Source: Elusimicrobiota bacterium
GTDB taxonomy: Bacteria > Elusimicrobiota > Elusimicrobia > UBA1565 > UBA9628
Direction of reading: 5' to 3'
Length of the DNA stretch: 64,000 nucleotides
NCBI GenBank assembly: GCA_016218545.1
Contig: JACRDQ010000020.1
Coordinates: 34,455-98,454 of the forward strand
The notes beneath the pieces were generated by a model. It did no database searches. It was not told where the DNA came from and worked only from the letters and a program-made list of their open reading frames with translations. Of the stretch, positions 1 to 64,000 are shown in pieces; within the stretch, counting starts at the first letter, position 1; each line of letters begins with the position of its first letter. The translations under genes and the position numbers were made by a program.

Positions 1-1
1 C

Positions 2-2269
2 CTGTCCGAGCCCGAGTTCCGGGGCCTGGTGCGGGCCGCCAAGGAGCTCCGGGCAGGAGCCGCCTTCTTCACGCACCCGCTGTTCCGCAGGCAGCGCCTC
101 CTCCTGGCCGGGAAGGTGCCGGGCCTGGAGACCGCGGTCTGGACCGGCGGCCTGCTCCTGGCCCGGGACCTCATGGCCAGGCTGGGCCTGCCGCTCGGCC
201 CGGAGGGCTTCCATCACGAGGACGTGCTCACGGACCCGGAGGCTGCGGCGGACTACCGGTGGGAGCCGGGCAACGCGGCAGCCTCGGCCCCGGGACACGA
301 CGTGGTCTATCTCTACACCGGCTCGGACTGCGCCTACCGGCGGCCGGTGGCAGGCAACCCCTGCTACGCCGGAGTATCGCTGCCTCCCTCGGCCCACGCC
401 TTCGGCTGCGCCTTCTGCGGGGACCGCCAGGACCGGCCGGCGCCGGGGCCGACCGTGTCCGCCGCGTGGATCGAGAAGCAGATCCGGGACCTCACCGCGG
501 GCCGCAGGCCGGGCCAGCGGCCCGCCGCCCTGGTCCTGCCCGACGTAGGAGACGCGGAGCTCCTGGCCAAGACCATGGCCAGCATGCGCCGCCGCGGCAT
601 GGGCAAGACCCCCCTGCTCATGGGCGTGCGTCTCGACCGCCTGCTCCGGGTCAGGCCGGCGCTCGAGGATCTCCTGGCCGGCATGAGCAAGGGCGAGTCC
701 ATCCACTGCGTCACGGTCGGAGCGGAGAACTTCGCGGCGGACGAACTCCGGCGCTTCAACAAGGGCTTCGAGCCCTTGACCGTGGTCCGCGGGATCAACC
801 TCCTCAAGGAGCTGGAGGCCTCGCAAGGCGGCAGGTTCCTCTATTCCGGGTACAAGCCCCTAGCCGTCATCCTGCTGACCCCTTGGACGCGGCCCTGCGA
901 CCTGGCCTACAACCTCCGCCTCATCCGGCACTTCAAGCTCGAGGACGAGGCAGGCAACCTCTTCAGCTCGCGCCTCCGCCTGCACCCGGAGCTGCCCATC
1001 ACCTCCCTGGCCGCCAAGGACGGTCTCCTGGGCAGGACGCCGGACCGCGCCCTGGCCATGGCCAGGCGCAGGCTGGAGCGTTCCGAGCGCGGCTGGCGCT
1101 TCAAGGACCCGCGCATGGAGCCGGTCAACAGCCTGGCCGGCCGGCTCGAGCGCAGTCCCTCCCTGGCCGGAGACCGCCTCTACGAGGATATCCAGAAAGG
1201 CCTGGCCTGGACCGAACGCGACAAGGGCCAACTGACGGACATCCTCTTGGCCTCGGCCAGGCTCGCTGACTCCTCCCCAAAGCCCATCCCCGCAGAGAAG
1301 CTCTTCGAGTCCAGCCTGGCGGCCTGGCGCGCCGGGCCGGCACCCCTGCTCCCCGGCAAGCGCCTGGGCCTCGAGCTCCTGGGACCTGCGGAGTACGTGG
1401 AGCGCTGCCTGGCCCTGGTCCATCAGGGACCCAGAGCCGCCTTGTCCCTGGAAGGCCTGCCTCCGGCCGCCGAGCTCAAGGGCCTGGCAAGGACCGGCCC
1501 TGGCCTACACGCCAAGGTGGTGGAGCGAGGCCCGGCCTCCACGCTCTACGCGGCCCGCGACGCCAAGACCTTGGAGCGCCTCATCCGCCTGGAGAGCGGG
1601 CCCAAGGCCAAGCAGGCTCGAGCCTCGACCATCAGCGAGCTCGGGAAGCTCTACGGCTACCCCTCATGCTGCGTCCGGGCCTGGCTGAAGAACCCCTGGC
1701 GCCAAGGAGGCTTCAGCGAATGGCTGGCGCTCCTGACCCGCGCAGCTTCTCCGGGCCCGTGCCCTGGCCTGCACCTGCCCCTCCTGGTCTCGGACTTGGC
1801 TTTCATCCCCTGCTCCGCCCAGTGCCGGGCCGCTGAGGCTGCCTGCCGGTCCTGGTTCAAGGCCCTGGGAGGCTCCCTGACCGCGAAGGCCCTGTCCGAC
1901 AGGGTCTTCGTGCACTCCCTGCTGGACCGGGCGGACGGCGCCTCCTTCATCCCCGGGTCGAGGCAAGGAAGGGTCATCCGCTACGACCCCTCGAGCGTCA
2001 CCGGCACTGAGGGCGGTGTGGCCGCGTGGCTCAGGAAAGGGGACCGGCTCGAGCAAGACTGCGGCCAGGTCTCGGTCTTCAGGGGCGAGAAGGCCCTGCG
2101 GCGCTGGGTCGCGGAAGCCGCGGTCTGGGACAGACAGGCCATGGCGGACCCTGAGTTCTGGGTCGAGCTCGCAGCCGCGGCCCTGAGACGCTCAGGGCCG
2201 GCCGGCGTCCGCCAACCGCGCCTCAAGCATGCTCACCAGGCCGGTCAGCAGCTTCTTCTCAGCCTCTGA
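2..2269 (+). CDS. Large uncharacterized protein with C-x10-C-x13/14-C-x2-C-G motif, possibly a non-canonical Fe-S or radical-SAM-like enzyme. 5' end is outside the window. Paralogue of the convergent gene at 2192-4240.
   Basis: Frame is open from the window edge and reads as a real protein. Carries motif SDCAYRRPVAGNPCYAGVSLPPSAHAFGCAFCG and a shared TPWT motif. Clear paralogy with the next gene. Overlaps the convergent gene end by about 78 bp. Confidence 0.5.
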   Translation: MSEPEFRGLVRAAKELRAGAAFFTHPLFRRQRLLLAGKVPGLETAVWTGGLLLARDLMARLGLPLGPEGFHHEDVLTDPEAAADYRWEPGNAAASAPGHDVVYLYTGSDCAYRRPVAGNPCYAGVSLPPSAHAFGCAFCGDRQDRPAPGPTVSAAWIEKQIRDLTAGRRPGQRPAALVLPDVGDAELLAKTMASMRRRGMGKTPLLMGVRLDRLLRVRPALEDLLAGMSKGESIHCVTVGAENFAADELRRFNKGFEPLTVVRGINLLKELEASQGGRFLYSGYKPLAVILLTPWTRPCDLAYNLRLIRHFKLEDEAGNLFSSRLRLHPELPITSLAAKDGLLGRTPDRALAMARRRLERSERGWRFKDPRMEPVNSLAGRLERSPSLAGDRLYEDIQKGLAWTERDKGQLTDILLASARLADSSPKPIPAEKLFESSLAAWRAGPAPLLPGKRLGLELLGPAEYVERCLALVHQGPRAALSLEGLPPAAELKGLARTGPGLHAKVVERGPASTLYAARDAKTLERLIRLESGPKAKQARASTISELGKLYGYPSCCVRAWLKNPWRQGGFSEWLALLTRAASPGPCPGLHLPLLVSDLAFIPCSAQCRAAEAACRSWFKALGGSLTAKALSDRVFVHSLLDRADGASFIPGSRQGRVIRYDPSSVTGTEGGVAAWLRKGDRLEQDCGQVSVFRGEKALRRWVAEAAVWDRQAMADPEFWVELAAAALRRSGPAGVRQPRLKHAHQAGQQLLLSL

Positions 2270-4240
2270 CCACACCGGGGTCTGGGCCAGGTACACGGCC
2301 TTGAACCTCCGCGTCTCGAAGAAGCAGGGCCCCTGGCTCTGCCGCTCCTTGAGGTCGAGCACGATCCTCCTGTCGTCCAGCAGGACGTTCAGGCGGAATG
2401 CGCGGCCAGGACACCCGCGGAAGGACGCGGCTGACACCGACTCGAGCTCGAGCTTGGCCGCGACCTTCAGCTCTTTGCGGACCTGCGCCACTGCGCGCTG
2501 TTCAGCGGAGGACGGCTTGGAGAGGACCGGAGGATTGTCCTCCCCTGCCAAGGGCTCGGGAGCGCCGGCATGCGCTCTTTTGACCCGCGCCACAGCCTCG
2601 GCCAGGAGGCCCGTCCTCGACCACGTCTCCTGAGCGCGCTCGAAGAGCTCCAGGAGCTCCAGAGCCGCCTCGAGGATGCTCCACGGAGGCCTGGTCGTGC
2701 GGCCTGAGCACGCTTCATCCCGGAACACGCTCGACAAGAGGTCGTATTCCGGGTCTCCGCGGAACAGGGTTCGCGCCTCGGGACACTCCATGGCGACATA
2801 GAGCCGGACGAGGATGCGGAAGAAGTCCGCGACCTTGCGGTCCTTGAACCGCCAGGGCATGGAGCTCCACAGCACCTGGAGACCGAAGCATGGATAGAAG
2901 AGGAGCCCCGGGTCCTCGTACTCGGGGAGGATGACGCCGCCCTCGTGCTCCGCCAGAGCGGCCAGGGCGGTCCCTTTACGGAGCATCAGGCTCGTGCAGA
3001 GCCACAGCCCGTTGCCGTCGAACCCGCGGCGGCCGGCCTCCCGGAGGTTCACGCGGAGTTCCGCGAGCGTGGTCCACGGGGTGAACAGGAGCATCAGCCA
3101 GTTCCTGCCGTCCCCCCGCGCCTGGAAAGCCTTCGGCCAGCGCCGGCTCCAGCCCGCCATGAGCCTGAAGACCTCGTCCACCTGGGCGATGGAGATGTCC
3201 TTGTTGTAGAGCCTCATGACCGCTGGAGAGAAGTTCTCGATGCCCATGACCTCGAAGCTCATCCGGTGCCCGGCTGCCGCGGCCTTGGGCAGGACCGCCG
3301 AAATGCGGCTCCGGGATGAGAGGACGTCGTCGATGCGCGGGCAGAAGACGAACCGGGCCGGCCTCAGGCCGATGCGCAGCACCATGTCGAAGAAGAGGTC
3401 GATGCGATGGAAGAGGCCGAGGTCGTAGACGATGTAGGCGCCCCGGCTCCTGGATTGCCGAGGCCCTCCCCGTGACGCGGCCTTGAGCTGGCGCTCAGCC
3501 AAGTCCAGGGAGCCGGCCTGGTGCCCGGCCAAGGGCCCGGTCTCGATGGAGCCCCCGCAGAAGCTGCACCCGGGAGGAAGGTCCGGCGCGCCCACCACTC
3601 CCCTGAAGCAGGGGTTCTTGGCGGGAGAGGGCCTGCCCCTGCAGCTGCGGCCTCCCAGGATGATCACCGGAGGGCCGTCCTCGGCCTTGGCCATGGCGCC
3701 CACGGGCGCGGCGCGGTAGTCGGGCTCCACCGCGTCGAGGACGGACCTGCCCTCCCCTGGATGCGGACCCGCTCCCAGCCACCTGGAGAACCAGCCGGGC
3801 TCATGGGTGAGTTCCCGCCCCTCGCCCTTGCCCCTGACCAGCCTGAGGTAGGGGTCGAGCTCCGGGTCGTGCTCGCCCCACCGGAGAGCCTCCATGTCGA
3901 ACTCGCAGGGAAGGACCATGAAGCGCCGCGCTCCAGAGGCGCGGACCGCGGACCGGACCCCCGGGACGAGGAGCTCGTTGGAGACCACGTGCGTGGGTCG
4001 GAAGGCCTTCAGCCTCCTCTTGAGGACCTCGAGGTCCCCCCTCTCCAGGCCGGCCCGGAGCACGCGGCCGAGCGGCCGCTCCCACGCGATGCCGGTCCTG
4101 GCCTTGAAGAAGAGCCACTGGGCCGGCACGCCGCAGTCCCGCGCCACCCCCTTGAAGAACGGATAGAACATGGAGGTCTCGCGCCGGTCATCCATGCTCG
4201 AGAGGAACTCCAACAGCAGCAAGCGGGGGTTCGGACTCAC
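2192..4240 (-). CDS. Large uncharacterized protein with C-x10-C-x13-C-x2-C-GG motif, paralogue of ORF 2-2269.
   Basis: 682-aa ORF. Motif RSCRGRPSPAKNPCFRGVVGAPDLPPGCSFCGG and an LLFTPWT motif are shared with gene 1. GTG start at 4240 lies 5 nt after the upstream stop, with an alternative ATG at 4195. Same-strand operon with the genes at 4246-7965. Confidence 0.55.
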   Translation of the reverse strand: MSPNPRLLLLEFLSSMDDRRETSMFYPFFKGVARDCGVPAQWLFFKARTGIAWERPLGRVLRAGLERGDLEVLKRRLKAFRPTHVVSNELLVPGVRSAVRASGARRFMVLPCEFDMEALRWGEHDPELDPYLRLVRGKGEGRELTHEPGWFSRWLGAGPHPGEGRSVLDAVEPDYRAAPVGAMAKAEDGPPVIILGGRSCRGRPSPAKNPCFRGVVGAPDLPPGCSFCGGSIETGPLAGHQAGSLDLAERQLKAASRGGPRQSRSRGAYIVYDLGLFHRIDLFFDMVLRIGLRPARFVFCPRIDDVLSSRSRISAVLPKAAAAGHRMSFEVMGIENFSPAVMRLYNKDISIAQVDEVFRLMAGWSRRWPKAFQARGDGRNWLMLLFTPWTTLAELRVNLREAGRRGFDGNGLWLCTSLMLRKGTALAALAEHEGGVILPEYEDPGLLFYPCFGLQVLWSSMPWRFKDRKVADFFRILVRLYVAMECPEARTLFRGDPEYDLLSSVFRDEACSGRTTRPPWSILEAALELLELFERAQETWSRTGLLAEAVARVKRAHAGAPEPLAGEDNPPVLSKPSSAEQRAVAQVRKELKVAAKLELESVSAASFRGCPGRAFRLNVLLDDRRIVLDLKERQSQGPCFFETRRFKAVYLAQTPVWSEAEKKLLTGLVSMLEARLADAGRP

Positions 4241-4245
4241 GGGCT

Positions 4246-6879
4246 TCAGTCCGGCATGGCCTCAGGGAAGAGGCCGGCCATGCGCGTGAAAAAGGCGGAG
4301 CAGAGCCTCCCCATCCTCATCTGGCTCTCGAAGATCGCGGCAGCCTCGGGCCTGCGGGACGCGGCTCTCCTCATGCTCTCGATGTGCGCGTCACGGTCGC
4401 GCCTGAGTTCCTCCAGACGCCCGATCGCGGCGATCTTCCCCACCCTGTTGACCTTCTTCATCTCGGGCAGGACCTTCTCCACGGGCAGGGTGCACCCGAT
4501 GTACACGGACCCGTCCGTGTCCACGGTCAGGCCGCGCGAGGCGAGGAGGGGCTCGTCTGCGGTGTTGGTGAGGTTGGCCAGGCCCATGCGCCGGCCCGAG
4601 GCCCGGAGCCTTCCCAGCAAACGATAGACCTCCTCGAGATAGCGGCGGCCGGCCTCCCCGGTCCAGAGCCCCCCGACCTCGTAGAGCAGGTCTAGCTCCC
4701 TTACCCCGAGCTCCGCGAGGTACATGCCGTTGTCGCTCAGGCGCCCCACGCCTGCGGGCCGCACGACCATGCTGGCCTGCACGTGCCAGCCCGATCTCAG
4801 GGCCCGCTGGAGGTTGGCGAGGAGCTTGCGGTAAGGATAGGACACGCCGGAGTCACGCAGGGGCCGATACTCGCCCTGGGTCAGGCGGTCGCCGTCGATG
4901 CTGAAGATGACGCGGACCTCATGCTTCCTGAGGAAGTCGAGGGTCTCGGCGTCCAGCAGGAGGCCGTTGGTGGCCACGGAGCAGAACGCCTGCCTGCCGA
5001 ATTCCAGGGCCCTGGCCCTCACCTGGTCCGCCGCCTCAGCCACGAGGTCGCGGCGGAGCAGGGGCTCCCCGCCGAAGAGCTGGATGTCCACGCTCGGGCC
5101 CGGCCCGTCGATCATGAGGTCGATGGCGCGGCGCAGGACCTCCCGGGACATGTCCGGACCCCGCCGGACGAGCTGGCAGTAGCGGCACCCCATCTGGCAG
5201 CGCCGGGTGAGCATGGGCATGAGACTGCGCAGGGAAGGGAACGCCCCGGCCGCGCCCGCGTGCCTGGACTCGGGCGAGCGCAGGGTCCCTCCCTGGCTCT
5301 GCGGCCGAAGGTCGCGGCAGAAGCGGTCCTCCGAAGCTCCCTTCGCGCCCTTCCCGAAGAAGACCCCGTAGCGCTCGCAGGGGAGGCAGGCCTTGTGCAG
5401 GGTCCGGAACGAGGGCCGCCGCCCCTCGCGCAGGTCCGCGGCCATATCGAGGAGGAACGGCGAAGGCGGCCGCACGCACGCGTTCTCCGCCCGGCCCAGC
5501 TTCATGAGCGCCTCGATCTCCGGCCCGGAGAGGTGCTTCGAGGAGGTCACCACCGGGGCGCCGGCCCGGTGGCTCCGGCAGTAGTCCCGGAAGGACCGGA
5601 CGGGGCTCTTGATGCCCAGGGACTTGCCCTGCAGGTGCCAGGCCGAACCCGGATCCAGGGGAATGCGCTCCATGCCGAAGTCCGCGCCGGGGAAGCGGTC
5701 CGCCAGCGAGCGGACGAGGTAGAGGGTCTTGGCCGCGTGGACCGCGGTCTCGCCCGGCAGGCCGGCCGTGAAGTTGATCTGCGGCTTGATCCCGCGGTCC
5801 ACCATCAGCCGGACCGCGGCCACGAGCGCCGCGTTGGTGAAGGATGCTCCCTTGTTGCGGCGCCGGACCTCCTCGGACCCGCACTCGGGAGCGACCGCCA
5901 GGGTCCCCCTTCCCGGGAAGGTCCTGCTGAACTCGGCGATGAACTCCTCCGTGGGCAGGCCGAAGCACTCGAAGGCGGAGGTGAGGCTCAGCTTCCTGCG
6001 GCGCATGGCCCGGAAGAGCTCCGGGTAGAACCGCCCCCCGGGCGCGGGATCGAAGTTGAAGTGGACCGTGCCGATGCCGTGGTCCGCCAGGGCCTCCAGG
6101 TCCGCGAGCACCGAATCCCGGGACGCGAAGAGCACGCCGTTCCTCTTGAAGAGCATGCGCTGTTGGGCCGCGCCGCCTCCGCAGTAGGTGCAGTCCTGGA
6201 CGCAGCCCCGGCCAGGCACGCAGAAATAGACCGGAGCCCGCTCCGCGCCGGGGTCGAAATCCGTGGACACCAGGGACAGGTAGCGCTCGTGATGCCGGAT
6301 GAGGCGGAAGTTGGTGAACCTGAGCCGGTCGAAGAGACCCTGCGTCACCGTGTAGGACTGCGGGTTGTGGACGACCTCTCCGCGCCTGCGCCAGCTGAGG
6401 TTGGACACGTACCCGAGGTCCGCTCCGGGCCGGTCCAGGGCAGCCAGGAGCACGGCCAGGGGGAGCTCGGGGTCTCCGCGCACGATGAAGTCCACCTCCG
6501 GGAAGGAGCGCATGATCTCGTCCGCGAAGAAGGTGGCGGTGAACCCGCCGAGGACCGTCCGGCAGCGCGGCGCCGCCTTCTTGACGCCGCGGGCCGCTTC
6601 GATCACGTCGTGGCTCTGGGGGTGCCAGTACAGGTCGAAAAGGGCGGCCGAGTAGCCCCCGTCAGCCACGAACGACGGCAAGTCGAAGCCCGGGTCCAGG
6701 GTCTTCTCGAGCCCGGCATGCACCACGGACACGTCCCGGCCCGTCCTGACCAGGAAGTCCGCGATGGCGGGCAGGCCCACCGGGAGGAGCTTGGTCGGTC
6801 CCTCGATGCCTCCGCCCTTGGGGACGTGGATGAAGACCGCTCTGCCTGCTCCCGCTCGCGGTCCGGCCGACTCTCTCAT
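4246..6879 (-). CDS. Didomain radical-SAM protein. N-terminal half is a B12-binding-type radical SAM (CVQDCTYC, GLPGET). C-terminal half is a second radical-SAM domain of anSME/SPASM type (CQMGCRYC, FGGEPLL).
   Basis: 877-aa ORF with two separate CX3CX2C motifs about 420 residues apart. N-terminal Rossmann-like B12 region (FIHVPKGGG...) and a C-terminal GGEPLL glycine-rich SAM-binding motif. Confidence 0.7.
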   Translation of the reverse strand: MRESAGPRAGAGRAVFIHVPKGGGIEGPTKLLPVGLPAIADFLVRTGRDVSVVHAGLEKTLDPGFDLPSFVADGGYSAALFDLYWHPQSHDVIEAARGVKKAAPRCRTVLGGFTATFFADEIMRSFPEVDFIVRGDPELPLAVLLAALDRPGADLGYVSNLSWRRRGEVVHNPQSYTVTQGLFDRLRFTNFRLIRHHERYLSLVSTDFDPGAERAPVYFCVPGRGCVQDCTYCGGGAAQQRMLFKRNGVLFASRDSVLADLEALADHGIGTVHFNFDPAPGGRFYPELFRAMRRRKLSLTSAFECFGLPTEEFIAEFSRTFPGRGTLAVAPECGSEEVRRRNKGASFTNAALVAAVRLMVDRGIKPQINFTAGLPGETAVHAAKTLYLVRSLADRFPGADFGMERIPLDPGSAWHLQGKSLGIKSPVRSFRDYCRSHRAGAPVVTSSKHLSGPEIEALMKLGRAENACVRPPSPFLLDMAADLREGRRPSFRTLHKACLPCERYGVFFGKGAKGASEDRFCRDLRPQSQGGTLRSPESRHAGAAGAFPSLRSLMPMLTRRCQMGCRYCQLVRRGPDMSREVLRRAIDLMIDGPGPSVDIQLFGGEPLLRRDLVAEAADQVRARALEFGRQAFCSVATNGLLLDAETLDFLRKHEVRVIFSIDGDRLTQGEYRPLRDSGVSYPYRKLLANLQRALRSGWHVQASMVVRPAGVGRLSDNGMYLAELGVRELDLLYEVGGLWTGEAGRRYLEEVYRLLGRLRASGRRMGLANLTNTADEPLLASRGLTVDTDGSVYIGCTLPVEKVLPEMKKVNRVGKIAAIGRLEELRRDRDAHIESMRRAASRRPEAAAIFESQMRMGRLCSAFFTRMAGLFPEAMPD

Positions 6880-6885
6880 AGGGTC

Positions 6886-7965
6886 TCAGGAGGACCCCGG
6901 CGCGGCCCGGACGCATCGCTTGGCCACGGACGCGCAGTAGTCGCAGGATTCGCAGCGCCCCTTGCAGCGCATGACCCGCGAGACGAAGCCCTTCGGGATG
7001 AGGCGGTTGTCGCACGACACCAAGCCCTTGGCGTAGACCTCCTCGTCGCTGAACAGGGTGAAGAGATTCCCGTCGAACCTGCGGTCGAAGTAGGCCGTGA
7101 GGACGCCCTTGAGCCGCTCCGAGGAGTCCTCCCTGTAAGCGACCTTGAAGACGTCGGCCAGGCCGTGCCGCTCGTAGTAGCCGAGGTCCTCGGGCCGGAT
7201 GAAGGGACGCCGGATCTCGTCAGCTCCGCGGTCGCTCTCGAAGAGGCACCGGTCATGGTCGAGCCGGCCGCCCAGAGTCTCACGCCAGCCGCGGGGAGAC
7301 CACGCCTCGAGGACCCCCCTCAGGACCCCCCAATCCGCGTGCCTCCAGGCGTAGGGGCAGCCCTGGTAGCAGCGGAGCACGCCCAGGAGCTTGACCCTCA
7401 AGCGCGGGAACGCGGCCTTGAGCCCGGCGATGTCCTTGAGCGCGGCGAAGTCCCGGTTGATCTCCGGGTCCACGCACAGGCTGGTCACCCCCAGACGCGC
7501 CGCGGCCCGAGCCTTGACCAGGGAGTTGACGCCCATGTAGATGGAGGATTGGACCGCGATCGCCGGGAACTCCTTGCGCAGGAGCGGGACCAGGGCCGGG
7601 TCCGAGACCGTGACGCAGGTCAGGCCCGCGTCCCGAGAGAGCCGCCGGACGCCTTCGAAAATGCGCCTTATGTCGTCGAAGAACAGGGGGTTCTTGTTGA
7701 GGAGGAGGTTGGTCCCGATGCCCTGGCCGCGGCAGAAGCGCGCCAGAGCCGCGACCTCCGCGTAGCGCAGGGGCTCGAGCCCGACGTAGGCAGAGGAGAA
7801 GTCGCAGCCCTGCCAGCCGCCGAAATAGACCTCGCAGACCTGCCCGGACAGGGAGGCCCAACGGACCAAGCCCAGGTCGCCGTTATAGGGGATGGAGAAG
7901 AGGATGCGGCCGTGGCCCTGCACAGGTAGAGGATAGGTTCTCCCCACCCCCCCGTCAAGGCGCAT
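6886..7965 (-). CDS. U32-peptidase-like TIM-barrel protein with C-terminal Cys cluster, a putative Fe-S enzyme.
   Basis: The ILFSIPYNGDLGL...EVYFGG stretch resembles the U32 ELLAPAG...AVYLGG core. LRCYQGC and C-terminal CKGRCESCDYC...C Cys-rich motifs are present. First gene of the minus-strand operon. Start lies only 14 bp from the divergent gene, so it may be internal. Confidence 0.4.
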   Translation of the reverse strand: MRLDGGVGRTYPLPVQGHGRILFSIPYNGDLGLVRWASLSGQVCEVYFGGWQGCDFSSAYVGLEPLRYAEVAALARFCRGQGIGTNLLLNKNPLFFDDIRRIFEGVRRLSRDAGLTCVTVSDPALVPLLRKEFPAIAVQSSIYMGVNSLVKARAAARLGVTSLCVDPEINRDFAALKDIAGLKAAFPRLRVKLLGVLRCYQGCPYAWRHADWGVLRGVLEAWSPRGWRETLGGRLDHDRCLFESDRGADEIRRPFIRPEDLGYYERHGLADVFKVAYREDSSERLKGVLTAYFDRRFDGNLFTLFSDEEVYAKGLVSCDNRLIPKGFVSRVMRCKGRCESCDYCASVAKRCVRAAPGSS

Positions 7966-7979
7966 GCTATCATATCGCC

Positions 7980-9179
7980 ATGGACCGGCAAGGCCCAGCC
8001 GAGGACCCGCTCGACAACACCTGCAACCTGACCCTCATCCTGACCCGCGCCTGCCAGCTGGCCTGCGCCTACTGCCGCATGAATCGCGACCCAGGGGCGG
8101 TCATGGAGGAGCCCGTGCTCCGCAGGGCCGTGGACCTGCTCATGGCCGGCCCCAGCCCGCAGGTCGCCCTGGATTTCTCGGGTGGAGAGCCCCTGCTGAG
8201 ATTCGACCTCCTCCGCCGGGGGCTCCTCTACGCCGAGGAAGCGGCCAAGGCCAAGGCCAAGAGACTGCGCTTGGACCTCAGCACCAACAGCCTGCTCCTC
8301 GACGAGCGCAAGGCCGGGTTCCTCATCGAGCACGGGGCGCGCATCCATGTCAGCTCCGACGGGAGCCTGGCCACCCACCGCCGCAACAGGCCCCCTGTCT
8401 CAGGGCCCTCCTCCGCCGCGGCCAGCCGATGCCGCCAGAGCATGCGCCTCCTGGCCAGGCTCGGGGTCCAGTTCGACGCGACCATGGTCGTCTTCCCCAA
8501 GGACGTCCGTTCCATGGTCGGCAACGCAGGAGCCCTCATGGACGCGGGCGCCAGCGTGGTCCAGATGGACTGCGCCCTGGGCATGCTCTGGAGCAGGGAG
8601 GAAGCCTCGGGTTTCGCGGAAGGCCTGGCCGCGGCCGCGCTCGAAGCCAGGCGCCGCCGCGCCAAGGGGGCGCGGGTCGCGGTCGAGAGCTCGTGCTTCG
8701 GCAACCCGGACATCAACAGCGTGCTCATGGCCATCGAGACCGACGGGACCATCCTCATGGGGTGCACCCCGACCATCGAGAGGGAGTGCCCGGGGCTTGC
8801 GAAGCTCCTGAGGTTCGGTTCCGTCAGGGCCCGCAAGAGCCTCGAAGGGCTGCGGCGGACCCCGTCCGAGCTGGCGCGGTTCATCCTGGACCGCATGGGA
8901 CCGGGGCGCGAGCGGGCCCTCTACGTCAACAACATGGTGGTGGGGCTCTCGACGCGCAAAGCCCTGGCGCACCGCGGCCTGGCCCCGCTCCCCGGTAGGG
9001 CCGCGACAGGGACGGCCTCAGGACCGGCCCGTCCCAGCCGGCCAGGACCTTGGGCGGGCAAGAACGCCGAGCGCTGGATCCTCGCCGAGCTCGCATGCCT
9101 CGAGGCGCAGGCCGGGGACATGCCGGGCCGCGGAGCATGGGACGGCTCGGGCGAGGAGGAGAAGGCCGGTCTCAGGTAG
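7980..9179 (+). CDS. Radical-SAM protein of anSME/SPASM-like subfamily.
   Basis: N-terminal CQLACAYC (CX3CX2C) at residues 25-32 and an FSGGEPLL motif. Extra Cys residues near the C-terminus (SSCFGNP...GCTPTIERECPG) suggest an auxiliary cluster domain. Confidence 0.7.
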   Translation: MDRQGPAEDPLDNTCNLTLILTRACQLACAYCRMNRDPGAVMEEPVLRRAVDLLMAGPSPQVALDFSGGEPLLRFDLLRRGLLYAEEAAKAKAKRLRLDLSTNSLLLDERKAGFLIEHGARIHVSSDGSLATHRRNRPPVSGPSSAAASRCRQSMRLLARLGVQFDATMVVFPKDVRSMVGNAGALMDAGASVVQMDCALGMLWSREEASGFAEGLAAAALEARRRRAKGARVAVESSCFGNPDINSVLMAIETDGTILMGCTPTIERECPGLAKLLRFGSVRARKSLEGLRRTPSELARFILDRMGPGRERALYVNNMVVGLSTRKALAHRGLAPLPGRAATGTASGPARPSRPGPWAGKNAERWILAELACLEAQAGDMPGRGAWDGSGEEEKAGLR

Positions 9180-10302
9180 CCGGGAGGTGCAGGTCTCCCT
9201 TGCGGTCGAGCCTGCCCTGGAGCCCTGTCCGGCGCCATCGTCGTCGAGGATCGAGGCGGACAGAGCCTCCGGTAGGGACTCGGCCCGTCATGACCGCCTT
9301 GCTCCGGACCGCGACCTCGCCTGAGCGTCCGGGAGGCTTGGCCCGGCCCCTGGAGTCGAGGATGCGGACGTCGCACCCATGCAAGGGCCTGCCCACGCAG
9401 CCGGGAGGCCGCGCTCCCAAGCGGGCTTGAGTGGAGGAGACGGGTCCGGACTCCGCTGCGCTCAAGAGCGCTACCACCGGGACCCCCGAAGAGGACTCGA
9501 ACGCCCTGGCCTCCCGCTCAGGGAACGGCCCGCCGGAACATCGGACCCAGCGGACCCCCTCAGGGAAGGCCGGGCTCCCGGAGCCCATGGTCTTGCGGAG
9601 GAGGAGGGTCAGCATGCTCGCCGGCAGGTCCAGGGCCCTGACCCGGAGCCTCTCGAGCGCGGGCCCGGCCGAGGTCTTGAGGAGGGACGCTCCCCCGAGC
9701 ACGAGGCTCCCTCCCCTCAGCAGGGCGCAGACAGCGTCCAGGAGCGCCGGGTATGCGCGGCCTGGCCAGAGGCACCACTCAGCCCCGGCGCCGAGAGGCT
9801 TGAAGCGTTCTGCCAAGGCTTCGGCTCCCGCCAGGAGCGAGCTCTGCGTGTGCACGGCGCTCCTGCCTTCGCCCAGGAAGGAGACCAGGGGGTCCTCGGC
9901 CCGCGCCGGCGCAGTCGGGCCGGGAGAGCGTGTGCCTGGGACCCGCAGCATGGCCCGGACGTCCCGACTCCTCACGACCAGCCTGGGCCTAAAGACCTTG
10001 AGACCGGCCGAGACCCGCGGCTCCGGCAGGCCCGGGTCGAGGAAGGAAGCGCAGGCTCCGAGCCTGGCGCAAGCCAGAAGGCTCACGACGACCTGCAGGT
10101 CATCCTCGAGGACGAAGGCCACGCGGGCCCCGCGCCCCGCGCCCTGCGCCTCGAGCCCGGCGGCGGCGCGCTCAGCCGCGGCGCAGGCCTCCTGGTAGGT
10201 GCAGACCGAGCCTGTCGAAGCGTGGATCAGGTAGGGCTGGGAACCCTTGCTCCGTGCCCCGCGGAGCAGGAGGCCCGACAAGGTGTCCTGCCTCTTACCC
10301 AC
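9172..10302 (-). CDS. Adenylate-forming (AMP-binding) enzyme-like protein. Short, with a degenerate phosphate-binding loop and no C-terminal subdomain.
   Basis: N-terminal region matches the AMP-binding fold (TYQEACAAAERAAAGL...RVAFVLED...LACARLGA). A8-like GEVAVRSKAVMTG and W-x-x-TGL motifs are present, but the ORF stops soon after. Start overlaps the upstream radical-SAM stop by 8 nt, which indicates coupling. Confidence 0.5.
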   Translation of the reverse strand: MGKRQDTLSGLLLRGARSKGSQPYLIHASTGSVCTYQEACAAAERAAAGLEAQGAGRGARVAFVLEDDLQVVVSLLACARLGACASFLDPGLPEPRVSAGLKVFRPRLVVRSRDVRAMLRVPGTRSPGPTAPARAEDPLVSFLGEGRSAVHTQSSLLAGAEALAERFKPLGAGAEWCLWPGRAYPALLDAVCALLRGGSLVLGGASLLKTSAGPALERLRVRALDLPASMLTLLLRKTMGSGSPAFPEGVRWVRCSGGPFPEREARAFESSSGVPVVALLSAAESGPVSSTQARLGARPPGCVGRPLHGCDVRILDSRGRAKPPGRSGEVAVRSKAVMTGRVPTGGSVRLDPRRRWRRTGLQGRLDRKGDLHLPAT

Positions 10303-11851
10303 GGCTTCCTTGTCCGACAGGCAGACCCAGAGCCGGCCGCACGCCGCGGAACAGCCGCTCGCTCTCCCCTGGCTTGAGGAGGTCCGCCGCGTCCAGGGTG
10401 AGGAAATGGCGGTCCCGCGGAGGACGCGCCCGGAAGCGGAGCCAGGCGAGGTCCAGCGCCTTGGAGGCTCCCGGGTCGAGCCGGGACACGAGGTCCGAGA
10501 AGACGGAGGTCACGGACCCGCGGCCTTGAGCGGCGAGCTCCCGCATCCTGGCCCCGGTCTCTCCGTGGTTGACGAGCAGGTAGACCTGCAGGGTCAGGCG
10601 CTGGAGAGCTTCGAGCTCCCTGCCGGGCAGGGTGCTCGTGGCCAGGACGAAATAGGGGGGCCGGGCCATCTTCTCCGTCACCTCGGGCTGTCCCGCCAGG
10701 CGAGAGCCCGGCAGGGCCTGGCAGGCGAACACGAGCAAGCGGACACTGGGCACGGCCAGCACCGCGTCGAGGCCCTTCAGATAGCTCTGCCGGGTCTCGC
10801 CCGGAAGCCCGCAGATGAGGTTCAGGAGGATTTCGGCCTTGGGCCGCCTGCCTGCCAGGCCGGCCAAGGCGGCATCAAGGGCTTTGCGGACAGGGCCGCG
10901 GCCCGCCAGGCGCAAGGCCCGGGAAGACAGGGATTCCACGCCCACGGTCAGCTCGAAGCAGGGGTGGTCGAAGACGTCTAGCACCGCAGGGGTCAGGCGG
11001 CGCAAGCCCGCCTCGAGGACCCACCTGGGCCCGCCTTCGACCCGACAAGAGCGCATGAAGCGGCCCAAGCGCAAGGCCCTGGGAGTGTCCAGGAAGAAGT
11101 CCGAATCGGCAAGGAAGACCCGCTCCAAGGACATGCGGGAAGCCAGCCTGATCTCGCGCCTGACCCTCGTCTCCGGGAACCAGCTCACCTGCCTGCGGCT
11201 GGCCCACGCGCAGTAGCTGCACTTCATGGGACAGCCTCGCGCGTTCTCGATGGCCGCCGACGTGCCCGGCTCAGGGACCCCCTGGAACACGGCCTCGCTC
11301 CAGGCTGAGGGAAGGCTCCCGAGGCGTTCGACGAAGACCCCCGCGGGCCCCTGGCAGGGCCTGCCGTCCCGGAGCGTCACCGTGCCCGGCGTGCCGGCCC
11401 AAGCCTCGCCCGTGAGGCTGCGGCCCAGGAGTTCGACCCAGGCTGACTCGCCCTCGCCGAAGACCAGGGCATCGGCCCCCGCGCGCAGGAAGAGGTCCTC
11501 CCTGCCCGCTGCGACCTCAGGTCCGCCCACCGCGACCCGGACCGAGGCCAGGCGCTTCTTGAGGCCGGCGACCAGGGCCAGGACCGGCTCGGTGTTCCAG
11601 ACATAGCAGGACAGGCCCACGACCCGCGGCCCGTAGGCCGCGACCTCCTTGAGCACGCGGCCGGGGAAGCCCTCGGAGGTCCCGGGCTGGCAGCGGAAGG
11701 TCCGGCACTCGAGCCTGCGGCCGAAGGTCCGGCTGGTCAAGGCCTGCAAGCCTCCCACGGCAAGAGGAAGGTAGCGGCCCTCCGCGGTCGCGTCGGAAAC
11801 GCTGATCAAGGCCGCCCTGGGAGGGCGCGCTCGGCTCATCGGAGCTATCAT
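10295..11851 (-). CDS. B12-binding-domain radical-SAM protein.
   Basis: N-terminal B12-binding-like region (VGLSCYVWNTEPV...VAVGGPEV), canonical GCPMKCSYC motif and a downstream GLPGET motif. 518 aa. Confidence 0.7.
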   Translation of the reverse strand: MIAPMSRARPPRAALISVSDATAEGRYLPLAVGGLQALTSRTFGRRLECRTFRCQPGTSEGFPGRVLKEVAAYGPRVVGLSCYVWNTEPVLALVAGLKKRLASVRVAVGGPEVAAGREDLFLRAGADALVFGEGESAWVELLGRSLTGEAWAGTPGTVTLRDGRPCQGPAGVFVERLGSLPSAWSEAVFQGVPEPGTSAAIENARGCPMKCSYCAWASRRQVSWFPETRVRREIRLASRMSLERVFLADSDFFLDTPRALRLGRFMRSCRVEGGPRWVLEAGLRRLTPAVLDVFDHPCFELTVGVESLSSRALRLAGRGPVRKALDAALAGLAGRRPKAEILLNLICGLPGETRQSYLKGLDAVLAVPSVRLLVFACQALPGSRLAGQPEVTEKMARPPYFVLATSTLPGRELEALQRLTLQVYLLVNHGETGARMRELAAQGRGSVTSVFSDLVSRLDPGASKALDLAWLRFRARPPRDRHFLTLDAADLLKPGESERLFRGVRPALGLPVGQGSRG

Positions 11852-11868
11852 ACAATAAGGACGCGTCC

Positions 11869-11897
11869 TTGACGCCCCTGGGACAAAGACTTATACT
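11869..11897 (+). promoter_or_regulatory. Sigma70-like promoter (TTGACG-17 nt-TATACT) for the B12 radical-SAM gene at 11909. Near-leaderless.
   Basis: Hexamers at 11869-11874 and 11892-11897 with a 17-nt spacer. The ATG lies about 5 nt after the predicted TSS. A GGACGCGTCC palindrome abuts the -35. Confidence 0.4.
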
Positions 11898-11908
11898 GGG
11901 CGCATTCC

Positions 11909-13516
11909 ATGCGGCGCCTCGACTGCGTCCTGTTCTTCCCCCCTCCAGGCGCCCAGTTCCAGGTCCCTGAGATCGGCCTCCCCCAGCTGACCTCATTCCT
12001 AAGAACGCAGGGAGCCGCGTGCGAAGCCGTGGACCTCAATCGGACCTTCATGGAGGACTACCTCTTCGGCCGGCAGGACCAGGTCCGGGAGCGCGTGGCC
12101 CGCAGGCTCGGCCGGGCCAAGGGCCGCCCGCTCCTGAAGGTCCTCGACGCCGAGGATTTCCTCTCCCTGGATTTCTCCAAGACGGCCAACCACTCCTACA
12201 GCTTCATCGCCGACGACGCGGCCGAGCTCTGGAACGAGCTCCTGGCGGTCAACGCGGACCGCTACGACATCGCGGACGTCGTCCGGAGCGCGAAGCGCGG
12301 CGACGCCCTTTTCGACCCTTTCTACCGGGAGCATGTCCGGCCTTGGGCCCGGCGGACCGGGCTCGTGGGGTTCTCGGTCGAGACCAGCCACCAGCTCGCC
12401 TCGGCCCTCCACTTCTCCAAGAGGATCAAGGCGGACCGGCCCGGGACCAAGGTCGTGCTCGGCGGGACCTGGTTCATCTGCACGCGCCCTTTCCTGAAGC
12501 CCTTCAGCGCCGTCTTCGACTTCGCGGACTTCGTGGTGCCGGTCGAGGGCGAGCGGCCCCTGCTGGACCTCATCAGGCTCCTGCGCAAGACGCCCTCCCC
12601 CGCAGACGCGGAGCTGCGGCGGGTGGCCGGGCTCGTCCTGCGCTCAGGAGACCGGCTCGTAGACACCGGCGACCCGAAGCCCGTGCCCATGGCCAGCCTG
12701 TCCGCGGGGGATTTCGCGCACTTCAAGCCCGGCCGCTTCATCGGGAGCCAATACCCCGTGCTCAGCACCAAGGGCTGCTACTGGAACCGCTGCCGGTTCT
12801 GCTTCCACTCCTACGCCGGCGTGGAGACGCGCTCCAAGACGGCCGGGCAAGTCCTCAGGGAGATGAAGCAGGTCGTGTCCCGCTACCGGCCCAAGGAGAT
12901 CGAGCTCGCGGACTCCGCTGTCCCGCTCTCCCTGCTCAAGAGCCTCCCCGCAGGGATGCGGCGGCAGGGACTGAAGGTGCCTTGGACGGCTCTCGTGCGC
13001 GCGGACGAAGGCCTCACCCGGCAGGACCTTGGACGCCTCAAGGCCTCGGGCTGCCTGAACCTGGGCATCGGGCTGGAGTCCGCGGACCCCGCGGTCCTGC
13101 GCCGCTCCGACAAGGGCATCCGCTTGGAGGTCCTGGACCGGCTCCTCGACGAGGCCTCCCAGGTCGGGCTGAGGGTTTCCCTCTTCCTGATCTACTTCCC
13201 CTTCGAGGATCGGCGCTCCTACGAACGCAGCTGGCGGTACGTGCTGGACCGGCGGGACAAGATCGCGGATGTCTCGGCCCAATACCTTTTCCTGGGCAGG
13301 AACAGCCGCCTCTTCGCTGAGCCGGGCCGGTGGGGCTTGAGGCTCGCCAAGGGCTTCGAGCAGGACACCCGCTCGTTCTGGCTCCCCTACTCCTGCCGCG
13401 GAGCCCTGTCCAAGGCCGAGTTCTACGCCTTGACCTCCGAGAAGTTCCGCCTGTTCTACGAGCGGTCTGAGCGCGGGCTCGCGCTCAGCTCGGCTCCCGC
13501 CGCAGCTTGTCCTTGA
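11909..13516 (+). CDS. B12-binding-domain radical-SAM protein with variant CX4CX2C motif.
   Basis: 535-aa ORF. Motif KGCYWNRCRFC. N-terminal Rossmann-like region (KVVLGGTWF). Diverges from the previous radical-SAM gene across a 57-bp spacer carrying a sigma70-like promoter. Confidence 0.65.
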   Translation: MRRLDCVLFFPPPGAQFQVPEIGLPQLTSFLRTQGAACEAVDLNRTFMEDYLFGRQDQVRERVARRLGRAKGRPLLKVLDAEDFLSLDFSKTANHSYSFIADDAAELWNELLAVNADRYDIADVVRSAKRGDALFDPFYREHVRPWARRTGLVGFSVETSHQLASALHFSKRIKADRPGTKVVLGGTWFICTRPFLKPFSAVFDFADFVVPVEGERPLLDLIRLLRKTPSPADAELRRVAGLVLRSGDRLVDTGDPKPVPMASLSAGDFAHFKPGRFIGSQYPVLSTKGCYWNRCRFCFHSYAGVETRSKTAGQVLREMKQVVSRYRPKEIELADSAVPLSLLKSLPAGMRRQGLKVPWTALVRADEGLTRQDLGRLKASGCLNLGIGLESADPAVLRRSDKGIRLEVLDRLLDEASQVGLRVSLFLIYFPFEDRRSYERSWRYVLDRRDKIADVSAQYLFLGRNSRLFAEPGRWGLRLAKGFEQDTRSFWLPYSCRGALSKAEFYALTSEKFRLFYERSERGLALSSAPAAACP

Positions 13517-14705
13517 GGACTTCCAGGTCCACGCCGTCGGAAAGCTCCGGATGGCTCAGCGCCCATCGATGGAACGACGCCGTGCCATCGGCCTTCTCAG
13601 GGCTATGGGACCAGCGGTCGAGGAGCGCCTGCTCTTCCTTGGTGATGGCCCACCATGCCGCGGGCCGCAGGCCCTCGGTCGGCCAGGCAGCAGGAGGCGG
13701 CACGGGCGGCAGGTCCCAGACCTCCTCTCCCTCCACGCGGGGCAGCGGCTCGACCGGAGAGCCCGGAGCGGGACGCGCGATCAGGGGAAGAGACGAGCCC
13801 TTGCCCGGGATGGCGGACGCGCTGAAAGACGGGGCGCCGTGCTGGGGCGTGGCCTTGAAAAGGGAGGAACGGGGCTCCGGTATCTGCCGCTCCGGCTGGC
13901 TGATGACCACTGCCTTGTCCTGGTCCAGGCTGGGGACCTCGACGCTGGACTCGGGAGGCCCGCCGGACAAGGAGCGGCGCCTGGACGCGATCCCGAAACC
14001 CAGAGCGACAGCAAAGCCCGTGGCAGCGAAGGCCAGCACGAAGAAGCCGGCATCAGGGCCCTGGCCGCTCTCCAGCGGCCCGCCGGCAGGCCGGTCAGCC
14101 AGGCTGGGAGTGGAGGCCTGCCCAGGCGAGAGCCGGCCCGGCTTGGCGAGCTGCGTGCCGAAGTCTCCGCCGCGGCCTTTTCCTTGGCCGACGCCTGAGC
14201 CCAGACGCAGGGCCAGTTCAGCGGGCAGGGATTGCGAGCCCTCCACGAAACGCTTGAACTCGTCCGGAGAGGCCGCGGCCCGCGACACGTCCTGGATGCC
14301 CGACATCCTGGGGTCGAGCTCGATGCGCGAGCCCAGGAGCCGCACCAGGGCTTCCCGGTCGGCAGAGGACTGCTCGAGCGCTGCCGTGCCGGGACCGCCG
14401 AGCCCGCCGTCCTGGAGCTGTTTGGACAGGGACCCTCCTTGGCGGATGCGCTCCAGACGCTCGTCAGCGGACAGGAGCGACCAGCTGGCCTCGGTCTCGA
14501 ACTTGGTCCCGAGGTCGGCGGGGACTCGGCCTTCAGCGCTCAGCCTGGCCAGCCAGCGCTGGAGGTCGAAATAGTCCCGGTGCTGGGGATTGTCCCACCG
14601 CATGGGGTCCGGGGCCGACAACGCCTCAGGGGCAGCGGAAACGGGGAGCGCCGCTGTCAGCGACGACAGCGCGGCCGCCAGGAGCATCGGGAATAGGGGA
14701 CCCAT
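13485..14705 (-). CDS. Hypothetical secreted or membrane protein with signal peptide and one internal TM helix.
   Basis: N-terminal MGPLFPMLLAAALSSLTAALPVSA signal-like segment and an internal hydrophobic helix AGFFVLAFAATGFAVALGFGIA. Competing plus-strand ORFs are Ser/Arg-rich artefacts. Confidence 0.45.
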   Translation of the reverse strand: MGPLFPMLLAAALSSLTAALPVSAAPEALSAPDPMRWDNPQHRDYFDLQRWLARLSAEGRVPADLGTKFETEASWSLLSADERLERIRQGGSLSKQLQDGGLGGPGTAALEQSSADREALVRLLGSRIELDPRMSGIQDVSRAAASPDEFKRFVEGSQSLPAELALRLGSGVGQGKGRGGDFGTQLAKPGRLSPGQASTPSLADRPAGGPLESGQGPDAGFFVLAFAATGFAVALGFGIASRRRSLSGGPPESSVEVPSLDQDKAVVISQPERQIPEPRSSLFKATPQHGAPSFSASAIPGKGSSLPLIARPAPGSPVEPLPRVEGEEVWDLPPVPPPAAWPTEGLRPAAWWAITKEEQALLDRWSHSPEKADGTASFHRWALSHPELSDGVDLEVLKDKLRREPS

Positions 14706-14783
14706 GGCAACGGCCTTCGTTCATCTGAAGTGTAGACCCGGAACCGGTCATTGTCAAGTCTTTTATATAATAACTCCATCAAG

Positions 14784-16163
14784 ATGAAACCCATCTCGAT
14801 CTCTACCGAGCCCGCGACCTTCCGGAGCCTCCGGACCCTGGCCCCGAGCGCGCGCTCAAGCCTCATCCGCAGGATCGAGGACGCGGCCACGAAACGCGCG
14901 TTCCATTACAAGGGCAGGCACGCGCATCCCATGGGCTTGGCGCCCATGGTCTCCACCAAGGGCCTGGTCCGGACCATCACGGCCCTGGTCCGCATCCTCC
15001 ATCGTTTCCAGACAAGGGCTCCGGACCTGCGGCTGGGGGACGTCCAGGGCTTCAGGGAGCTCATCCGTCTCGAGAAAGGCACCCGCCGGTGGTTCGACGC
15101 CACGGCCAGGCTCGTGCCCAAGCCCTGGCCCCTGCTCATGAGGCCGGACTTCTGCCTGGGGGAGCGGGCCGGGGTCCTGCGGCCCGTGCTCTTCGAGCTC
15201 AACTCCCTCATGCTGGGCGGGCTCTACATCCAGTCCGTGGCGCGCAGTCTCATGACCAAGGAGGTCCTGCCCGCGGTCGCGGGCAGCCGGCCCAAGCCGG
15301 GCTTCAAGCCCACCACGGACCTCATCGCCTACTTCATGCGCTGGATGCGGGACTGCCGCGCCAGGCACGGCCGCGGGCCCGGCGGGCTCGCCCTGCTGGA
15401 GAGCCTGCCCCCGGGCGGAGGCTTCAGCGAGCTGCCCCGAATCGCCCACGACATGGCGGCCGAGGGCTGGCGGGTGGAGCATGGGGACCCCAAGGAGCTC
15501 GAGCTCCGCAAGGGCCGGGTCCGGCTCCACGGCATGCCCGTGGCCTATGCCTACCGCGACTTCTCCTTCGAGGACGTGAGCGGCCCGGCGAGCCCGAGCA
15601 TGGCGGGCTTCGCCGCCCTTTGGGCCGCGGGCAGGGTGGCTCCGGGATTCGCGGCCGACTTCGACCAGAAAGGCATCCTGGAGTGCTTCACCTCGGAGGA
15701 CTTCGCCCCGCTCTTCACCGCGCAGGAGCGCCGCTTGCTGGCCCGGCACGTGCCGTGGACCAGGGTGCTGACCGAGCGCAGGACCCTCTCGCCGGAGGGC
15801 CGGAGCGTGGATCTGCCGGCGTACGTGCTGCGGCGCCAGGCTGAGCTGGTCCTCAAGCCTTCCTGGGGCGCCGGAGGCGAGGGCATCCTCATCGGCCGGC
15901 ACACCCCGGCGTCCGAGTGGCGCTCGGCCGTGTCCCGAGCCCTCAAGGACCCCGGCTCCTTCGCGGTCCAGGCCTATGTTGACAATCCCCCGATCGCGTG
16001 CGCCTTCCTCAGGGACGGCAGGATGCGGTTCGAGGAGTGCCGCCAGACCCTCGGGACCTTCTTCGACGGCTCCAGGTTCGGCTTCCATCTCCGGGTAAGC
16101 CCCGGCCACATCGTCAATGTCGCGCAGGGAGGGGCACTGGCCCCCCTCTACATCCCCAGATGA
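14784..16163 (+). CDS. ATP-grasp superfamily protein, glutathionylspermidine-synthase or circularly-permuted ATP-grasp-like.
   Basis: VLKPSWGAGGEGILIG motif, typical of the ATP-grasp nucleotide-binding loop. ATG at 14784 follows an AT-rich TATAAT-containing region. The track's TTG start at 14751 is probably an artefact. Confidence 0.5.
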   Translation: MKPISISTEPATFRSLRTLAPSARSSLIRRIEDAATKRAFHYKGRHAHPMGLAPMVSTKGLVRTITALVRILHRFQTRAPDLRLGDVQGFRELIRLEKGTRRWFDATARLVPKPWPLLMRPDFCLGERAGVLRPVLFELNSLMLGGLYIQSVARSLMTKEVLPAVAGSRPKPGFKPTTDLIAYFMRWMRDCRARHGRGPGGLALLESLPPGGGFSELPRIAHDMAAEGWRVEHGDPKELELRKGRVRLHGMPVAYAYRDFSFEDVSGPASPSMAGFAALWAAGRVAPGFAADFDQKGILECFTSEDFAPLFTAQERRLLARHVPWTRVLTERRTLSPEGRSVDLPAYVLRRQAELVLKPSWGAGGEGILIGRHTPASEWRSAVSRALKDPGSFAVQAYVDNPPIACAFLRDGRMRFEECRQTLGTFFDGSRFGFHLRVSPGHIVNVAQGGALAPLYIPR

Positions 16164-17803
16164 CCAGCGGAGGCAGCATGCCCGAAGGCCCGAGACTCGA
16201 AGTCGCCAACCTCTGGGGGTCCCCCCGCGAGCGCGGCCGACAGATGGGAGAGCTCTTCGGACACCGCGTGCGCGAGAGCGGCATCGTGGACTTCTACCAC
16301 GACTACTGCAGCCGGCACATGCCCCGGCACCCGGTCGTGGCCGGGCTGGGCACCAGGCTCATGCTCTCCCTGGTCGCTCTGCGCTTCTCAGCCAGCGCCA
16401 AGGCCCTCATCCAGGGCTTCTGCGAGACCTCCGGCCTCGACCCGGGACGGGTCAGCCGCGGCTTCGTCATGCCCGACGTCCTCAACTTCCTCGTGGGCTT
16501 CTCCGGCCGGCTCGCCGGCCTGCCGACTTTGGGCTGCACCTCTGCCGCGGCCTGGGGCGACTACACCCGGGGCGGGAAGTACCTCTTCGCCCGCAACCTC
16601 GATTTCCCGGGCATGGGCTACTTCGACCGCTTCCCGGTGGTCTGCCGCCACAAGCCGGACCACGGCATCCCCTACGTGTCCGTGGGCACGGCCGGCCTCG
16701 TGGTGGACGGCATCACGGGCGTCAATGCCGAGGGCCTCATCGTGGCCCTGCACCAGCACATCTCGCGGGACGTCTCCATCCTGACCGGAGGCCGGCCCAT
16801 CCTCGACCTCGGCCGCCAGGTCCTGGAGGGCTGCGGGAACCTCCGCGATGCGGTGGACATGGTCTCGCGCTGGCGCACCACCAGCTGTTGGACCGTGATC
16901 CTCGGCAGCAGCAAGGAGCGCAAGGCCTGCGCGGTGGAGCGCTCCCCCGGCGCCTGCTGCCCGGTCTGGTCCGACACGGGCAAGCTCGGCCGGGCCAACG
17001 ACTTCGTCACCCCGCGCCTCCACGCCGGCGAGATCGACTACCGCCCCTGGCGCGAGTCCAGCCGCCTGCGGATCGGGCGGGTCGACGACCTGCTGGAGTC
17101 CCGAAAGGGGAGCCTTGAGCCCGCGTTCATGGCGTCGCTCCTCTCCGACCGCTACGACTCCGAGCGGGGCACCTTCAGGTCCTTCGCCCAGTCCATCGGC
17201 CAGGTCCACAACATGACCAGCGTGGTCTTCGAGCCCGACGAGGGCCGCCTCTGGGTCTCCGAGAGCCGCGCTCCGGCGCACCAGGGCCCCTACCGCCGTC
17301 TCAACCTCTGGGACGAGAGCCCGCTGGGAGAGCCGCTCGCCGGCGTGGTCGAAGGCCTGCCCCAGCCGAGGCGCGCGTCGCTGGCGACCTACGTGCGGTC
17401 CATCATGGATTGGCAGGCTCGCCGCAGCCCCTCCGAGATGCTTGAGGACCTCCACGAGGCCATGGAGGGGGACCCCGAGGAGCCCGTGTACCGCTACCTC
17501 CACGGCTTCTTCGCCATGAAGGCCGGCCTCTACGAGACCGCGGTGGAGGATTTCGCGGCCGGGTCGGCCATGAAGGACATCCCCCAGCGCCAGTCCGCCC
17601 AGAAGCTCTGGCACGCCAGGGCCCTGGACCTCCTCGAGCGCAGGCCCGAGGCCGTCGAGCGCTACAGCGAGCTCTGCAGGGCCTCGGACCTCTGGCCCGT
17701 GCTGCGCCGCGCCGCGCTCCACGGGGTCTCGCGCTCCTTCACCAAGCGCAGCCTGGCCCGCTGCTCGCCCGACTTCTTCTACGGCGACGTCTTCCCGTAC
17801 TGA
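16160..17803 (+). CDS. Peptidase C45 family Ntn-hydrolase, acyl-CoA:6-aminopenicillanic-acid acyltransferase-like.
   Basis: PTLGCTSAAAWGDYTRGGKYLFARNLDFP matches the C45 Gly-Cys autoproteolytic site and oxyanion region. The ATG at 16160 overlaps the upstream TGA as ATGA, which indicates translational coupling. Confidence 0.55.
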   Translation: MTSGGSMPEGPRLEVANLWGSPRERGRQMGELFGHRVRESGIVDFYHDYCSRHMPRHPVVAGLGTRLMLSLVALRFSASAKALIQGFCETSGLDPGRVSRGFVMPDVLNFLVGFSGRLAGLPTLGCTSAAAWGDYTRGGKYLFARNLDFPGMGYFDRFPVVCRHKPDHGIPYVSVGTAGLVVDGITGVNAEGLIVALHQHISRDVSILTGGRPILDLGRQVLEGCGNLRDAVDMVSRWRTTSCWTVILGSSKERKACAVERSPGACCPVWSDTGKLGRANDFVTPRLHAGEIDYRPWRESSRLRIGRVDDLLESRKGSLEPAFMASLLSDRYDSERGTFRSFAQSIGQVHNMTSVVFEPDEGRLWVSESRAPAHQGPYRRLNLWDESPLGEPLAGVVEGLPQPRRASLATYVRSIMDWQARRSPSEMLEDLHEAMEGDPEEPVYRYLHGFFAMKAGLYETAVEDFAAGSAMKDIPQRQSAQKLWHARALDLLERRPEAVERYSELCRASDLWPVLRRAALHGVSRSFTKRSLARCSPDFFYGDVFPY

Positions 17804-17807
17804 AATT

Positions 17808-17817
17808 GCTATAATCT
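17808..17817 (+). promoter_or_regulatory. -10 box TATAAT (TGCTATAATCTCC) for ahcY.
   Basis: AT-rich box in the 46-bp spacer. The same TATAATCTCC string recurs upstream of the gene at 56455. Confidence 0.4.
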
Positions 17818-17848
17818 CCGTCTGAGAAGGAACCTCGGAGGTATAAGG

Positions 17849-19183
17849 ATGAGCACGACGACCATGGACAAGACCGCCGCCAAGAAGGACTACAAGGTCA
17901 AGGACCTGAGCCTCGCGGAGTGGGGCCGCAAGGAGATCGAGATCGCGGAGAAGGAGATGCCCGGTCTCATGACCCTGCGCAAGGAATACGCGGGCAAGAA
18001 GCCCCTGGCCGGCGCCCGCATCGCGGGCTGCCTCCACATGACCACCGAGACCGCGGTCCTCATCGAGACGCTGACCGCCCTCGGCGCGGAGGTCCGCTGG
18101 TCCTCCTGCAACATCTATTCGACCCAGAACGAGGCCGCCGCGGCCATCGCGGCCGCGGGCGTCCCGGTCTTCGCCTGGAAGGGCGAGACCCTCGAGGAGT
18201 ACGACTGGTGCATCGAGCAGACTTTGCGCTGGCCGGACGGCAAGCCCTTGAACCTCATCCTCGACGACGGCGGGGACCTCACCAACATCGTCCATGACAA
18301 GTACCCCGAGCTCTTGAAGGGCATCGCGGGCCTGAGCGAGGAGACCACCACGGGCGTGCACCGGCTCTACCAGCGCCAGCAGAAGGGCACCCTGGGCGTG
18401 CCGGCCATCAACGTCAACGACTCCTGCACCAAGTCCAAGTTCGACAACCTCTACGGCTGCCGCGAGTCCCTGCTCGACGGCATCAAGCGCGCGACCGGCG
18501 TCATGGTCGCGGGCAAGGTCGCGGTGGTAGCCGGCTACGGCGACGTGGGCAAGGGCTGCGCGCAGTCCCTGCGCGGCCAGGGCGCCCGGGTCCTCGTGAC
18601 CGAGATCGACCCCATCATCGCGCTCCAGGCCACCATGGAAGGCTACCAGGTGGTCACCATGGAGGAGGCCGCCCCCATGGGCGACATCTTCGTCACGGCC
18701 ACGGGATGCAAGGACGTGGTCACGCGCAAGCACATGGACGCCATGAAGGACACGGCCATCCTGTGCAACATCGGCCACTTCGACCTCGAGATCGACGTCG
18801 CGTCCATCATGAACGACAAGAAGATCAAGAGGACCACGGTCAAGCCCCTCGTGGACCAGTTCACCTGGCCCAACGGCAAGACCATCACCCTCCTGGCCGA
18901 GGGACGGCTCGTCAACCTCGGCTGCGCCACGGGGCATCCCAGCTTCGTGATGAGCATCTCGTTCACGAACCAGACGCTCGCGCAGCTCGACCTGTGGACC
19001 AGCAAGGACAAGAAGAAATACGAGAAGAAGGTCTACACCCTGCCCAAGACCCTCGACGAGCGAGTGGCGCGCCTGCACCTGCCCAAGCTCGGAGCCAAGC
19101 TCACGACCCTCACCAAGACCCAGGCCGACTACCTGGGCATCCCGGTGGACGGGCCGTACAAGATGGACAGCTACCGGTACTGA
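17849..19183 (+). CDS. ahcY: Adenosylhomocysteinase (S-adenosyl-L-homocysteine hydrolase).
   Basis: Full-length match to the AhcY family, including the NAD-binding [10 protein letters not shown] motif and HFDxEID. GGAGG RBS 7 nt upstream. TATAAT box at about 17811-17816. Confidence 0.95.
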
Positions 19184-19255
19184 ACGTCCTGTTCCGGGGA
19201 AGACGCGAGCATGGGCCGGCGACGGCCCATGCTCTTTTTCCCCCGCCGAGACGGG

Positions 19256-21361
19256 TCAGGCGCGCGCCGGGATGGTGAAGTAGAAGGTCGAGCCCTTCCC
19301 GGGCCGGGACTCGACCCAGATCCGGCCTCCCTGCGCCTCCACGGCCTGCTTGCAGATGGCCAGGCCGAGCCCGTTGCCAGGGAACTCCCCCTTGGGGTGG
19401 AGGCGATGGAAGATGCGGAAGATGCTCTCGAAGTGCCGTGGCTCGATGCCGATGCCGTTGTCCCGCACCGAGAAGACCCAGTCGTCCCCCGTCCTGCGCG
19501 CCGAGACGTGGACGATGGGGGGCCGCTCGCCGCGGAACTTGAGCGCGTTGGCGACCAGATTCTGCAGCACCTGCTGGAGACGGCAGGCGTCAGCCTGGAC
19601 CACGGGCAGCGGGTCATGGGCCACGCGGCCGCGCGATTCGTCGACCTGCGCCTTGAGCCCGGACAGGGCCTCGCTGAGGACTCGCTCGCAGTCGACGGCC
19701 GCGATGCTCCTTTCGAGCGCGCGGGCCCTCGAGAAGGACAGCAGGTCGTCGATGTGCCTCTGCATGGTGGCCGCGCCCTCCACCGTGAACCCGATGAACT
19801 CGTCCGCCTCGGCGTCGAGCCTGCCTCCATAGCGGCGCGCCAGAAGCTGGCTGAAGCTCGTGATCGTCCGCAGCGGCTCCTTGAGATGATGCGATGCGAC
19901 GTAGGCGAACTGCTCGAGTTCCGCGTTGGAGCGCGCCAGCTCCTTGAGCGTCGCGGCGCGTTCCGAGCGCGCGCGCAGGGAGGCGATGCCGAAGGCGAGG
20001 TTCTCGGAGAGCTCCCGCAGCATGGCCACCTCGCCCTCATCGAAGGCGTCGGTCCCGCCCGAGTAGATCGTCAGCGCTCCCAGGACCCTGCCCTCGGCGC
20101 ACAGGGGCAGAGCGACGGCCGAGGCATAGCCGCAGCGCGCGGCCCGCGACCGCCACGGGGCCATGCGCGGGTCGCGGACGAGGTCGCGGCAGAGGTCCAC
20201 CGCCTTCGTCCGGATCGCCGTCCCCTCCGGGCCGCGGCCGCGCTCATCATCGGCCCAGGTGATATCCGCCTCCTTCAGGAAGCCGTCGTCGCAGCCGGCG
20301 CTGGAGACGGGGCGCACGGTCTTGCGCTCGTCGTCGACGGGGTAGCCGACCCAGGCCAGGCGGTGGCCGGCGACGGAGACGATGGTGCCGCAGACGCTCT
20401 CGAGCAGGGCCGGCTCGTCGATGGCGCGCACGACCGCCTCGTTGCATCGTCCCAAGGCCTCGAGCGCCCGTGAGGACCTCTTGAGCGCGGCGGTGCGCTG
20501 CGCGACCTCTCGCCGCAGGAGCACCAGCCAGAGGCCGGCGAGGAGGACGACCGCGAGCGCGAGCCCCGCGGCGGGAAGGAGGTGCTTCTCGAGCTTGCGC
20601 CAGGGATCGTCGAAGCTCAGCCATCGGCCGTAGATGCGGTCGTACTCGCCGTTCGTATTGACGATGAGGAGACCCTCGTTGAGTCTCTCGAGCAGGTCCC
20701 TTCTCCCCTTCTTGACGCCGAAGGCGAAGACGCGCTCATACTCCCTGATAGGCGGTCCGGGCTTGAGGCCCCTGAGGCCGTGCGTCTTGATCGCCATGAC
20801 CCCGATGAGCTTGGAGCCGAGGAAAGCGTCATGCTTGCCGGCCGCGACGAGCGCCAGTCCCTCCGGGATCGTGGCCACGGGCACCAAGCGGCCCCGGAAC
20901 CCGCGCTCCAGAAGCGCGTGATGCGCGGCATCGGAGCGCATGACCACGATCTCGAGGTTCTCGGCTTCCTGGAGGCTGTGGATGGGGGGACGTCCCTTGG
21001 CCACGAAGAAGGCATCGAAGGTCCTGGTATGAGGGACGCTGAATTCCACCAGACTCCGGCGCTCCGGCAGGATGGCGACGATGGGCAGGACGTCGAGCCT
21101 TCCCGCCACGAGCGCGTCCCATTGAGCGTCCCAGGTCCCGGTCGACGACTCGATGTCGAGCCCCATGGTCTCGGCCACCGCCTCGATGAGGTCGATGGAG
21201 TAGCCGACCAGCTTCCCGTCCCGCATGAACGCATAGGGAGGGAACTCGACTTCGCTTCCGACGCGCACCGCCGGCCTGCCGGCAGCGTCAGCCGGCACGC
21301 ATGGCACGACCGAGGCCATCAAGAGCGCCGCCCCCAGGAAGACCGCCCCCCGCCGGACCAT
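19256..21361 (-). CDS. Sensor histidine kinase with periplasmic solute-binding (SBP_bac_3-like) domain, TM helix, GAF domain, HisKA and HATPase_c domains.
   Basis: N-terminal signal peptide and SBP3-like region (YSIDLIEAVAETMGL). TM helix AAGLALAVVLLAGLWLVLL. H-box ASHHLKEPLRTI. C-terminal N, G1 and G2 boxes (NALKF, DNGIGI, GNGLGLAI). Confidence 0.85.
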   Translation of the reverse strand: MVRRGAVFLGAALLMASVVPCVPADAAGRPAVRVGSEVEFPPYAFMRDGKLVGYSIDLIEAVAETMGLDIESSTGTWDAQWDALVAGRLDVLPIVAILPERRSLVEFSVPHTRTFDAFFVAKGRPPIHSLQEAENLEIVVMRSDAAHHALLERGFRGRLVPVATIPEGLALVAAGKHDAFLGSKLIGVMAIKTHGLRGLKPGPPIREYERVFAFGVKKGRRDLLERLNEGLLIVNTNGEYDRIYGRWLSFDDPWRKLEKHLLPAAGLALAVVLLAGLWLVLLRREVAQRTAALKRSSRALEALGRCNEAVVRAIDEPALLESVCGTIVSVAGHRLAWVGYPVDDERKTVRPVSSAGCDDGFLKEADITWADDERGRGPEGTAIRTKAVDLCRDLVRDPRMAPWRSRAARCGYASAVALPLCAEGRVLGALTIYSGGTDAFDEGEVAMLRELSENLAFGIASLRARSERAATLKELARSNAELEQFAYVASHHLKEPLRTITSFSQLLARRYGGRLDAEADEFIGFTVEGAATMQRHIDDLLSFSRARALERSIAAVDCERVLSEALSGLKAQVDESRGRVAHDPLPVVQADACRLQQVLQNLVANALKFRGERPPIVHVSARRTGDDWVFSVRDNGIGIEPRHFESIFRIFHRLHPKGEFPGNGLGLAICKQAVEAQGGRIWVESRPGKGSTFYFTIPARA

Positions 21362-21368
21362 AGCCTAT

Positions 21369-21377
21369 GATATCATG
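21369..21377. promoter_or_regulatory. Palindromic ATGATATCAT box between the divergent histidine kinase and HemN-like genes. Can serve as a -10 on either strand.
   Basis: The motif is its own reverse complement. On the minus strand it sits 8 nt from the kinase ATG. Confidence 0.35.
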
Positions 21378-21445
21378 AGCCGACGGCCCTCAGGGGGCCG
21401 GCGGATAACGCTCCGCCTCCTTTTTTATACCATAGCCACTCGACC

Positions 21446-23767
21446 ATGCCCTCGGACCTCAAGAAGCGCTGGCTGGGAAGCCTGACCCTCGACCGGAGGC
21501 TCGCCGAGGCCGAGCCCGGCTGGGCGCCCCAGGAGAACTTCTTCTACCTCCTCGAGTCCGAGGCCTTGAGCGCCCGGCGGATCGCCGCCTCCTGGCGCCA
21601 GGCCCTAGGGCGGCCGCGCCAGCCCGAGACCTTGAGCCTCTACGTCCATATCCCGTTCTGCGTGCGCAAATGCCGCTATTGCGTCTACTACTCCAAGGGC
21701 GCGGCCTCAACCGCCGAGGTCAAGGCCTATCTCAGGCGCTTCCACGCCGAGATCGACCACTACGCCCCGGTGTTCCGCGGCAGGACCTTCGACGCCTGGT
21801 CCATCGGCGGAGGGACCCCGACCCTGTTGGCGCCCCGCGACCTCTCCAAGGTCCTGACCCGGCTCAAGGCCGCCTTCGTGCCCACGCAGGGTGCGAGCCT
21901 CGAGTTCGAGACCAGCCCCTACACGGCCACGGAGGAGAAGATCGGGGTCTTCAAGGAGCACGGCTTCACCCGCGTCAGCTTCGGAGTGCAGACCTTCGCT
22001 CCGGAGACGCTCCGGGCAGTGCGGCGCGGCTACCAGAAACCGGGACACGTGGAGCGCTGCGTGCGTCTCCTCCAGGCCTCGGGACTGCGCATCAACATGG
22101 ACCTGCTCTACGACCTGCCCGGGTGCGGGCCGGAGCAGACCCTCCAGGACCTCAGGACCGCCATGGCCCTGGGCCCGCACAGCGTCATGATCTACCCGCT
22201 CTCCTCCTCCACCCCCGAGCTCCCCAGCCTCCCGGGCAAGGAAGCGGTTCCCCCGTTCGCCAGGTTCGCCGCTCTCGTGGCCGAGGAAGCCCGCAAAGCC
22301 GGGTACAAGGCCTCCTCGGACTGGTTCAGCATCAGGGTGGACGCCGAAGGCCTCCGGGGCCTTCCCCCTGCCGCGGCCTCAGGCCTGGCTTACGACGACG
22401 TGAGTCCCAGGCCGAGCCACCTCCTGGGCCTTGGTCCGAGCAGCCGCTGCCACATCAGCGGCAGCATGGCCTATTCCCACGACCCCTATCCTCTGGCCGC
22501 GCCCTTCGACCCCTCGGCCCCCATCGCTCGCGGCTGGCGCCTGACCCCTGACCAGGAGATGAGGCTCTACGCGGTCAGGACCCTGTCCCGGACCGGAGAG
22601 CTCAAGACCGCCGGGCTCGAGACTCATTTCGGCCGCGGGTTCATGAAGGGCGTGGGCCGGGAACTCGAGTCCCTGGCCCGGCTCGGAGGCCTGGAACGAC
22701 GCTCGAAGGGTCTCTACCTACGGAAGGAAGGCCGGGACACGCGCTTTGCGCCGGAGCTCTTCCTCCTCGGCGAGGACATCCGCAAGGCCCTGCACGCGGG
22801 TCTCGACCGCAGGAAAGCGCTCAGCCGCGGCCCCGGACTGCCGGACGCAGCCCCCATCCTCAGCCAAGGCATCCGAGCCCTCGCCGCAGGCAGGCGCAGG
22901 GACGCGCTCCGGCTCTTCCGCAAGGCAGCGCGGCTCGACAGCAGCAGGTCCCCGGACCTGGCACGGCTGGCCGCCGGGCTCTCGGAGACCTGGGACCCCG
23001 CGAAAGCCCTCAAGGCTTTTCCCGGCCTGGATGCCAGGCCCCTGACCCGGGCGCTCGACCGCGTCAGGAAGCTCAGAGCCCAAGGCATGGCCGCGCTCGT
23101 CAAAGGAGACCGCGCCAAGGCCCTGCGGCTCTTCCGCCAGGCAGCGGCCTTTGACCGGAAAGGCGCTTGCGACCTTGCCAAGGCAGCCGGCTCATCCCAG
23201 GACCTCTGGGGATTCCTGGCCAGCGTGCCCTGTTCGGCGTCAGGCTCCAGGCTCGACCTCGGACCCGTGAAAGCCGCTCTGGCCAGGTCCGTGCTCTACT
23301 CCAGAAAAGGGCTCTCCTGCCTACTGACCGGCGACCGCAAGGCTGCCAGGAGCCTGTTCGCCAAGGCAGCCGGCATGGACCCGGGCGGCATCGCCAAGAG
23401 GCTCCTCGAGGCCTCTTCCTCGGACTCCAGCCTGGCAGGGCTCTGGGACGCGCTCAAGACCCACCCCCGGGCCAGGCTCCTGGACCTCCAAGAGCTCCGG
23501 CAGGCCCTCTCCTCGGTCAAGCGCTGGAACGACGAAGGCATCCGGGCCTTCAACACGGGATGCCGGAAAGAGGCCCGGGACTTCTTTGCCAAGTCCCTGG
23601 CCATCGACCCCCGCGACCCCTCTGCGCTCATGAGCCTCGGAGCCCTGGCAGCCGCCGAGGGCCGGCGCAGCGAAGCCCTGGCCTACTATGACCGGATCGC
23701 GGTCCGCGACCTGAAAGGGAGACTGGCCGACGACGTGGCGCGAGCCAAGGCAGCCGTCACTCCCTGA
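21446..23767 (+). CDS. HemN/HemW-like radical-SAM protein with about 400-aa C-terminal degenerate repeat (TPR-like) extension.
   Basis: LYVHIPFCVRKCRYCVYYS matches the HemN-family motif. SIGGGTPT is present. The C-terminal half has at least four repeats of the form A-x-RLF-x-KAA-x-D. Confidence 0.7.
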   Translation: MPSDLKKRWLGSLTLDRRLAEAEPGWAPQENFFYLLESEALSARRIAASWRQALGRPRQPETLSLYVHIPFCVRKCRYCVYYSKGAASTAEVKAYLRRFHAEIDHYAPVFRGRTFDAWSIGGGTPTLLAPRDLSKVLTRLKAAFVPTQGASLEFETSPYTATEEKIGVFKEHGFTRVSFGVQTFAPETLRAVRRGYQKPGHVERCVRLLQASGLRINMDLLYDLPGCGPEQTLQDLRTAMALGPHSVMIYPLSSSTPELPSLPGKEAVPPFARFAALVAEEARKAGYKASSDWFSIRVDAEGLRGLPPAAASGLAYDDVSPRPSHLLGLGPSSRCHISGSMAYSHDPYPLAAPFDPSAPIARGWRLTPDQEMRLYAVRTLSRTGELKTAGLETHFGRGFMKGVGRELESLARLGGLERRSKGLYLRKEGRDTRFAPELFLLGEDIRKALHAGLDRRKALSRGPGLPDAAPILSQGIRALAAGRRRDALRLFRKAARLDSSRSPDLARLAAGLSETWDPAKALKAFPGLDARPLTRALDRVRKLRAQGMAALVKGDRAKALRLFRQAAAFDRKGACDLAKAAGSSQDLWGFLASVPCSASGSRLDLGPVKAALARSVLYSRKGLSCLLTGDRKAARSLFAKAAGMDPGGIAKRLLEASSSDSSLAGLWDALKTHPRARLLDLQELRQALSSVKRWNDEGIRAFNTGCRKEARDFFAKSLAIDPRDPSALMSLGALAAAEGRRSEALAYYDRIAVRDLKGRLADDVARAKAAVTP

Positions 23768-24578
23768 CCTTGCGGAGCAGGTCGTCGGGCAGGGTCCCCA
23801 GTCCCCGGACCAGCCTGGCCGCGTCCGCCTCCCCTTTCCTCTTGCTCGCGTGGACGCGGGGGTCCTCCCCCCAGATCCCGGCAGCGGACTTGCCTCGGTC
23901 CGTCACGAGCTCCTCCGCCTTGATCCGGTCCAGGGACACGAGCTCGGGCCTCAGGACCATCATGAGGGAGGTCTCGTACGCCGCCGCATGGTCCGACCAG
24001 GGTTCCCCGGGAAGGAACTCGTAGGTCGCGACACCGTAGGTCAGGCCTTCCACGGTCACGGCCTTGGCCGCCTTCTCCAGGGGAGCCAGTTGCTCCGGCA
24101 CGTCGTGCCCCGCCACGCCCACGATGACCTTGAAGCCCAAGGACGCCAGCCACCGGAAGACGCCGGTGAAGAGCTCCTCCACGGCCCCCTCCGGAGCCCC
24201 GTGATACGTGCCGGTCAGGCTGGCCCCTCCCCTCTGCCAATAGGTGACCGGCAGGACGACTCCGCCGTACTTCCGGGCCGCGGCTTCGCACAGGAGGTGC
24301 GCCTTGAGGCCGTCGACCCCGTAGGGAAGGTGGCGGCCGTGCCATTCCAGGGAGCCGTAGGGCACGTAGGCGACCGGCCTCTCCTTGATGGCCGCCGCAA
24401 GCTCATGCGGCAGGAGCTCCTCGTAGCGGACCTTGCGCTCTCCCCCCTCGGCTCCGGGACAGAGGACCGCCAGCCACAGTCCCAGGATCAAGCTCGTCAT
24501 GGCCATGCCTCCCAGCGGCTCGGGCGCCGCGGCCTTATGATACCAAAGGAGGCCCCGATGCGAAGGGCGCCCAGGCAT
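23757..24578 (-). CDS. Creatininase (creatinine amidohydrolase) family protein.
   Basis: YGSLEWHGRHLPYGVD, AGHD and DHAAAYETS motifs match the creatininase fold metal ligands. Start is uncertain (M1, M25 or M27). The N-terminal segment is hydrophobic. Confidence 0.7.
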   Translation of the reverse strand: MPGRPSHRGLLWYHKAAAPEPLGGMAMTSLILGLWLAVLCPGAEGGERKVRYEELLPHELAAAIKERPVAYVPYGSLEWHGRHLPYGVDGLKAHLLCEAAARKYGGVVLPVTYWQRGGASLTGTYHGAPEGAVEELFTGVFRWLASLGFKVIVGVAGHDVPEQLAPLEKAAKAVTVEGLTYGVATYEFLPGEPWSDHAAAYETSLMMVLRPELVSLDRIKAEELVTDRGKSAAGIWGEDPRVHASKRKGEADAARLVRGLGTLPDDLLRKVRE

Positions 24579-24612
24579 GACCTGGGCGCCCGTGGACCGC
24601 TGGCAGGAGCGT

Positions 24613-27600
24613 CTACCGGATCACTCTGACGCTCTGAGCGGCCGCGCTGGAGAACTCGTCGAGCCGGGCCGCGGCCTTGCGCAGGATCTCGCTGTAGGCC
24701 ACGCCCGTCAGGAGCTCGATGCCCTCGCTGACGTGCTTGACCGAGTAGATCTTGAATTTGCCCTCGGCCACGGCCTTCACCACGGCCTCGTCGAGCTGCA
24801 GGTCCTTGACGTTCGTCGCGGGCACGAGCACGGCGTTGAGGCCGTCGCGGTAGGCCTTGTTGACCATGCCGCTGGCCACGGCGTAGAAGCCCTCGATCTT
24901 GTGGTTGGCCCCGCCGATGGCCTGCACGTTGCCGAACTGGTCGGCCGAGCCGGTCACCGCGAAGCGCTGCTGGATCGGCACGCCCGAGAGGCTCGACAGG
25001 ATCGCGTAGATCTCGGTCGAGGTCGCGGAGTCGCCGTCGATGCCGCCGTAGTTCTGCTCGAAGGAGAGCCGCAGGTGCGCGGACACGGGCTTCTTCTGGC
25101 CGAAGGTGTGCTCGAGGTACCCCTGGATGACGCCCAGCGCCTTGTTGAAGCTCGGACCCGTCTGACCCGCGTCCCGGTCCACGGAGACGATGCCGGGCTG
25201 GCCGGGGGAGCTGACCACCGTGATCCTGGCCGGCACGCCGAAGTCGCCCATGACGGCCAGGCCGTTGATCTGGCCCACGGCCGAGCCCTGGACGTCGACC
25301 CGGAACACGCCCTTCTTGTAGATCTCCTGGATCCGCTCCCGGGAGCCGCCCTGACGGTCGAGCCGGGTGGCCAGCGCGGTCCGGACGTCCTCGCGCGTGA
25401 CGACCTCGTGGCCGGCTTCCTTGGCCCAGAAGGAGGCCTCCCGCATGATGCCGAGCAGGGCCCCGAACTGGGCGGAGAGCCGCTCATTGGAGTCCGCCAG
25501 CCGCGCGGAGTATTCCATGACCGCGCTGATGGCGTCCTTGGTCATGTCGAGCACCTGGCCCGCGCTCATGACGACCATCCTCTTGATGAAGCCGAGCACG
25601 CCCGCCACGGTGTCCTTGGTGATGGCGAGCGCCGACTGGAACTCCACCTTCGAGTTGAAGTTGGTGCTGAAGCTCTCGTCGTTGGACTCGAGCATCATCC
25701 GGATCATGGGCGAGCCGATGACCACGACCTTGACCTTGGCGGGGGTCATGTAGGCCTCGGTGACGCCGCCTTCCGCCGGATTGCCGTCCATGATCATGGC
25801 CTGGCCGCTCGAGAGCGCCCGCTGGAGCATCTGCCACGCGCCCGGAGCCCGCAGGACGTCGAGGGCATGGACCACGAGGAAGCCCCCGTTGGCCTTCTGG
25901 AAGGCGCCGGAGACCAGCGTGGGCCCTCCAGGGCTCTTCTTCTTGACCGCGCCGACGCCGGGGACGATCATGGTCCGGGTCTCGACGCCGCCGAAGAGGC
26001 CCTGGAAGCTGCCGCTCTTGGCGAAGACCACCGGCGCGCCCGAGCCGGGCTCGTTGGTGGAGATGACGTTCACCTTATAACTGTCAGCCGGGTCGGCGGT
26101 CTCCTGGGCGCCGCCGCCGAGCATGGCCATGACTCCGCCGGCCTGGGCCTTGGGCAGGAAGTCCTCGTAGCGCGCCGCGACGTGCCCGATGAGCCTCTCG
26201 ACGTAGTTGAGGGCGCCGATGTCCTCGGGGCCGGCGGGAGCCGCGGGCTTGGAGGCCGCCTCGAGCTCCTTGTTGAGCATCTGGACGAGGATCTTCATCT
26301 TCTCGACGTAGGGCATGACCGTCTTCTTGAGCTCGCCCTGCGCGGCCTTGACCTCGTCCATGGAGATGCCCTTGGCCTCGAGGAGCTCCGGGGTGACCGG
26401 CTGGCCGTCGAGGGTGAGTCCGATCCCGATCTTCATGCTGCCGTCGCCCGCGGGGACGAGCTGCAGCATCACGCCGAACGGGCCGACCTTGACGGTGGCG
26501 ATCTCCTCCTGGAGCTTCGCCTGGGCAGCCTCGAACCGGGCCTTGATCTCAGCCACGGCCTTCTGGTCGATCATCCCTCCGCCCACGACGGCCTGGCGGA
26601 CGGGCTCGCCGAGCTGGTCCGCGACCTGGGCCGCGGCCTTCCCGAGCAGCCGCGCGAGCACGGCCTGCGCCTGCTCCGCGTCGGAGTTGTTCTCCGTCAT
26701 CATCTGCTGGAACTTCTCGACGAACGGGGCGGCCGCCTCCTCGAGCTGGGACTGGACCTCGTCCCACTCCGCCTGGGTGACCTGGCCGGAGGCGATCTTC
26801 TCCTGCATCGACTCCTCGCTCATGGGCTTGCCGTCGAGCGTCGGCGCCACCATGAGGGAGACTCCCTGCTCCGTCTCTTTGAGGCCCATGTAGACGCCGA
26901 ACTTGCCGAGCTTGACCTTGGAGACCTCGGCGTCGAGGGCGGCCTTGCGCTCCGCGACGGCCGCCTTGAGCTTGGCCTCGATCATCTTCTTGGCCTGGGC
27001 AAGCTGGTCGGACTGCGCGAGGCCCGGGAGGACTTCCTTGAACTGCTCGATGAACGAGGCGACCGCGGCCTTGAAGCCGGGGGCCGCCCCGGCCGTGAGC
27101 TTGAGCAGCGCGGGCGCGTCCGGGTTCTGGAGGTTGGTGACGGCCACCAGGTCCCGGGGGGTGGGCATGGTGGGGGCGAGCTTCTCGAGCGCGGACCGGA
27201 CGGCGGTCTCGCGGCCCGAGCCCTCGAGGCCCGAGACGTAGACGTTGTACTTGTCGCCAGGAATCCTCAGGCCGAAGGAGAGGGCCTTGAGCGCCCGATC
27301 CTGGCCCACGATGGCCGCTTCGCCGGCCTTCATGTCCTTGGTGCTCTCGGGCAGCGCTTCTGCGTCAGGGGCCCACCGGAGCTGATCGACCGGGACCTCG
27401 AACTTGGAGGGATCCTGGGGCTGGGCCTTGACCCGGCCCATCTCGGCCTTCTCCGCGAAGCTCTTGCGAAGGGAGTTGGGAAAGAGCCGGACCTTCGAGA
27501 GGGTGCTCCAGATGCCGCCGGACTCGGCTGCGACCGGGACGGACTGGCCCTGGGAGGAGGAGTTCTCGTAGGCCTTGTCGAGGCCGGCTCCGACGTCGCC

Positions 27601-28074
27601 CTTGGGAGCGGCGAGGGCCTTGGCGAAGACCACGAGCTCGTCCCGGGTCTTGCCGGCGGGCAGGGACTCCGCGGCCGCCATGATCTTGGCCGCGTCCGCC
27701 TGGGTGCCGCCCGTGACGTCCACGCCGGAGGCCTGGAGTCTGTTGATCACGTCCACGACAGGGTCGGCCCCCAGAGCGGGAACGACGGCCGGCAGGGCCA
27801 CGTCAGGGGCCGAGACCGAGACCGCCGCGGGGTCGACCGAAGGGGTCAAGGACGCGGACGGGGAGTTGAGGGCGCCGCCCTGCAGGGAAAGGTTGGGGAG
27901 CTCGACGTGGTAGAGGCGGGCCCCGGCCAGGGAGGCCGACCCGGTCACGGGCATGGCTGAGATGCGGGCCGCCGCGATGTTCTGAGCGCTGAGAGGCGCC
28001 CCGCACGCGAGGACCGTGGCCACCGTGATGGCGATGATTCTTGAGGCGATGCCGGCTGCCTTGTTGTTGGACAT
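24613..28074 (-). CDS. LonC-like (Lon family S16) protease with N-terminal signal peptide, degenerate AAA-like domain containing a long coiled-coil insertion, and C-terminal Ser-Lys protease domain.
   Basis: C-terminal region matches the Lon proteolytic domain (GIDGDSATSTEIYAILSSL...ANHKIEGF). IVGQDRALKAL and a VSGLEGSGRETAV degenerate Walker A are present. ATG at 28074 is preceded by a GGGAG RBS. The track's start at 28119 is probably an extension. Confidence 0.7.
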   Translation of the reverse strand: MSNNKAAGIASRIIAITVATVLACGAPLSAQNIAAARISAMPVTGSASLAGARLYHVELPNLSLQGGALNSPSASLTPSVDPAAVSVSAPDVALPAVVPALGADPVVDVINRLQASGVDVTGGTQADAAKIMAAAESLPAGKTRDELVVFAKALAAPKGDVGAGLDKAYENSSSQGQSVPVAAESGGIWSTLSKVRLFPNSLRKSFAEKAEMGRVKAQPQDPSKFEVPVDQLRWAPDAEALPESTKDMKAGEAAIVGQDRALKALSFGLRIPGDKYNVYVSGLEGSGRETAVRSALEKLAPTMPTPRDLVAVTNLQNPDAPALLKLTAGAAPGFKAAVASFIEQFKEVLPGLAQSDQLAQAKKMIEAKLKAAVAERKAALDAEVSKVKLGKFGVYMGLKETEQGVSLMVAPTLDGKPMSEESMQEKIASGQVTQAEWDEVQSQLEEAAAPFVEKFQQMMTENNSDAEQAQAVLARLLGKAAAQVADQLGEPVRQAVVGGGMIDQKAVAEIKARFEAAQAKLQEEIATVKVGPFGVMLQLVPAGDGSMKIGIGLTLDGQPVTPELLEAKGISMDEVKAAQGELKKTVMPYVEKMKILVQMLNKELEAASKPAAPAGPEDIGALNYVERLIGHVAARYEDFLPKAQAGGVMAMLGGGAQETADPADSYKVNVISTNEPGSGAPVVFAKSGSFQGLFGGVETRTMIVPGVGAVKKKSPGGPTLVSGAFQKANGGFLVVHALDVLRAPGAWQMLQRALSSGQAMIMDGNPAEGGVTEAYMTPAKVKVVVIGSPMIRMMLESNDESFSTNFNSKVEFQSALAITKDTVAGVLGFIKRMVVMSAGQVLDMTKDAISAVMEYSARLADSNERLSAQFGALLGIMREASFWAKEAGHEVVTREDVRTALATRLDRQGGSRERIQEIYKKGVFRVDVQGSAVGQINGLAVMGDFGVPARITVVSSPGQPGIVSVDRDAGQTGPSFNKALGVIQGYLEHTFGQKKPVSAHLRLSFEQNYGGIDGDSATSTEIYAILSSLSGVPIQQRFAVTGSADQFGNVQAIGGANHKIEGFYAVASGMVNKAYRDGLNAVLVPATNVKDLQLDEAVVKAVAEGKFKIYSVKHVSEGIELLTGVAYSEILRKAAARLDEFSSAAAQSVRVIR

Positions 28075-28225
28075 TTCCAACTCCCTATACATGATGATGT
28101 GCTTCCCCAATGCATACATTATAGGAGGGTCGGCCGGATTTTTGATGGGCCGAAGGGGATGCCGAGCCGCTGAAAAATGGCCTACCAGTTGAGGGCCCTA
28201 TGGCCTACCATGCGCCCAAATCCAG

Positions 28226-28270
28226 GAAATGCAACATGGCTGGTGTCAGACACCAGCCATGTTGCATTTC
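28226..28270. repeat. 45-bp perfect palindrome, copy 1 of a dispersed palindromic repeat family.
   Basis: GAAATGCAACATGGCTGGTGTC-A-GACACCAGCCATGTTGCATTTC. Intergenic, between two minus-strand genes. Confidence 0.6.
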
Positions 28271-28279
28271 TCCGGAGGA

Positions 28280-28873
28280 CTAGTTGCTGTGGAAGATGAC
28301 GGAGGGATTCGAGGGGGAATGCTCGGCCGAGGCGTAGGCCCCCAGCTCGCCGGTCGCGGACTCCTCGGTCGGCAGGATATAGAGCCCCCGCTGGGCTCCC
28401 AGCCGCACGACCCCGTCCTGGACCACGGCCTGGAACACGATGTTGGGGATGCCCACATCCAGGGGGTCCAGGTCCACGGCCTTGGCGAACGCAGCCTCCG
28501 GGATGCGGCACTCGGCGACCACGGACACGGCTTTGCCCGGGATTTCGTTGATGTTGGCGGTCAGACCGTCGCGGCCCTTGGACCGGCAGGAGTACTCCCA
28601 GGTCTCCCCGTCGCGCATGAAGACCTGCAGGGTGAGCTTGGAGTCCTTGGTCAGACCGCGACCGCCGCTGTCGAGGCCGAACTCGAAGCGCACCCGGTAC
28701 CCGCGCCAGCCGTAGCGGTCGTGGAATTCCACGGGCCTTCCCGCGGGATAGAAACCGCCTTCGTCCTGGAGCGTGAACGGGGCTGCCTCAGCCGCTGACG
28801 CGGCCGCCACCAGCAGGACGGATAGGACCGCCTTCCCGAAAAGACCCCTGGCCAGGGAGCTCGGCGCTTCCAT
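28280..28873 (-). CDS. Hypothetical secreted protein.
   Basis: Signal-peptide-like N-terminus (AVLSVLLVAAASAAEAAP) and plausible protein composition. The antisense ORF is an artefact. Confidence 0.4.
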   Translation of the reverse strand: MEAPSSLARGLFGKAVLSVLLVAAASAAEAAPFTLQDEGGFYPAGRPVEFHDRYGWRGYRVRFEFGLDSGGRGLTKDSKLTLQVFMRDGETWEYSCRSKGRDGLTANINEIPGKAVSVVAECRIPEAAFAKAVDLDPLDVGIPNIVFQAVVQDGVVRLGAQRGLYILPTEESATGELGAYASAEHSPSNPSVIFHSN

Positions 28874-28944
28874 ACGGATAGTCTACCCCCTCTTCGTGAA
28901 TAAGTGGTTTCAGCCGTGTTACGGAGTCGGCCCGGACCCTGGCC

Positions 28945-30213
28945 CTACCGGCTCCGGCGGCGGGTCACGGGCTTGTAGTCCGGAGGCGGGAGGAAGTCCT
29001 CGGCCGGGATCTCCTCGACGGAACTGAAGGCGTCGAGCTCCGTGTTGATCTGGTAGAACGGCACGGGGATGTGCTTGGAGACCTTGGCGGTCTTGGTCGC
29101 CGCGGTGTCGACCGCGCCCGTGACCTTCCTGCGCAGCTCCTCCTGGAACACGGCGTACTCGGGGTAGCGCCGCGTGCGCGGCAGGCGCTGGGAACGGGCG
29201 CGGGAGAGCAGGCCCCCGCGTTCCCCTGAGCCGTCGGAGCCTGCCATGCCGTCGATGATCCTCCAGTCGCCGCTGAAGTCGATGGGCCGGAAGTGCGCGC
29301 GGACCGCGTAGATGGGCGCCACGGGCACGAGCCGGCTGGGCCGGCCGGGCTCGCTGGGCCAGGGTGACCGCTGGATCTTCCCGGGCTTGCCCGGCTTGCC
29401 GGCCGGGACCTGGGGCTCGGCCGCGATGGGCTCGGCGTCCTTCCACCACGAGATGGAGCTGGCCAGGGGATAGCCCGGCACGTCCGGGAAAGCCTCCCGG
29501 ACCTGGGTCAGGAGCTCCTGGACCTCCCCCTCCGGGACCTTCAGGTAGGAGGCCACCTCGCGCATCTGGTAGGTCCAGTAGTCCAGCGGGGAGAACCTGC
29601 CACCCGTGGCCTTGCGATATTCGTTCTCGAAGGCGGCCAGGTCCAGGAGACCCTCCTGGAGTTCCCCGGTCAGCGGGGCCAGCCAAAGGTCCTGCTCCAT
29701 GCGGGCCATGCGCTCAAGCCCCATGCCTTCGTCGAGACGCACCTTGACGCCGATCCGGTAGTGCCCCCACCGGAGGTCCCCCACGTCGCGGTCGAGCCTC
29801 CCGCGCTCGACTTCGATCTGGCTGGAGACGATGTGCGCCTGGGGGGCCTGCGCCGCCGCGCCGGCCGAGCCCTCGTAGCGGATGTCGGTCAGGGGCGCGG
29901 TCTCGACGGTCCGGGCCTTGGGGTCCACGTGGAGGGATACGCCCCGGTCGAGGTCTACGATCTCGATGACCCGCACCGGGTCCTTGACGGCCTTGCGCCC
30001 CACCCTCAGCTTGCGCGCGTGGCCCGAGACCAGGCGCATCTTGCGGCCCGAGACCTGGATCCACGTCTTGCCGAAGAGGCCGTTCTCGCCGCCGCTGGTC
30101 TGGGACTGGACGATCTGCACGAGCGAGAGGTCGGCCAGGGCCGGGGAGGCCAGGGCCAGCAGGAGCGTCAGGAGGGCGTTCATCGCCAAAAAAGACAGCG
30201 CCCGGGCGTCCAT
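28945..30213 (-). CDS. Hypothetical secreted protein.
   Basis: N-terminal signal peptide (MNALLTLLLALASPALA), 422 aa, non-repetitive sequence. Confidence 0.45.
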   Translation of the reverse strand: MDARALSFLAMNALLTLLLALASPALADLSLVQIVQSQTSGGENGLFGKTWIQVSGRKMRLVSGHARKLRVGRKAVKDPVRVIEIVDLDRGVSLHVDPKARTVETAPLTDIRYEGSAGAAAQAPQAHIVSSQIEVERGRLDRDVGDLRWGHYRIGVKVRLDEGMGLERMARMEQDLWLAPLTGELQEGLLDLAAFENEYRKATGGRFSPLDYWTYQMREVASYLKVPEGEVQELLTQVREAFPDVPGYPLASSISWWKDAEPIAAEPQVPAGKPGKPGKIQRSPWPSEPGRPSRLVPVAPIYAVRAHFRPIDFSGDWRIIDGMAGSDGSGERGGLLSRARSQRLPRTRRYPEYAVFQEELRRKVTGAVDTAATKTAKVSKHIPVPFYQINTELDAFSSVEEIPAEDFLPPPDYKPVTRRRSR

Positions 30214-30237
30214 GCCCGGGCGCTGCTCAGGGCACGG

Positions 30238-30852
30238 CTACCGGTCCCCGGTCTCCTTCTTGGCCTTGGGGGCCGGGGAGGAGTCGGCGGCCTCCGCATC
30301 AGGCTCATCGGACTTGACCTCCTCGGCCAAAGTCTCGATGTCGGAGGAATACTTGCTGATCTTGCCCTTCAGCTCGTCCTTGAGGGTAGCGTCCCCGCCG
30401 CCGCTGTACTTGGCGGCCTCGCGGTCGAGGTCGTCGAAGGCCTTCTCCGCCCGCTGGTAGACGTTCTCCTCGATCTCCGCCTTGAGCTCGACCGCCTTCT
30501 CGTAGAGGCCCTCGAGCTTCTCGTATCTCCGGTCGAACTCCGCGACGGACAGGTGGCTCTTGTTGTGCATGTCGCAGAGGACCTTGTACCTGCTGATGAG
30601 CTGCTGGCTCATGCCGTTCCACTGGACCCCGGTCTGCCTGCCCCAGGTGACCTCAGGGCCGACCTTGGCCGCGAACGCCACGCTCATCTTGAAGCCCAAC
30701 GACAGCGATTTCTTCTTGGTGTCGTGGATCCGGCAGTCCAGCTTCTCCCTCTTGATCTTCTTCGCGCAGGCGTCGTCCACGCACATCGTGACCTTCCCCG
30801 CCCAGGAAGGCGAGGCGTTGAGCGCCAGGGCCAGCATCGCGATCAGGTGCAT
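30238..30852 (-). CDS. Hypothetical secreted Lys/Glu-rich protein.
   Basis: Signal peptide MHLIAMLALALNASPSWA. Coiled-coil-like charged C-terminus. Local GC is slightly lower than the surroundings. Confidence 0.4.
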   Translation of the reverse strand: MHLIAMLALALNASPSWAGKVTMCVDDACAKKIKREKLDCRIHDTKKKSLSLGFKMSVAFAAKVGPEVTWGRQTGVQWNGMSQQLISRYKVLCDMHNKSHLSVAEFDRRYEKLEGLYEKAVELKAEIEENVYQRAEKAFDDLDREAAKYSGGGDATLKDELKGKISKYSSDIETLAEEVKSDEPDAEAADSSPAPKAKKETGDR

Positions 30853-30879
30853 AGCATCCTCCTCAATGATCCGGCCACG

Positions 30880-31914
30880 CTACTGCGGCTTGCCGCAGGA
30901 AGGGCAGAACTTGGCTCCAGGGGCGGTCTCCGCCTTGCAGTGCGGGCAGGCCGCGGGCCCCGCGGGTTTGCCGCAGGACGGACAGAAGCGCGCTCCTGCC
31001 GGCACCGCGGCCTTGCAGGACGCGCACGCGGCCCCCACGCCTCCGGCCGCGGCCTGGCCCAGGACCCCTCCGACGATCTGCCCCATGCCCGCGCCCGCGC
31101 CGACCCCCATCCCCAGGCCCATGCCCGCGCCCATGGCGCCGCCCTCGGCACCCGCCGCCTTCTCCATGGTGTCGAAGGTGCGCTTCGTCTTGTAGCCCTC
31201 GCCCAGGATGTCCATCTCGGCCTTGTCCGCCATCGCCTTCTTGAGGCGCATCACGCTCTCGTCCGTCTCGGGAGCGTCGATCGAGTTGACGAAGAAGTTC
31301 ACTATTTGGACACCGAACTTGGCGAAGTCGTTCTCCATCTTCTTCTGGAGGGCCTCGGAGATCTCCTCAAGGTAGGCGTTGATCTCCAGGATGGTCACCC
31401 CCTGCTTGATGACCGTCTCGGCCAGGTAGTCCTTGATGCGGGTCAGCAAGGCCCCGCGGAAGTGGCTGCTCAGGGCATCCACCGTGAACTCGTTCATGGT
31501 GCCGGAGAGCTGGACCACGAGCTTGCGCGAGTCCGCGACGCGCACGCCGAACTGGCCGTGGGCCCGGACCGGCAGGAGCACCTTGAACTTCGGGTCCTGG
31601 AGCTGGATCGGGGTCGTCGTGCCCCACTTGACGTCGAGGTTGACCGCCTTGTTGACGAAGTAGATCTCGGCCGCGAAGGGGGTCTTGTTGCCGAAGGGCA
31701 GCTTGATGAGGGCCCGGAGGAGCGGGATGTTGGAGGTCTCGAGCGTATGGGTGCCCGGGCCGAGGATATCGAGGAGCTGGCCGCCCTTGAAGAAGAGGGC
31801 CTCCTGGGACTGGTTGACGATGACCTGGGTGCCCCAGGTCAGGTCGTCGGGAGGGTGGCGCCAGATGAGGACGTTGCCCGGACCGTCGTATTTTACCCGA
31901 TCGATGATAGCCAT
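30880..31914 (-). CDS. SPFH/Band-7 family protein (YdjI-like) with tandem C-terminal zinc-ribbon motifs.
   Basis: N-terminus MAIIDRVKYDG...LIWRHP...QVIVNQSQEALFFKGGQ is typical of the YdjI-type SPFH family. C-terminus has two CxxC-x12-CPxCGKP ribbons. Confidence 0.75.
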   Translation of the reverse strand: MAIIDRVKYDGPGNVLIWRHPPDDLTWGTQVIVNQSQEALFFKGGQLLDILGPGTHTLETSNIPLLRALIKLPFGNKTPFAAEIYFVNKAVNLDVKWGTTTPIQLQDPKFKVLLPVRAHGQFGVRVADSRKLVVQLSGTMNEFTVDALSSHFRGALLTRIKDYLAETVIKQGVTILEINAYLEEISEALQKKMENDFAKFGVQIVNFFVNSIDAPETDESVMRLKKAMADKAEMDILGEGYKTKRTFDTMEKAAGAEGGAMGAGMGLGMGVGAGAGMGQIVGGVLGQAAAGGVGAACASCKAAVPAGARFCPSCGKPAGPAACPHCKAETAPGAKFCPSCGKPQ

Positions 31915-31921
31915 GGTGACC

Positions 31922-32719
31922 TTAGCCTAGCATATCCTCCCCGGCTTTTTCAGGCGACCCTGCCCGGGCGCGGAGCCGGACCAGGACCGTCTGAAAATCC
32001 TCGGGCGGCTCGCACCGCACGGTCCTCACGGCCCCGCCCGCGGACCGGAAAGAGACCGAAAGGCCGTGGAGCATGAGGCGCGGAGCCCCGCCCACGGGGC
32101 GCTCCTTGCCGTAGAGCCGGTCGCCCAGGATGGGGTGCCCGGCGGCATAGAGGTGGACCCTGAGCTGGTGTCGGCGGCCGGTCACGGGCGCGGCCTCGAG
32201 CAAGGAGGCGTCCCGGAAGCGCTCGAGCACGCGCCAGCGCGTGAGCGCGTCCTTGCCCCCTTGCGCCACGCCCATGCGTCCGGAGCCGAACTCCTTGATG
32301 GGGCGGTCCATGGAGCCGTCGCGCTCCACGACGCCCTGGACGGCCGCGAGATAGGTCTTGCCGGTCTGCCGCCGCTCGAACTGGAGGCACAACGCGCGGT
32401 GGGCCGCGGGGTCCTTGGCGAAGAGCACGACACCGCTCGCGTCCCGGTCGAGGCGGTGGACCACGAAGACCTTGCCGCGGGCCGCCTCGAGCTCCTCCCT
32501 GAGGCTGGGGGCCGCAGACGCCCCCCGCCCGGGGATGACGTCGACGCCGGAAGGCTTGGCCAGGGCGAGGACGCCCTCGTCCTCGTAGAGGACCGTCAGG
32601 CCTCGACCGAGTTGAGGAACCGTGCGCTCTCCTCCGGCAGGGAGGTGTTGATGAACATCCCGGACCCGAGTTCGAAGCCCGCGGTCTTGTTGAGCCGCAC
32701 CACGAGGCTCAGGTACCAA
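31922..32719 (-). CDS. RluA-family pseudouridine synthase.
   Basis: HRLDRDASGVVLFAK catalytic motif, YLAAVQG and LHLYAAGHPILGD motifs. The true start is probably internal, because the track start overlaps the galT 3' end. Confidence 0.7.
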   Translation of the reverse strand: MVPEPRGAAQQDRGLRTRVRDVHQHLPAGGERTVPQLGRGLTVLYEDEGVLALAKPSGVDVIPGRGASAAPSLREELEAARGKVFVVHRLDRDASGVVLFAKDPAAHRALCLQFERRQTGKTYLAAVQGVVERDGSMDRPIKEFGSGRMGVAQGGKDALTRWRVLERFRDASLLEAAPVTGRRHQLRVHLYAAGHPILGDRLYGKERPVGGAPRLMLHGLSVSFRSAGGAVRTVRCEPPEDFQTVLVRLRARAGSPEKAGEDMLG

Positions 32720-33588
32720 TGGAAAGCCTCGGTCGTGCCCCGGTCGAGCGGAGCGGACTGGATGACGTAGTTATAGGCCGGGTCGCCCAGGCCCTTGTCG
32801 ACCTTCCTGAGCACGCCCTGGAGGACCCCGGCCAGGTCTGTGATCTCCTGGTCCATGATGTCGCCGAAGCTCGCGGTGTGCCTCTTGGGCAGGATCCAGA
32901 TGTGGAACGGCGAGAGCGCGGCGAAGAGCACGAAGGCGGTGAAGTGCTCGGTGTCGGCCAGGATGCGCGCTCCCTGCTTGCGCTCCTCCTCGATCATCCG
33001 GCAGAAGACGCAGCGGGCGTTGCGCTGGTAATACTTCTCCGCCTCGTCCATGCGGTGCCTGATGCCCGAGGGCACGACGCTCGAGCCCACGAGCTGGCTG
33101 TGGGGGTGCTCCAGGGAGGTCCCGGCAGGCTCGCCGTGGTTCTTGAAGATGAGGGTCAGCGAGACCTTCTCCCGCTTGACGCATTCCTGGAAGCGGGCGC
33201 GGTAGACGGCCAGCAGGTCCTTCATCTCCTGGGTGGAGAGGTGCGCGGGATGCTTGGCGTGGGAGGGAGAATCGATGATGACCTCGTGGATGCCCTCGCT
33301 CGGGAGCATGTGATAGACGCCGGCCTGGGTCTTGGGGGCCGGCGCTTCCTCGACGAATGCAGGGAACTTGTTCTTGACGGCCCGGACCTTCCACCTCTTG
33401 GGTTCCCCGAGGGAGAAGACCGCCTCGGATCTATCCTCATTGCCCGGGCAGAACGGGCAGGCGGCGCTGTGCTCCGGGCCGGCGGGCCTGGGCTTGAGCT
33501 GGGATTTGAACTCCTCAGGCCTCAAGGCTCGCTCCGTGGCGACGATCACCCACTCCTTGGTGGCGAGGTTCTGTCTCAGTTCAGGCAT
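32596..33588 (-). CDS. galT: Galactose-1-phosphate uridylyltransferase (HIT-family GalT).
   Basis: CPFCPGNE zinc motif and HPHSQ active-site motif. ATG at 33588 has a GGGGGAG RBS. Confidence 0.85.
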   Translation of the reverse strand: MPELRQNLATKEWVIVATERALRPEEFKSQLKPRPAGPEHSAACPFCPGNEDRSEAVFSLGEPKRWKVRAVKNKFPAFVEEAPAPKTQAGVYHMLPSEGIHEVIIDSPSHAKHPAHLSTQEMKDLLAVYRARFQECVKREKVSLTLIFKNHGEPAGTSLEHPHSQLVGSSVVPSGIRHRMDEAEKYYQRNARCVFCRMIEEERKQGARILADTEHFTAFVLFAALSPFHIWILPKRHTASFGDIMDQEITDLAGVLQGVLRKVDKGLGDPAYNYVIQSAPLDRGTTEAFHWYLSLVVRLNKTAGFELGSGMFINTSLPEESARFLNSVEA

Positions 33589-33627
33589 GTCTCCCCCTGC
33601 CGGCACCGGCAACCGCATTCTACAATA

Positions 33628-34446
33628 TCAGGAGTCACGGACGAGCTTGGCCTCCTCCGGGCCTTCGACCGGCACCACGACCCCGACCGCGGAACCCACG
33701 GCCACGTCGCTGAAGAGGCGGTAGCCCACCCGGCGGCTGACCGAATGGTCCGCGCCCCCGTGGGAGAAGCGGACCGTGAGCTCGACCTCTCCCCACGGAC
33801 CCGAGGAGAGCTGCCGGACCGAGGTCACGATGCCGCGGAAGAGCCTGGCCTGAGCGCGGCGCCTGCCGCGCGCCCTGGCCCACAGGAAGAGCAGCAAGGC
33901 CGCGGGCAGGACCGCGAGGACGAAGAGCCCCACGTCCAGGAGCCGGATGGGGAGCTTGCGCATCGCTCCGAGCACGGCCCCGGCCGCGGCCGCGGCGGCG
34001 CCGCCCGAGGCGAGCACGAAGGCCAGAGCCGCCACCCCGTCGGACCCGAAGACCGTGGCGGTCTCCATCTCGGTCAGGGGCCGGCCCTCGGGCCCCGGCC
34101 CCCCTCGAGCAGGGGCTGGGGCGACGGCGGCCTGGAGCTTCTCCACCTCGCCCGCGTCGAACCAGGTCCCCCCGCACCCCGGACAGGCCTCGAGCACGAT
34201 GTCGGCCGACTCGAGCCTGGCGTGGAGCATCATCTTCTGGCACCGCGGGCAGGAGAAGTCGGAAGGGGAGACCGACCGGAACGCCGCGCCGAGCTCCTCG
34301 TAGAGGCGCTGGGGCTGGCGCACGAAACGGTAGATCTCGGATTTGTCGAGCCAGGCTCCGGAGCAGGCCCGGCAGAGGTCCACGGCCAAGCCGGGGCCGG
34401 CCTGGACCTCGGTGAGCTGGGCGTCGCGGCACTTGGGGCACTTCAT
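33628..34446 (-). CDS. Zinc-ribbon (zf-TFIIB-like, two copies) membrane protein.
   Basis: MKCPKCRDAQL...CRACSGAWLD and CPRCQKMMLH...CPGCGGTWFD motifs, followed by two hydrophobic helices. Start at the ATG of MKCPKC with an upstream GGAG. Confidence 0.5.
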   Translation of the reverse strand: MKCPKCRDAQLTEVQAGPGLAVDLCRACSGAWLDKSEIYRFVRQPQRLYEELGAAFRSVSPSDFSCPRCQKMMLHARLESADIVLEACPGCGGTWFDAGEVEKLQAAVAPAPARGGPGPEGRPLTEMETATVFGSDGVAALAFVLASGGAAAAAAGAVLGAMRKLPIRLLDVGLFVLAVLPAALLLFLWARARGRRRAQARLFRGIVTSVRQLSSGPWGEVELTVRFSHGGADHSVSRRVGYRLFSDVAVGSAVGVVVPVEGPEEAKLVRDS

Positions 34447-34477
34447 GGCGCTCCGATTATAATATATCGTATCCCCC

Positions 34478-35236
34478 ATGAGCGCGGTCCCTGCACTGCC
34501 CGGCGGAAGGAAGTCCCCGGCCCGCGTGGGCTGCTGCGGGTTCCCGGTGGCGCAGTCCACGTACTACGGGACCTTCGACGTGGTGGAGCTCGACTCGAGC
34601 TTCTACCAGCCCCCGAAGCCCGCCACGGCGGAGCGCTGGCGCGCCGAGGCTCCCGAGGGCTTCCAGTTCATCGTCAAGGCCTGGCAGCTCATCACCCACC
34701 TTCCCACGAGCCCGACCTACCGCAAGCTCGGAGCCGACCACCCGGCCAGGATCGAGCGCTGCGGCCACTTCCGGTCCAGCCCCGAGGTGCGGCTGGCCTG
34801 GGAGCGGACCCTGTCGCTGGCCAGGAGCCTCAAGGCCTGCATGGTCCTCTTCCAGACGCCGCCGAACTTCCGGCCCGACCCGGACAAGCTGCGGGACCTC
34901 TACGCCTTCTTCGAGAGGATCGAGCGCGGGAACTTCCTCGTCGCGTGGGAGCCCCGCGGACCGGGCTGGAACGAGCGCCTGGTCGGCCGCATCCTCTCCG
35001 ACCTCAAGCTCGTGCACGCCGGAGACCCCCTGGCGGCCCCTCTCCAGGGCCGCATCGGCTACTTCCGCATGCACGGCGCCTACGAAGAGGGCCGCATCGT
35101 CTACCGCCACCGCTACTCGGACGCCGAGCTCGCCAAGGTCGCGAGCCTCGCCCGGGCCCAGCCCACCTACGTCCTCTTCAACAACTCGGAGATGTTCCGG
35201 GACGCGGGACGCTTCTCCCTGCTCCTCCGGCGGTGA
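34478..35236 (+). CDS. DUF72 family protein.
   Basis: RVGCCGF...FDVVELDSSFY...W...GFQFIVKAWQ matches the conserved DUF72 N-terminal signature. Diverges from the previous gene across a 31-bp AT-rich spacer (ATTATAATATAT). Confidence 0.7.
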   Translation: MSAVPALPGGRKSPARVGCCGFPVAQSTYYGTFDVVELDSSFYQPPKPATAERWRAEAPEGFQFIVKAWQLITHLPTSPTYRKLGADHPARIERCGHFRSSPEVRLAWERTLSLARSLKACMVLFQTPPNFRPDPDKLRDLYAFFERIERGNFLVAWEPRGPGWNERLVGRILSDLKLVHAGDPLAAPLQGRIGYFRMHGAYEEGRIVYRHRYSDAELAKVASLARAQPTYVLFNNSEMFRDAGRFSLLLRR

Positions 35237-35259
35237 CCTCCCTCCGACCGCGACCAGCC

Positions 35260-35970
35260 ATGCCGCCGACCCCGCTGCCGCAGAGGCTCGCAGACCTGCT
35301 CGCCCGGGACGATATCCATGGGGCGGTCCGCGAGTACCACGAGCTCCTCAGGACGGAGCCGGACCGAGACCGGCTCCGCGTGACGTTCGCCGAGCTCCTG
35401 GCCGCGCACGGCTGGGCGGAGGAGGCCTTCCAGCAGGTCCGCCGCTCCCTGCCGCGAGCCGAAGGCGAGGAGGGCCTCCTGGAACGGTGTCTCGCGGTCC
35501 TGGACTCGCTCGAGCTCCCCGCGGCCAGGGAGCTCGCAGCCTCATGCAGGACCGGCCTCGCGGACCGTCGGAAGCGGGCGCGCCGGCTGCTCCTCGCCGG
35601 GACGGGGCTCGGGCTCGTCTTGACCCTGGCAGCAGTCCTCCACGGGCTCGGCCGCGACGCGAAGCCGGGGCCTGAGCTCATCTGCCGCGAGTTCCCCAAG
35701 GGAGCTCCGGTCAACGGCCTTCCCGAGCGGGCCTCCCAGCTCGAGCTCTACCGTCTGGTGCTCGAGACGCTTGACGGAAGGACCGTCCTGGACAAGCCCA
35801 TGGCGGCGCTCACCCCTCAGGACCTGGCGGCGCTCCAGGAGCGTCTGACCGGGCTCGAGGGCCGGGCGGTCCTCACCAACCCTCCTTCCATCTCGGTCAA
35901 CCGGTGGTGCGTGGTGGAGTTCGCCGGAGGGCGGGTCGTCAAGTCGGAGTCGCTCAGCCACGCCCCGTGA
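35260..35970 (+). CDS. Hypothetical membrane-anchored protein.
   Basis: In-frame ATG inside a longer artefactual ORF. One TM helix LLLAGTGLGLVLTLAAVL. Fills an otherwise gene-free gap. Antisense ORFs are Ser/Arg/Pro-rich. Confidence 0.35.
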   Translation: MPPTPLPQRLADLLARDDIHGAVREYHELLRTEPDRDRLRVTFAELLAAHGWAEEAFQQVRRSLPRAEGEEGLLERCLAVLDSLELPAARELAASCRTGLADRRKRARRLLLAGTGLGLVLTLAAVLHGLGRDAKPGPELICREFPKGAPVNGLPERASQLELYRLVLETLDGRTVLDKPMAALTPQDLAALQERLTGLEGRAVLTNPPSISVNRWCVVEFAGGRVVKSESLSHAP

Positions 35971-35980
35971 CCGCCGCAGC

Positions 35981-38900
35981 CTAGGGGAGCCAGAAGTCCC
36001 GCGGATAGAGCCGCACGAGGCGCTCGCCTTCGCCGTTGGCCTTGAGGAAGGCCTCGTAGTCGTCGAGAAGCGGGGCCGGCCCGATGGCGAAAGCCGAGGC
36101 CCCGGGAGCGTCTGCGACCTTCGGCCCCAGCCCGACCAGCACGCGGCCGAGCACCGGCGCCAGGCGGCGGCGCACCTCTGCGAGGGTGCCGGGACGACGG
36201 GCCTTGGCCACGAGGCCGGACTTGAAGGCCCGCACGGTCTCGGAGGAGACCCCGTCGGCGAGGTTGGCGGCCATGGCGTAGCCGCGCGTGGCGAAGTCCT
36301 CGCTGCCGCGGTAGTCCCCGAAGGAGTTGGCCAGGGCGTACTCTAGGAAGAAGGGCGCGTCCACGGCCGCGGACGAGGCGACTGCGACCGCAAAGCCCAT
36401 GGTGGCGGCCAGGCTCGGGCAGCGCTCGGCGTAGTAGCCGAGCCTCCCGTTCAAGGGGCTTGCTCCCACCCCGTTGCCGTAGGCCAGGCCCTCGGCCCAG
36501 GTCCTCATGAAGAGGCTGTGCCCGGCCGAGCCGGCCAGGACGTTGGCGGCCAGGAAATCCACGAGGTCGGACTCCCCCAGGTCCCGGTAGGACGGCCCCT
36601 TGGCCGACATGACGAGGACCCCGGACTTGGTCCCGTTGTTGACCAGGGCCACGTGCACCGGCCTGCGGCCGTCGCGAGCCGACGGCTCGCGTCCGGCGAG
36701 CCTCGTGAGGACCACGGGTTGCGAAGGCTCCGCCGGGCCCGGGTCTCCTGCCGGGGCCAGGCGCTGCGCCGCGGCTTTGAGCCTGCGGAGGGCCTCGTCC
36801 ATGGCCGCGTCCCCGCCGGTCAGGCTGACACGGACGCGGCCTTTTCTCAGCACGAGCGCCCGGAGCTCCACGAGCTTGGCGATGGCCGCCCCGGAGCCCA
36901 CGCCCAGGTCCGCGGAGAGGGTCCGGGCCAGGCCGCCTAAGTCCTCGCGCCAGGTCTCCTCAGGCAGGGACGCGAGGTCCCACCTGAGGCCCTCGGCCAT
37001 CTCCGGGGGCAGCCCCCCGATGACGGCCAGAGCCTCCTTGCGGCCCTTGGCCGAGGCCGTTGCCGCGACCTCGGCCAGGACGGAGCGCAGACGCCCGAGC
37101 TCCCCGGGAGCCGGGTCTTCGAGCATCCAGCGCAGGCGGTCGAGGTGGCGGAGCTTGGTGAAGGGGCTGCGGATGCTCATCCACGCGGGCTGGTCCTGAT
37201 AGAGGTAGGCCATGGCCGGCTCGCGCACCCAGTACTCCTCCCGCTGCTGGGTCATGGTGCGCAGGGCCTGGACGCGCTCGCGCGTCATGTCCAGGAGCCG
37301 GTCCCGCGACCCGGACCCGAGCCCGCCGCGGAAGAGGCAGGACTCCATCCACTCCACGGCCTTGGCGACCTCGGCCCGGCTGGAGGAGGCCGCGGTCAGG
37401 GAGAGTTCGAGCCTCCCCGTGGCCGGGTTGGCCGCCACGTCGCTGGAGAGCTCGTAGATCTCCCGGCGGTAGCGCTCGATGGCGGCGCTGTAGTCCAAAG
37501 ACTCGCCCCCCGGCGTGGTGACGCCCGTGCCCGTGAGCGTGTCCGCGAGCAGGGGAAGATAGAGGTGGTACTCGGCCGGCACCCGCGAGAGGTCGAAGAA
37601 GAGGCCCATCTCCGTGAACGGCGAGTCGCCGACGCGGCTCAAGACCGCGGCTCCGATCCCCGGGAGCTCCCTCTGCCTGACCGCGAGCTCCGAATCGAGC
37701 GTGAGCGGCGGGTCCTGGACGAAGGAGGCCTTCTCCACCTTCTTGTCCCTCTCCTCGAGCTCCAGGGCCGCGAGGTCGCTGACCCTCTTCACGGCGGCCA
37801 GGGCGGCCTGGAGGTCGCGGCCTCCGGAGGAGGCCAGGGCCGCGGCCTCGAGAGCCTTGACGCGTCCGGCCTTCTCGCTCTTCTGCCTCTCCAGGAGTTC
37901 GTGGTCGGGCTTCAAGGAAGCGGCATAAGGCCGCGCCAGGAGGCCGGCCTTGGAGGCGGCTTCTGCCCAGACATTCTCTCCGGCGGCGATGCGGGCCGAG
38001 AGGCGCTCCACGGCCTGGGTCTGCGGCACGGACTTGCGGAAGCTCCGCGAGGAGGCGTTGAGCCGCTCGAGGTACTTGTGCCACGCCACGCCCCCGGAGC
38101 GCATGCCGAAGCGCGGAGGATTGTCCATGAACTTGAGGAGCTGCCTGCGCCGGGCGCTGATGAGGGACGCGGCCTTGGCCGCCACGGAGGCCAGCTCCGG
38201 GCTGCCCGGCTTCAAGCCTGCCAGCCAGGCCACGCGGTCATGCACGGCGCGGGCCAGGAGCGCGAGCCCCTCCCGTTCGACCCGGTCCGCAGGGAGGCCC
38301 GAGAAGCCCACGACCGGCAGGTTGGAGGGCGGGTCGTCGAGGTAGGCGCCCACGGAGGCGACCCCGAAATCGGCCTTCCTGGTCCGCCGGTCCACGGTGT
38401 CCTTGTGCAGGTAGGAGGTCTCCCCCCCCGCGAGCAGGTCCAAGAGCACGCCCAGGGCCAGGGAGTCCTCGGCGGACAACGACGGCAGGGGCCGCCAGGC
38501 CAGGCGCACGTCCTGCGGGGCCTCGGCGTCGGCCGAGGGATAACGGCCGATGCCCATGCTCCCCTCCTCCGCGGGCTGGAACGGGGGCAGGACCGCCGGC
38601 CCTCCTCCTCCGGCCCCCGTCTTGGAGAGGATGGCGCCAAAGCGCATGAGGAACGAGAATGGGTCCTCGTCCGCGGGCAGGGCGATCACCGCGTTCATGC
38701 CCGGACCGAGGCGGTAGTGCCGTGCGTGGAAGGCGCGCGCCTCTGCCGCGTTCACGGTCCGCATGGCGTCCGGCGCGCCCGCGAAATTGCGGCCCAGCGG
38801 GTGCCCGGGGCCGAACGCCAGGCGGCTGAGCTCGAACCAGCCGGCCAGGTCGGTCTTCTCCATGCCCGAGACCATCTCGTTGTAGACCGTCCCCTTCTCC

Positions 38901-39481
38901 TCGATGGAGAGCTTCCCCCCGGCCCCGGAGGCCTGGACCTCGGGGTTGTAGATCTCGCGCCTGACCTCCTCGTCCGTGAAATCCGGGTGCAGGAGCGTGT
39001 CGAGGCAGGCCTCGAGGAGCCGGTAGAAATCCTCCATCCCGGCCGCGGTGTTGAGCATGTAGCCCGTCAGGTCCGCGTAGGTCCCGGCCGTGTACTCGCC
39101 AAGGCCCATGCTGACCAGCATGTTGAAGCGCTTGCCCTTGGCGCCCTTGCCGAGCACGAGGTGCTCGAGGGCGTGCGGGAGGCCCTTGTCGTCCTCAGCG
39201 AGGGTCTTGAAGGTGATGGAGACCTGGGGGACCGAGGCGAAGAAGAGCAGGTCCGTCTCGAGCCCCGTGGGCCGGTGCAGGAAGCGTCCGCCCATGGCCT
39301 TGCCGAGATGGTTGACGTAGAGGCTGACGCTCGTGAAATCACCGACCCGCCGGCCCTCAGCCAGGCCCTCCAGGGCTCGAGCTCCCTTGGGAGCGGTCCT
39401 GGTCCGGACCGAAGCGGCCCACGCCGGGAGCACGGCGAACGCGCCCAAGACGACCGCGATGAGGAGGAAGAGGGGTTTCAT
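35981..39481 (-). CDS. Large secreted M16-family zinc metallopeptidase (inverzincin, HxxEH).
   Basis: Signal peptide. HALEHLVLGKG inverted zinc motif. 1166 aa with duplicated M16 halves. Confidence 0.8.
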   Translation of the reverse strand: MKPLFLLIAVVLGAFAVLPAWAASVRTRTAPKGARALEGLAEGRRVGDFTSVSLYVNHLGKAMGGRFLHRPTGLETDLLFFASVPQVSITFKTLAEDDKGLPHALEHLVLGKGAKGKRFNMLVSMGLGEYTAGTYADLTGYMLNTAAGMEDFYRLLEACLDTLLHPDFTDEEVRREIYNPEVQASGAGGKLSIEEKGTVYNEMVSGMEKTDLAGWFELSRLAFGPGHPLGRNFAGAPDAMRTVNAAEARAFHARHYRLGPGMNAVIALPADEDPFSFLMRFGAILSKTGAGGGGPAVLPPFQPAEEGSMGIGRYPSADAEAPQDVRLAWRPLPSLSAEDSLALGVLLDLLAGGETSYLHKDTVDRRTRKADFGVASVGAYLDDPPSNLPVVGFSGLPADRVEREGLALLARAVHDRVAWLAGLKPGSPELASVAAKAASLISARRRQLLKFMDNPPRFGMRSGGVAWHKYLERLNASSRSFRKSVPQTQAVERLSARIAAGENVWAEAASKAGLLARPYAASLKPDHELLERQKSEKAGRVKALEAAALASSGGRDLQAALAAVKRVSDLAALELEERDKKVEKASFVQDPPLTLDSELAVRQRELPGIGAAVLSRVGDSPFTEMGLFFDLSRVPAEYHLYLPLLADTLTGTGVTTPGGESLDYSAAIERYRREIYELSSDVAANPATGRLELSLTAASSSRAEVAKAVEWMESCLFRGGLGSGSRDRLLDMTRERVQALRTMTQQREEYWVREPAMAYLYQDQPAWMSIRSPFTKLRHLDRLRWMLEDPAPGELGRLRSVLAEVAATASAKGRKEALAVIGGLPPEMAEGLRWDLASLPEETWREDLGGLARTLSADLGVGSGAAIAKLVELRALVLRKGRVRVSLTGGDAAMDEALRRLKAAAQRLAPAGDPGPAEPSQPVVLTRLAGREPSARDGRRPVHVALVNNGTKSGVLVMSAKGPSYRDLGESDLVDFLAANVLAGSAGHSLFMRTWAEGLAYGNGVGASPLNGRLGYYAERCPSLAATMGFAVAVASSAAVDAPFFLEYALANSFGDYRGSEDFATRGYAMAANLADGVSSETVRAFKSGLVAKARRPGTLAEVRRRLAPVLGRVLVGLGPKVADAPGASAFAIGPAPLLDDYEAFLKANGEGERLVRLYPRDFWLP

Positions 39482-39508
39482 GGCTGGGGACGATTATAGG
39501 ACAAAAGC

Positions 39509-40486
39509 CTACGCGAGCGAACCGCGGATCGAGCGGTAGCTGGCGTACCGGGGCAGGCCCGTCAGGCGGCAGGAGGGCTCCCCGTCGTGCCCGCAGCCCC
39601 GCCCGCACTTGGCCGCAGCGGCAGCCAGGTCAGGGAAATGCCCCAGAAGCTCGGACCTCTTCACGCCCACGAGCCCGAAGTTCATGACCCCAGGAGTGTC
39701 GACGAGGCTCGAGCCCTCCGGGCCCGCCAGCAGGACGGCGCCGGACGTGGTGTGCCGGCCCTTCCCGCTCTTCTCGTTGACCGCGCCGGTCCTGCCGTAC
39801 CCGGCGTCTCCCAGGAGCCGGCGCAGCAAGGAGGTCTTCCCCGCCCCGGACTGGCCGCAGAATACCGCGGTCCTGCCCCGCACCAGGGCCAGGAGGCGCT
39901 CCACGCCCAGGCCTTCGAGGGCGCTGGTCTCGACGACCGCGGCCCCGGCGGAAACGTAGTGCGACCAGGGGCGCTCCGCCGCCGGCCCGACCAGGTCGGC
40001 CTTGTTGACGCAGAGGATCCGCTCGATGCCCTGGACCGAGGCCGCGACCAGAAAGCGGTCCACGAGCCCGGGGTTGAACCCGGGCTCGGCCGCGGAGGTC
40101 ACGACCACCATGCAGTCCATGTTGGCGGCCAGGACATGGAACACCGGGTCGCGGGCGTTCGGAGCCGGCCGGATGAGCCGGTTGCGGCGCTCGCAGCGGC
40201 CCACGATGGCCCCGGCTTCCACGCGCACGCGGTCTCCCGCGCAGACCGGGGAGCGCTCGCGCACCGCCGCGCCGAAGACCAGGGTGGACATCCGGTAGCC
40301 GCACAAGCGCGTCCGGGCCTCGCCGTCGGCCCGCACCGCGGCTTGGTTCGGGAAAATCTCGGTCACGATGCCGTTGCCGTCCTCCGGTTTGAGGATCTCA
40401 GCCTTCTTGCGGACGGGCTTCTTGCCGGACTTGCGGCGGGAAGGCTCCTCGTCGAACTGGTCTTCGTCGACGAAGCGGGGACCCAT
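39509..40486 (-). CDS. rsgA: Ribosome small-subunit-dependent GTPase A.
   Basis: OB-fold, GTPase motifs VNKADL and GQSGAGKTSLL, and C-terminal zinc finger CGRGCGHDGEPSC. ATG at 40486 lies 6 nt after the MarC stop. The track's start at 40657 is probably an extension. Confidence 0.8.
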   Translation of the reverse strand: MGPRFVDEDQFDEEPSRRKSGKKPVRKKAEILKPEDGNGIVTEIFPNQAAVRADGEARTRLCGYRMSTLVFGAAVRERSPVCAGDRVRVEAGAIVGRCERRNRLIRPAPNARDPVFHVLAANMDCMVVVTSAAEPGFNPGLVDRFLVAASVQGIERILCVNKADLVGPAAERPWSHYVSAGAAVVETSALEGLGVERLLALVRGRTAVFCGQSGAGKTSLLRRLLGDAGYGRTGAVNEKSGKGRHTTSGAVLLAGPEGSSLVDTPGVMNFGLVGVKRSELLGHFPDLAAAAAKCGRGCGHDGEPSCRLTGLPRYASYRSIRGSLA

Positions 40487-40491
40487 CCCCG

Positions 40492-41103
40492 TCAGCCGAG
40501 CTTGAGGCCCACGAGGATGAACTGCACGCCGAGGGCGGCCAGCAGGATCCCCATGAGCCTCTCCATGATGTTCATGAAGGTGGGGCTCAGGCGCTTGGCG
40601 CCCGCGGCCGAGACGTAGAGGATGGCGTAGCTCAACGCCATGACCACGGCCAGGCACGCGAAGAAGACGGCCCCGCGCAGGTGCGTACCTGCCTTCTGGT
40701 GGAGCACCATCGCGGTCGTGATGGCGCCTGGTCCGGAGAGCATCGGGATGCCCAGGGGGGTCACCGCCACGTTGTCCTTGGCCTCTCCTTCGGCCTTCTC
40801 CTCGACCGTCTCCTTGAGCGGGCTGCGCTGGGCGCGCAGCATGTCCAGGGCGGCCAGAAGCAGGATGAGCCCTCCCGCGATCTGGAGCGCGGGCAGGGTG
40901 ATGCCGAAGACCTTGAAAATGATGTTGCCCAGGCCCGCGAACGCGGCCATCACGAACCCGGCCACGAGGCAGGCGGTCCGGGCCATGCGCTGGCGCTCGG
41001 CCGCGGAGTTCTGCGGGGTCATGGCGAGGAACGCGGGGATCGCGCCCAGGGGGTCGACCATGGCGAAGAGAGCGCCGAACGTCAGGACCGCGTATTCCAG
41101 CAT
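40492..41103 (-). CDS. MarC family (UPF0056) integral membrane protein.
   Basis: Six-TM 203-aa protein with the MarC-type N-terminus (FGALFAMVDPLGAIPAFLAMT). Confidence 0.85.
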   Translation of the reverse strand: MLEYAVLTFGALFAMVDPLGAIPAFLAMTPQNSAAERQRMARTACLVAGFVMAAFAGLGNIIFKVFGITLPALQIAGGLILLLAALDMLRAQRSPLKETVEEKAEGEAKDNVAVTPLGIPMLSGPGAITTAMVLHQKAGTHLRGAVFFACLAVVMALSYAILYVSAAGAKRLSPTFMNIMERLMGILLAALGVQFILVGLKLG

Positions 41104-41128
41104 GCGGCCTTATTATACCAACACCAAC

Positions 41129-41198
41129 ACGGTGCCTGGCATTGTATTAATTGTATTTTTCTCCAGAAAAATACAATTAATACAATGCCAGGCACCGT
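41129..41198. promoter_or_regulatory. 70-bp perfect AT-rich palindrome in the divergent MarC/MFS promoter region, a candidate operator.
   Basis: ACGGTGCCTGGCATTGTATTAATTGTATTTTTCT-CC-AGAAAAATACAATTAATACAATGCCAGGCACCGT. The arms are exact reverse complements. Confidence 0.6.
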
Positions 41199-41217
41199 TA
41201 TTGTACTATTGACGCGG

Positions 41218-42411
41218 ATGAACGCGAACCCCTACTACGTCCTGGCCGTGCTCTTCCTCGTCAATCTCCTCAACTACATCGACCGCCAGGTTCTCTACGC
41301 CGTGTTCCCCCTCATCAAGCCGGACCTCATGCTCTCCGACACCCAGCTGGGAGCCCTGGCCTCATCCTTCATGGTCGTCTACATGTGCGCGGCGCCCTTC
41401 GCAGGCTGGTTCGGGGACCGCTCGAACAGAAGCCGCTGGCTGGCCGGAGGCGTAGGGATCTGGAGCCTGGCCACGGTCTTCTCCGGGCTGTCCAAGACCT
41501 ACGCCCAGCTCCTGGGAGCGCGCTCCCTGGTCGGCATCGGCGAGGCCTGCTACGGAAGCATCTCCCCCTCCTTCATCGCCGAGCGCTTCAAGCTCGACAC
41601 CCGCGCCCGGGTCCTGGGCTTCTTCTCCATGGCCATCCCGGTGGGCAGCGCCCTGGGGTACGTGCTCGGAGGGCAGCTCGGCGAGCGCTACGGCTGGCGC
41701 ACCGCGTTCTTCATGGTAGGAGTCCCGGGCCTGGCCGCGGCCTTCCTCTGCTCTTTGCTCAAGGACCCCAGGAGCGACGCTGCCGGCCGCAAGCCCGCGC
41801 CGCCGGGCTGGTCCGCCTACGCGGGCCTGCTCAAGAACCGCATCTTCGTGGCCGACACCCTGGCCGGGGCGGCCATGACCTTCGCCGTGGGGGGCCTGGC
41901 GGCGTGGATGCCCTCCTACTTCGTGCGCACCTGGAACGTGTCCGTGGGCCAGGCCGGCCTCTGGTTCGGGGGCGTCACCGTGGCCGCAGGCGCGCTCGGG
42001 AGCCTGACCGGCGGCTGGGTCGGCGACTGGGCGCTCCGCTACACGAAGAAGTCCTATTTCCTCGTCACGGGCGTGGGCTTTTTGGCCTGCATCCCCTTCG
42101 GCGCCGCGACCCTCTGGGCCCCGGACTGCCGCACCGCGCTGCTCTTCCTCTTCTGCGCCGAGTTCCTCATCTTCATGAACAACGGCCCCTTGAACGCGCT
42201 CCTGGTGGACTGCACGCCCGTGGCCATCCGCTCCATGGCCTTCGCCGTGAACATCTTCTTCATCCACGCCCTCGGAGACGCGCTCTCGCCGACCCTCATC
42301 GGCTGGGTGTCCGACAAGACCGACCTCAGGACCGGCATCGCCCTGGCCCTGGGAGCGATGTTCCTGGCCTCCCTCTTCTGCCTGTGGGGGACCCGGTATA
42401 TGGAAGACTAG
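41218..42411 (+). CDS. MFS transporter.
   Basis: Twelve predicted TM segments and the MFS motif GWFGDRSNRSRWL (G-x-x-x-D-R-x-G-R-R). The ATG follows the palindromic intergenic region. Confidence 0.8.
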   Translation: MNANPYYVLAVLFLVNLLNYIDRQVLYAVFPLIKPDLMLSDTQLGALASSFMVVYMCAAPFAGWFGDRSNRSRWLAGGVGIWSLATVFSGLSKTYAQLLGARSLVGIGEACYGSISPSFIAERFKLDTRARVLGFFSMAIPVGSALGYVLGGQLGERYGWRTAFFMVGVPGLAAAFLCSLLKDPRSDAAGRKPAPPGWSAYAGLLKNRIFVADTLAGAAMTFAVGGLAAWMPSYFVRTWNVSVGQAGLWFGGVTVAAGALGSLTGGWVGDWALRYTKKSYFLVTGVGFLACIPFGAATLWAPDCRTALLFLFCAEFLIFMNNGPLNALLVDCTPVAIRSMAFAVNIFFIHALGDALSPTLIGWVSDKTDLRTGIALALGAMFLASLFCLWGTRYMED

Positions 42412-43832
42412 AAGCCGGTCGCCAGCGCGCCCCAGAGGAAGAGCACGTTGAGGACGAAGAACACCACCTGCATCCAGAACACCCACTTGACCCAGGTCCA
42501 CCAGTCGAGCCTGGCCAGGGCCAGGCAGCCGATGAGGGTGTTGTTGGTAGGCATGAGCTGGTCCGTGAACCCGTTGCCGAACTGGAAGATGAGCACCGTG
42601 GTCTGCCGGGAGATGCCCAGGAGGTCCCCCAACGGCGCCATGATGGGCACGGTGAGCGCTGCCTGGCCCGAGCCCGAGCTCACGAAGATGTTGATGACGT
42701 GCTGGACGCAGAGCATCACCACCACGCTCGCGTAGCGTGAAAGGTCGGCCAAGGGCGCGGACATGGAGTTCAGCAGGGTGTCGATGATCTTCCCCTCGGT
42801 CGCCAGGACCACCATGCCCTGGGAGAAGCCCACCACGATGGCCGCGCCCACGAGGCTGGCCGCGCCCTCCTGGAAGGCCTCGGCCATGTCATTGACCTTC
42901 ATCCTGCAGGCCAAGCCGGTCAAAACGCCCATCGCCATGAAGACCCCGGTGATCTCGGCCATGTACCACTTGAGCTTGACCACTCCCAGCACGATGACCG
43001 CCAGGCTTGCGGCCAGCATGAGCAAGCCCGCGACATGCCCCGCCGTCATGGTCTTCTCGTGCCGGGCCGCCTCGGCCATGTGCTTCCTCGTCTCGTGGTC
43101 GCGCTCGTAGACCGGGCTTGCGGACGGGTCCTTCTTGACCTTGGCGGCGTGGCGCATGACGAACCAGATGGCCAGGCCCGTGAACGCGAACCAGCACAAG
43201 GTGCGGTAGCCGACGCCCGAGAACAGAGGCACACCCGCGATGCCCTGCGCCACCCCGACCGTGAAGGGGTTGAGCATGGCGGCCGAGAACCCGATGGAGG
43301 AGGCCACGAAGGGGATGGCGAAGCCCGTGATCGAGTCGTAGCCGCAGGCGAGCGCGATGGGCACGAAGATGCTGATGAAGGGGATCGTCTCCTCGCTCAT
43401 GCCGAAGACCGCGCCGCAGAGCGAGAAGAAGGTCATGAAGATGGGGATGATCCAGAGCTCCTTGCCGCGGAAGGCCTTCAAGACCTTGAAGATGCCGGCG
43501 TCGATGGTGCCGCTCTTCTGCACGATGCCGAAGACCCCGCCCACGATGATGAGGAAGGCGATGATGGTCGCCCCCTTCTCAAGGCCGCGCAGCGGCGCGG
43601 TCAGAAGGTCCATGAACCCCGCGGCCCGCGCCGCCACCGGGCGGTAGGTCCCCGCGACCACGACCTTGCGCCCTTCCCGCTCGACCGTGTCGAACTCGCC
43701 CGCGGGCACGACGTGGGTGGCCAGGCCGGCCAGGACCAGGAGCCCTGCGATGACGACCAGCACGTGCGGCATCTGCAACCGATCGAGCCACGACTTCATC
43801 GCGGAAATCATACCATAGGACCTCGGTCCCAA
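42408..43832 (-). CDS. YfcC/DcuC-like anion transporter family membrane protein.
   Basis: Polytopic membrane protein with YfcC-family-like architecture. Start may be at an internal Met (MISAMKSW). Confidence 0.75.
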   Translation of the reverse strand: MGPRSYGMISAMKSWLDRLQMPHVLVVIAGLLVLAGLATHVVPAGEFDTVEREGRKVVVAGTYRPVAARAAGFMDLLTAPLRGLEKGATIIAFLIIVGGVFGIVQKSGTIDAGIFKVLKAFRGKELWIIPIFMTFFSLCGAVFGMSEETIPFISIFVPIALACGYDSITGFAIPFVASSIGFSAAMLNPFTVGVAQGIAGVPLFSGVGYRTLCWFAFTGLAIWFVMRHAAKVKKDPSASPVYERDHETRKHMAEAARHEKTMTAGHVAGLLMLAASLAVIVLGVVKLKWYMAEITGVFMAMGVLTGLACRMKVNDMAEAFQEGAASLVGAAIVVGFSQGMVVLATEGKIIDTLLNSMSAPLADLSRYASVVVMLCVQHVINIFVSSGSGQAALTVPIMAPLGDLLGISRQTTVLIFQFGNGFTDQLMPTNNTLIGCLALARLDWWTWVKWVFWMQVVFFVLNVLFLWGALATGF

Positions 43833-43898
43833 TCAGGCGTGGGCCCAACGGCCCTTCCGCGTAGGTCCAAAGGCTGATACGCTCCAAAAGCGCCAGCC

Positions 43899-45896
43899 AT
43901 GAAGATACCGACGTTGTCCGCAGCCGTGCTCCTGGCCGTGCCCTGGCCGGCGCTGGCCTCGCCCGCCGACCTGGCCTCCTCGAAGGCTTCCCTGTCCGGG
44001 ACCCGGGGGCTCCAGGAAGCGGATGCGGCGCTCCGAGCCCTCTTCGACGGCACCCTGGGAGCACGGGCCCCGGCCCGAGGAGCCTCCACCCGCTCAGCCT
44101 CCTACGAGCGCGTCCGCGAGCTCCGAGAGGTCTTAGGGATCGGCGGCGGGGGCGGCATCCTGCCCTTCACCTTCCGGCCCGCGGGAGGCGGCGCGGTCAC
44201 GGCACAGAACGCGGGCCTGGAGGGCTTCGTCTACGCCGAGGAACGACTCTCCGCGGCCCAGGGACAGGCGAGCCTCCGCCACCACACGACCGATTACGCG
44301 AGGTACCTCGAGGCCCTGCTCTCTCCGGTCTCCTGGGCAGGTCCTGCCAGACAGCGGGTCCGGGACATCATGGCTTCGGACGCAAGGGAGGACGAGAGAT
44401 ACGAGAGGCTCGTGGCCTTCACCCGGGACTATACGGAGGGCCTGCGCAGCCAGCTCGCTTCCTTGGACAAGTCCGGCTGGGTCAAGGAAGCCCGCGTCTA
44501 CGAGATCTTCCCGCGCGCCTTCAACCTCGCCGGCAAGAGGCAGGCCTCGGGCTCGCCTCCCGGGCCTGGCGGGCCCTTCTTCGCGGATCTCCAGTCCTCC
44601 GACCTGGCCGACATCAAGGCCCAGGGCTTCGACACGGTATGGGTGATGGGCATCTTCCCCATCGGAGAGAGGAGCCGCTCAGGCACCGGGGGAGGCTCGC
44701 CCTACTCCATCAAGGACCACGAAGCCGTCCACCCAGACCTCGGGACCGAGGAGGATTTCCGCGGGTTCGTGAGGCGCGCCCATGGCCAGGGCCTGAAGGT
44801 CATCATCGACTTCGTGCCCAACCACACCTCCATGGATTCCAAGCTCCTCATGGCCAGGCCGGACTTCTTCATCCACCGCCGGGGCGCAAGCCAGCCCAGG
44901 GGTTATTTCGACCACGCCGACCCGGCGACCGGGGAGAAGTACTGGATCGCGCACGGGGGCTACGAGTCCTTCGGGAGCATCGATTTCTGGATCGACACCG
45001 CCCAGGTGAACTACGCCTCCGAGGGCCTGCGCGCGGAGATGACGCGCATCGTGCTGGGCTGGGTCCGGCGCTTCGGCGTGGACGGCTTCCGCGTGGACAT
45101 GGCCTACCTTGACCTCAACGCCGCCTTCTCCAGGGCCTGGCGGGTCTCCACCCCTCGGCGCGAGTTCATGGAGCAGCTCATCACGAGCGTCAAGTCCGCC
45201 TACCCCGGCACGGGCTTCATCGCCGAGGCCTACGACGGCTGGGACACGCTCTCCTGGTGCGGCTTCGACCTCATCTACAGCAAGAACAACATGTCCCGGG
45301 CCGGGGAGCACCACGGCTGGTACGACGCGGCGCAGAGCCGCGACCCTGGCTGGATCCGCGAGGCCCTCAAGAGAGCCGAGTTCCTCCAGTGGCAGACCGG
45401 CGGCTCCGCGGGCCTGGACTTCATCGGCAACCACGACGAGGCCTCCCCCCGCCGCTCCTTCGGCGCCTGGGAGCGGGGAGCCGCGGCCCTGACCCTCATG
45501 ATGCCCGGGAGTCTCCTCTTCTACGGCTCCCAGGAGATCGGGTTCGACAAACCCATCCCCTCGGAGCCGAAGTCCCTGCCATTCGGCGTTCCCGTGAGCG
45601 TGGATTGGCGCGGAGGAGATCAGGCCCTGGCCGCCTTCTACCGCGACGCGTTCCGCAAGGCCCAGCGCCTGCGCCAGCGCCTCCCTTCAGCCTCCATGAG
45701 GACCCTGGGCCCAGGCCCTGACCCGGGCTGGGTGGGCTATGCCCTGGTGTCCAAGGGAGCCAGGAAAGCAGGCGCGCTGGTTCTGGCCAATCCCACGGGC
45801 CGCTGGGTGAACTGCCAGGTCAAGGACCCGCGTCTCGGCGTGGACTGGAGCGGGAACCTTGAGCCGGGCGGCTGGACCGTCGTCGAGCTGGAATAG
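43899..45896 (+). CDS. Secreted GH13 alpha-amylase-family glycoside hydrolase.
   Basis: Signal peptide. VYEIFPRAF, GFDTVWVMGIF, DFVPNH and GFRVDMA catalytic-region motifs. Confidence 0.8.
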   Translation: MKIPTLSAAVLLAVPWPALASPADLASSKASLSGTRGLQEADAALRALFDGTLGARAPARGASTRSASYERVRELREVLGIGGGGGILPFTFRPAGGGAVTAQNAGLEGFVYAEERLSAAQGQASLRHHTTDYARYLEALLSPVSWAGPARQRVRDIMASDAREDERYERLVAFTRDYTEGLRSQLASLDKSGWVKEARVYEIFPRAFNLAGKRQASGSPPGPGGPFFADLQSSDLADIKAQGFDTVWVMGIFPIGERSRSGTGGGSPYSIKDHEAVHPDLGTEEDFRGFVRRAHGQGLKVIIDFVPNHTSMDSKLLMARPDFFIHRRGASQPRGYFDHADPATGEKYWIAHGGYESFGSIDFWIDTAQVNYASEGLRAEMTRIVLGWVRRFGVDGFRVDMAYLDLNAAFSRAWRVSTPRREFMEQLITSVKSAYPGTGFIAEAYDGWDTLSWCGFDLIYSKNNMSRAGEHHGWYDAAQSRDPGWIREALKRAEFLQWQTGGSAGLDFIGNHDEASPRRSFGAWERGAAALTLMMPGSLLFYGSQEIGFDKPIPSEPKSLPFGVPVSVDWRGGDQALAAFYRDAFRKAQRLRQRLPSASMRTLGPGPDPGWVGYALVSKGARKAGALVLANPTGRWVNCQVKDPRLGVDWSGNLEPGGWTVVELE

Positions 45897-45927
45897 GCCT
45901 GGGCACAACCACCAGGAAGGTGGGAGG

Positions 45928-46971
45928 TCAGAACAAGGGGTGGGACTTGCCGTCGAGCTCGAAGACGGTCTCGCGCAGCCCCCAAGGCCCGGCCTCCACC
46001 CCGAGGAAGTGGGTGGTCTTGCGCTTGGGGTAGCCGGGCGGCAGGGGGTAGAGGGGCGAGCCCCCGCCGGCGGTCAGGACGTAGCGCACGCCGTCGACCT
46101 GGGCGGTCCCCAGGGCGTGGATGTGGCCGAAGTAGACCCTGGCCACCTTGGCCGCGGACACGAGCTTGCGGAACTCGGCGCTGCCCTCGTCGAAGTAGCC
46201 GCTCATGTTGTAGCCCTTCTCGGTCATGGGCGAGACCAGGAGCCCGCGCAGATAGCCGGGGGGCACGTGCGTGAAGACCAGCACCGGGAGCCGGGTCTCG
46301 AGCAGGCCCGCCAGCCAGGAGAGCTGCTCCGGGAGGAGCCTGCGGTCCGCCGAGTCCAGGACGATGAAGCGCCAGCCGTTGTAGTCGAAGGTGTAGTCGG
46401 TCTTCACGAACACGGCCTTGAACAGGTTCTTGTCCGCCTCGCCGTTGGGCTGGGAACGGTCGTGGTTGCCCGGCACGACCAGGAAGGGCAGGCGCACCTC
46501 CGCGTTGAGGAACTCCACGAGCTTGACGTAGTTGCCCTCCACGCCCTTGGACACGATGTCCCCGAGCTGGATCATGAAGTCGGCGTTCTTCCCCTGGATG
46601 CGGCGGATGTGCTTGCGAAAGGCGTCCGAGGGCGCGAAGATGCGCTGCCACGGGAAGCGGCCGGGCTCGGCGTCGCCGATGACGGCGAATTGAAAGCTGG
46701 CCTTGGGCTCGGGATGGGAGGCCAGGAGCTTGGCGATCTGGACGTCATTGCCCCAGACCTTGCCCGCCTCTGCCAAGTCCACCCGAGGCGCGGCCGGGGC
46801 AGGCTTTCCCTGGATGGAGGAGAGCAGTCGCAGGGGCACGCGTTCGAGGATGTCGAATCCCATGGTATCGGCGCCGTCGAAGGGGACCGAGACCCCCGCG
46901 TCGGCGGCGAAAGCGCGGGGGACGCATGCGCACAGGGCCAGGAGGGCGCTGAGCCACAGAAGGCGGCGCAT
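45928..46971 (-). CDS. Secreted calcineurin-like metallophosphoesterase.
   Basis: Signal peptide MRRLLWLSALLALCA. FAVIGDAEPG and GNHD motifs. Start chosen at an internal Met of the track ORF. Confidence 0.7.
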   Translation of the reverse strand: MRRLLWLSALLALCACVPRAFAADAGVSVPFDGADTMGFDILERVPLRLLSSIQGKPAPAAPRVDLAEAGKVWGNDVQIAKLLASHPEPKASFQFAVIGDAEPGRFPWQRIFAPSDAFRKHIRRIQGKNADFMIQLGDIVSKGVEGNYVKLVEFLNAEVRLPFLVVPGNHDRSQPNGEADKNLFKAVFVKTDYTFDYNGWRFIVLDSADRRLLPEQLSWLAGLLETRLPVLVFTHVPPGYLRGLLVSPMTEKGYNMSGYFDEGSAEFRKLVSAAKVARVYFGHIHALGTAQVDGVRYVLTAGGGSPLYPLPPGYPKRKTTHFLGVEAGPWGLRETVFELDGKSHPLF

Positions 46972-47090
46972 CACCATTATATTATAGCACATGGGACCAT
47001 GGGACCTGCCTGGCCTGGGTCCCTCGCCTGCAGGGGTCCTGGGCCCATGGACACCTGACGCGGAGGCTTCCAGCCGGCATACTCTTAGGG

Positions 47091-47426
47091 ATGACCCGCA
47101 CATGGGCTCTCCTGGCCTCGGCAGGCCTCGCCTGCGCCTCCTTCCTGGCCTTCGCCGCGACCCGCGACAGCGCGCCCAGGGACCAGCCCCAGGTCGTGAC
47201 GGACGGATTCAGCGTGGATCAGCCCCCGGCCGTGATGCGGGACGCCGTGGCATCCGGCGGCCCCCTCATGCTGGGAGCGCGCTTCGTGCCTCCGCCCCCG
47301 GCCCTGTCAGCGGCGTTCGGCCCAGGCATGCCGGCCGGACCCAAACCAGCGGCAGCGGCGGGCCCCAAGAAGCCCGGCCTCATCAAGACCCTCCTGTCCC
47401 GCCTCAGGCGGGCCTGGCGGCGCTGA
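47091..47426 (+). CDS. Small hypothetical secreted Pro/Ala-rich protein.
   Basis: Signal-peptide-like N-terminus. Weak call. Confidence 0.3.
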   Translation: MTRTWALLASAGLACASFLAFAATRDSAPRDQPQVVTDGFSVDQPPAVMRDAVASGGPLMLGARFVPPPPALSAAFGPGMPAGPKPAAAAGPKKPGLIKTLLSRLRRAWRR

Positions 47427-47452
47427 TCCCGCTTCCCACCCCCTGGGCCATT

Positions 47453-47461
47453 TGATATCAT
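47453..47461 (+). promoter_or_regulatory. Extended -10 box TGATATCAT, predicted TSS at or next to the start codon (leaderless).
   Basis: TTTGATATCAT ends 7 nt before the ATG at 47468. The same motif occurs at 58891-58899 and 21369-21377. Confidence 0.4.
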
Positions 47462-47467
47462 GCGGCC

Positions 47468-47872
47468 ATGGGACTCATCTCCATGGCAGCGGTCGAGGAG
47501 CTCACGGACTCCAGGCTCTACGAGCATGAGGCGCGGCTCTTCCGCAGGAAGGTGGTGGACGGCGACCGCGTCGCCGCCATCTTCGAGCGCTTCGCGACGG
47601 AGGAGCGGCTCCACCACGAGATCCTCCGGGGCATGGCGACCATCGACGAGTTGGGCGCGGCGGCGACGAGCAAGCCCCCGTTCTCCGACTCCCTGCGCGA
47701 GTCCCTGAGGACCCACGTGGAGCGCGAGCTGCGCTCGATCCACGCCCTCGAGGAGCTCCTCAAGGACCGCGAGGACCCTCGCCAGCGGATCACGATCAAG
47801 GGCATCAGGGCCGACGAGAAGGAGCACCTGGAGACGGCGCTCCGCTACCTGAAAGCCCTGCAGTCCCGCTAG
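47468..47872 (+). CDS. Ferritin-like / rubrerythrin-like small protein.
   Basis: Two ExxH motifs (EERLHHE and EKEHLE) at the spacing typical of di-iron four-helix-bundle proteins. TGATATCAT box sits 7 nt upstream. Confidence 0.5.
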   Translation: MGLISMAAVEELTDSRLYEHEARLFRRKVVDGDRVAAIFERFATEERLHHEILRGMATIDELGAAATSKPPFSDSLRESLRTHVERELRSIHALEELLKDREDPRQRITIKGIRADEKEHLETALRYLKALQSR

Positions 47873-47884
47873 GCCGCGGCTCGC

Positions 47885-49165
47885 TCAGCGGGCCGCGGCC
47901 CTGAGGTCCGCGGCAGCTCCGATGAGGTAGAGGGCGGCGGCCGTGTTCTTCTTGACCGCGGGTCCGATGGCCGCGGCCCCGGGGTAGAAGGAGCCTCCCT
48001 CAAGCTCGAAGGTGAACCCGAAGATGCCGCGAGCCGAGTACATCCAGTCGTCGGTGTCTCCGCTCGAGGCGTAGAGCTCGCTCGACTGCTCCGCGACGTA
48101 GCCGGTCAGGGCCGCCATCTTCCCGGCCACGACCTTGAAGACCTTGAGATCCTCCTGGTTCGGGATGGGGTCGTAGGAGTAGCTCCAGGGCCAGAAGATG
48201 AGGCCGCCGTAGGAGTGATAGGACACGCTGGTCTTGATGTTCGCGCGGGACTCGACGAACTTCTTGATGGCCTGGGTCTCGGGCTCGGAGAAGGCCGAGG
48301 GGCCGTGATAGGTGTCGCTGTAAGGCTGGTCCGAGGCGCCGGCCCCGCCCCACTGGTAGCCGTAGTTGCGGTTCAAGTCCACCCCGATCTCCCCGCCCGG
48401 GTTGACCCGCATGTTCTTCCTCTGCCAGCGGTACTGGCTGGTCTCCACGTCGTACTCCACGCCGTCGGGGTTGACCATGGGCATGATGTAGATGTCCCGG
48501 GTCTCGAGCAGGGCCTTGATCTCGGGCTTGGCCCTGTTCTCCGCCAGGTGCACGGCCAGCATGAGCGGGACCTCGGTGCTCAGGTGCTCACGAGCGTGAT
48601 GCGCGCCCATGAAGAGTACGCCGGGCTTGGAGCTCGGCCCGGCGCCCGAGGCCGAGGAGTTGAAGCGCAGGACCCATAGCTCGCGGCCCTGCCAGGCCTT
48701 GCCCGCGGAGAACATGGAGACCAGGCCGGGGTTCTTCGCGGCCAGGCCCTTCATCACGGCCGTCATCTCGGCGTAGTCGTGGAACGCCTCGTCCTTGGCC
48801 GGGAAGCCCTTCTCAGCCAGGTCGCCGAGGGAGACCATCTCGTCGACGGTGAAGCCCTTGGCCTTGATGAGCGCGATGTCTTTGGCGTGCGCGGTGCCGG
48901 AGACCCGGTCGCCCTGGACCTCCTCGATGGACAATCCCATGGAAGCGAGGAGCGTGCGCTGCTCCTTGGTGGAGGCGTGCACCACGATCCAGTAGCGGTG
49001 GTCGTACTCGGGACCGGCCTTCCAACGCTTGGCGGAGCGCTTCCGCACGGGCTCGACCGAGCGCACGGCCTGGCGCACGGTCTCCTCGGAGAAGGAGGGC
49101 TCGGCAGCGGAGGACGAGAGAGGGATGAGAAGGGCGAGACAAAGACCGGTCAACGAGCTTCGCAT
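47885..49165 (-). CDS. Secreted M14 zinc carboxypeptidase.
   Basis: Signal peptide. HAREH zinc motif. NPDG and GVDLNRNY motifs. Confidence 0.85.
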   Translation of the reverse strand: MRSSLTGLCLALLIPLSSSAAEPSFSEETVRQAVRSVEPVRKRSAKRWKAGPEYDHRYWIVVHASTKEQRTLLASMGLSIEEVQGDRVSGTAHAKDIALIKAKGFTVDEMVSLGDLAEKGFPAKDEAFHDYAEMTAVMKGLAAKNPGLVSMFSAGKAWQGRELWVLRFNSSASGAGPSSKPGVLFMGAHHAREHLSTEVPLMLAVHLAENRAKPEIKALLETRDIYIMPMVNPDGVEYDVETSQYRWQRKNMRVNPGGEIGVDLNRNYGYQWGGAGASDQPYSDTYHGPSAFSEPETQAIKKFVESRANIKTSVSYHSYGGLIFWPWSYSYDPIPNQEDLKVFKVVAGKMAALTGYVAEQSSELYASSGDTDDWMYSARGIFGFTFELEGGSFYPGAAAIGPAVKKNTAAALYLIGAAADLRAAAR

Positions 49166-49234
49166 AGGGGACCTCCAGGCACGCCGGATACGTCCCCATT
49201 ATAGCATGGGGAAATTCATATAATCCCTCTCCTG

Positions 49235-50083
49235 ATGCCCGCGATCTTCGACTGCCGCTCAGTGGCGGCCCGGTACATGGACTGGACCGCCGGAGCCCTC
49301 AAGCAGCTCTCATCCACCCCGAAGCTGGCCACCCTGCTCGACGTCTCGCGCGGCGACCCCGGGAACCTGCAGTACCGGGACTACATCGACAAGGACAGCC
49401 GTCGGCTCGGCGTACCCTGCATCCATCGCGAGGTCCGCATGCCGGGCGAGGTGCCCACGGCCCTGGCCAGCCTCAACGAGGACCCCGACGTCACCGGCAT
49501 CATGGTGCTCTATCCCGTGGGCGCGCCCATGCGCGACGAGGAGGTCATGGACCTGGTCTCCCCCGCCAAGGACGTGGAGGGCCTGCACTCCACGAACCTC
49601 GGGTACCTCGTCAAGTACCGCCGCCTCCTCGACCAGGCCCGCGGGGTCAAGTGCGTGGTCCCGGCCACGGCCAAGGCCGTGGTGAAGACCCTCCTGAGCT
49701 ACCCCCAGGTCAAGGTCGAGGGAGCCTTCGCCGTGCTCATCAACAACTCCATGCGCGTGGGCAAGCCCCTGGGCCTCATGCTGGAGAACCTCGGGGCCAC
49801 GGTGGTCAAGTGCTACGACAAGACGCCCCGGTCCCTGATCGAGGACTGCGTGCGGCGCGCGGACATCCTGGTCACGGCCGTCCCTGACCCGGGGTTCAGG
49901 ATCGACCCCGGGTGGATCAAACCCGGCTCAGCCATGGTCGACGTCTCCTTCGAGGGCAACGTGGACTTCGAGGCCCTCAGCCGCGGCCCGGCAGGCATCG
50001 TCACCGCCCCGGACAACCGCATCGGCAGGGTCACGCGCGCCATGACCTTCGTGAACCTCGTCTATTGCGCCCAAGCCCGCTGA
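49235..50083 (+). CDS. folD: Bifunctional methylenetetrahydrofolate dehydrogenase/cyclohydrolase.
   Basis: VPATAKAV, NNSMRVGKPL and ADILVTAV motifs, and overall FolD architecture. Confidence 0.85.
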   Translation: MPAIFDCRSVAARYMDWTAGALKQLSSTPKLATLLDVSRGDPGNLQYRDYIDKDSRRLGVPCIHREVRMPGEVPTALASLNEDPDVTGIMVLYPVGAPMRDEEVMDLVSPAKDVEGLHSTNLGYLVKYRRLLDQARGVKCVVPATAKAVVKTLLSYPQVKVEGAFAVLINNSMRVGKPLGLMLENLGATVVKCYDKTPRSLIEDCVRRADILVTAVPDPGFRIDPGWIKPGSAMVDVSFEGNVDFEALSRGPAGIVTAPDNRIGRVTRAMTFVNLVYCAQAR

Positions 50084-50140
50084 CCCTGCCGGAATGCAAC
50101 ACGGCTGGTGTCTGACACCAGTTGTTGCATTCCGGCAGGG
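50084..50140. repeat. 57-bp imperfect palindrome, copy 2 of the family. Lies between the convergent folD and HExxH genes and may act as a bidirectional terminator.
   Basis: CCCTGCCGGAATGCAACACGGCTGGTGTC-T-GACACCAGTTGTTGCATTCCGGCAGGG. Shares GAATGCAACA...CTGGTGTC.GACACCAG...TGTTGCATT with copy 1. Confidence 0.55.
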
Positions 50141-50848
50141 TCAACGGGCGGACATGAAGTCGGTGAGGGCCTTCTCGCCCGCCGGGGTGATGAAGAACAG
50201 GTAGGAGCGCACCGCGAAGCCCTGCGGGTCCATGTCGTGCAAGAGGAGCTGGATCTGGTCCGCGGACTCGAAGGCGGTCCTGCCCTCGGCCTTGAAGCGC
50301 CGGACGAGCTCCTTTCGCTGCGGCTCGGCCATGGTGGCCAATTGGAGGGCGTAGGAGATGAACTCCCCCTGCTCGCGCGGGATGAGCTTGGGCGCGGCGG
50401 CGTAGGCGCGAATGGAGATGTGATGCCCTGCCTCGTGCGCGATGTAGGAGGTCCAGAGCTCGCGGCTCGGAGCCACTCCAAGAGGGGTCGCATCCGGCGG
50501 CGTTTTGGCGAAGACCCGGAAGGTCTTGATGTAGACCTCGTCCGTGTCCGTGTCATAGAAGCCGTGCACGTTGTCGATGATGGGGCTGATCTTCCGGTAG
50601 CTCTCCGGGAAGCGGTCCAACACGTGGATGGTGAGCCGCGCCTTCATCGGGTAGCCGCGCTCGGCCATGAAGCGCTCGGCTCTGGAGAAGCCCTCGCAGG
50701 CCGCGGGCAAGCTCGAGGCCTCGTCTGAGACCACCGTGACCCAGGAGGAGCCGCAGTCGCTGCGGACCCCGGCCGGTTGGGAGGAAGCGGCGCGGGCGGA
50801 CGCCGGCAGGAGCAGGAGAAGAGCCAGCCCGAAAGCCGCGTTCCTCAT
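50141..50848 (-). CDS. Secreted protein with HEAGHH (HExxH) motif, a putative zinc-dependent hydrolase.
   Basis: Signal peptide, single HExxH motif, no other recognisable domain. Confidence 0.45.
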   Translation of the reverse strand: MRNAAFGLALLLLLPASARAASSQPAGVRSDCGSSWVTVVSDEASSLPAACEGFSRAERFMAERGYPMKARLTIHVLDRFPESYRKISPIIDNVHGFYDTDTDEVYIKTFRVFAKTPPDATPLGVAPSRELWTSYIAHEAGHHISIRAYAAAPKLIPREQGEFISYALQLATMAEPQRKELVRRFKAEGRTAFESADQIQLLLHDMDPQGFAVRSYLFFITPAGEKALTDFMSAR

Positions 50849-50912
50849 GCCCCTATGATAATGGGAACGGCGGAGTCGGGCCAGGGCCGAAGAGTGCCCC
50901 TCCGGGTGGGTC

Positions 50913-51545
50913 CTAAGGACCCTGGTATTTCAAGCGGTAAGCGGCCCTGGCGCCCGGCGGCACCGCGTCGATGGGCTCGAATGCGAAGCCCTTGCGCTTG
51001 CCGATGACGGTTCGGACCGAGTCCGTCACGAGGATCTCCCAGGCCTTGGCCGTGTCTTCCCCGAGCTTGCTGGCGGCGTTGACCTCTGAGCCGAACACGT
51101 CGTGGTCTCCGATCCGCAGCATCCGGCCGAACCCGATGCCGACGCACAAGAGGATGTGCTCCTCCGCCTGACGGCTCTCGTTGTAGCCCTTGGCCGCGGC
51201 CTGCATGGCGGTCGCGCACTCGAGGGCGCGGGCGGGGCTCCTGAAGATCACCATCATGCTGTCCCCCTCCGTCTTGAGGAGGATGCCGTCATAGTCGTCG
51301 ATGCAGGGCACGAAGATGCGGGAGGACTCGGAGATGATCTGGAGGAAGTGGATGATGCCGAACTCCGAGACCTTGCGCGAGAAGCCCGAGAGGTCCGTGT
51401 ACATGACCGCCCACTCCTCGCCGAAGAGGTCCCAGATCCGCCGGTCGATGGCCGTCTTGTCCGCGCCCGGCGAGAGACGCTCCGCGATGAGCTTCTCCAG
51501 GCGGTCCTGCGACGCGCCGGTCCCGATCTTGGTGATGAGCGACAT
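50913..51545 (-). CDS. Stand-alone class III nucleotidyl cyclase catalytic domain.
   Basis: Complete cyclase core with AVMYTDLSGFS (first metal Asp), KTEGDSMMVIF (second Asp) and GSEVNAASKL motifs, and no other domain. 210 aa. Confidence 0.7.
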   Translation of the reverse strand: MSLITKIGTGASQDRLEKLIAERLSPGADKTAIDRRIWDLFGEEWAVMYTDLSGFSRKVSEFGIIHFLQIISESSRIFVPCIDDYDGILLKTEGDSMMVIFRSPARALECATAMQAAAKGYNESRQAEEHILLCVGIGFGRMLRIGDHDVFGSEVNAASKLGEDTAKAWEILVTDSVRTVIGKRKGFAFEPIDAVPPGARAAYRLKYQGP

Positions 51546-51636
51546 GATCCCTCCCTAGCGCCTGGCGGCCGCCGCCAGGAGCGGCCAGGCGGACAAGCAC
51601 AGGTCGGAGTATAGACGCTTGCGAGGGGGATGTCAA

Positions 51637-52110
51637 TCAACGCCCGGGGTAGCGGACGGCCTTGACGATCGACGCGCCCCAGTCTTCGACCTCGACGCGG
51701 TCTCCGGGCCTCTTGCCCAGGAGCGCCAGGGCGAGGGACGAATCCCAGGCGAGCTTCCCCCCGCCCTCCTCAGCCTCGTCCTGGCCCACGATGGAGACGG
51801 TCCGGACCGAGCCGTCCGCTCCCTGCAGGTCCACCGCGGCGCCGAAGCGCGCCTCGTCCGTGGGCACGGCCTTGGGATCCACCGGGACCGCGCTCCCGAG
51901 CCTGCCCTCGTAGTAGCGCAGGTCGCGCTTGAGCTCGCGCGCCCTGCGGCTCTCGCGGTCCGCGGCATCGAGCTCCGAGCGCAGGGCTTCGGCCTTCCTC
52001 ATGAGAGCGGCGAGCCCCTCTTGCGTCACGTAATTGGGCGCGGTGCTCTGGTGGCGCTCAGGCAGGTCGTCCGGATCGCCCGCGTCCTCCTTGATGAAGG
52101 CCCTGCTCAC
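51637..52110 (-). CDS. GreA/GreB-family (Rnk-like) transcription elongation factor homologue.
   Basis: C-terminal FKBP-like Gre domain (ALALLGKRPGDRVEV) and N-terminal coiled coil. Confidence 0.65.
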   Translation of the reverse strand: MSRAFIKEDAGDPDDLPERHQSTAPNYVTQEGLAALMRKAEALRSELDAADRESRRARELKRDLRYYEGRLGSAVPVDPKAVPTDEARFGAAVDLQGADGSVRTVSIVGQDEAEEGGGKLAWDSSLALALLGKRPGDRVEVEDWGASIVKAVRYPGR

Positions 52111-52189
52111 GTGATGATTGTATCATGGAAACCGAGCGGGGCCGCCTTTCGGCGGCCCCGCGCTTTGCTCGGTCCTTCCGGACCTCGCC

Positions 52190-54979
52190 CTACTTCTTCT
52201 TTTCCTTGGCCGAGGCCTGGGCCGCGGCGTGGATGGCGATGGGCACCCGGAAGGGCGAGCAGGACACGTAGTTCAAGCCCGTGCGGTGGCAGAACTCCAC
52301 CGACGCGGGCTCGCCGCCGTGCTCGCCGCAGATGCCGATCTTGAGGTCCTTGCGGGTCTTGCGGCCGCGCTCGACCGAGATCCGGACCAGCTCGCCGACC
52401 GCTTCCTGGTCGATGGTCTGGAACGGGTCGGCCGCGAGGATCTTCTTATCCAGGTACGGGTTGAGGAACCCGCCCATGTCGTCGCGGGAGAACCCGAAGG
52501 TCATCTGGGTCAGGTCGTTGGTGCCGAAGGAGAAGAACTGCGCGTACTGCGCGATCTTCCCGGACACCAGGGCGGCCCTCGGGATCTCGATCATCGTGCC
52601 CACGAGGTGGGGGATGTTCTTGACGCCCTTGCTCTTGAGAACCTCCTTGTAGACCTTCTCCACGAGCGCGTACTGGTCGGTCAGCTCCGCCTCGTTGCAC
52701 ACGACCGGGATCATGATCTCGGGGAAGGCCTTGACGCCCTCCTTCTGGAGCTCGGCCGCGGCCTCGAGGATGGCGCGGACCTGCATCTCCGTGATCTCGG
52801 GGTAGGTGACGCCGAGGCGCACCCCGCGGTGGCCCATCATGGGGTTGCTCTCGCGCAGGCCCTGGGCCCGCTTCTCGAGCTCCTCCATGCTGATGCCGAG
52901 GCTCTTGCCCAGCTCGCGCAGGCCCGCCTCCTGGTGCGGGACGAACTCGTGCAGGGGCGGGTCGAGGGTCCGGATGGTGACCGGCAGGTCGTGCATGGCC
53001 TTCATGGTGGCCTTGACGTCGGCCTTGACGAAGGGGAAGAGCTCCTCGAGCACCTTCCTGCGCTCGACCTCGGTCTTGGACATGATCATCTTGCGCAGGA
53101 TGAAGAGCGGCTTCTCCGAGCCCTTGCCGTAGAACATGTGCTCGGTGCGGAAAAGACCGATGCCCTCGGCGCCGAAGCGCCGGGCCCGGCCCGCGTCCTC
53201 GGGGGTGTCCGCGTTGGCGCGCACGCCCAGGCGCCGCACCGCGTTGCAGACCTTGGTGAAGTCCTCGAGGTCCTTGTTGCTCTCGCCGGCCTCCTTCATG
53301 GGCATCTCGCCCTGGTAGACGGTGCCCTTGGAGCCGTTGAGGGTGACCCAGTCGCCCTCGCGGAGGATGACGCCGTCGACCTCGACGGTCTTGTTGTGGA
53401 GCGAGATCTCGAGAGCCCCGCAGCCGACCACGCAGCACTTGCCCCAGCCGCGGGCCACGAGGGCCGCGTGCGAGGTCATGCCGCCGCGGGCCGTGAGGAT
53501 GGCCTGCGCCGCGCGCATGCCCTCCACGTCCTCGGGGTTGGTCTCCTCGCGCACGAGGATGACCTTCTTGCCCGAGGTGTTCCACGCGACGGCGTCCGCG
53601 GCCGTGAAGACGACCATGCCCTTGGCTCCGCCGGGTCCCGCGGGCAGGCCCTTGGCGATGGGCTTGGTCACGGCCTCGGCCTTGGGGTCCACGATGGGGT
53701 GGAGCAGCTCGTCGAGCTGGTCCGGGGTCACGCGCAGGACCGCCTCGTCCTTCGTGATGACCTTCTCCTTGAGCATGTCGAGCGCGATCCTGACCGCGGC
53801 CGGGCCGTTCCTCTTGCCCACGCGGCACTGGAGCATGTAGAGCCTGCCGTGCTCGATCGTGAACTCGATGTCGAGCATGTCGCGATAGTGCTCCTCGAGC
53901 CGGTTGCGGATGTCGTAGAGCTCCTTGTAGACCTTGGGCATGGCCTGCTCGAGGCTCCGGGCGTCCTTGGACTGCTCGCTGCGGCTCTGCTCGTTGATGG
54001 GCGACGGGGTGCGGATGCCGGCCACCACGTCCTCTCCCTGGGCGTTGATGAGGAACTCGCCGTAGAAGATGTTCTCGCCGGTCCCGGGGTCGCGGGTGAA
54101 GCCCACGCCCGTCGCCGAGTCGTCGCCGAGGTTGCCGAAGACCATGGACTGGACGTTGACCGCGGTGCCCCACTCCTCGGGGATCTTCTCGATCCTCCGA
54201 TAGGAGACGGCCCGCCTGCCCATCCAGGAGGCGAAGACCGCTCCGATGGAGCCCCACAACTGGGCCATGGGGTCGTCCGGGAAGGGCTTGTTGAAGACGG
54301 CCTGGACGCGCTTCTTGAACTCGGCGCAGAGGACCTTGAGGTCGCCCACGGTGAGCTCCGTGTCGGTCTTGTAGCCCTTGCGGCGCTTCATGTCGTCCAT
54401 GATGCGCTCGAGCTGCTTGCGGATGCCCTGGTCGTCGGCGGGCTCGATGTTCTCCGCCTTCTCCATGACGACGTCGGAGTACATCATGATGAGCCGGCGG
54501 TAGGCGTCGTAGACGAAGCGCTCATCGCCGGTCTGGCGGGCGAGGCCCGGGATGGTCTCCGGAGTCAGGCCCACGTTGAGGATGGTCTCCATCATGCCAG
54601 GCATGGACTTGCGGGCGCCGGAGCGCACGGACACGAGCAGGGGGTTCTGCGTGTCGCCGAACTTCTTGCCCGTGAGCTTCTCGACGTGCGCGAGGTTCGC
54701 GGCCACGCCTTCCTTGAGGCCCTTGGGGTAGGTCCGCTTGTTGGCCCAGTAATAGGTGCAGACCTCGGTGGTGATGGTGAAACCCGGGGGCACGGGCAGG
54801 CGCAGGCTCGGGTGGCCCGCCATCTCGGCGAGATTGGCGCCCTTGCCGCCGAGGAGGTTCTTCATGGATTCGTCGCCGTCGGCGCGTCCTCCGCCGAAGA
54901 AATAGAGCGTCTTGCCCGATTTCTTGACCTTTGTCGAGCTCGGGCCGCTCGACTTCTTGTTCAACAGCGCTGATGGCAT
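52190..54979 (-). CDS. ppdK: Pyruvate phosphate dikinase.
   Basis: Full-length PPDK with LLGGKGANLAEM, catalytic His region GGMTSHAALVARG and PEP-utilising C-terminal domain. AAGGAGG RBS precedes the ATG at 54979. Confidence 0.95.
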   Translation of the reverse strand: MPSALLNKKSSGPSSTKVKKSGKTLYFFGGGRADGDESMKNLLGGKGANLAEMAGHPSLRLPVPPGFTITTEVCTYYWANKRTYPKGLKEGVAANLAHVEKLTGKKFGDTQNPLLVSVRSGARKSMPGMMETILNVGLTPETIPGLARQTGDERFVYDAYRRLIMMYSDVVMEKAENIEPADDQGIRKQLERIMDDMKRRKGYKTDTELTVGDLKVLCAEFKKRVQAVFNKPFPDDPMAQLWGSIGAVFASWMGRRAVSYRRIEKIPEEWGTAVNVQSMVFGNLGDDSATGVGFTRDPGTGENIFYGEFLINAQGEDVVAGIRTPSPINEQSRSEQSKDARSLEQAMPKVYKELYDIRNRLEEHYRDMLDIEFTIEHGRLYMLQCRVGKRNGPAAVRIALDMLKEKVITKDEAVLRVTPDQLDELLHPIVDPKAEAVTKPIAKGLPAGPGGAKGMVVFTAADAVAWNTSGKKVILVREETNPEDVEGMRAAQAILTARGGMTSHAALVARGWGKCCVVGCGALEISLHNKTVEVDGVILREGDWVTLNGSKGTVYQGEMPMKEAGESNKDLEDFTKVCNAVRRLGVRANADTPEDAGRARRFGAEGIGLFRTEHMFYGKGSEKPLFILRKMIMSKTEVERRKVLEELFPFVKADVKATMKAMHDLPVTIRTLDPPLHEFVPHQEAGLRELGKSLGISMEELEKRAQGLRESNPMMGHRGVRLGVTYPEITEMQVRAILEAAAELQKEGVKAFPEIMIPVVCNEAELTDQYALVEKVYKEVLKSKGVKNIPHLVGTMIEIPRAALVSGKIAQYAQFFSFGTNDLTQMTFGFSRDDMGGFLNPYLDKKILAADPFQTIDQEAVGELVRISVERGRKTRKDLKIGICGEHGGEPASVEFCHRTGLNYVSCSPFRVPIAIHAAAQASAKEKKK

Positions 54980-55008
54980 GGTTCGCCTCCTTAAGATTGG
55001 CACCACAC

Positions 55009-55065
55009 ACTGGTGTCAGACGTCAAGACGAGACGGCACCTCAGGGTCCGACGTCAGACACCAGT
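55009..55065. repeat. Inverted repeat ACTGGTGTCAGACGTC...GACGTCAGACACCAGT sharing the CTGGTGTCAGAC core of the family. Lies upstream of ppdK.
   Basis: 16-bp arms with one mismatch and a 25-bp spacer. Located between the hemC-like stop and the ppdK start. Confidence 0.45.
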
Positions 55066-55101
55066 ATATGAATATAGGCGGGGGCTTTCAAGGACCCGGA
55101 C

Positions 55102-55995
55102 TCAGCCGTCGCGGCCGATGGATTCCGCGAGCTCGCGGATGAAGCCCTCCCGCTCGGCGGGGCCGGCGCAGAAGCGCCGCAGGCGCAGGGGCCTGGAGCC
55201 GTCCGGCCGGGCGTGGAACACGGACATGCCGATGCCGTCCTCCCCGGACCTGGCCAAGGCGCCCAAGACCCAGGCATGGTCAGGGCCCAGGGCCCTGAGC
55301 AGGGCCCGCTCGAACTCGACCTCCAGCCGGCACAGGGGGTCGTCAAAGGCCCGGAGCATCTCCCGGACGTCCTTGCGGTCGAGCCGGGACACCAGGGCCA
55401 GGGCGCCCTGCCCCGGGCCGGGCACCACGTCCTCCACCGGGATGAACTCAGCCCGCTGGGGAGGAAGGCCCAGTCCGGCCCAATCGGCTCCGGCCAGGAC
55501 CAGGGCGTCGCAGAAGCCGCCTTCGAGCCGCCCGAGCCGGGAGGTCACTGCCCCCCGCAGGGGCACGGGCTCGACCCCGGGCCGCGCCCGCTTGATCTGG
55601 AGATGACGGCGCAAGGTGGACACCGCGACCTTGCCCGCGCCGAAACCCGCCCAGGGGATCCCGCTGCGCGCCACGAAGATGTCCCGCGGGTCCTCACGCT
55701 TGCAGTAGGCGGCGATGCAGAGCCCCTCGGCCAGGACGGCCGGCAGATCCTGCGCCCGGTGGATAGCGAAGTCGATGGTCCCGTTGAGGAGGGCGGCGTC
55801 GACCTCGCGGGTGAGCAGGTCGTCCGGGCCCGAGGCCAGGCCTTCCGGGGACTCAGCGGCCTGGCGCTCCCCGGTGGTCACGATGGGCGCGATCTCCACG
55901 TTGAGGTCCTCGTAGCGGATCTGCAGCGACTGGATGACCTGCCGCACCCACGGCAGGAGGGCTTCCACGCTGCTCGACCCCACCCAGAGCTTCAT
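55102..55995 (-). CDS. hemC: Hydroxymethylbilane synthase (HemC)-like protein, divergent.
   Basis: KREDPRDIFV, STLRR, LRGAVTSRLGRL and GQGALAL match HemC. N-terminal Arg and the K-D pair are substituted (WVGSSS, HRAQDLP). Confidence 0.6.
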   Translation of the reverse strand: MKLWVGSSSVEALLPWVRQVIQSLQIRYEDLNVEIAPIVTTGERQAAESPEGLASGPDDLLTREVDAALLNGTIDFAIHRAQDLPAVLAEGLCIAAYCKREDPRDIFVARSGIPWAGFGAGKVAVSTLRRHLQIKRARPGVEPVPLRGAVTSRLGRLEGGFCDALVLAGADWAGLGLPPQRAEFIPVEDVVPGPGQGALALVSRLDRKDVREMLRAFDDPLCRLEVEFERALLRALGPDHAWVLGALARSGEDGIGMSVFHARPDGSRPLRLRRFCAGPAEREGFIRELAESIGRDG

Positions 55996-56153
55996 CCTAG
56001 TATTGATTCTAGCGGGAAACGCAGGAGCCCGGTATCCGTATTCTCCGCACGACTGACTCGAAAAAGACCCGAATCCCCGACGCGAGCTGAAAGCTGATCC
56101 GGACCATGACCGCCGTCATGGCGGCTGTCCCTTTCCGGGTCTATACTCTTCCC

Positions 56154-56414
56154 ATGCGGCCGAAGTTCCCCGAGTTCACCGCGTTCGTCGTGCCCCCGGG
56201 GGAGCAGTTCATCCACTACGACGCCTGCGTGAGCGCCCGCAACCCGGACGCCAAGCTCTCCCTCCACGTCCGGGCCTGGGTCTCGGGCGAGGAGCCTCCG
56301 CGGGAGCCCGCCGAGGCGGAGCGGGTCGTCCCGGACGGCGAGTCCCTCTCGCACCCCATCACCCTGCAGAACCGCTCGGGCCGCAGCCTCGTGTTCCGCT
56401 GGACCCTGCTGTAG
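56154..56414 (+). CDS. Small hypothetical protein.
   Basis: Short ORF upstream of the radical-SAM gene. Weak. Confidence 0.2.
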   Translation: MRPKFPEFTAFVVPPGEQFIHYDACVSARNPDAKLSLHVRAWVSGEEPPREPAEAERVVPDGESLSHPITLQNRSGRSLVFRWTLL

Positions 56415-56454
56415 GCTCTCCGGCCCCGCGTCCAAACTGGTATAATCTCCTCCC

Positions 56455-57759
56455 ATGAAACTGCTTCTCGTCCTGCCCACCACCGTCGACAAAAACGGCG
56501 TGCCCACCCGCTCCAAGATGCGCTGGGTGCTCGGCCTTGCCATGCCCTACGTCGCGGCCCTGACGCCTCCCTGGGTGGACGTGAAGATCGTCGACGACCG
56601 CCTCAACGACATCGACTACGACGGAGGCTGGGACATGGTGGGCCTCAACACCACCATCGCCACCTGCACCCGGGCCTACCAGATCGCGGACGAATTCAGG
56701 AAGCGCGGGGTCGCGGTGGTCATGGGCGGCTTCCACGCCACCCTCTTGCCGGAGGAGTGCCTCCAGCACGCCGACGCGGTGGTCGAGGGCGAGGCCGAGC
56801 ACGTCTGGCCTCAGCTCCTCGAGGACTTCAAGGCCGGCAAGATGCGCCGGCGCTACCGCGCCGACAAGCTCCACGACCTCAAGGGCCTGCCCCTCCCCCG
56901 CTGGGACCTCATGGACCGGCGCAGGTACCTGGCGCCCTACATGCCGATCCAGACCACTCGGGGCTGCCCCTTCCACTGCAGCTATTGCGAGGTGCCGGTC
57001 TTCTACGGCGGCACCTACCGCCACCGGCCGGTCGGCGAGGTCCTTTCGGACATCAAGCACATCCCCACCCGCAAGGTCCAGATCGTCGACGACAACATCG
57101 TGGGCAACCGCGCCTACGCCAGGGAGCTCCTCACCGCGATGATCCCGCTGAACGTCCGGTTCAGCTGCCTGTGGACCATCAACACCTCTCGCGACCCGGA
57201 GATCCTCGACCTGGCCAAGAAGGCCGGCATCTACCACGTCAACATCGGCATCGAGTCCATCTCGCAGAAGTCCCTGCTCTCGGCCAACAAGAGGCAGAAC
57301 CAGGTCAAGGACTACATCGACATGCTCGGCGCGCTCGAGAAGCGCGGCATCTTCTACTCCCTCAACTTCATGTTCGGCCTCGACGAGGACACCCCGGAGA
57401 TCTTCGCGGAGACCATGGACTTCCTCAAGCAGATCAAGGCCCCTATGGTCTTCTTCAACACCGCCACCCCGCGGACCGGCACGGCCATGCGCGCCCAGCT
57501 CGAGAAGGAGGGCCGCATCCTCAACCCCGTGGCCGACCGCTACACCGGCATGGAGTGCCTCTACGTGCCCAAGAACATGACGCCGCGGCAGGTCGAGGAC
57601 GGGGTCTGGAAGTGCTTCCGGGATTTCTACTCGCCGCTCGCCATCGCCAAGCGCTTCCTCTGGCCCCCGCAGTGGGCGTACCTGGGCCAGGGCCTGCCCT
57701 CCAACATCATCTTCTCCTGGGCCGTGCGCAGGAAGAAGGACCCGGTCGACTTCTACTAG
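56455..57759 (+). CDS. B12-binding-domain radical-SAM protein.
   Basis: N-terminal B12-binding region (VAVVMGGFHATL), canonical RGCPFHCSYC motif. TGGTATAAT extended -10 about 10 nt upstream. Confidence 0.8.
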   Translation: MKLLLVLPTTVDKNGVPTRSKMRWVLGLAMPYVAALTPPWVDVKIVDDRLNDIDYDGGWDMVGLNTTIATCTRAYQIADEFRKRGVAVVMGGFHATLLPEECLQHADAVVEGEAEHVWPQLLEDFKAGKMRRRYRADKLHDLKGLPLPRWDLMDRRRYLAPYMPIQTTRGCPFHCSYCEVPVFYGGTYRHRPVGEVLSDIKHIPTRKVQIVDDNIVGNRAYARELLTAMIPLNVRFSCLWTINTSRDPEILDLAKKAGIYHVNIGIESISQKSLLSANKRQNQVKDYIDMLGALEKRGIFYSLNFMFGLDEDTPEIFAETMDFLKQIKAPMVFFNTATPRTGTAMRAQLEKEGRILNPVADRYTGMECLYVPKNMTPRQVEDGVWKCFRDFYSPLAIAKRFLWPPQWAYLGQGLPSNIIFSWAVRRKKDPVDFY

Positions 57760-57770
57760 ACCGGGCTAGG

Positions 57771-58856
57771 TCAGAGGCCGAACCACCCGCGCCGGAACAC
57801 CCGGAAGCCCGTCTTGACGACCCGGGCCAGCTCGTCGGGCGACAGGACCATGACTTCCTCCACGCCCAGCCGCGCCATGACGCCGTGCACCTCGGGGAGC
57901 TCCCAGAAGGCCCGCGCCGCGGCGAGACCCTCCCTGCCCGGGGCGTCGAACCCGACCGTCAACCTCGGGCCCCGTCCCGCGTCCGCCATGAAGAGCCAGC
58001 AGGACTTGAGCGCCGGATAACCGGCCGCGCTGCGCTTGATGGGAGCCAGGACCTCGTCCGACGGCGGCTCGGGCGCGGCGGAGAAGCGCTGGGTCTCGGC
58101 CGCGGCCGCGGCGGGAGCGGCCCTGCTGCGGCGGAAGACCTCGAGCGCCACGGGCTGGAGCTCCCGAATGATCGCCGGCCCGACGACCACGGCGTCCGAG
58201 ACCCCGCAGCGCACCAGGGCGCGCCGCACCGGGCCCAGGGCCATGAAGGCCTGGACGCATTCGCTGCCGTGGAGGCCGGAGACCTCGAAGCCGATGGTCC
58301 GGTGCGGCCTGCCGCCTTTCTCCACGCAGAAGAGCCAGCAGGAGTCGATGTCGGGCCTCGACGCCCCGGCTTCCTTGAGGGCGGAAAGGACGTCATCGCC
58401 CACCGGAGGCATGGGGAGGTAGCGGGGAGCGTCCGACTCGGCGCCCGGGGCCGGCGCTCCCGGGATGGCGCCCGCGGCCAGGGCCTGGAACGCCGAGCGC
58501 TCGAGCATGACCCCGGCGCCGTAAGGGTCGATCATGATGGAATCGATGCGCGGCTCGGCCGCGGAGGCCATCTGGAAGACCACCCGGGCGTCGAAGGCCA
58601 TGACCTCCATGCCCGGAGGCAGGGTCTTCTTCATTTCCTCGGGGTTCGTGAAGACCGGAAGGCCGGTGCGGCCGCCGGAGCGGGTGAACATGAGCCCGAC
58701 CGGCGCCCCCTGCTGGGGCAGCTGCACCGGGACGATGAGCCTGGCCCGGAGGAGCTCCTCGTAGACCTGCGGGGACGGACGCCCGGCCTCGCCCGGGCGG
58801 GGCCTGCCGAGACACGCCCTGAGCCGCTGGTTGTCGGGCAGGTCCATGGCTGACAT
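57771..58856 (-). CDS. SseB-family-like protein with duplicated domain.
   Basis: LIVPVQL...GLPVFTNPEEM resembles the SseB N-terminal domain. A second CWLF-containing repeat follows. Confidence 0.4.
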   Translation of the reverse strand: MSAMDLPDNQRLRACLGRPRPGEAGRPSPQVYEELLRARLIVPVQLPQQGAPVGLMFTRSGGRTGLPVFTNPEEMKKTLPPGMEVMAFDARVVFQMASAAEPRIDSIMIDPYGAGVMLERSAFQALAAGAIPGAPAPGAESDAPRYLPMPPVGDDVLSALKEAGASRPDIDSCWLFCVEKGGRPHRTIGFEVSGLHGSECVQAFMALGPVRRALVRCGVSDAVVVGPAIIRELQPVALEVFRRSRAAPAAAAAETQRFSAAPEPPSDEVLAPIKRSAAGYPALKSCWLFMADAGRGPRLTVGFDAPGREGLAAARAFWELPEVHGVMARLGVEEVMVLSPDELARVVKTGFRVFRRGWFGL

Positions 58857-58870
58857 TGTACCAGTTTCCC

Positions 58871-58891
58871 GGGGCGGCTCCCGCCCCTTTT
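58871..58891 (+). terminator. GC hairpin GGGGCGG-CTC-CCGCCCC followed by TTTT. Looks like an intrinsic terminator, but sits upstream of a promoter.
   Basis: Perfect 7-bp stem, 3-nt loop, T-tract 58888-58891. Confidence 0.35.
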
Positions 58892-58899
58892 GATATCAT
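58891..58899 (+). promoter_or_regulatory. Extended -10 box TGATATCAT for the gene at 58909 (near-leaderless).
   Basis: Same TTTGATATCATG motif as at 47451. Preceded by a GC hairpin plus T-tract. Confidence 0.4.
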
Positions 58900-58908
58900 G
58901 CATCCGGC

Positions 58909-61116
58909 ATGTCCCATCGCGACCTCCGTTGGCCGGCCTGGGCCGCGGCCGGCCTGGCCGCGGCCGCGCTCTGCGCCTGGCGCATGCACGAAAGCGCGGT
59001 CTTCGGAGCCGGCGAAGCCTTCCACGAGAGCCTGACCCACGGAGAGGCGCTCCTGCACTCCGTGGCCTCGGATCCGGGCGTGACCTACCGCATGCCGCTC
59101 TCCGGCATCGCCTTGTCCCTGTTCCGGAACCACCTCGGGGAAGGGGCTCGGCTGGCGACCGGCTTCGTCATCCTGCTGGCTCCGGCCCTCCTGGCCTTCC
59201 AGGCCGGGCTCCTCCTGGCAGGAGCGCGGGCAGGCTTGCTCGCGGCCCTGCTCTGCAGCCTGCCCCTGGGCTTCAACGCCGCAGCCGGGCACGAGGAGCA
59301 GCTCTACCGCATCATCCTCCTGTTGACCGCGTGCCTGGCAGCCCAGCGCGCGTCCCGGCCGGGACTGGCCGCGAGCGCGGGCCTGGGCCTGGCCTTGGGA
59401 GCCGGACTGCTCGTCCGGTCCCCCCTCTTCCTGTTCCCCTTGGTCCTGGCTGCCTGGGACCTCGTCAGACCCGGCCCTGCCAGGGACCGCGGCCCGGTCT
59501 GGAGCCTGCTGGTCCTGCTGTGCCTGCCGTTCCTGTTCCTCCTGCCATGGGCCGGCCTCAACAGCCGTCTGGGCCTGGGCCCCGTCCTCCTCGAGCACGG
59601 CAGGGCGGACGCGAACATCGTATCAGCCGCCCTGGGCCTGGTGCCCACCCAGGCCGGAGGCTCTCTCATGCCCTCAGGGCTCGAGGCTGGGGAGGGCGCC
59701 CTGTCCTGGGCCGTGTCCGAGGTCCTCCGCCATCCGGGCCGCTATGCCCTGGGAGTCCTGGCCAGGCTGTGGTTCGTGTTCCAGCTCCAGCCCCTGCTCA
59801 TCCTGGCCGCGGCCGCGGGGGCCTGGCTCAACCGCCGGAGAGCCGGGGTCCCGGAGACCGCCCTGCTCGCCGCATACTTCATCGCCGTCCACTGCCTCCT
59901 GTCCGTGGAAGGCCGGTACTTCGAGCCCCTCTGGCCCGTGCTGGCGGTCCTGGCCTCCTGCGTCCCGGCTGCCCGGGGGTCTGCCAAGCCCGCGGCCAGG
60001 CCCTGGCTGGCCTGGGGAGCAGGGGCCGGGGTCCTCGGCCTCGCGCTCGCCGCGGAATGGCGCGTCTGCGCCTACGCCAGGGGAGGCTCCGAGGAAGAGG
60101 CCTTCTCCCAAGCCCTTGCCAGGAACCCCGAAGACCCATGGCTGTGGTTCCTCTCCGGCCGCCGCCGCCTGCGCCTGGGAGAGCCTGAGCTCGCGCTCAG
60201 CGACCTTGCCAAGGCCGCGTCCCTGGAGCCCGGCCATTTCCCGTTCGAATCCTCCAAGGCCTGGGCCATGACGGCGGCGGGCCGCCTGGACGCCGACGGC
60301 CTCAAGGCCGCGGCCGCCGGGTGGAGGGGCGGCTTGGCCTGGGATTGGAGCCAGGAGGAGAAGGACTTCCTGGCCTCGGCCCTGGGTCTGCTGAGGGCTC
60401 TGGCCCTGCCGCCTCGGGCCCAGGCCTCGGCCGGAGTCCCCGGCCTCTGGCTGGAGGTCGAGTCCGCCTGGCGCGGCCGCTCTGGAGGCAGGTCCGCTCC
60501 CGCGGACGCAGCCCTCGAGCACCCAAGGCTTGCCATGGCCAGGCACCTGCAGGCGCTCGCCGCTGCCTGGCCCGCGGAACAGCGCCTCTCCATCATGCAG
60601 GCCCTGGCAGCCAAGACCCCGGAGACCGGGCTCGGACGCGAGACCGCGCTCCTGGCCGAGGACCTGGCCCGCGCCGACCTCAAGGCAGGACGTAAAGGGA
60701 GCGGGCTCAAGGTCATGGAAACCCTGGCGGCTGCGAACCGCGACCCGGAGCTCCTGGCCAGACTGGCGCTCCTCTACCAGGAAGCGGGACACCCGGGCCG
60801 GGCCCTGGAGACGCTCGACGCCGCCTCGCGTCTCAAGCCCGCAGACAGCCGCGTGGCCAACAGCCGCGGGGTCGCCCTCTCCCTGTTGGGCCGCAAGGCC
60901 GAGGCCCGCCGGGAGTTCGAGACGGCCATCCGTCTCGACCCCGGCCTGCTTGCGGCCTACCTCTCCCTCGGCGGCCTGCAGGCCGCCGAAGGCGATCGGG
61001 ATGCCGCGCTCAGGACCTTCGAAGCGGGAGCGGCAGCCTCCGGGAAGAAGAGCCGCGACCCCATCGCCCGGATGCTGAGGTCCGAGGCGGACCGCCTCAA
61101 CCTCATATCCCAGTGA
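58909..61116 (+). CDS. Polytopic membrane protein (GT-C-like N-terminal region) with C-terminal TPR repeats.
   Basis: About ten hydrophobic helices in the first 400 aa, then TPR-like repeats (ALETLDAASRLKPADSRVANSRGVAL...). TGATATCAT box 10 nt upstream. Confidence 0.6.
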   Translation: MSHRDLRWPAWAAAGLAAAALCAWRMHESAVFGAGEAFHESLTHGEALLHSVASDPGVTYRMPLSGIALSLFRNHLGEGARLATGFVILLAPALLAFQAGLLLAGARAGLLAALLCSLPLGFNAAAGHEEQLYRIILLLTACLAAQRASRPGLAASAGLGLALGAGLLVRSPLFLFPLVLAAWDLVRPGPARDRGPVWSLLVLLCLPFLFLLPWAGLNSRLGLGPVLLEHGRADANIVSAALGLVPTQAGGSLMPSGLEAGEGALSWAVSEVLRHPGRYALGVLARLWFVFQLQPLLILAAAAGAWLNRRRAGVPETALLAAYFIAVHCLLSVEGRYFEPLWPVLAVLASCVPAARGSAKPAARPWLAWGAGAGVLGLALAAEWRVCAYARGGSEEEAFSQALARNPEDPWLWFLSGRRRLRLGEPELALSDLAKAASLEPGHFPFESSKAWAMTAAGRLDADGLKAAAAGWRGGLAWDWSQEEKDFLASALGLLRALALPPRAQASAGVPGLWLEVESAWRGRSGGRSAPADAALEHPRLAMARHLQALAAAWPAEQRLSIMQALAAKTPETGLGRETALLAEDLARADLKAGRKGSGLKVMETLAAANRDPELLARLALLYQEAGHPGRALETLDAASRLKPADSRVANSRGVALSLLGRKAEARREFETAIRLDPGLLAAYLSLGGLQAAEGDRDAALRTFEAGAAASGKKSRDPIARMLRSEADRLNLISQ

Positions 61117-61167
61117 ATCCTCCCCCCATGGTTTGATACCATGGGCCTCACGGAAGGGGGAGGCACG

Positions 61168-62367
61168 ATGATCTTCACGAACGGGCGCATCGAGAAGTAC
61201 GCGGACTCGCTGCTGTGGGGCCTGACCACGGCCCGGCCGGGCTTCAAGAAGGGGGACGTCGTGCTCATCCGCGCCGGCCTGGCAGCCATGCCCCTGGCCG
61301 AGGCCCTGCAGGCGCGGATGCTCGACCGGGGTTGGAACCCGGTGCTCAGGACCGACCCGACCCCGGTCTGGGAGCGGAGCTTCTTCCAGCGCTCGGGCAA
61401 GGGCCAGCGCGCCTTCCTGCCTCCTGGAGAGGAAGCGTTCTACTCGGGCCTCCACGGGCTCGTGGCCCTGCGGGCTCCGGAGTCCATCACCCACCTGCGC
61501 GACGTGGACCCAAAGCGCATCAGCGAGACCGCCATGGCCCGCAAGCCCGTCAGGGAGATCATGAACCGGCGCGAGGAGAAGGGCCTCTTCGGCTGGACCC
61601 TCTGCCTCTACCCCACCCGCGAGCCCGCGGCCACGGCGAAGATGAGCTTCTCCGAGTACGCGCGCCAGATCGAGAAGGCATGCTTTCTCGACGAGATCGA
61701 CCCGGTGCGGCGCTGGAAGGAGATCCACCGCGAGGTGGCCGAGATCAAGAAGGGCTTGAACGGCCTGGGAGCCTGCACGGTCCGGCTCGAGAGCCGGAGC
61801 ATGGACCTCTCCGTCCGCGTGGGCGAGAGGCGCCGCTGGCTGGGCATCAGCGGCCGGAACATCCCCTCCTTCGAGGTCTTCACCTCGCCGGACTGGCGCG
61901 GGGCGCGTGGGGTCTACTACGCGGACCTGCCCTCCTACCGGAGCGGGAACTACATCTCGGGCCTGCGCGTCGAGTTCAAGGACGGCCGGGCCGTCAAGGT
62001 GACGGCCGGGCAGGGCGAGGAGTTCGCGCGCCGCATGACCTCCATGGACGCGGGAGCGGGCCGCATCGGGGAGCTCTCCCTCACGGACCGCCGCTTCTCC
62101 CGCATCGACCGGTTCATGGCCGAGACCCTCTTCGACGAGAACTTCGGCGGCCGCCATGGGAACTCCCACATCGCCATGGGCTCCTCCTACACCGACGCCT
62201 TCGACGGGGACCAGACCAAGCTGACCAAGGCTCGGCGCGAGGGCCTGGGGTTCAACGATTCTTGTCTCCACTGGGACATCATCAACACCGAGGACAAGCG
62301 CGTGACCGCGCGCCTGGCGGGCGGCAGGACCGTCACGGTCTACGAGGACGGGAAGTTCGTCGTCTAG
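61168..62367 (+). CDS. M29-family (aminopeptidase T/PepS-like) aminopeptidase.
   Basis: FDENFGGRHGNSHIAMG region is typical of M29. ATG at 61168 is preceded by a GAAGGGGGAGG RBS. Confidence 0.65.
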   Translation: MIFTNGRIEKYADSLLWGLTTARPGFKKGDVVLIRAGLAAMPLAEALQARMLDRGWNPVLRTDPTPVWERSFFQRSGKGQRAFLPPGEEAFYSGLHGLVALRAPESITHLRDVDPKRISETAMARKPVREIMNRREEKGLFGWTLCLYPTREPAATAKMSFSEYARQIEKACFLDEIDPVRRWKEIHREVAEIKKGLNGLGACTVRLESRSMDLSVRVGERRRWLGISGRNIPSFEVFTSPDWRGARGVYYADLPSYRSGNYISGLRVEFKDGRAVKVTAGQGEEFARRMTSMDAGAGRIGELSLTDRRFSRIDRFMAETLFDENFGGRHGNSHIAMGSSYTDAFDGDQTKLTKARREGLGFNDSCLHWDIINTEDKRVTARLAGGRTVTVYEDGKFVV

Positions 62368-62678
62368 GAGCCTGAGCAATTAGTGGCATGCCCCTGCGAA
62401 CCCCGAGCCTGAGCCGGATGCAAGGCGCGACGACCGAGCATGCCGAGGCATGTGAGGGAGAAGCAACGCAGCAGCCGGCCAGGGGAGGGTTTCCCCTCCC
62501 CATATCAGGAATTGCGCGGGCCTTGCCTGCGCAATTCCTCTTGGAAAGGGGCCGCTCGCCGTCGGGCTGCGCCTTCGTTGCTCGCCGCTCAGATAGCTAC
62601 GGCTATCCTCGCTTCTCGCGCCTCGGCTCGCTCCAGCGGCGAGCGGCGCAGGGGCATGCCACTAATTGCTCAGGCTCC
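62367..62678. repeat. 312-bp element bounded by perfect 32-bp terminal inverted repeats (GGAGCCTGAGCAATTAGTGGCATGCCCCTGCG) with nested internal hairpins. MITE-like or structured RNA.
   Basis: Left inverted repeat 62367-62398 and right inverted repeat 62647-62678 are exact reverse complements. Internal stems GGGGAGGG-TTT-CCCTCCCC and GGAATTGCGC...GCGCAATTCC. Non-coding. Confidence 0.55.
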
Positions 62679-62780
62679 TGGTAGGCACCTGGTCCCAGCC
62701 CCTGCTGGGCCCTCTGCCGTCCCCTCTTGGGGCCATCGGCCCTCCCTGAGGCCTCCTTGCGGGCCTAAACTCATGGGGCA

Positions 62781-64000
62781 TGATCCCTATCAAGAAAACC
62801 ATCGCCCTCTCCCTGGCCGTCATCCAATGCTCCTGGTCCTTCGGAGCCGCCGACGCCCTGGCCCAGAACATGGTGCAGTCCGCCCGGGTCTCGGGCGTCC
62901 AGCAGACAGGCGTGAGCGTCATCGCTCCCCTCAGCTATTCCCGGACCTCCGCCCTCGCCGGCGCCTCCGTCCTGGGAGGCTCGAACATCCAGGTCACCGG
63001 AGCCCTCCCCTCCCTCTACGCTCCAAGCGTCGGCGTGGAGGCCCAGGGCCCCGACGCCGCGCCGGAGACCATGGTCCCGGCCGGTCTCTCCCCCGAAGCC
63101 CTGACCTTCTCCATGGCCGAAGCCGGACCCCTCCCCGCGGTCCCGGGACGGCTGGCTCCCGCGACCGTCGAGGCCGCTTCCAGGCAGGTCGGGGAAGCCA
63201 TCAAGACCCTGGACCTCTCGCAGACCGCTCCGGCGGAGTCCTCGAAGGGCTCGGCCGAAGGCATCTTCGCCGCGCTGGTGGGAGAGAAGCTCATCAGCCC
63301 CTCAGGCACGGTCGACGCGGCCTCCCCCTCGCCGGTCCGCTCCGCGCTGAGGCGCGGCTTGGGCCTCTTCAAGGCCGCGCCCTCGACCGCCGAGAACGCC
63401 GAGCCCCAGGTCCCTGCTCCGGCCCCGGCGGCCCAGCCGAGCGCCAAGCCCTCGATCTTCCAGCACCCTGCCGCGCGCCGCATCGCGGCCCTGGCAGGCG
63501 CGGTCGCGGTCGCCGCCTTGGCTCCCCTGCTGACCGCCAACGTCGGGCTCGTGGCCGCGGCCGGAAGCATCACGCTCAGCGTCATCGGCATCCCGCAGAT
63601 CATCCACAATTTCCGGGCAGGCAAGGAGGGCGTCAAGGAGCTCGCCATCGCCAGCCCCCTCATCTGGTTCGCGGCCGCGACCCTGCTCACCGTGGTCTCC
63701 ATCGGCCAGGGCTCGAGCATGTGGTGGAACGCCGCCAACATCGCGGGCGTGCTCGAGAGCGCGGCCGTGCTCGGCCAGATCAACTGGTACAAGAGGGACG
63801 CGAAGGCCCTCAAAGCCACGCTCGCGACCGTGGGCGCGGTCCTGGCGCCCCTCCCCCTGATCGCCATGCAGGCCTTCATGCCGCTCACGGCCTGGGTGGA
63901 CCTGGCCTTCACCGCGGCCATGGGCCTGCTCTGGGTGCTCAACTGGCCCCAGATCAAGCAGAACTACAGGCTCTTCAAGGAAGAGGGACGGGCTCCCAAG
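62781..64000 (+). CDS. PQ-loop repeat membrane protein with long Ala/Pro-rich N-terminal extension. 3' end is outside the window.
   Basis: Open frame with strong GC3 bias from ATG 62781 to the window end. The track does not list it because no stop falls within the window. Two PQ-loop motifs (GIPQIIHNF, NWPQIKQNY). N-terminal signal peptide. Confidence 0.55.

Follow-up and report, generated by a model that had tools for sequence, protein, structure and literature searches.

The window analysed here is a 64-kb stretch (64,000 nucleotides) of DNA from an Elusimicrobiota MAG of 69% GC, in which three to four copies of one family of palindromic repeats are visible. The repeats, to which no strand is assigned, and a predicted promoter lie at the following positions:

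28226-28270, no strand: copy 1, type A, a perfect 45-bp palindrome, GAAATGCAACATGG-CTGGTGTC-A-GACACCAG-CCATGTTGCATTTC
50075-50149, no strand: copy 2, type A, a 75-bp palindrome with the inner arms and core of copy 1 and a 2-3-nt bulge
55004-55070, no strand: copy 3, type B, a REPIN-like doublet with inverted arms ACTGGTGTCAGACGTC / GACGTCAGACACCAGT
41129-41198, no strand: probable fourth member, type B-like, a perfect 70-bp palindrome
55063-55091, minus strand: predicted sigma-70-type promoter of ppdK, TTGAAA-17-TATACT

Copy 1 consists of two 22-nt arms (28226-28247 and 28249-28270) that are separated by 1 nt and are 100% complementary, confirming the perfect 45-bp palindrome reported in the initial annotation of this DNA. 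It follows the stop of a minus-strand gene (28280-28873) by 9 nt, lies upstream of a LonB-like gene, and has a calculated RNA fold of -46/-42 kcal/mol (z about -9). For copy 2, the GAATGCAACA arms and the core are as first described, but the palindrome is longer than was thought and extends over 50075-50149. Its outer arms, GCCCGCTGACCCTGCCGG / CCGGCAGGGTCAACGGGC, are 27 nt long with 96% complementarity. The neighbouring genes are a THF-dehydrogenase-like gene (49235-50083, plus strand) and a convergent DUF6639 gene (50141-50848, minus strand), and the stem takes in the TGA of the former and the TCA (minus-strand stop) of the latter; the last three codons of both fall in its outermost part. 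The fold of this copy is calculated at -67/-70 kcal/mol (z -11.5), and the hairpins of copies 1-3 together range from -42 to -70 kcal/mol and are stable on both strands. Copy 3 keeps the arms, as had been stated, in the form of inverted CACACACTGGTGTCAGACGTC / GACGTCAGACACCAGTATATG at 55004-55024 and 55050-55070, with a spacing of 25 nt. The two arms are 16 nt long, and each contains the first 12 nt of the core. The doublet lies 31 nt past the hemC stop (55102) and 25 nt ahead of the ppdK start codon (54979). GC3-based gene calls combined with Pfam searches agree with the earlier placement of all three copies in intergenic DNA, with copy 2 between convergent genes and copy 3 upstream of ppdK; the sole overlap with genes is the outermost stem of copy 2.

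The palindrome at 41129-41198 has outer 13-nt ends ACGGTGCCTGGCA / TGCCAGGCACCGT and a compensated core variant, GGTGCCWGGCACC, which is split by an AT-rich palindromic insert. It is located in a divergent intergenic region, where a promoter scan found no promoter. The same variant core also flanks a gene for a REP-associated tyrosine transposase (RAYT) in L204/L205, described below. This palindrome is probably a fourth family copy with a split core, and probably an inverted doublet.

A mismatch search with shuffled controls bears out the proposal of a dispersed palindromic family with a shared core in three copies. The sequence CTGGTGTCWGAC is common to copies 1, 2 and 3, which was matched by 0 of 100 shuffles. 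Allowing one mismatch, it gives six strand-hits in the window (0.65 expected), and TGGTGTCWGACACCA with up to three mismatches gives five matches in the 64 kb (0.72 expected); 0 of 100 shuffles were as high in either case. In the window search GAATGCAACA is restricted to copies 1 and 2, and these two copies have no common sequence beyond the palindrome. Rfam 15 covariance models gave no match at gathering thresholds across the whole window. The family signature is an apical mini-palindrome of 13-17 nt, (CT)GGTG(T/C)C-W-G(A/G)CACC(AG). Type A copies (1 and 2) carry this core at the tip of a long lower stem that is specific to the lineage. In type B, to which copy 3 and probably 41129-41198 belong, a spacer lies between two inverted cores that are slightly degenerate, in the manner of a REPIN doublet. 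In the split-core doublets, each departure from the perfect core is a transition in the 3' half that keeps a G.T wobble mini-hairpin, a pattern that supports a hairpin formed by a single strand.

The predicted -10 hexamer of ppdK shares the bases ACT with the start of the copy 3 arm that lies nearer to ppdK, and most of copy 3 would therefore lie in the ppdK 5' leader. In the relative L117, whose ppdK is 88% identical, a doublet (2907-2993) is found at the equivalent site directly after TATACT, and its arms show compensatory changes relative to copy 3 (GAC/GTC to GGC/GCC). In L116 (ppdK 90% identical) TATACT is kept at the same place with no doublet at ppdK, and a homologous doublet with a similar loop (8090-8138) lies in another intergenic region. 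Inverted doublets are present in all three genomes, and the element is either present or absent at orthologous sites. A reading of GTCAGAC on both sides of copy 3 as a 7-bp target duplication was rejected, since the arms in L116 and L117 stand in inverted and not in direct orientation. No core was detected in 37 kb from more distant Elusimicrobia (L202 and L203; ppdK 79% identical).

An exact-core scan of public genomes with CTGGTGTCWGACACCAG returned at least 115 loci, among which the core is invariant by construction of the search. The 17-mer core occurs in many copies per genome in MAGs of Acidimicrobiia and Thermoleophilia and in an Isosphaeraceae MAG, with at least 19 exact copies in one Ilumatobacteraceae MAG and at least 10, 11 and 12 in three other actinobacterial MAGs. 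The lower stems vary by lineage yet remain palindromic, and the same arms recur at unrelated loci inside one genome. In 62 distinct copies, at least six of seven flank positions are complementary (chance ~0.1% per site by binomial arithmetic), and all four Watson-Crick types are represented at 7-8 flank pairs. The flank covariation score is 0.517, compared with 0.125 after shuffling (0/500) and at most 0.12 with the partners slid. Related copies usually lie 2-25 nt past a stop codon. Among 78 classifiable intergenic sites, 44 are in tandem, 29 in convergent and 5 in divergent context, and 73 (94%, with a crude gene caller) face at least one gene end. Clustering of the genes adjacent to these loci revealed no recurrent family, which is evidence against a regulator or enzyme being encoded beside each copy. 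No match to ATGCAACANGGCTGGTGTCWGAC, the window-specific arm with the core, was found in metagenomes, nor any match to the core in viral contigs; the core is not a phage motif. Matches in a Vicinamibacterales MAG (L004) were rejected as chance, being coding VSDT repeats. Literature searches with the core 13- and 15-mers found no match, and REP terms did not appear in combination with these taxa among the top results.

One locus with the core, L022, encodes a 260-amino-acid protein with Pfam Y1_Tnp (PF01797, E 2e-10) and a score of 79.2 bits against NCBIfam REP_Tyr_transpos (cut-off 80), and the element lies on both sides of this RAYT gene. Further RAYT loci were gathered by comparing proteins, with no use of the DNA pattern. 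The RAYT gene of L122 (81% identical) is flanked by the same REP, that of L204/L205 (63% identical) by CTGGTGCCWGGCACCAG, a compensated core, and that of L206-L208 (55% identical) by GGTG(T/C)CAGACACC on an unrelated lower stem. All of these are actinobacterial MAG or metagenome loci, and in the actinobacterial relatives two copies in inverted orientation bracket a single Y1/HUH RAYT gene. The best match of the RAYT profile among solved structures is E. coli TnpA-REP (4er8), and ISDra2 TnpA chains match far more weakly. RAYT relatives at 35-53% identity have no flanking core in 79 of 80 metagenome loci or in L120 and L121, which limits the link between core and RAYT to a tight clade. Neither a RAYT nor any other transposase was found in the 64-kb window or in the ~33 kb covered from two close relatives, and L116-L119 yielded no RAYT. 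In a RAYT profile search, no Elusimicrobia-named match was among the best 120, most of which are unnamed.

As the three palindromes are genuine and some uncultured actinobacteria have RAYT genes flanked by the same core, we regard the family as a new case within a known type of bacterial "junk-like" repeat; it does not amount to a new regulatory system. We favour, with moderate confidence, the reading that the sites are REP/REPIN-type non-autonomous extragenic palindromic elements, probably mobilised by a RAYT. The REP-like elements listed among the options of the initial annotation are supported in that the repeats are dispersed, palindromic and extragenic and that their core flanks RAYT genes in other genomes. 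The family would most likely be spread by a Y1/HUH enzyme, a RAYT whose single gene would lie elsewhere in the source genome; we infer that an enzyme of this clade exists and acts there. Its target would be the core hairpin in single-stranded form, next to which it would cut and rejoin the DNA. The predicted single-stranded substrate of the P0121 clade, or of the source's own RAYT, carries GGTGTCWGACACC, and the RAYT expected in the source would be bracketed by GAATGCAACAYGG-CTGGTGTCWGACACCAG or by type B arms. A settled copy, typically a few bases past a stop codon, would place a very stable hairpin on the transcript, where it could block 3' exonucleases or impede readthrough, and the hairpin of copy 3 would be placed in the leader of ppdK. 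In this way the copies would affect RNA.

The hairpins might instead be kept in place for an RNA function at transcript ends, as bidirectional terminators, readthrough barriers or 3'-end stabilisers, with no transposase involved. Their extreme stability on both strands, the position of copies 1-3 and most related copies just past stop codons, often between convergent genes, and the building of both genes' stop codons into the stem of copy 2 are consistent with such a function. The bidirectional terminators suggested at first hold only loosely, as very stable hairpins after stop codons: no copy has a U-tract and the tails of copies 1-3 are not T-rich, so these are not canonical intrinsic terminators. 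Terminator scans picked none of copies 1-3, and the source has ordinary hairpin-plus-T-run terminators elsewhere. An RNA function also leaves unexplained the identical core in unrelated lineages, the reuse of arms at unrelated loci, the bracketing of RAYT genes by the element, and the copies in a 5' leader or a divergent region (copy 3 and 41129-41198). We consider it unlikely as the reason for the family; REP copies could also have an RNA role as a secondary effect.

Binding of a dimeric protein to double-stranded TGGTGTC-W-GACACCA, with a regulon that includes ppdK, would account for several features: the core is a perfect 15-17-bp palindrome, types A and B have in common not just a helix but the linear 12-mer CTGGTGTCWGAC, copy 3 lies over the predicted ppdK -10 box and is kept in L117, and in L029 the 13-mer stands in tandem beside a TATAAT box, as seen in some other phyla. 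The RAYT clade itself has a C-terminal helix-turn-helix region (weak Pfam hits). However, the sites are strongly skewed to gene 3' ends, with 5 of 78 in divergent regions, and copy 3 is the only copy in the window that overlaps a predicted promoter. The long palindromic flanks extend beyond any plausible operator and covary as a stem, which an operator would not need. No regulator gene turns up regularly beside the sites, ppdK of L116 is driven from the same TATACT although the element is missing there, and the motif is absent from the literature searched. Look-alike sites of sigma-54, GntR/FadR, DasR (dre), matS and WhiA (GACAC) presumably do not apply, owing to mismatches in spacing or context. 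Operators of one DNA-binding protein, another early suggestion, are therefore improbable as the main role of a family with 73 of 78 sites at gene ends and covarying flanks. It is highly improbable that the repeats are MITEs with CTGGTGTCWGAC as terminal inverted repeat, derived from a classical insertion sequence of the DDE type. Type B has the look of a non-coding spacer between two short inverted ends and relatives differ by presence or absence of the element, but no copy shows a target-site duplication or flanking direct repeats, the 12-mer of type A is central in the palindrome and not terminal, no DDE transposase with ends of this kind came to light, and a Y1 RAYT is the sole enzyme that was found bracketed by the element.

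If the family is of REP/REPIN type, its distribution has wider implications. REP-RAYT systems are usually described as vertically inherited and, to our knowledge, have been studied almost only in Proteobacteria. A recognisable family of this type is now seen in an uncultured Elusimicrobiota genome, and the distribution of its core is relevant to the question of whether such systems are inherited strictly vertically. We tentatively suggest that the apical 13-17-nt GGTG(T/C)C-W-G(A/G)CACC has been retained by a single RAYT clade with its REPs in moves between at least three phyla (Actinomycetota, Elusimicrobiota and Planctomycetota), that the hairpin apex and not a foot tetranucleotide might be the recognition determinant, and that REP-RAYT systems might cross phylum boundaries. 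The RAYT P0121/P0123/P0127 and the GGTGYCWGRCACC hairpin provide a candidate enzyme-substrate pair. For annotation, the hairpins mark gene ends, and copy 3, in the predicted leader of a gene of central carbon metabolism, may affect ppdK expression.

In IS200/IS605-family transposons and the non-autonomous PATEs derived from them, a Y1 HUH transposase recognises subterminal hairpins in single-stranded DNA, and no target-site duplications arise. The same transposase family (Pfam PF01797) is involved here, but the gene appears to be single and is bracketed by short repeats that far outnumber it. High-GC bacteria also possess hairpin terminators between convergent genes, described as bidirectional or "I-shaped", and a repeated hairpin motif termed TRIT is known in Mycobacterium tuberculosis. 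The present copies resemble these as stable GC-rich hairpins without a U-tract that directly follow stop codons and are symmetric, so that they fold on both strands; on the other hand, here copies of one sequence family recur at unrelated loci and in different lineages, and the family also occurs in leaders, in divergent regions and around a transposase gene. The closest comparators are TnpA-REP and the BIMEs of E. coli and the REPINs of Pseudomonas (PMC3116915, Bertels and Rainey, 2011; PMC5581495, Bertels et al., 2017), a REPIN being, in the relevant passage of PMC3337134, an inverted doublet that folds into one long hairpin. The likeness lies in short, multi-copy extragenic palindromes mostly at gene 3' ends, in singlets together with inverted doublets that form one long hairpin, in a RAYT gene bracketed by two inverted copies (in the actinobacterial relatives), and in TnpA-REP (4er8) as the nearest solved structure. 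REP systems run to tens or hundreds of copies per genome, against three to four seen here in 64 kb and at least 10 to 19 exact cores in each of four actinobacterial MAGs. In classical REPs the 5' foot of the hairpin bears a conserved GTAG-like tetranucleotide, whereas a GTAG-type head is not evident here, although some actinobacterial copies start, inconsistently, with (G)TAG. In this family the apical mini-palindrome is the conserved part and the lower stem varies between lineages, and the RAYT clade has a C-terminal HTH-like extension. While the REP systems described so far are mostly proteobacterial, the hosts of this one are Elusimicrobiota, Acidimicrobiia/Thermoleophilia and an Isosphaeraceae MAG.

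The three palindromes grouped by the initial annotation share a mini-palindromic core of 13-17 nt, which caps a long lower stem in copies 1 and 2 (type A) and is split into an inverted doublet in copy 3 (type B). GC3-based gene calls and Pfam place them, with one further palindrome, as follows in the window (69% G+C):

28226-28270, copy 1: 9 nt past the stop of a 197-aa gene that lacks annotation, and ahead of a gene for a LonB-like protease
41129-41198, perfect AT-rich palindrome of 70 bp (two central nt between arms of 34 nt): divergent region of two transporter genes, between the start of the minus-strand gene (~41103) and that of the plus-strand transporter (~41219)
50075-50149, copy 2: between a THF-dehydrogenase/cyclohydrolase-like gene and a convergent DUF6639 gene
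55004-55070, copy 3: 31 nt past the hemC stop, 25 nt ahead of the ppdK (pyruvate phosphate dikinase) start

The symmetry originally described for the three copies holds. In copy 1, arms of 22 nt pair perfectly around one central base, copy 2 repeats this layout, GAATGCAACA-YGG-CTGGTGTC-W-GACACCAG, with a small bulge, and copy 3 retains the arms as the inverted pair ACTGGTGTCAGACGTC / GACGTCAGACACCAGT, spaced by 25 nt. Copy 2 extends further than first annotated; its 27-nt outer arms (96% complementarity) take in the TGA of the plus-strand gene and the TCA (minus-strand stop) of the convergent gene. The motifs common to the copies far exceed chance: in the window, the 15-mer has five matches at up to three mismatches (0.72 expected) and the 12-mer CTGGTGTCWGAC six strand-hits at up to one mismatch (0.65 expected), counts reached in none of 100 shuffles. 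On both strands, all copies fold as RNA into very stable hairpins (-42 to -70 kcal/mol; z-scores of -9 to -11.5 for copies 1 and 2), and an Rfam scan of the whole window gave no match. The pyruvate phosphate dikinase of the window shows 100% identity to a protein of an NCBI "Elusimicrobia bacterium" MAG, encoded on a contig of 102 kb. The protease gene near copy 1 (24613-28119, minus strand) encodes an unusually long LonB-like AAA+/S16 protein of 1168 aa, about 690 N-terminal residues of which have no Pfam match. The window also encodes six radical SAM proteins; several radical SAM and B12-binding radical SAM genes cluster at 4246-13516 with genes for an AMP-binding enzyme and a peptidase U32-like protein.

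The palindrome at 41129-41198 starts with ACGGTGCCTGGCA and ends with TGCCAGGCACCGT, in agreement with ACGGTGCCWGGCA, the compensated variant of the core. Here the variant follows an AC, as in locus L206, and an AT-rich palindromic insert divides it; the palindrome is probably a fourth copy. In the split-core arms (55012-55024 and 41131-41143 in the window, and those of the close relatives L116 and L117), all departures from the 13-mer are A>G or C>T in the 3' half, each replacing Watson-Crick pairing within the mini-hairpin by a G.T wobble. Both arms of the 41129 palindrome were independently picked as hairpins by a terminator scan that permits G-T pairs. The wobble pattern, which comprises at most about six independent events, is no more than suggestive; it is compatible with single-stranded hairpin recognition.

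Comparison with close relatives reveals dispersal and polymorphism of the doublet type. The hemC-ppdK spacer of L117 (GCA_016209035.1; ppdK 88% identical) has the window-like architecture, ACTGGTGTCAGGCGTTAAG...CTTAACGCCTGACACCA, straight after an identical TATACT and followed by a ribosome-binding site; its arms carry the compensatory changes GAC/GTC to GGC/GCC, and its loop is unrelated and much longer. The corresponding spacer of L116 (ppdK 90% identical) contains TATACT and lacks the element; a homologous doublet, GGTGTCAGACGTTAAG-17 nt-CTTAACGTCTGACGCC, lies 1.8 kb away ahead of an ion-transporter gene, with a loop resembling that of the window copy. No copy was found within 37 kb in more distant Elusimicrobia (ppdK 79% identical). 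A different palindrome with 28-nt arms (GGGGTCAGGTCTGGACATCGGGACATTC and its reverse complement) occupies the convergent ppdK/cstA spacer of L116 (12859-12917). One of the more distant relatives, Elusimicrobia bacterium GWA2_69_24, has its own dispersed repeat of about 77 nt (L202 3547-3623, 15491-15576 and 18447-18523), which ends in CCGGCGAAAGCCGG...CCGGCTTTCGCCGG and has no relation to the window core. Lineage-specific hairpin repeats seem to be common in Elusimicrobiota.

The core CTGGTGTCWGACACCAG occurs at 115 or more loci in species-representative genomes. Among the matches listed, the sources are mostly Acidimicrobiia (Ilumatobacteraceae), Thermoleophilia/Gaiellaceae and other actinobacterial MAGs, where single genomes carry many copies; an Isosphaeraceae MAG (45% G+C) has at least four. 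The flanks are palindromic, constant among the copies of one genome and different between genomes, for example ATCACCT/AGGTGAT, TGTAACG/CGTTACA, GTATCAA/TTGATAC and TAGTTAACCGTT/AACGGTTAACTA. At least six of seven flank positions are complementary in 62 distinct copies among the matches listed, for which binomial arithmetic gives a chance of about 0.1% at a random site. When these copies are aligned, 7-8 flank pairs display all four Watson-Crick types, and the covariation score is 0.517, as against 0.125 in shuffles (reached in 0 of 500) and at most 0.12 with partners slid. In this set, core invariance is by construction and seven flank pairs served as the selection criterion; the eighth, outside the selection, is paired in 77% of sequences.

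The motif also occurs in other arrangements. In a MAG labelled Bifidobacteriaceae (69% GC), a 92-nt tandem array of 4.6 units (L017 2047-2471; also L020 and L105) contains GGTGTCAGACACC twice per unit, without palindromic flanks. In MAGs of Treponemataceae, Isosphaeraceae and Thermoleophilia, 2-4 units of the 13-mer or its variant GGTGCCTGGCACC stand in close tandem, at intervals of 14-24 nt:

L077, 3208-3292: tandem units
L029, 4210-4250: tandem units, beside a TATAAT box
L032, 2136-2164 and 6316-6343: tandem units, one site directly past a tRNA gene

Six motif-bearing 21-nt repeats in a Vicinamibacterales MAG (L004 1485-1604) encode a VSDT-type heptapeptide repeat and were rejected as a chance false positive of the pattern scan.

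When every six-frame ORF of the fetched loci was searched for motifs, one Y1/HUH protein emerged, encoded at the actinobacterial locus L022. It is read as a REP-associated tyrosine transposase (RAYT), with a hit to Pfam Y1_Tnp (E 2e-10) and a score of 79.2 bits for NCBIfam REP_Tyr_transpos (cut-off 80); its 260-aa gene has one copy of its own genome's element on each side, in inverted orientation. Further RAYT loci were fetched by protein similarity and are therefore independent of the DNA pattern. The L122 RAYT (81% identical) is bracketed by the L022 element, that of L204/L205 (63%) by TTAACCATT-CTGGTGCCWGGCACCAG-AATGGTTAA, in which the core differs beside its centre by a T>C / A>G change that keeps the pairing, and that of L206-L208 (55%) by CACAAAGGTRAAC-GGTG(T/C)CAGACACC-GTTYACCTTTGTG, where this 13-mer sits on a lower stem of unrelated sequence. 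Among relatives at 35-53% identity, core flanks were absent in 79 of 80 metagenome loci and in L120 and L121; profile search scores fall sharply beyond the five closest proteins. The nearest solved structure to the RAYT profile is E. coli TnpA-REP (4er8). Copies of the L022 lineage located via their arms have the canonical core or single-base variants, and many are extended on one side (TTTGCAGGACGTC); which side this is correlates with an A or a T at the centre, indicating that the repeat unit is oriented. One genome of this lineage has both core variants and a hybrid side by side. The hybrid (L045 2540-2600) joins a left half of the GGTGCC/TTAACCATT subfamily to a right half of the GACACC/AACGGTT subfamily, which suggests recombination or half-conversion between subfamilies.

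Of the three readings in the initial annotation, the REP-like one is favored by the dispersed core and the RAYT bracketing, and the other two are weaker. Stand-alone terminators would be expected to carry a U-tract, but no T-run lies 3' of copies 1-3, which are absent from the terminator-scan lists, whereas canonical hairpin-plus-T-run terminators occur elsewhere in the window (e.g., past the gene ending at 19183); the common core and RAYT bracketing would also be left unexplained. An operator of a DNA-binding protein is likewise a weaker explanation. A predicted ppdK-strand promoter (TTGAAA-17-TATACT, consensus scan) has its -10 box overlapping the first bases of copy 3. However, the sites are wrongly positioned relative to genes for operators: by a crude GC3-based gene caller, those among the matches listed are 44 tandem, 29 convergent, 5 divergent, 11 in called ORFs and 15 at contig edges, usually 2-25 nt past a stop codon. 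Moreover, the flanks show stem covariation. No cognate regulator emerged: the 64-kb window contains neither a transposase nor a regulator gene, and clustering of 490 neighbouring proteins gave no family recurring beside the element. A DDE-type MITE is disfavored by the lack of target duplications and by a shared motif that is central, not terminal, in type A.

The window family is very probably a dispersed, duplicative palindromic element, with the REP/REPIN type (REPIN, inverted REP doublet) best supported. The fuller model, in which a RAYT mobilized it, is somewhat favored; for the source genome itself, we infer the RAYT step. Any hairpin effects on transcripts would follow from element insertions. 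The core motif was not found in the literature searched, and no pairing of REP terms with these phyla appeared among the best literature matches. REP/REPIN-RAYT systems are already well known (PMC3116915; PMC3337134; PMC5581495), and RAYT groups are reported not to be strongly associated with host taxonomy (PMC5581495). The unusual features here are an invariant apex on variable lower stems and a distribution over at least three phyla; should all of these trace to one RAYT clade, this would be a more interesting variant.

Follow-up and report, generated by a model that had tools for sequence, protein, structure and literature searches.

A 70-bp palindrome between divergent MarC and MFS transporter genes of an Elusimicrobiota bacterium: a possible template-switch duplication at a probable gene-loss junction

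The window, the whole 64,000-nucleotide stretch of Elusimicrobiota DNA analysed here, raises the question of how a long AT-rich inverted repeat came to lie between two divergently transcribed membrane protein genes and whether it serves them. The MarC and MFS start codons are separated by a spacer of 114 bp (41104-41217), and the following features were located in and around it.

40492-41103, minus strand: MarC/NAAT-family membrane protein gene (Pfam MarC, E=1e-52), start CAT at 41101-41103
41112-41120, minus strand: MarC promoter, extended -10 TGGTATAAT, 8 nt before the ATG in a leaderless layout, conserved in relatives
41113-41155, minus strand: mirror module in the left arm, TACAAT (41155 to 41150), N7 and ATG (41142 to 41140)
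41129-41162, no strand: left arm ACGGTGCCTGGCATTGTATTAATTGTATTTTTCT, found by repeat search, without a counterpart in any relative; proposed as the derived, inverted copy
41141-41186, no strand: AT-rich core of 46 bp, 17% G+C, with four ATTGTA/TACAAT hexamers, two in each arm, 9 bp apart and facing outward
41163-41164, no strand: centre CC, 2 nt, asymmetric, which would be the loop of a hairpin or cruciform
41165-41198, no strand: right arm AGAAAAATACAATTAATACAATGCCAGGCACCGT, found by repeat search; proposed as the source copy
41172-41187, plus strand: TACAAT-N7-ATG module in the right arm, its ATG (41185) in frame with MFS
41187-41217, plus strand: native MFS-proximal upstream region GCCAGGCACCGTTATTGTACTATTGACGCGG, homologous to GCCAGGCACTCTGCTATCATTGACACGG of the relative L001 by direct comparison
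41204-41209, plus strand: -10-like TACTAT, separated by 8 nt from the annotated MFS ATG; the corresponding position in L001 reads TGCTATCAT
41218-42411, plus strand: MFS transporter gene (Pfam MFS_1, E=7e-46), start ATG at 41218

The geometry was determined with a repeat search, which returned two arms of 34 nt each (41129-41162 and 41165-41198) that are complementary at 34 of 34 positions. This agrees with the initial annotation, which had described two exact 34-bp arms forming a 70-bp palindrome over 41129-41198. The composition was also close to what had been stated there, an AT content of about 60% in a genome of about 70% GC: the palindrome has 63% A+T (26 G/C of 70), the 64-kb window 69.1% G+C. 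That it fills most of the divergent 114-bp MarC/MFS spacer was confirmed by the gene starts and the Pfam assignments. The flanks adjoining the arms read ...CCAAC and TATTG..., and a fifth copy of ATTGTA lies at 41200, besides the two ATTGTAT repeats of each arm. When the window was shuffled 30 times with preserved dinucleotides, the longest perfect arm (loop of at most 10 nt) measured 9-13 nt and never exceeded 13 nt, and the earlier statement that such a palindrome is unlikely by chance was borne out. Folded as single-stranded DNA, the 114-bp spacer reached -38.7 kcal/mol, compared with -9.8 +/- 2.4 in shuffles (z = -12). The word "perfect" in the initial annotation holds for the arms, which are 100% complementary, but not for the dyad as a whole, which is broken at its centre because CC is not self-complementary.

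Several known classes of structured site were compared with the palindrome and rejected. The target of a telomere resolvase (protelomerase) needs a dyad that is perfect through the centre, and the CC centre fails here. Integron attC sites (R''/R' consensus) and dif/lox-like sites were excluded by inspection on their spacing or on the asymmetric centre. For a known structured RNA, Rfam gave only generic miRNA-precursor hairpin models far below the gathering score.

Searches for further copies were run at several scales. With up to three mismatches allowed, the half-site ATTGTATTAATTGTA, for which the initial annotation had proposed a search, was found in the 64 kb only at the two arms, and the outer-arm 13-mer gave matches in the window at chance level only. 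A pattern of both half-sites had no match in 185,579 GTDB species representatives. A 20-mer of the arm had 19 matches, 14 in JGI metagenomes and 5 in IMG/VR, all of them in AT-rich DNA that lacked a dyad and whose flanks were unrelated, and these were therefore regarded as chance. In plasmids and phages blastn gave insignificant fragments only, and blastn-short of the palindrome against the relatives' loci and the rest of the window returned nothing related. The MFS and MarC proteins were 100% identical to those of a single NCBI Elusimicrobiota MAG contig of 102 kb (protein accession MBI5623339.1), and the next-best among 5.8 billion proteins had 86% (MFS) and 88% (MarC) identity. No genome closer than 84-88% protein identity was found in the databases searched. 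The palindrome is real and, in the collections searched, one of a kind.

The MarC-MFS interval was then compared with that of the relatives. In the closest of them, at 84-88% protein identity, MarC and MFS have stayed linked and divergent, with 2.5-3.9 kb of differing genes between them. The MFS upstream region is different in the three closest genomes, and the palindrome is absent from all of them. The intervals were composed as follows.

L002: MarC-MFS interval of 3.9 kb, encoding X (234 residues, without a Pfam family), a PPK2 kinase and a protein of 517 residues
L003 and L100: MarC-MFS interval of 2.5 kb, encoding an M3-like peptidase and a protein of 184 residues
L001: X directly upstream of MFS, 47% identical to the X of L002
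L103 and L105: MarC-X promoter region of the L002 type kept
L104: X absent, 28 nt between the stop codon of PPK2 and the start of MarC, no palindrome
Window: only the palindrome between MarC and MFS; neither X nor any of the other cargo genes anywhere in the 64 kb

With five gene contents among L001-L003, L100, L103-L105 and the window, the interval is hypervariable. The initial annotation had suggested a check of related genomes and had named, as an argument against its reading, an ordinary spacer in related strains that has no effect on expression. MarC and MFS do occur there without the palindrome, but these relatives are only 84-88% identical in protein, so that ordinary spacers in them say little about function. 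At the L003 locus a different 34-bp near-palindrome, ATCCACCAACATATCTT|AAGATATGCCGGTGGAT (3943-3976, 88% complementary), stands between a TTGACG-N16-TACACT promoter and the orthologous MFS start, 25 nt upstream of the latter; its sequence is unrelated to that of the window palindrome.

The order of events was approached with the DcuC protein, which is 92.4% identical between the window and L002, 82.4% between the window and L001 and 84.2% between L001 and L002. The window therefore groups with L002, and L001 stands outside. Since X occurs in both L001 and L002, it is most simply ancestral, and it was probably lost in the lineage of the window. The palindrome would then most likely mark a gene-loss junction, seen as a break in synteny. 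X has its own TTGACG/TAGACT promoter, and no inverted repeats were found around it in L001 and L002. Its loss in L104 was independent of that in the window, and the L104 junction is consistent with a deletion at a short direct repeat.

To which side of the junction the arms belong was read by eye from the homology boundaries and the arm polarity. On the MarC side, homology to the relatives runs through the promoter (CAT-N8-attatacc) and ends at about 41119. The MarC -10 is conserved in the relatives and is therefore outside the new DNA. On the MFS side, homology with L001 starts at GCCAGGCAC (41187) and continues from there; L001 reads TGA-GCCAGGCACTCTGCTATCATTGACACGGATG where the window reads AAT-GCCAGGCACCGTTATTGTACTATTGACGCGGATG. 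GCCAGGCAC makes up the outer nine bases of the right arm and recurs at the equivalent place upstream of MFS in L001. No relative has a counterpart of the left arm or of the 22 AT-rich nucleotides in the right arm. Because GCCAGGCAC is shared with L001, the outer right arm looks native and the left arm looks like its inverted copy. This polarity, read from nine identical bases in one relative, is the weakest link of the argument for a template switch, and the ancestral presence of the 22-nt AT-rich part of the right arm is assumed.

From these comparisons we propose, with about an even chance of being right, that the palindrome is a lineage-specific inverted duplication made by a one-step template switch at the gene-loss junction, with incidental effects on the promoters. 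The ancestor would have had MarC and MFS in divergent orientation with at least one gene (X) between them, and in the lineage of the window the DNA between the two would have gone. During or after this loss the nascent strand would have switched to the opposite strand as its template for 34 nt of the native region upstream of MFS, and it would then have returned to its own template two bases from the end of the copy. The switch points would be from 41128 to 41198 and then back from 41165 to 41163. The product of these steps would be an exact reverse-complement left arm beside the source right arm, with a loop of 2 nt, and the DNA between the MarC promoter and the right arm would have been lost in the same event or earlier. 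The arms would be AT-rich because the copied segment was promoter DNA with TACAAT -10 hexamers. The palindrome itself, its uniqueness, its place at a break in synteny, the partial homology of the outer right arm to a relative and the -10-like composition are observed; how it arose, whether during or after the deletion, and what it may do to expression are inferred.

The perfect arms together with the short loop are the signature of a single copying event. The new sequence is the exact reverse complement of the adjacent sequence over 34 of 34 positions with a 2-nt loop, as a template switch predicts. In the outgroup comparison the left arm was absent from all relatives, and only 9 nt of the right arm were recognisable, in L001 alone. 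Template switching can produce perfect stems of tens of bases in a single event (PMC8794818), and bacterial inverted repeats are homogenised by template switching (PMC5941160). The palindrome resembles template-switch mutations and quasipalindrome correction (Ripley model; Loytynoja and Goldman four-point model; PMC8794818, PMC5941160) in that a reverse-complement copy adjoins its source, with perfect arms and a short loop, and in that a hairpin would be made de novo in one step. It differs from typical events in its 34 nt, at the long end of the reported range, and in its coincidence with the loss of at least 0.8 kb. No convincing microhomology was seen at the left junction. Perfect arms would also be expected from purifying selection on a functional symmetric site or from repeated homogenisation of the arms.

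A short perfect palindrome where genes have vanished could also be the trace of a mobile element, a possibility raised in the initial annotation. It might consist of terminal inverted repeats brought together, of a minimal MITE, or of the remnant of a nearly precise excision where a cassette with the intervening genes left. The hypervariable interval, with different cargo in every relative, the two long terminal-repeat-like arms joined by 2 bp and the AT-rich composition, foreign-looking in a 69% GC genome, would all fit. Tn10 offers a parallel; Foster and colleagues reportedly found in 1981 that its nearly precise excision leaves a palindrome of about 50 bp made of the outer ends of IS10. As at such a remnant, a larger DNA segment has disappeared where the palindrome stands. 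Unlike there, no target duplications flank it, no IS-related termini are present and one arm is partly native chromosomal sequence. No direct repeat adjoins the arms as a target-site duplication, and no transposase or integrase is encoded within about 8 kb. No other copy turned up in the window, the GTDB representatives, the JGI metagenomes, IMG/VR, plasmids or phages. Gene X of L001 and L002 has no flanking inverted repeats, and the outer 9 nt of the right arm match native L001 sequence. With no target-site duplication at the arms, no further copy in these collections and an outer right arm that looks native, the idea of a mobile-element relic is not supported, and we regard it as improbable.

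The hexamers in the arms were then compared with the -10 boxes of the whole window, counting the pattern TA[ACT]N[AT]T on both strands of the 64 kb. Only 71 such -10-like hexamers were found. Long ORFs of high GC3 have 23 of them 5-12 nt ahead of their start codons, 10 of the 71 fall in 41111-41205, and the TACAAT boxes of the arms, two to an arm and 9 bp from each other, point outward. The box just before an ATG is often TGnTATAAT or TGnTACAAT, and the two genes at the palindrome read TGGTATAAT-N8-ATG (MarC) and TACTAT-N8-ATG (MFS). Since -10 hexamers lie 5-12 nt before many starts, short or absent leaders are a common layout in the window, which suggests that leaderless or very short-leader mRNAs are widespread in this high-GC Elusimicrobiota lineage. 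Boxes of the forms TATAAT, TACAAT and TATCAT, often extended by TGn, were observed near start codons at, for example, 56441, 49219, 39498, 34461, 58860, 52122 and 43812. An ORF of 1166 residues (35981-39481, minus strand), whose coding signal is strong (GC3 0.93), has a TATAAT-N11-ATG start and no Pfam family at E<=1e-5. A near-identical minus-strand string of promoter and start, TTGGTAT(A/C)ATAAGGCCGC, is common to 41101-41121 and 24526-24546 (17 of 18 positions), and the genes behind it are unrelated. In MarC the shared string adjoins the ATG directly; at 24529-24546 the next triplet is GTG (24528 to 24526), a putative start.

Within the right arm, a start at ATG 41185 would give MFS 11 more residues (MPGTVIVLLTR), and a second leaderless MFS start is possible there. 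The mirror module of the left arm opens an ORF of 9 codons (MPGTVLVLV*) out of frame with MarC, which is probably a by-product of the duplication.

These promoters bear on the proposal that the palindrome is a functional regulatory dyad whose perfection is kept by selection. A dimeric or tetrameric regulator might use it as an operator, or it might co-ordinate the divergent MarC and MFS promoters as a cruciform or as a module of the UP-element type. The position would suit this, as the palindrome lies centrally between two core promoters, with two ATTGTAT repeats per arm 9 bp apart and the fifth ATTGTA at 41200, with a very stable hairpin and with A-tracts that would fall around -40 to -60 relative to each promoter. 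The MFS core promoter, which has no TGn extension like that of L001, could need help from upstream. Against an operator speaks that no second half-site was found in the 64 kb with 3 mismatches allowed, that no DNA-binding regulator family was found by Pfam in the 14 neighbouring genes (about 8 kb) and that no palindrome is shared upstream of 80 orthologous MFS loci, the dyad being absent from every relative. The scan for the sigma-70 consensus found no -35/-10 promoter pair in the palindrome region, which likewise counts against it. The arm motif TACAAT is the usual -10 box of the organism, so that the operator-like half-site is ordinary promoter vocabulary; ATTGTA/TACAAT is a generic -10 hexamer here.

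Palindromic operators in divergent promoters, such as tetO/TetR and marO/MarR, are symmetric sites placed, as here, between divergent membrane-transport genes. Their half-sites measure about 6-10 bp, the gene of the cognate regulator is nearby and they are conserved across relatives; none of these three features was seen at the window palindrome. To our knowledge, none of the known operators needs perfect symmetry over 34 bp that include a GC-rich outer part. The high-affinity operator of the initial annotation thus found no further half-site in the 64 kb, no regulator gene in about 8 kb and no counterpart among the 80 orthologous loci, and we consider a selected regulatory dyad unlikely. Warman and co-workers reportedly described in 2021 bidirectional promoters that arise from the symmetry of the -10 element, with overlapping -10 boxes and start sites about 18 bp apart. 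The palindrome is like them in its AT-rich -10-like hexamers on both strands between divergent genes. It is unlike them in that about 17-40 bp separate its mirrored boxes, which are inside a 70-bp dyad with perfect arms.

A hairpin left behind by a lost gene, as a terminator or a REP-like element related to the palindromes at gene 3' ends of the window, was weighed as well. A gene probably stood at the site formerly, and long perfect hairpins do occur at gene 3' ends in the window (22-nt arms at 28226-28270, 27-nt arms at 50075-50149) and in relatives, for instance with 28-nt arms in L030. REP/BIME-like repeats and bidirectional intrinsic terminators share with the palindrome a long stable intergenic hairpin, and the window holds such hairpins at 28226-28270, 50075-50149 and 55004-55070. 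Unlike these, which are GC-richer, multi-copy and placed at gene 3' ends, the palindrome occurs once, is AT-rich in its core and has a gene start on either side. Its sequence kinship with the GTCWGAC palindromes of the window is at chance level only. Instead of a GC-rich stem it has a core of 17% G+C, and no proper T-tract follows. In L001 the X stop codon abuts GCCAGGCAC with no hairpin between. Both neighbouring genes start here, so that there is no 3' end, and the terminator scan gave only weak sub-hairpins of 7 pairs. Such a leftover is very unlikely.

The palindromes at 28226-28270, 50075-50149 and 55004-55070 form a group of their own. They share the core GGTGTC[A/T]GAC (6 matches, 0.27 expected), the outer motif ATGCAACA/TGTTGCAT is common to two of them (4 matches, 0.28 expected), and at one site the 22-nt arms are perfect. 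Each of the three follows closely on a gene 3' end or separates convergent genes, and they may be REP-like or terminator-like repeats. Similar GGGGTC[A/T]GACCCC palindromes were seen in L028 and L030, and in L030 their perfect arms reach 28 nt.

The least probable account is that of an artefact of assembly or library preparation, in which a hairpin chimera entered a short-read MAG; we give it hardly any weight. The sequence is known from one contig of one MAG, and the records contain no independent assembly of it. MEGAHIT by default uses a maximum k of 141 and a minimum k-mer count of 2. The MAG, as its accession series suggests, may come from the NC_groundwater study, in which 150-nt reads were assembled with MEGAHIT defaults (PMC7906910). 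In that case, with 150-nt reads and k up to 141, real k-mers observed two or more times would have to bridge the 70-bp element. Unitigs of low coverage can be unsafe (PMC9528984), but MEGAHIT handled palindromes correctly in tests (PMC9528984). The flanks are two different and correct gene starts with conserved promoters, and a simple turn-around would retrace the same path. The outer junctions share only ACGG, which is too little for a k-mer join. Taken together, the operator, the mobile-element relic and the assembly artefact are weaker readings than the template switch.

If the palindrome did arise by a template switch, outward-facing -10-like boxes and A-tracts would now lie upstream of both core promoters at about -40 to -60. 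Cruciform extrusion between the divergent genes, which the initial annotation had considered as well, could also occur. It is physically plausible because the arms are perfect, the centre has 2 nt, the core is AT-rich and the site lies between divergent promoters, where divergent transcription would generate negative supercoiling at the dyad. One could go further and suppose that the single copying event yielded a functional AT-cored dyad capable of forming a cruciform, which, once the intervening genes were lost, would respond to supercoiling as a bidirectional promoter module of MarC and MFS or would be a recombination site that drives the gene turnover of the interval. We assign this extension only a small probability.

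The initial annotation was right in its observation, and its interpretations are supported in part. The palindrome is best filed as a further instance of a known mutational product, the template-switch inverted duplication, in a promoter region, a singleton known from one MAG that gave no sign of a dedicated function in these analyses. It reveals no new system, and it cautions that perfect symmetry in data from a single MAG need not mean function. If the proposed origin is true, it would be a clean natural example from an uncultured phylum with leaderless-type promoters, in which a single copying error at the junction of a deletion turned promoter DNA into a long hairpin with perfect arms. That step would immediately have remodelled the control region shared by two genes, and the locus would illustrate the birth of promoters and structures.

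Follow-up and report, generated by a model that had tools for sequence, protein, structure and literature searches.

A 312-bp segment that abuts the stop codon of an aminopeptidase gene in the 64,000-nucleotide window (the whole stretch of DNA analyzed here, from an uncultivated bacterium of the Elusimicrobia) is, judged by its sequence, a MITE (miniature inverted-repeat transposable element), a nonautonomous form of mobile DNA and in itself an unremarkable feature. It is <~500 bp long (312 bp, in units of ~157 bp), noncoding, and bounded by terminal inverted repeats. Target duplication is visible at a related copy, further copies lie at several loci, and presence/absence is polymorphic between genomes. 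We favor, with a probability of roughly 55%, an arrangement in which two diverged ~157-bp units are opposed, with their long ends pointing outward and their short ends meeting in a central hairpin. A preliminary description of this DNA had proposed a MITE-like mobile element, and that proposal is supported by copies elsewhere, by a duplicated TA within CTAG, and by absence of the element at the closest orthologues. The copies constitute a new, previously undescribed family in groundwater Elusimicrobia.

Structure and folding of the element

A repeat search located two inverted arms at 62366-62398 and 62647-62679, each 33 nt long, 100% complementary, and spaced 248 nt apart. The outermost A/T pair of these arms belongs to the flanking TA and T(G), which leaves an element proper of 312 bp at 62367-62678 with perfect 32-nt arms, exactly as the preliminary description had delimited it. 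The same description had the left repeat begin with the last base of the aminopeptidase TAG, and the G at 62367 bears this out. The left terminal repeat (62367-62398, + strand) matches all 24 of the bases visible in one related copy (L008), and the right terminal repeat (62647-62678, + strand) is matched at 32/32 and 31/32 positions in two others (L001 and L002, respectively). Only two sites for the 32-mer exist in the window, even when 3 mismatches are allowed, and 100 dinucleotide shuffles yielded 0 matches. Each arm also holds the near-palindrome AGTGGCATGCCCCT.

The nested interior hairpins reported earlier are all present. One of them, GGGGAGGG-TTTC-CCCTCCCC, lies at 62482-62501, within a subthreshold match to the ftsZ-DE RNA. 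A central hairpin at 62507-62539 has 15-nt arms that are 93% complementary, and in it the ends AGGAATTGCGCGGGC and GCCTGCGCAATTCCT face each other across CTT (62522-62524). Further pairing segments, GCCGCTCGCCG and CGGCGAGCGGC, are found at 62551-62561 and 62637-62647. The 314 nt that include the element are predicted to fold into one long imperfect hairpin on the + strand (-206.6 kcal/mol, z = -10.7), and the predicted fold of the - strand is similar (-209.9 kcal/mol, z = -11.6). The central hairpin forms the apex of this long palindrome in the predicted folds of both strands. The stability of the fold follows from the palindromic nature of the DNA, and both strands fold equally well.

The 312-bp segment is noncoding. 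The preliminary statement that it contains no open reading frame needs a small correction, as a mechanical frame of 98 aa runs through it (62388-62684, + strand); this frame has no Pfam match and no homologue among 5.8 billion proteins, and the noncoding assignment stands.

Insertion site and neighboring genes

The gene upstream of the element encodes an M29 aminopeptidase (61168-62367, + strand; the frame is open from 61141, with a likely start at 61168; Pfam Peptidase_M29, 7e-99). MBI5623356.1, a protein of an Elusimicrobia MAG, matches its product at 100% identity. The TAG stop codon (62365-62367) lies within a CTAG target, and its G is base 1 of the inverted repeat. The duplicated TA of the target (C|TA|G) has its left copy at 62365-62366, where it forms the stop codon together with the first G of the element. 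The C terminus of the protein, YEDGKFVV, is the same as in orthologues, and the protein was therefore unaltered by the insertion. The downstream gene (62780-64000, + strand) starts 101 nt past the element and runs off the window; it encodes a membrane protein with a signal peptide-like N terminus and a Pfam PQ-loop match (2.4e-6). Its orthologues are in synteny at three aminopeptidase loci of other genomes (L003, L004, and L007), where the downstream genes encode a PQ-loop/PRK membrane protein and others. No recombinase or transposase was detected by Pfam among the genes of the 17 kb upstream, which are housekeeping genes, and no recombinase among the syntenic downstream genes of the orthologues at L003, L004, and L007.

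All visible junctions of the family read C-TA-[GGAGCC…GGCTCC]-TA-G, except the right side in the window, where the target copy (62679-62680) is TG rather than TA through one substitution at 62680; the corresponding junction is GGCTCC|TAG in L001 and L002. Removal of the element with one duplicate yields GTCGTCTAGTAGGCACC, with the stop codon intact. A 2-bp duplication of TA and a 4-bp duplication of CTAG around an element GAGCC…GGCTC fit all junctions equally, and the two are indistinguishable because CTAG is palindromic and the element has G…C termini.

The position at a stop codon has a simple explanation. The genome is 69% GC, and the window holds 16 CTAG sites where 182 are expected from base composition or 80 from a Markov model, a 5- to 11-fold depletion. 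At least 5 of the 16 sites (a third or more) are stop codons of long high-GC3 open reading frames, and TAG terminates 28 of the 60 such frames in the window. Since CTAG is rare and often found at stops, the location of the element at a stop codon is explained without any special function.

Related copies in other genomes

We scanned one genome per species (185,579 genomes) with an exact 21-mer of the repeat, and a single locus was recovered, L001, in the Elusimicrobia MAG contig JACQWX010000088.1 (JACQWX01). Positions 2446-2602 of this locus are a free-standing 157-bp copy that is 97.4% identical over 154 nt (149/154; blastn) to positions 62525-62678 of the window. The copy lies where an unrelated TPR gene ends in TAG, and it is flanked by CTA|GGAGCC…GGCTCC|TAG, its left junction being CGCTA|GGAGCC. 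The target-site duplication for which the preliminary description had advised a search is thus seen at this copy, as duplicated TA within CTAG. Its own ends, GGAGCCTGCGCAATT and AATTGCTCAGGCTCC, form an inverted repeat matched at 14/15 positions, or 18 nt when CTA is counted, and its left end, GGAGCCTGCGCAATTCCT, is matched by the short ends in the central hairpin of the window.

An exact 20-mer scan of JGI metagenomes likewise returned one locus, L002. Its positions 84-115 carry the long end (31/32), which is joined to an unrelated interior and followed by TAG; the contig starts within the element. The right flanks of L002 and L001 both open with CTAGAATCCC and share no homology past ~10 nt. 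The regenerated CTAG at the end of the L002 element is the precise site of an IS701-family insertion sequence (DDE_5, 2e-89). We considered this insertion sequence as a parent of the family and ruled it out, as it belongs to the IS701 family and has unrelated ends (TACTACTGTGTCATAAG).

The third related copy, L008, came from Logan by fetching the DNA around aminopeptidase homologues (81% amino acid identity). It carries the long end (24/24) at 2321-2344, at the stop codon of the same aminopeptidase (GTGGTCTA|GGAGCCTGAGCAATTAGTGGCATG, junction GTCTA|GGAGCC), and its contig breaks inside the element. The same stop codon is occupied in the window and in L008, lineages that are 18% apart.

In total, the copies come from four datasets (NCBI MAGs, JGI, and Logan) and occupy three different loci. 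The additional copies that the preliminary description had called for were hence found: L001, L002, and L008 belong to other genomes, and unrelated loci are among them. Two of the four copies (L002 and L008) are cut by contig ends, and the full structure with the second flank is visible only in the others; copies at contig breaks are typical of repeats. The numbers seen within single genomes are small, with only the two adjacent units in the 64 kb of the window and one match to the exact scan in the JACQWX01 MAG. The plasmid collection (blastn, word size 11) gave only chance matches of 45 bits or less, and viral contigs had no match to the exact long end or an interior 21-mer. Degenerate-end matches in two viral contigs were unrelated and low in GC, and we discarded them as chance.

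The distribution among orthologues is that of an insertion, which also supports the earlier proposal of a mobile element. The syntenic orthologous locus at L004 (84% amino acid identity) continues past the stop codon with other sequence in which nothing of the element is recognizable, and the same is true of L007 (77%), which belongs to the same MAG as L001. L003 (85%) has no significant similarity to the element (local alignment z of ~2). The L003 segment at the same site, which ends in …CAGGCTCC|TAG, was considered as a degenerate relative and rejected at this nonsignificant score; L003 also contains CAGGCTCCTAG 130 nt past the stop. In the identity matrix, the element is therefore absent from the closest orthologues (84 to 85% amino acid identity) and present in the more distant L008 (81%). 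The nucleotide identity of the aminopeptidase genes is 80 to 85%, compared with 97 to 100% for the element copies. The L008 gene is only 83% identical to that of the window, and over its last 150 nt the identity is 75%. Taken together, the contrast between 97 to 100% identity in the element and 80 to 85% in host genes indicates that the element postdates the divergence of its hosts and has moved from locus to locus and from genome to genome.

Two units or one

The right half of the segment, unit B (62525-62678, + strand), is 97% identical to L001 2446-2602, without the first 3 nt (GGA) of that copy. The left half, unit A (62367-62521, - strand), is a diverged ~157-bp unit in inverted orientation; its reverse complement matches unit B at 14/15 positions in the short end, 74/113 (65%) in the interior, and 32/32 in the long end. 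The local alignment score of unit A against the reverse complement of unit B has a z of 26.6, versus 1.1 for the direct comparison. The ends of the units are much better conserved than their interiors, and the L002 copy, with the same end and another interior, agrees with ends that are kept while the interior is free to vary. At the center, an intact pair would be expected to read GGCTCC-TA-GGAGCC, but the sequence there is GGC-CTT-GCC, with CTT as the junction. With this layout, the perfect terminal repeats are the outward ends of two units and not those of one element. The preliminary description had assigned 32-bp terminal inverted repeats to a single element; the repeats are indeed perfect, but they are probably the long ends of two units.

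A possible, though less likely, organization is a single unit, in which the 312-bp palindromic MITE is the basic form and the 157-bp copy at L001 is an internal deletion derivative that lost 155 bp. The motif GCCTG occurs on the + strand at 62370-62374 and again at 62525-62529, and these repeats would be microhomology end points of the deletion. The left end of the L001 copy, GGA+GCCTG+CGCAATTCC, is the exact product expected of such a deletion. A single unit also agrees with an outer repeat that is perfect over 32 nt, with the long end at the left junction of L008 as in the window, and with the precedent of Correia elements, which come in 153- to 157-bp and 104- to 108-bp forms (PMC2649163). 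However, it leaves the match of the central 15 nt (14/15) unexplained; this match is far above the 65% of the remaining interior, with a chance probability of ~0.014 at p = 0.65. The likeness of the internal GCCTGCGCAATT to the terminal GCCTGAGCAATT is also left without explanation, and palindromy over the whole length is unusual for MITE interiors. Both organizations describe MITEs, and we prefer the pair of opposed units.

Alternative explanations

The stability of the predicted fold invites a different explanation, namely a functional RNA or cis-regulatory 3′ structure (a terminator, insulator, RNase III site, or ftsZ-DE-like small RNA), perhaps an exapted MITE. We regard this as quite unlikely, even though the z of the fold is about -11, two lineages that are 18% apart carry the element at the same site, and MITE hairpins can act on mRNA (PMC2649163, PMC10969869). 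Both strands fold equally, as expected for palindromic DNA, the closest orthologues are without the element, and the L001 copy is without half of the structure. Scans of 61800-63200 and 62300-62750 against Rfam, run with an E-value cutoff, returned nothing at gathering thresholds, and we detected no sigma-70-like promoter or intrinsic terminator consensus in 62200-62900. The Rfam/Infernal scan that had been recommended to reveal an RNA produced only the subthreshold match to ftsZ-DE (36.9 bits, E = 2e-5). This match speaks for an RNA at face value, but its score is half of the gathering cutoff of 72.2 bits, it depends on a pair of generic GC hairpins that lack the linker, and ftsZ is not adjacent. 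We thus rejected identity with ftsZ-DE. The large structured RNA, terminator, or insulator that the preliminary description offered as an alternative finds no Rfam family at threshold and no terminator consensus, and the fold that suggested it follows from the palindrome.

The geometry also resembles that of an inverton: a perfect inverted repeat, with the near-palindrome AGTGGCATGCCCCT in each arm, brackets ~250 bp ahead of a gene whose product would be secreted or membrane bound. In such an invertible promoter switch, a recombinase acting site-specifically on the 33-nt repeats would invert the 248 bp enclosed by them and thereby control the downstream membrane protein gene. This is very improbable given the same sequence at unrelated loci with target duplications and the single long arm of the L001 copy. 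There is also no internal promoter consensus, no recombinase in the 17 kb upstream or among the syntenic downstream genes, and no flipped version among the database matches. Least probable of all, in our assessment, is a nonmobile origin by local palindromic duplication or by a MAG assembly artifact (a chimeric fold-back contig). The source is indeed a metagenome-assembled genome, and two related copies lie at contig ends. Against an artifact, four datasets (NCBI MAGs, JGI, and Logan) yielded the sequence independently, at three different loci, and synteny with orthologues extends to either side of the element. With only 65% identity between their interiors, the two halves are not a fresh fold-back.

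Proposed mechanism of insertion

For the mobile element that we favor, we infer from IS630/Tc1-mariner and IS5 transposition that a DDE transposase acting in trans would bind the conserved ends and move the unit by cut-and-paste. The unit would insert into the TA of C|TA|G with duplication of TA, in the style of IS630/Tc1-mariner, or equally with duplication of the whole CTAG, in the style of IS5. According to a passage of PMC2170065 that cites Tenzen & Ohtsubo 1991, IS630 favors TA in CTAG and IS630-family elements duplicate TA; MITEPsy1, which is related to IS5, duplicates CTAG/YTAA (PMC3189936). An element that starts with G and ends with C would rebuild CTAG on both sides, and a TAG stop used as the target would be preserved. 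The rebuilt CTAG could then offer a fresh target for a second copy or for another insertion sequence (as in L002), and a back-to-back pair may have arisen in this way; insertion of one MITE into another is known from bacteria (PMC10969869).

Our searches of the window, of the 17 kb of upstream genes, and of every fetched locus turned up no transposase with matching ends. The genome, metagenome, and viral collections (exact 20- to 21-mers) and the plasmids contained no autonomous insertion sequence with the same ends, in scans by exact 14-mers or longer that diverged relatives or a parent with slightly altered ends would escape. Accepted families, Correia among them, likewise lack an autonomous partner.

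Landing at a stop codon may reflect target choice combined with selection against intragenic insertions. A more elaborate and rather improbable scenario is a stop codon-homing transposon, whose transposase would read the TAG stop context beyond CTAG and whose ~150-bp duplex would have been co-opted as a 3′ untranslated region (UTR) stabilizer or RNase III site. If homing were true, stop codons would be a harmless safe harbor in CTAG-starved high-GC genomes, with repeated independent insertions at the same stop codon, as in the window and L008, and the G…C termini would restore both the stop codon and a new target. Cotranscription with the aminopeptidase mRNA would place an imperfect RNA duplex of ~150 bp in the 3′ UTR. 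Such a duplex could serve as an RNase III substrate or a 3′ stabilizer, roles described for Correia and ERIC elements (PMC2649163, PMC10969869).

Significance

These observations document a MITE family in the phylum Elusimicrobia, which is known almost exclusively through MAGs and where such small repeats are rarely annotated and break assemblies. With a MITE, a conspicuous run of hairpins between two genes is explained and no new RNA or regulatory device is needed. The observations also provide an example of how CTAG-targeting elements reach TAG stops in CTAG-depleted genomes while the protein is kept intact. The practical value is modest, though the 32-nt long end is a sequence tag for seeking the missing transposase and more copies.

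Comparison with known systems

The Correia elements of Neisseria (CREE/nemis) resemble the element in being ~105 to 157 bp long and noncoding, with terminal inverted repeats and a TA target (PMC2649163, PMC10969869). They also share long and short variants, the lack of a transposase of their own, and insertion polymorphism between genomes (PMC2649163, PMC10969869), and their mRNA hairpins are bound or cleaved by RNase III (PMC2649163, PMC10969869). However, there is no sequence similarity between the two, and Correia elements are Neisseria specific, while the host here belongs to the Elusimicrobia. The 26-bp Correia repeat and core are absent from the element, and its end, GGAGCCTGAGCAATTAG…, is unrelated to Correia ends (PMC2649163). 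Correia elements number >100 copies per genome, compared with 1 to 2 units per assembly for the present family, and no consensus for a promoter or IHF site was detected in the element.

ERIC/IRU and YPAL/RU-2 are likewise imperfect palindromes over their whole length (127 to 168 bp) in intergenic or 3′ positions, and they are cotranscribed and affect mRNA stability (PMC10969869, PMC2229807, PMC2759123). They differ from the element in phylum, sequence, and high copy number, and the palindrome of the element is better explained by two units. The ftsZ-DE RNA (RF02985) shares two consecutive GC-rich hairpins with positions 62482-62541 (cmscan, 36.9 bits, E = 2e-5). In the element, however, the linker is largely deleted, identity is limited to GGG/CCC stems, and no ftsZ gene precedes the locus; the first ftsZ-DE-like hairpin, which lies in unit A, is missing from the L001 copy.

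The closest parallels in insertion behavior are elements with transposases that target TA or CTAG. IS630/Tc1-mariner elements and the MITEs derived from them insert at TA with TA duplication, with which the junctions of the present element are compatible, and a passage of PMC2170065 states that IS630 favors TA in CTAG; no IS630-type transposase or matching full-length insertion sequence accompanies the element in the data searched. The IS5-derived MITEPsy1 of Pseudomonas syringae is ~100 bp long, has 18-nt terminal repeats starting with GG/GA, and duplicates CTAG/YTAA (PMC3189936). MITEPsy1 has no sequence similarity to the element and transposes experimentally, whereas the element, for which no parental insertion sequence was identified, is known from sequence alone. 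The element could nonetheless equally be read as GAGCC…GGCTC flanked by CTAG, like MITEPsy1.

The insertion sequence beside a MITE copy

The metagenome contig L002, which bears one end of the 312-bp element (the MITE) joined to an unrelated interior, also carries a 1.43-kb IS701-family insertion sequence (positions 119-1549) whose minus strand encodes a 461-aa DDE_5 transposase. This insertion sequence has the ends TACTACTGTGTCATAAG and a CTAG on either side, and it lies precisely in the CTAG that the MITE copy re-creates at its end. An identical right flank, (C)TAGAATCCC, lies beside this copy (1550-1559) and beside the free-standing copy in the Elusimicrobia locus L001 (2603-2612), beyond which the flanking regions of the two loci are unrelated. 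The shared flank may point to an extended target preference or may simply be coincidental.

Orthologous sites downstream of the aminopeptidase

In L003, the locus with the closest aminopeptidase ortholog, the 132 nt immediately 3' of the stop codon (6201-6337) begin TA/GGCGCC and end CAGGCTCC/TAG, termini reminiscent of those of the window element. The overall similarity between this segment and the element is not significant (z ~2), and the segment may be a decayed relative at the same hot spot. A hairpin, AGGTGCCAGGCTTGA…TCAAGCCTGGCACCT, is present in the intergenic regions of two further orthologous loci, L004 (6211-6263) and L007 (5423-5611). In L007 its arms are separated by ~155 nt of sequence that terminates in CTAG, an arrangement suggestive of another small insertion. 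A textbook intrinsic terminator follows in L007 (5612-5655), with no counterpart in the window.

CTAG usage and intergenic palindromes

CTAG is 5- to 11-fold rarer than expected in the window, with 16 sites in 64 kb. Despite this depletion, there are two pairs in which the CTAG sites are only 10 to 12 nt from each other (55997-56012 and 57756-57769; CTAGTATTGATTCTAG and CTAGACCGGGCTAG), against a chance expectation of ~0.05 such pairs. Transposons that target CTAG may have left these pairs behind, either as footprints of excision or as remnants. Among the 60 long, high-GC3 open reading frames of the whole window, 28 end in TAG, 30 in TGA, and 2 in TAA. This TAG frequency is unusually high, given that CTAG is otherwise avoided in the genome.

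The window also contains a perfect 70-bp AT-rich palindrome (41129-41198; 34-nt arms, ACGGTGCCTGGCATTGTATTAATTGTATTTTTCT/…, around a 2-nt center) between divergent genes in a genome of 69% GC. Neither the window nor the fetched loci contain a second copy, and the palindrome could be a small insertion of foreign DNA or else an operator or promoter element. Two other strong intergenic palindromes, at 28226-28270 and 50075-50149 (arms of 22 nt at 100% and 27 nt at 96% identity, respectively), the latter flanked by convergent genes, share the motif GAA(A)TGCAACA and may serve as bidirectional terminators or a common protein-binding site.
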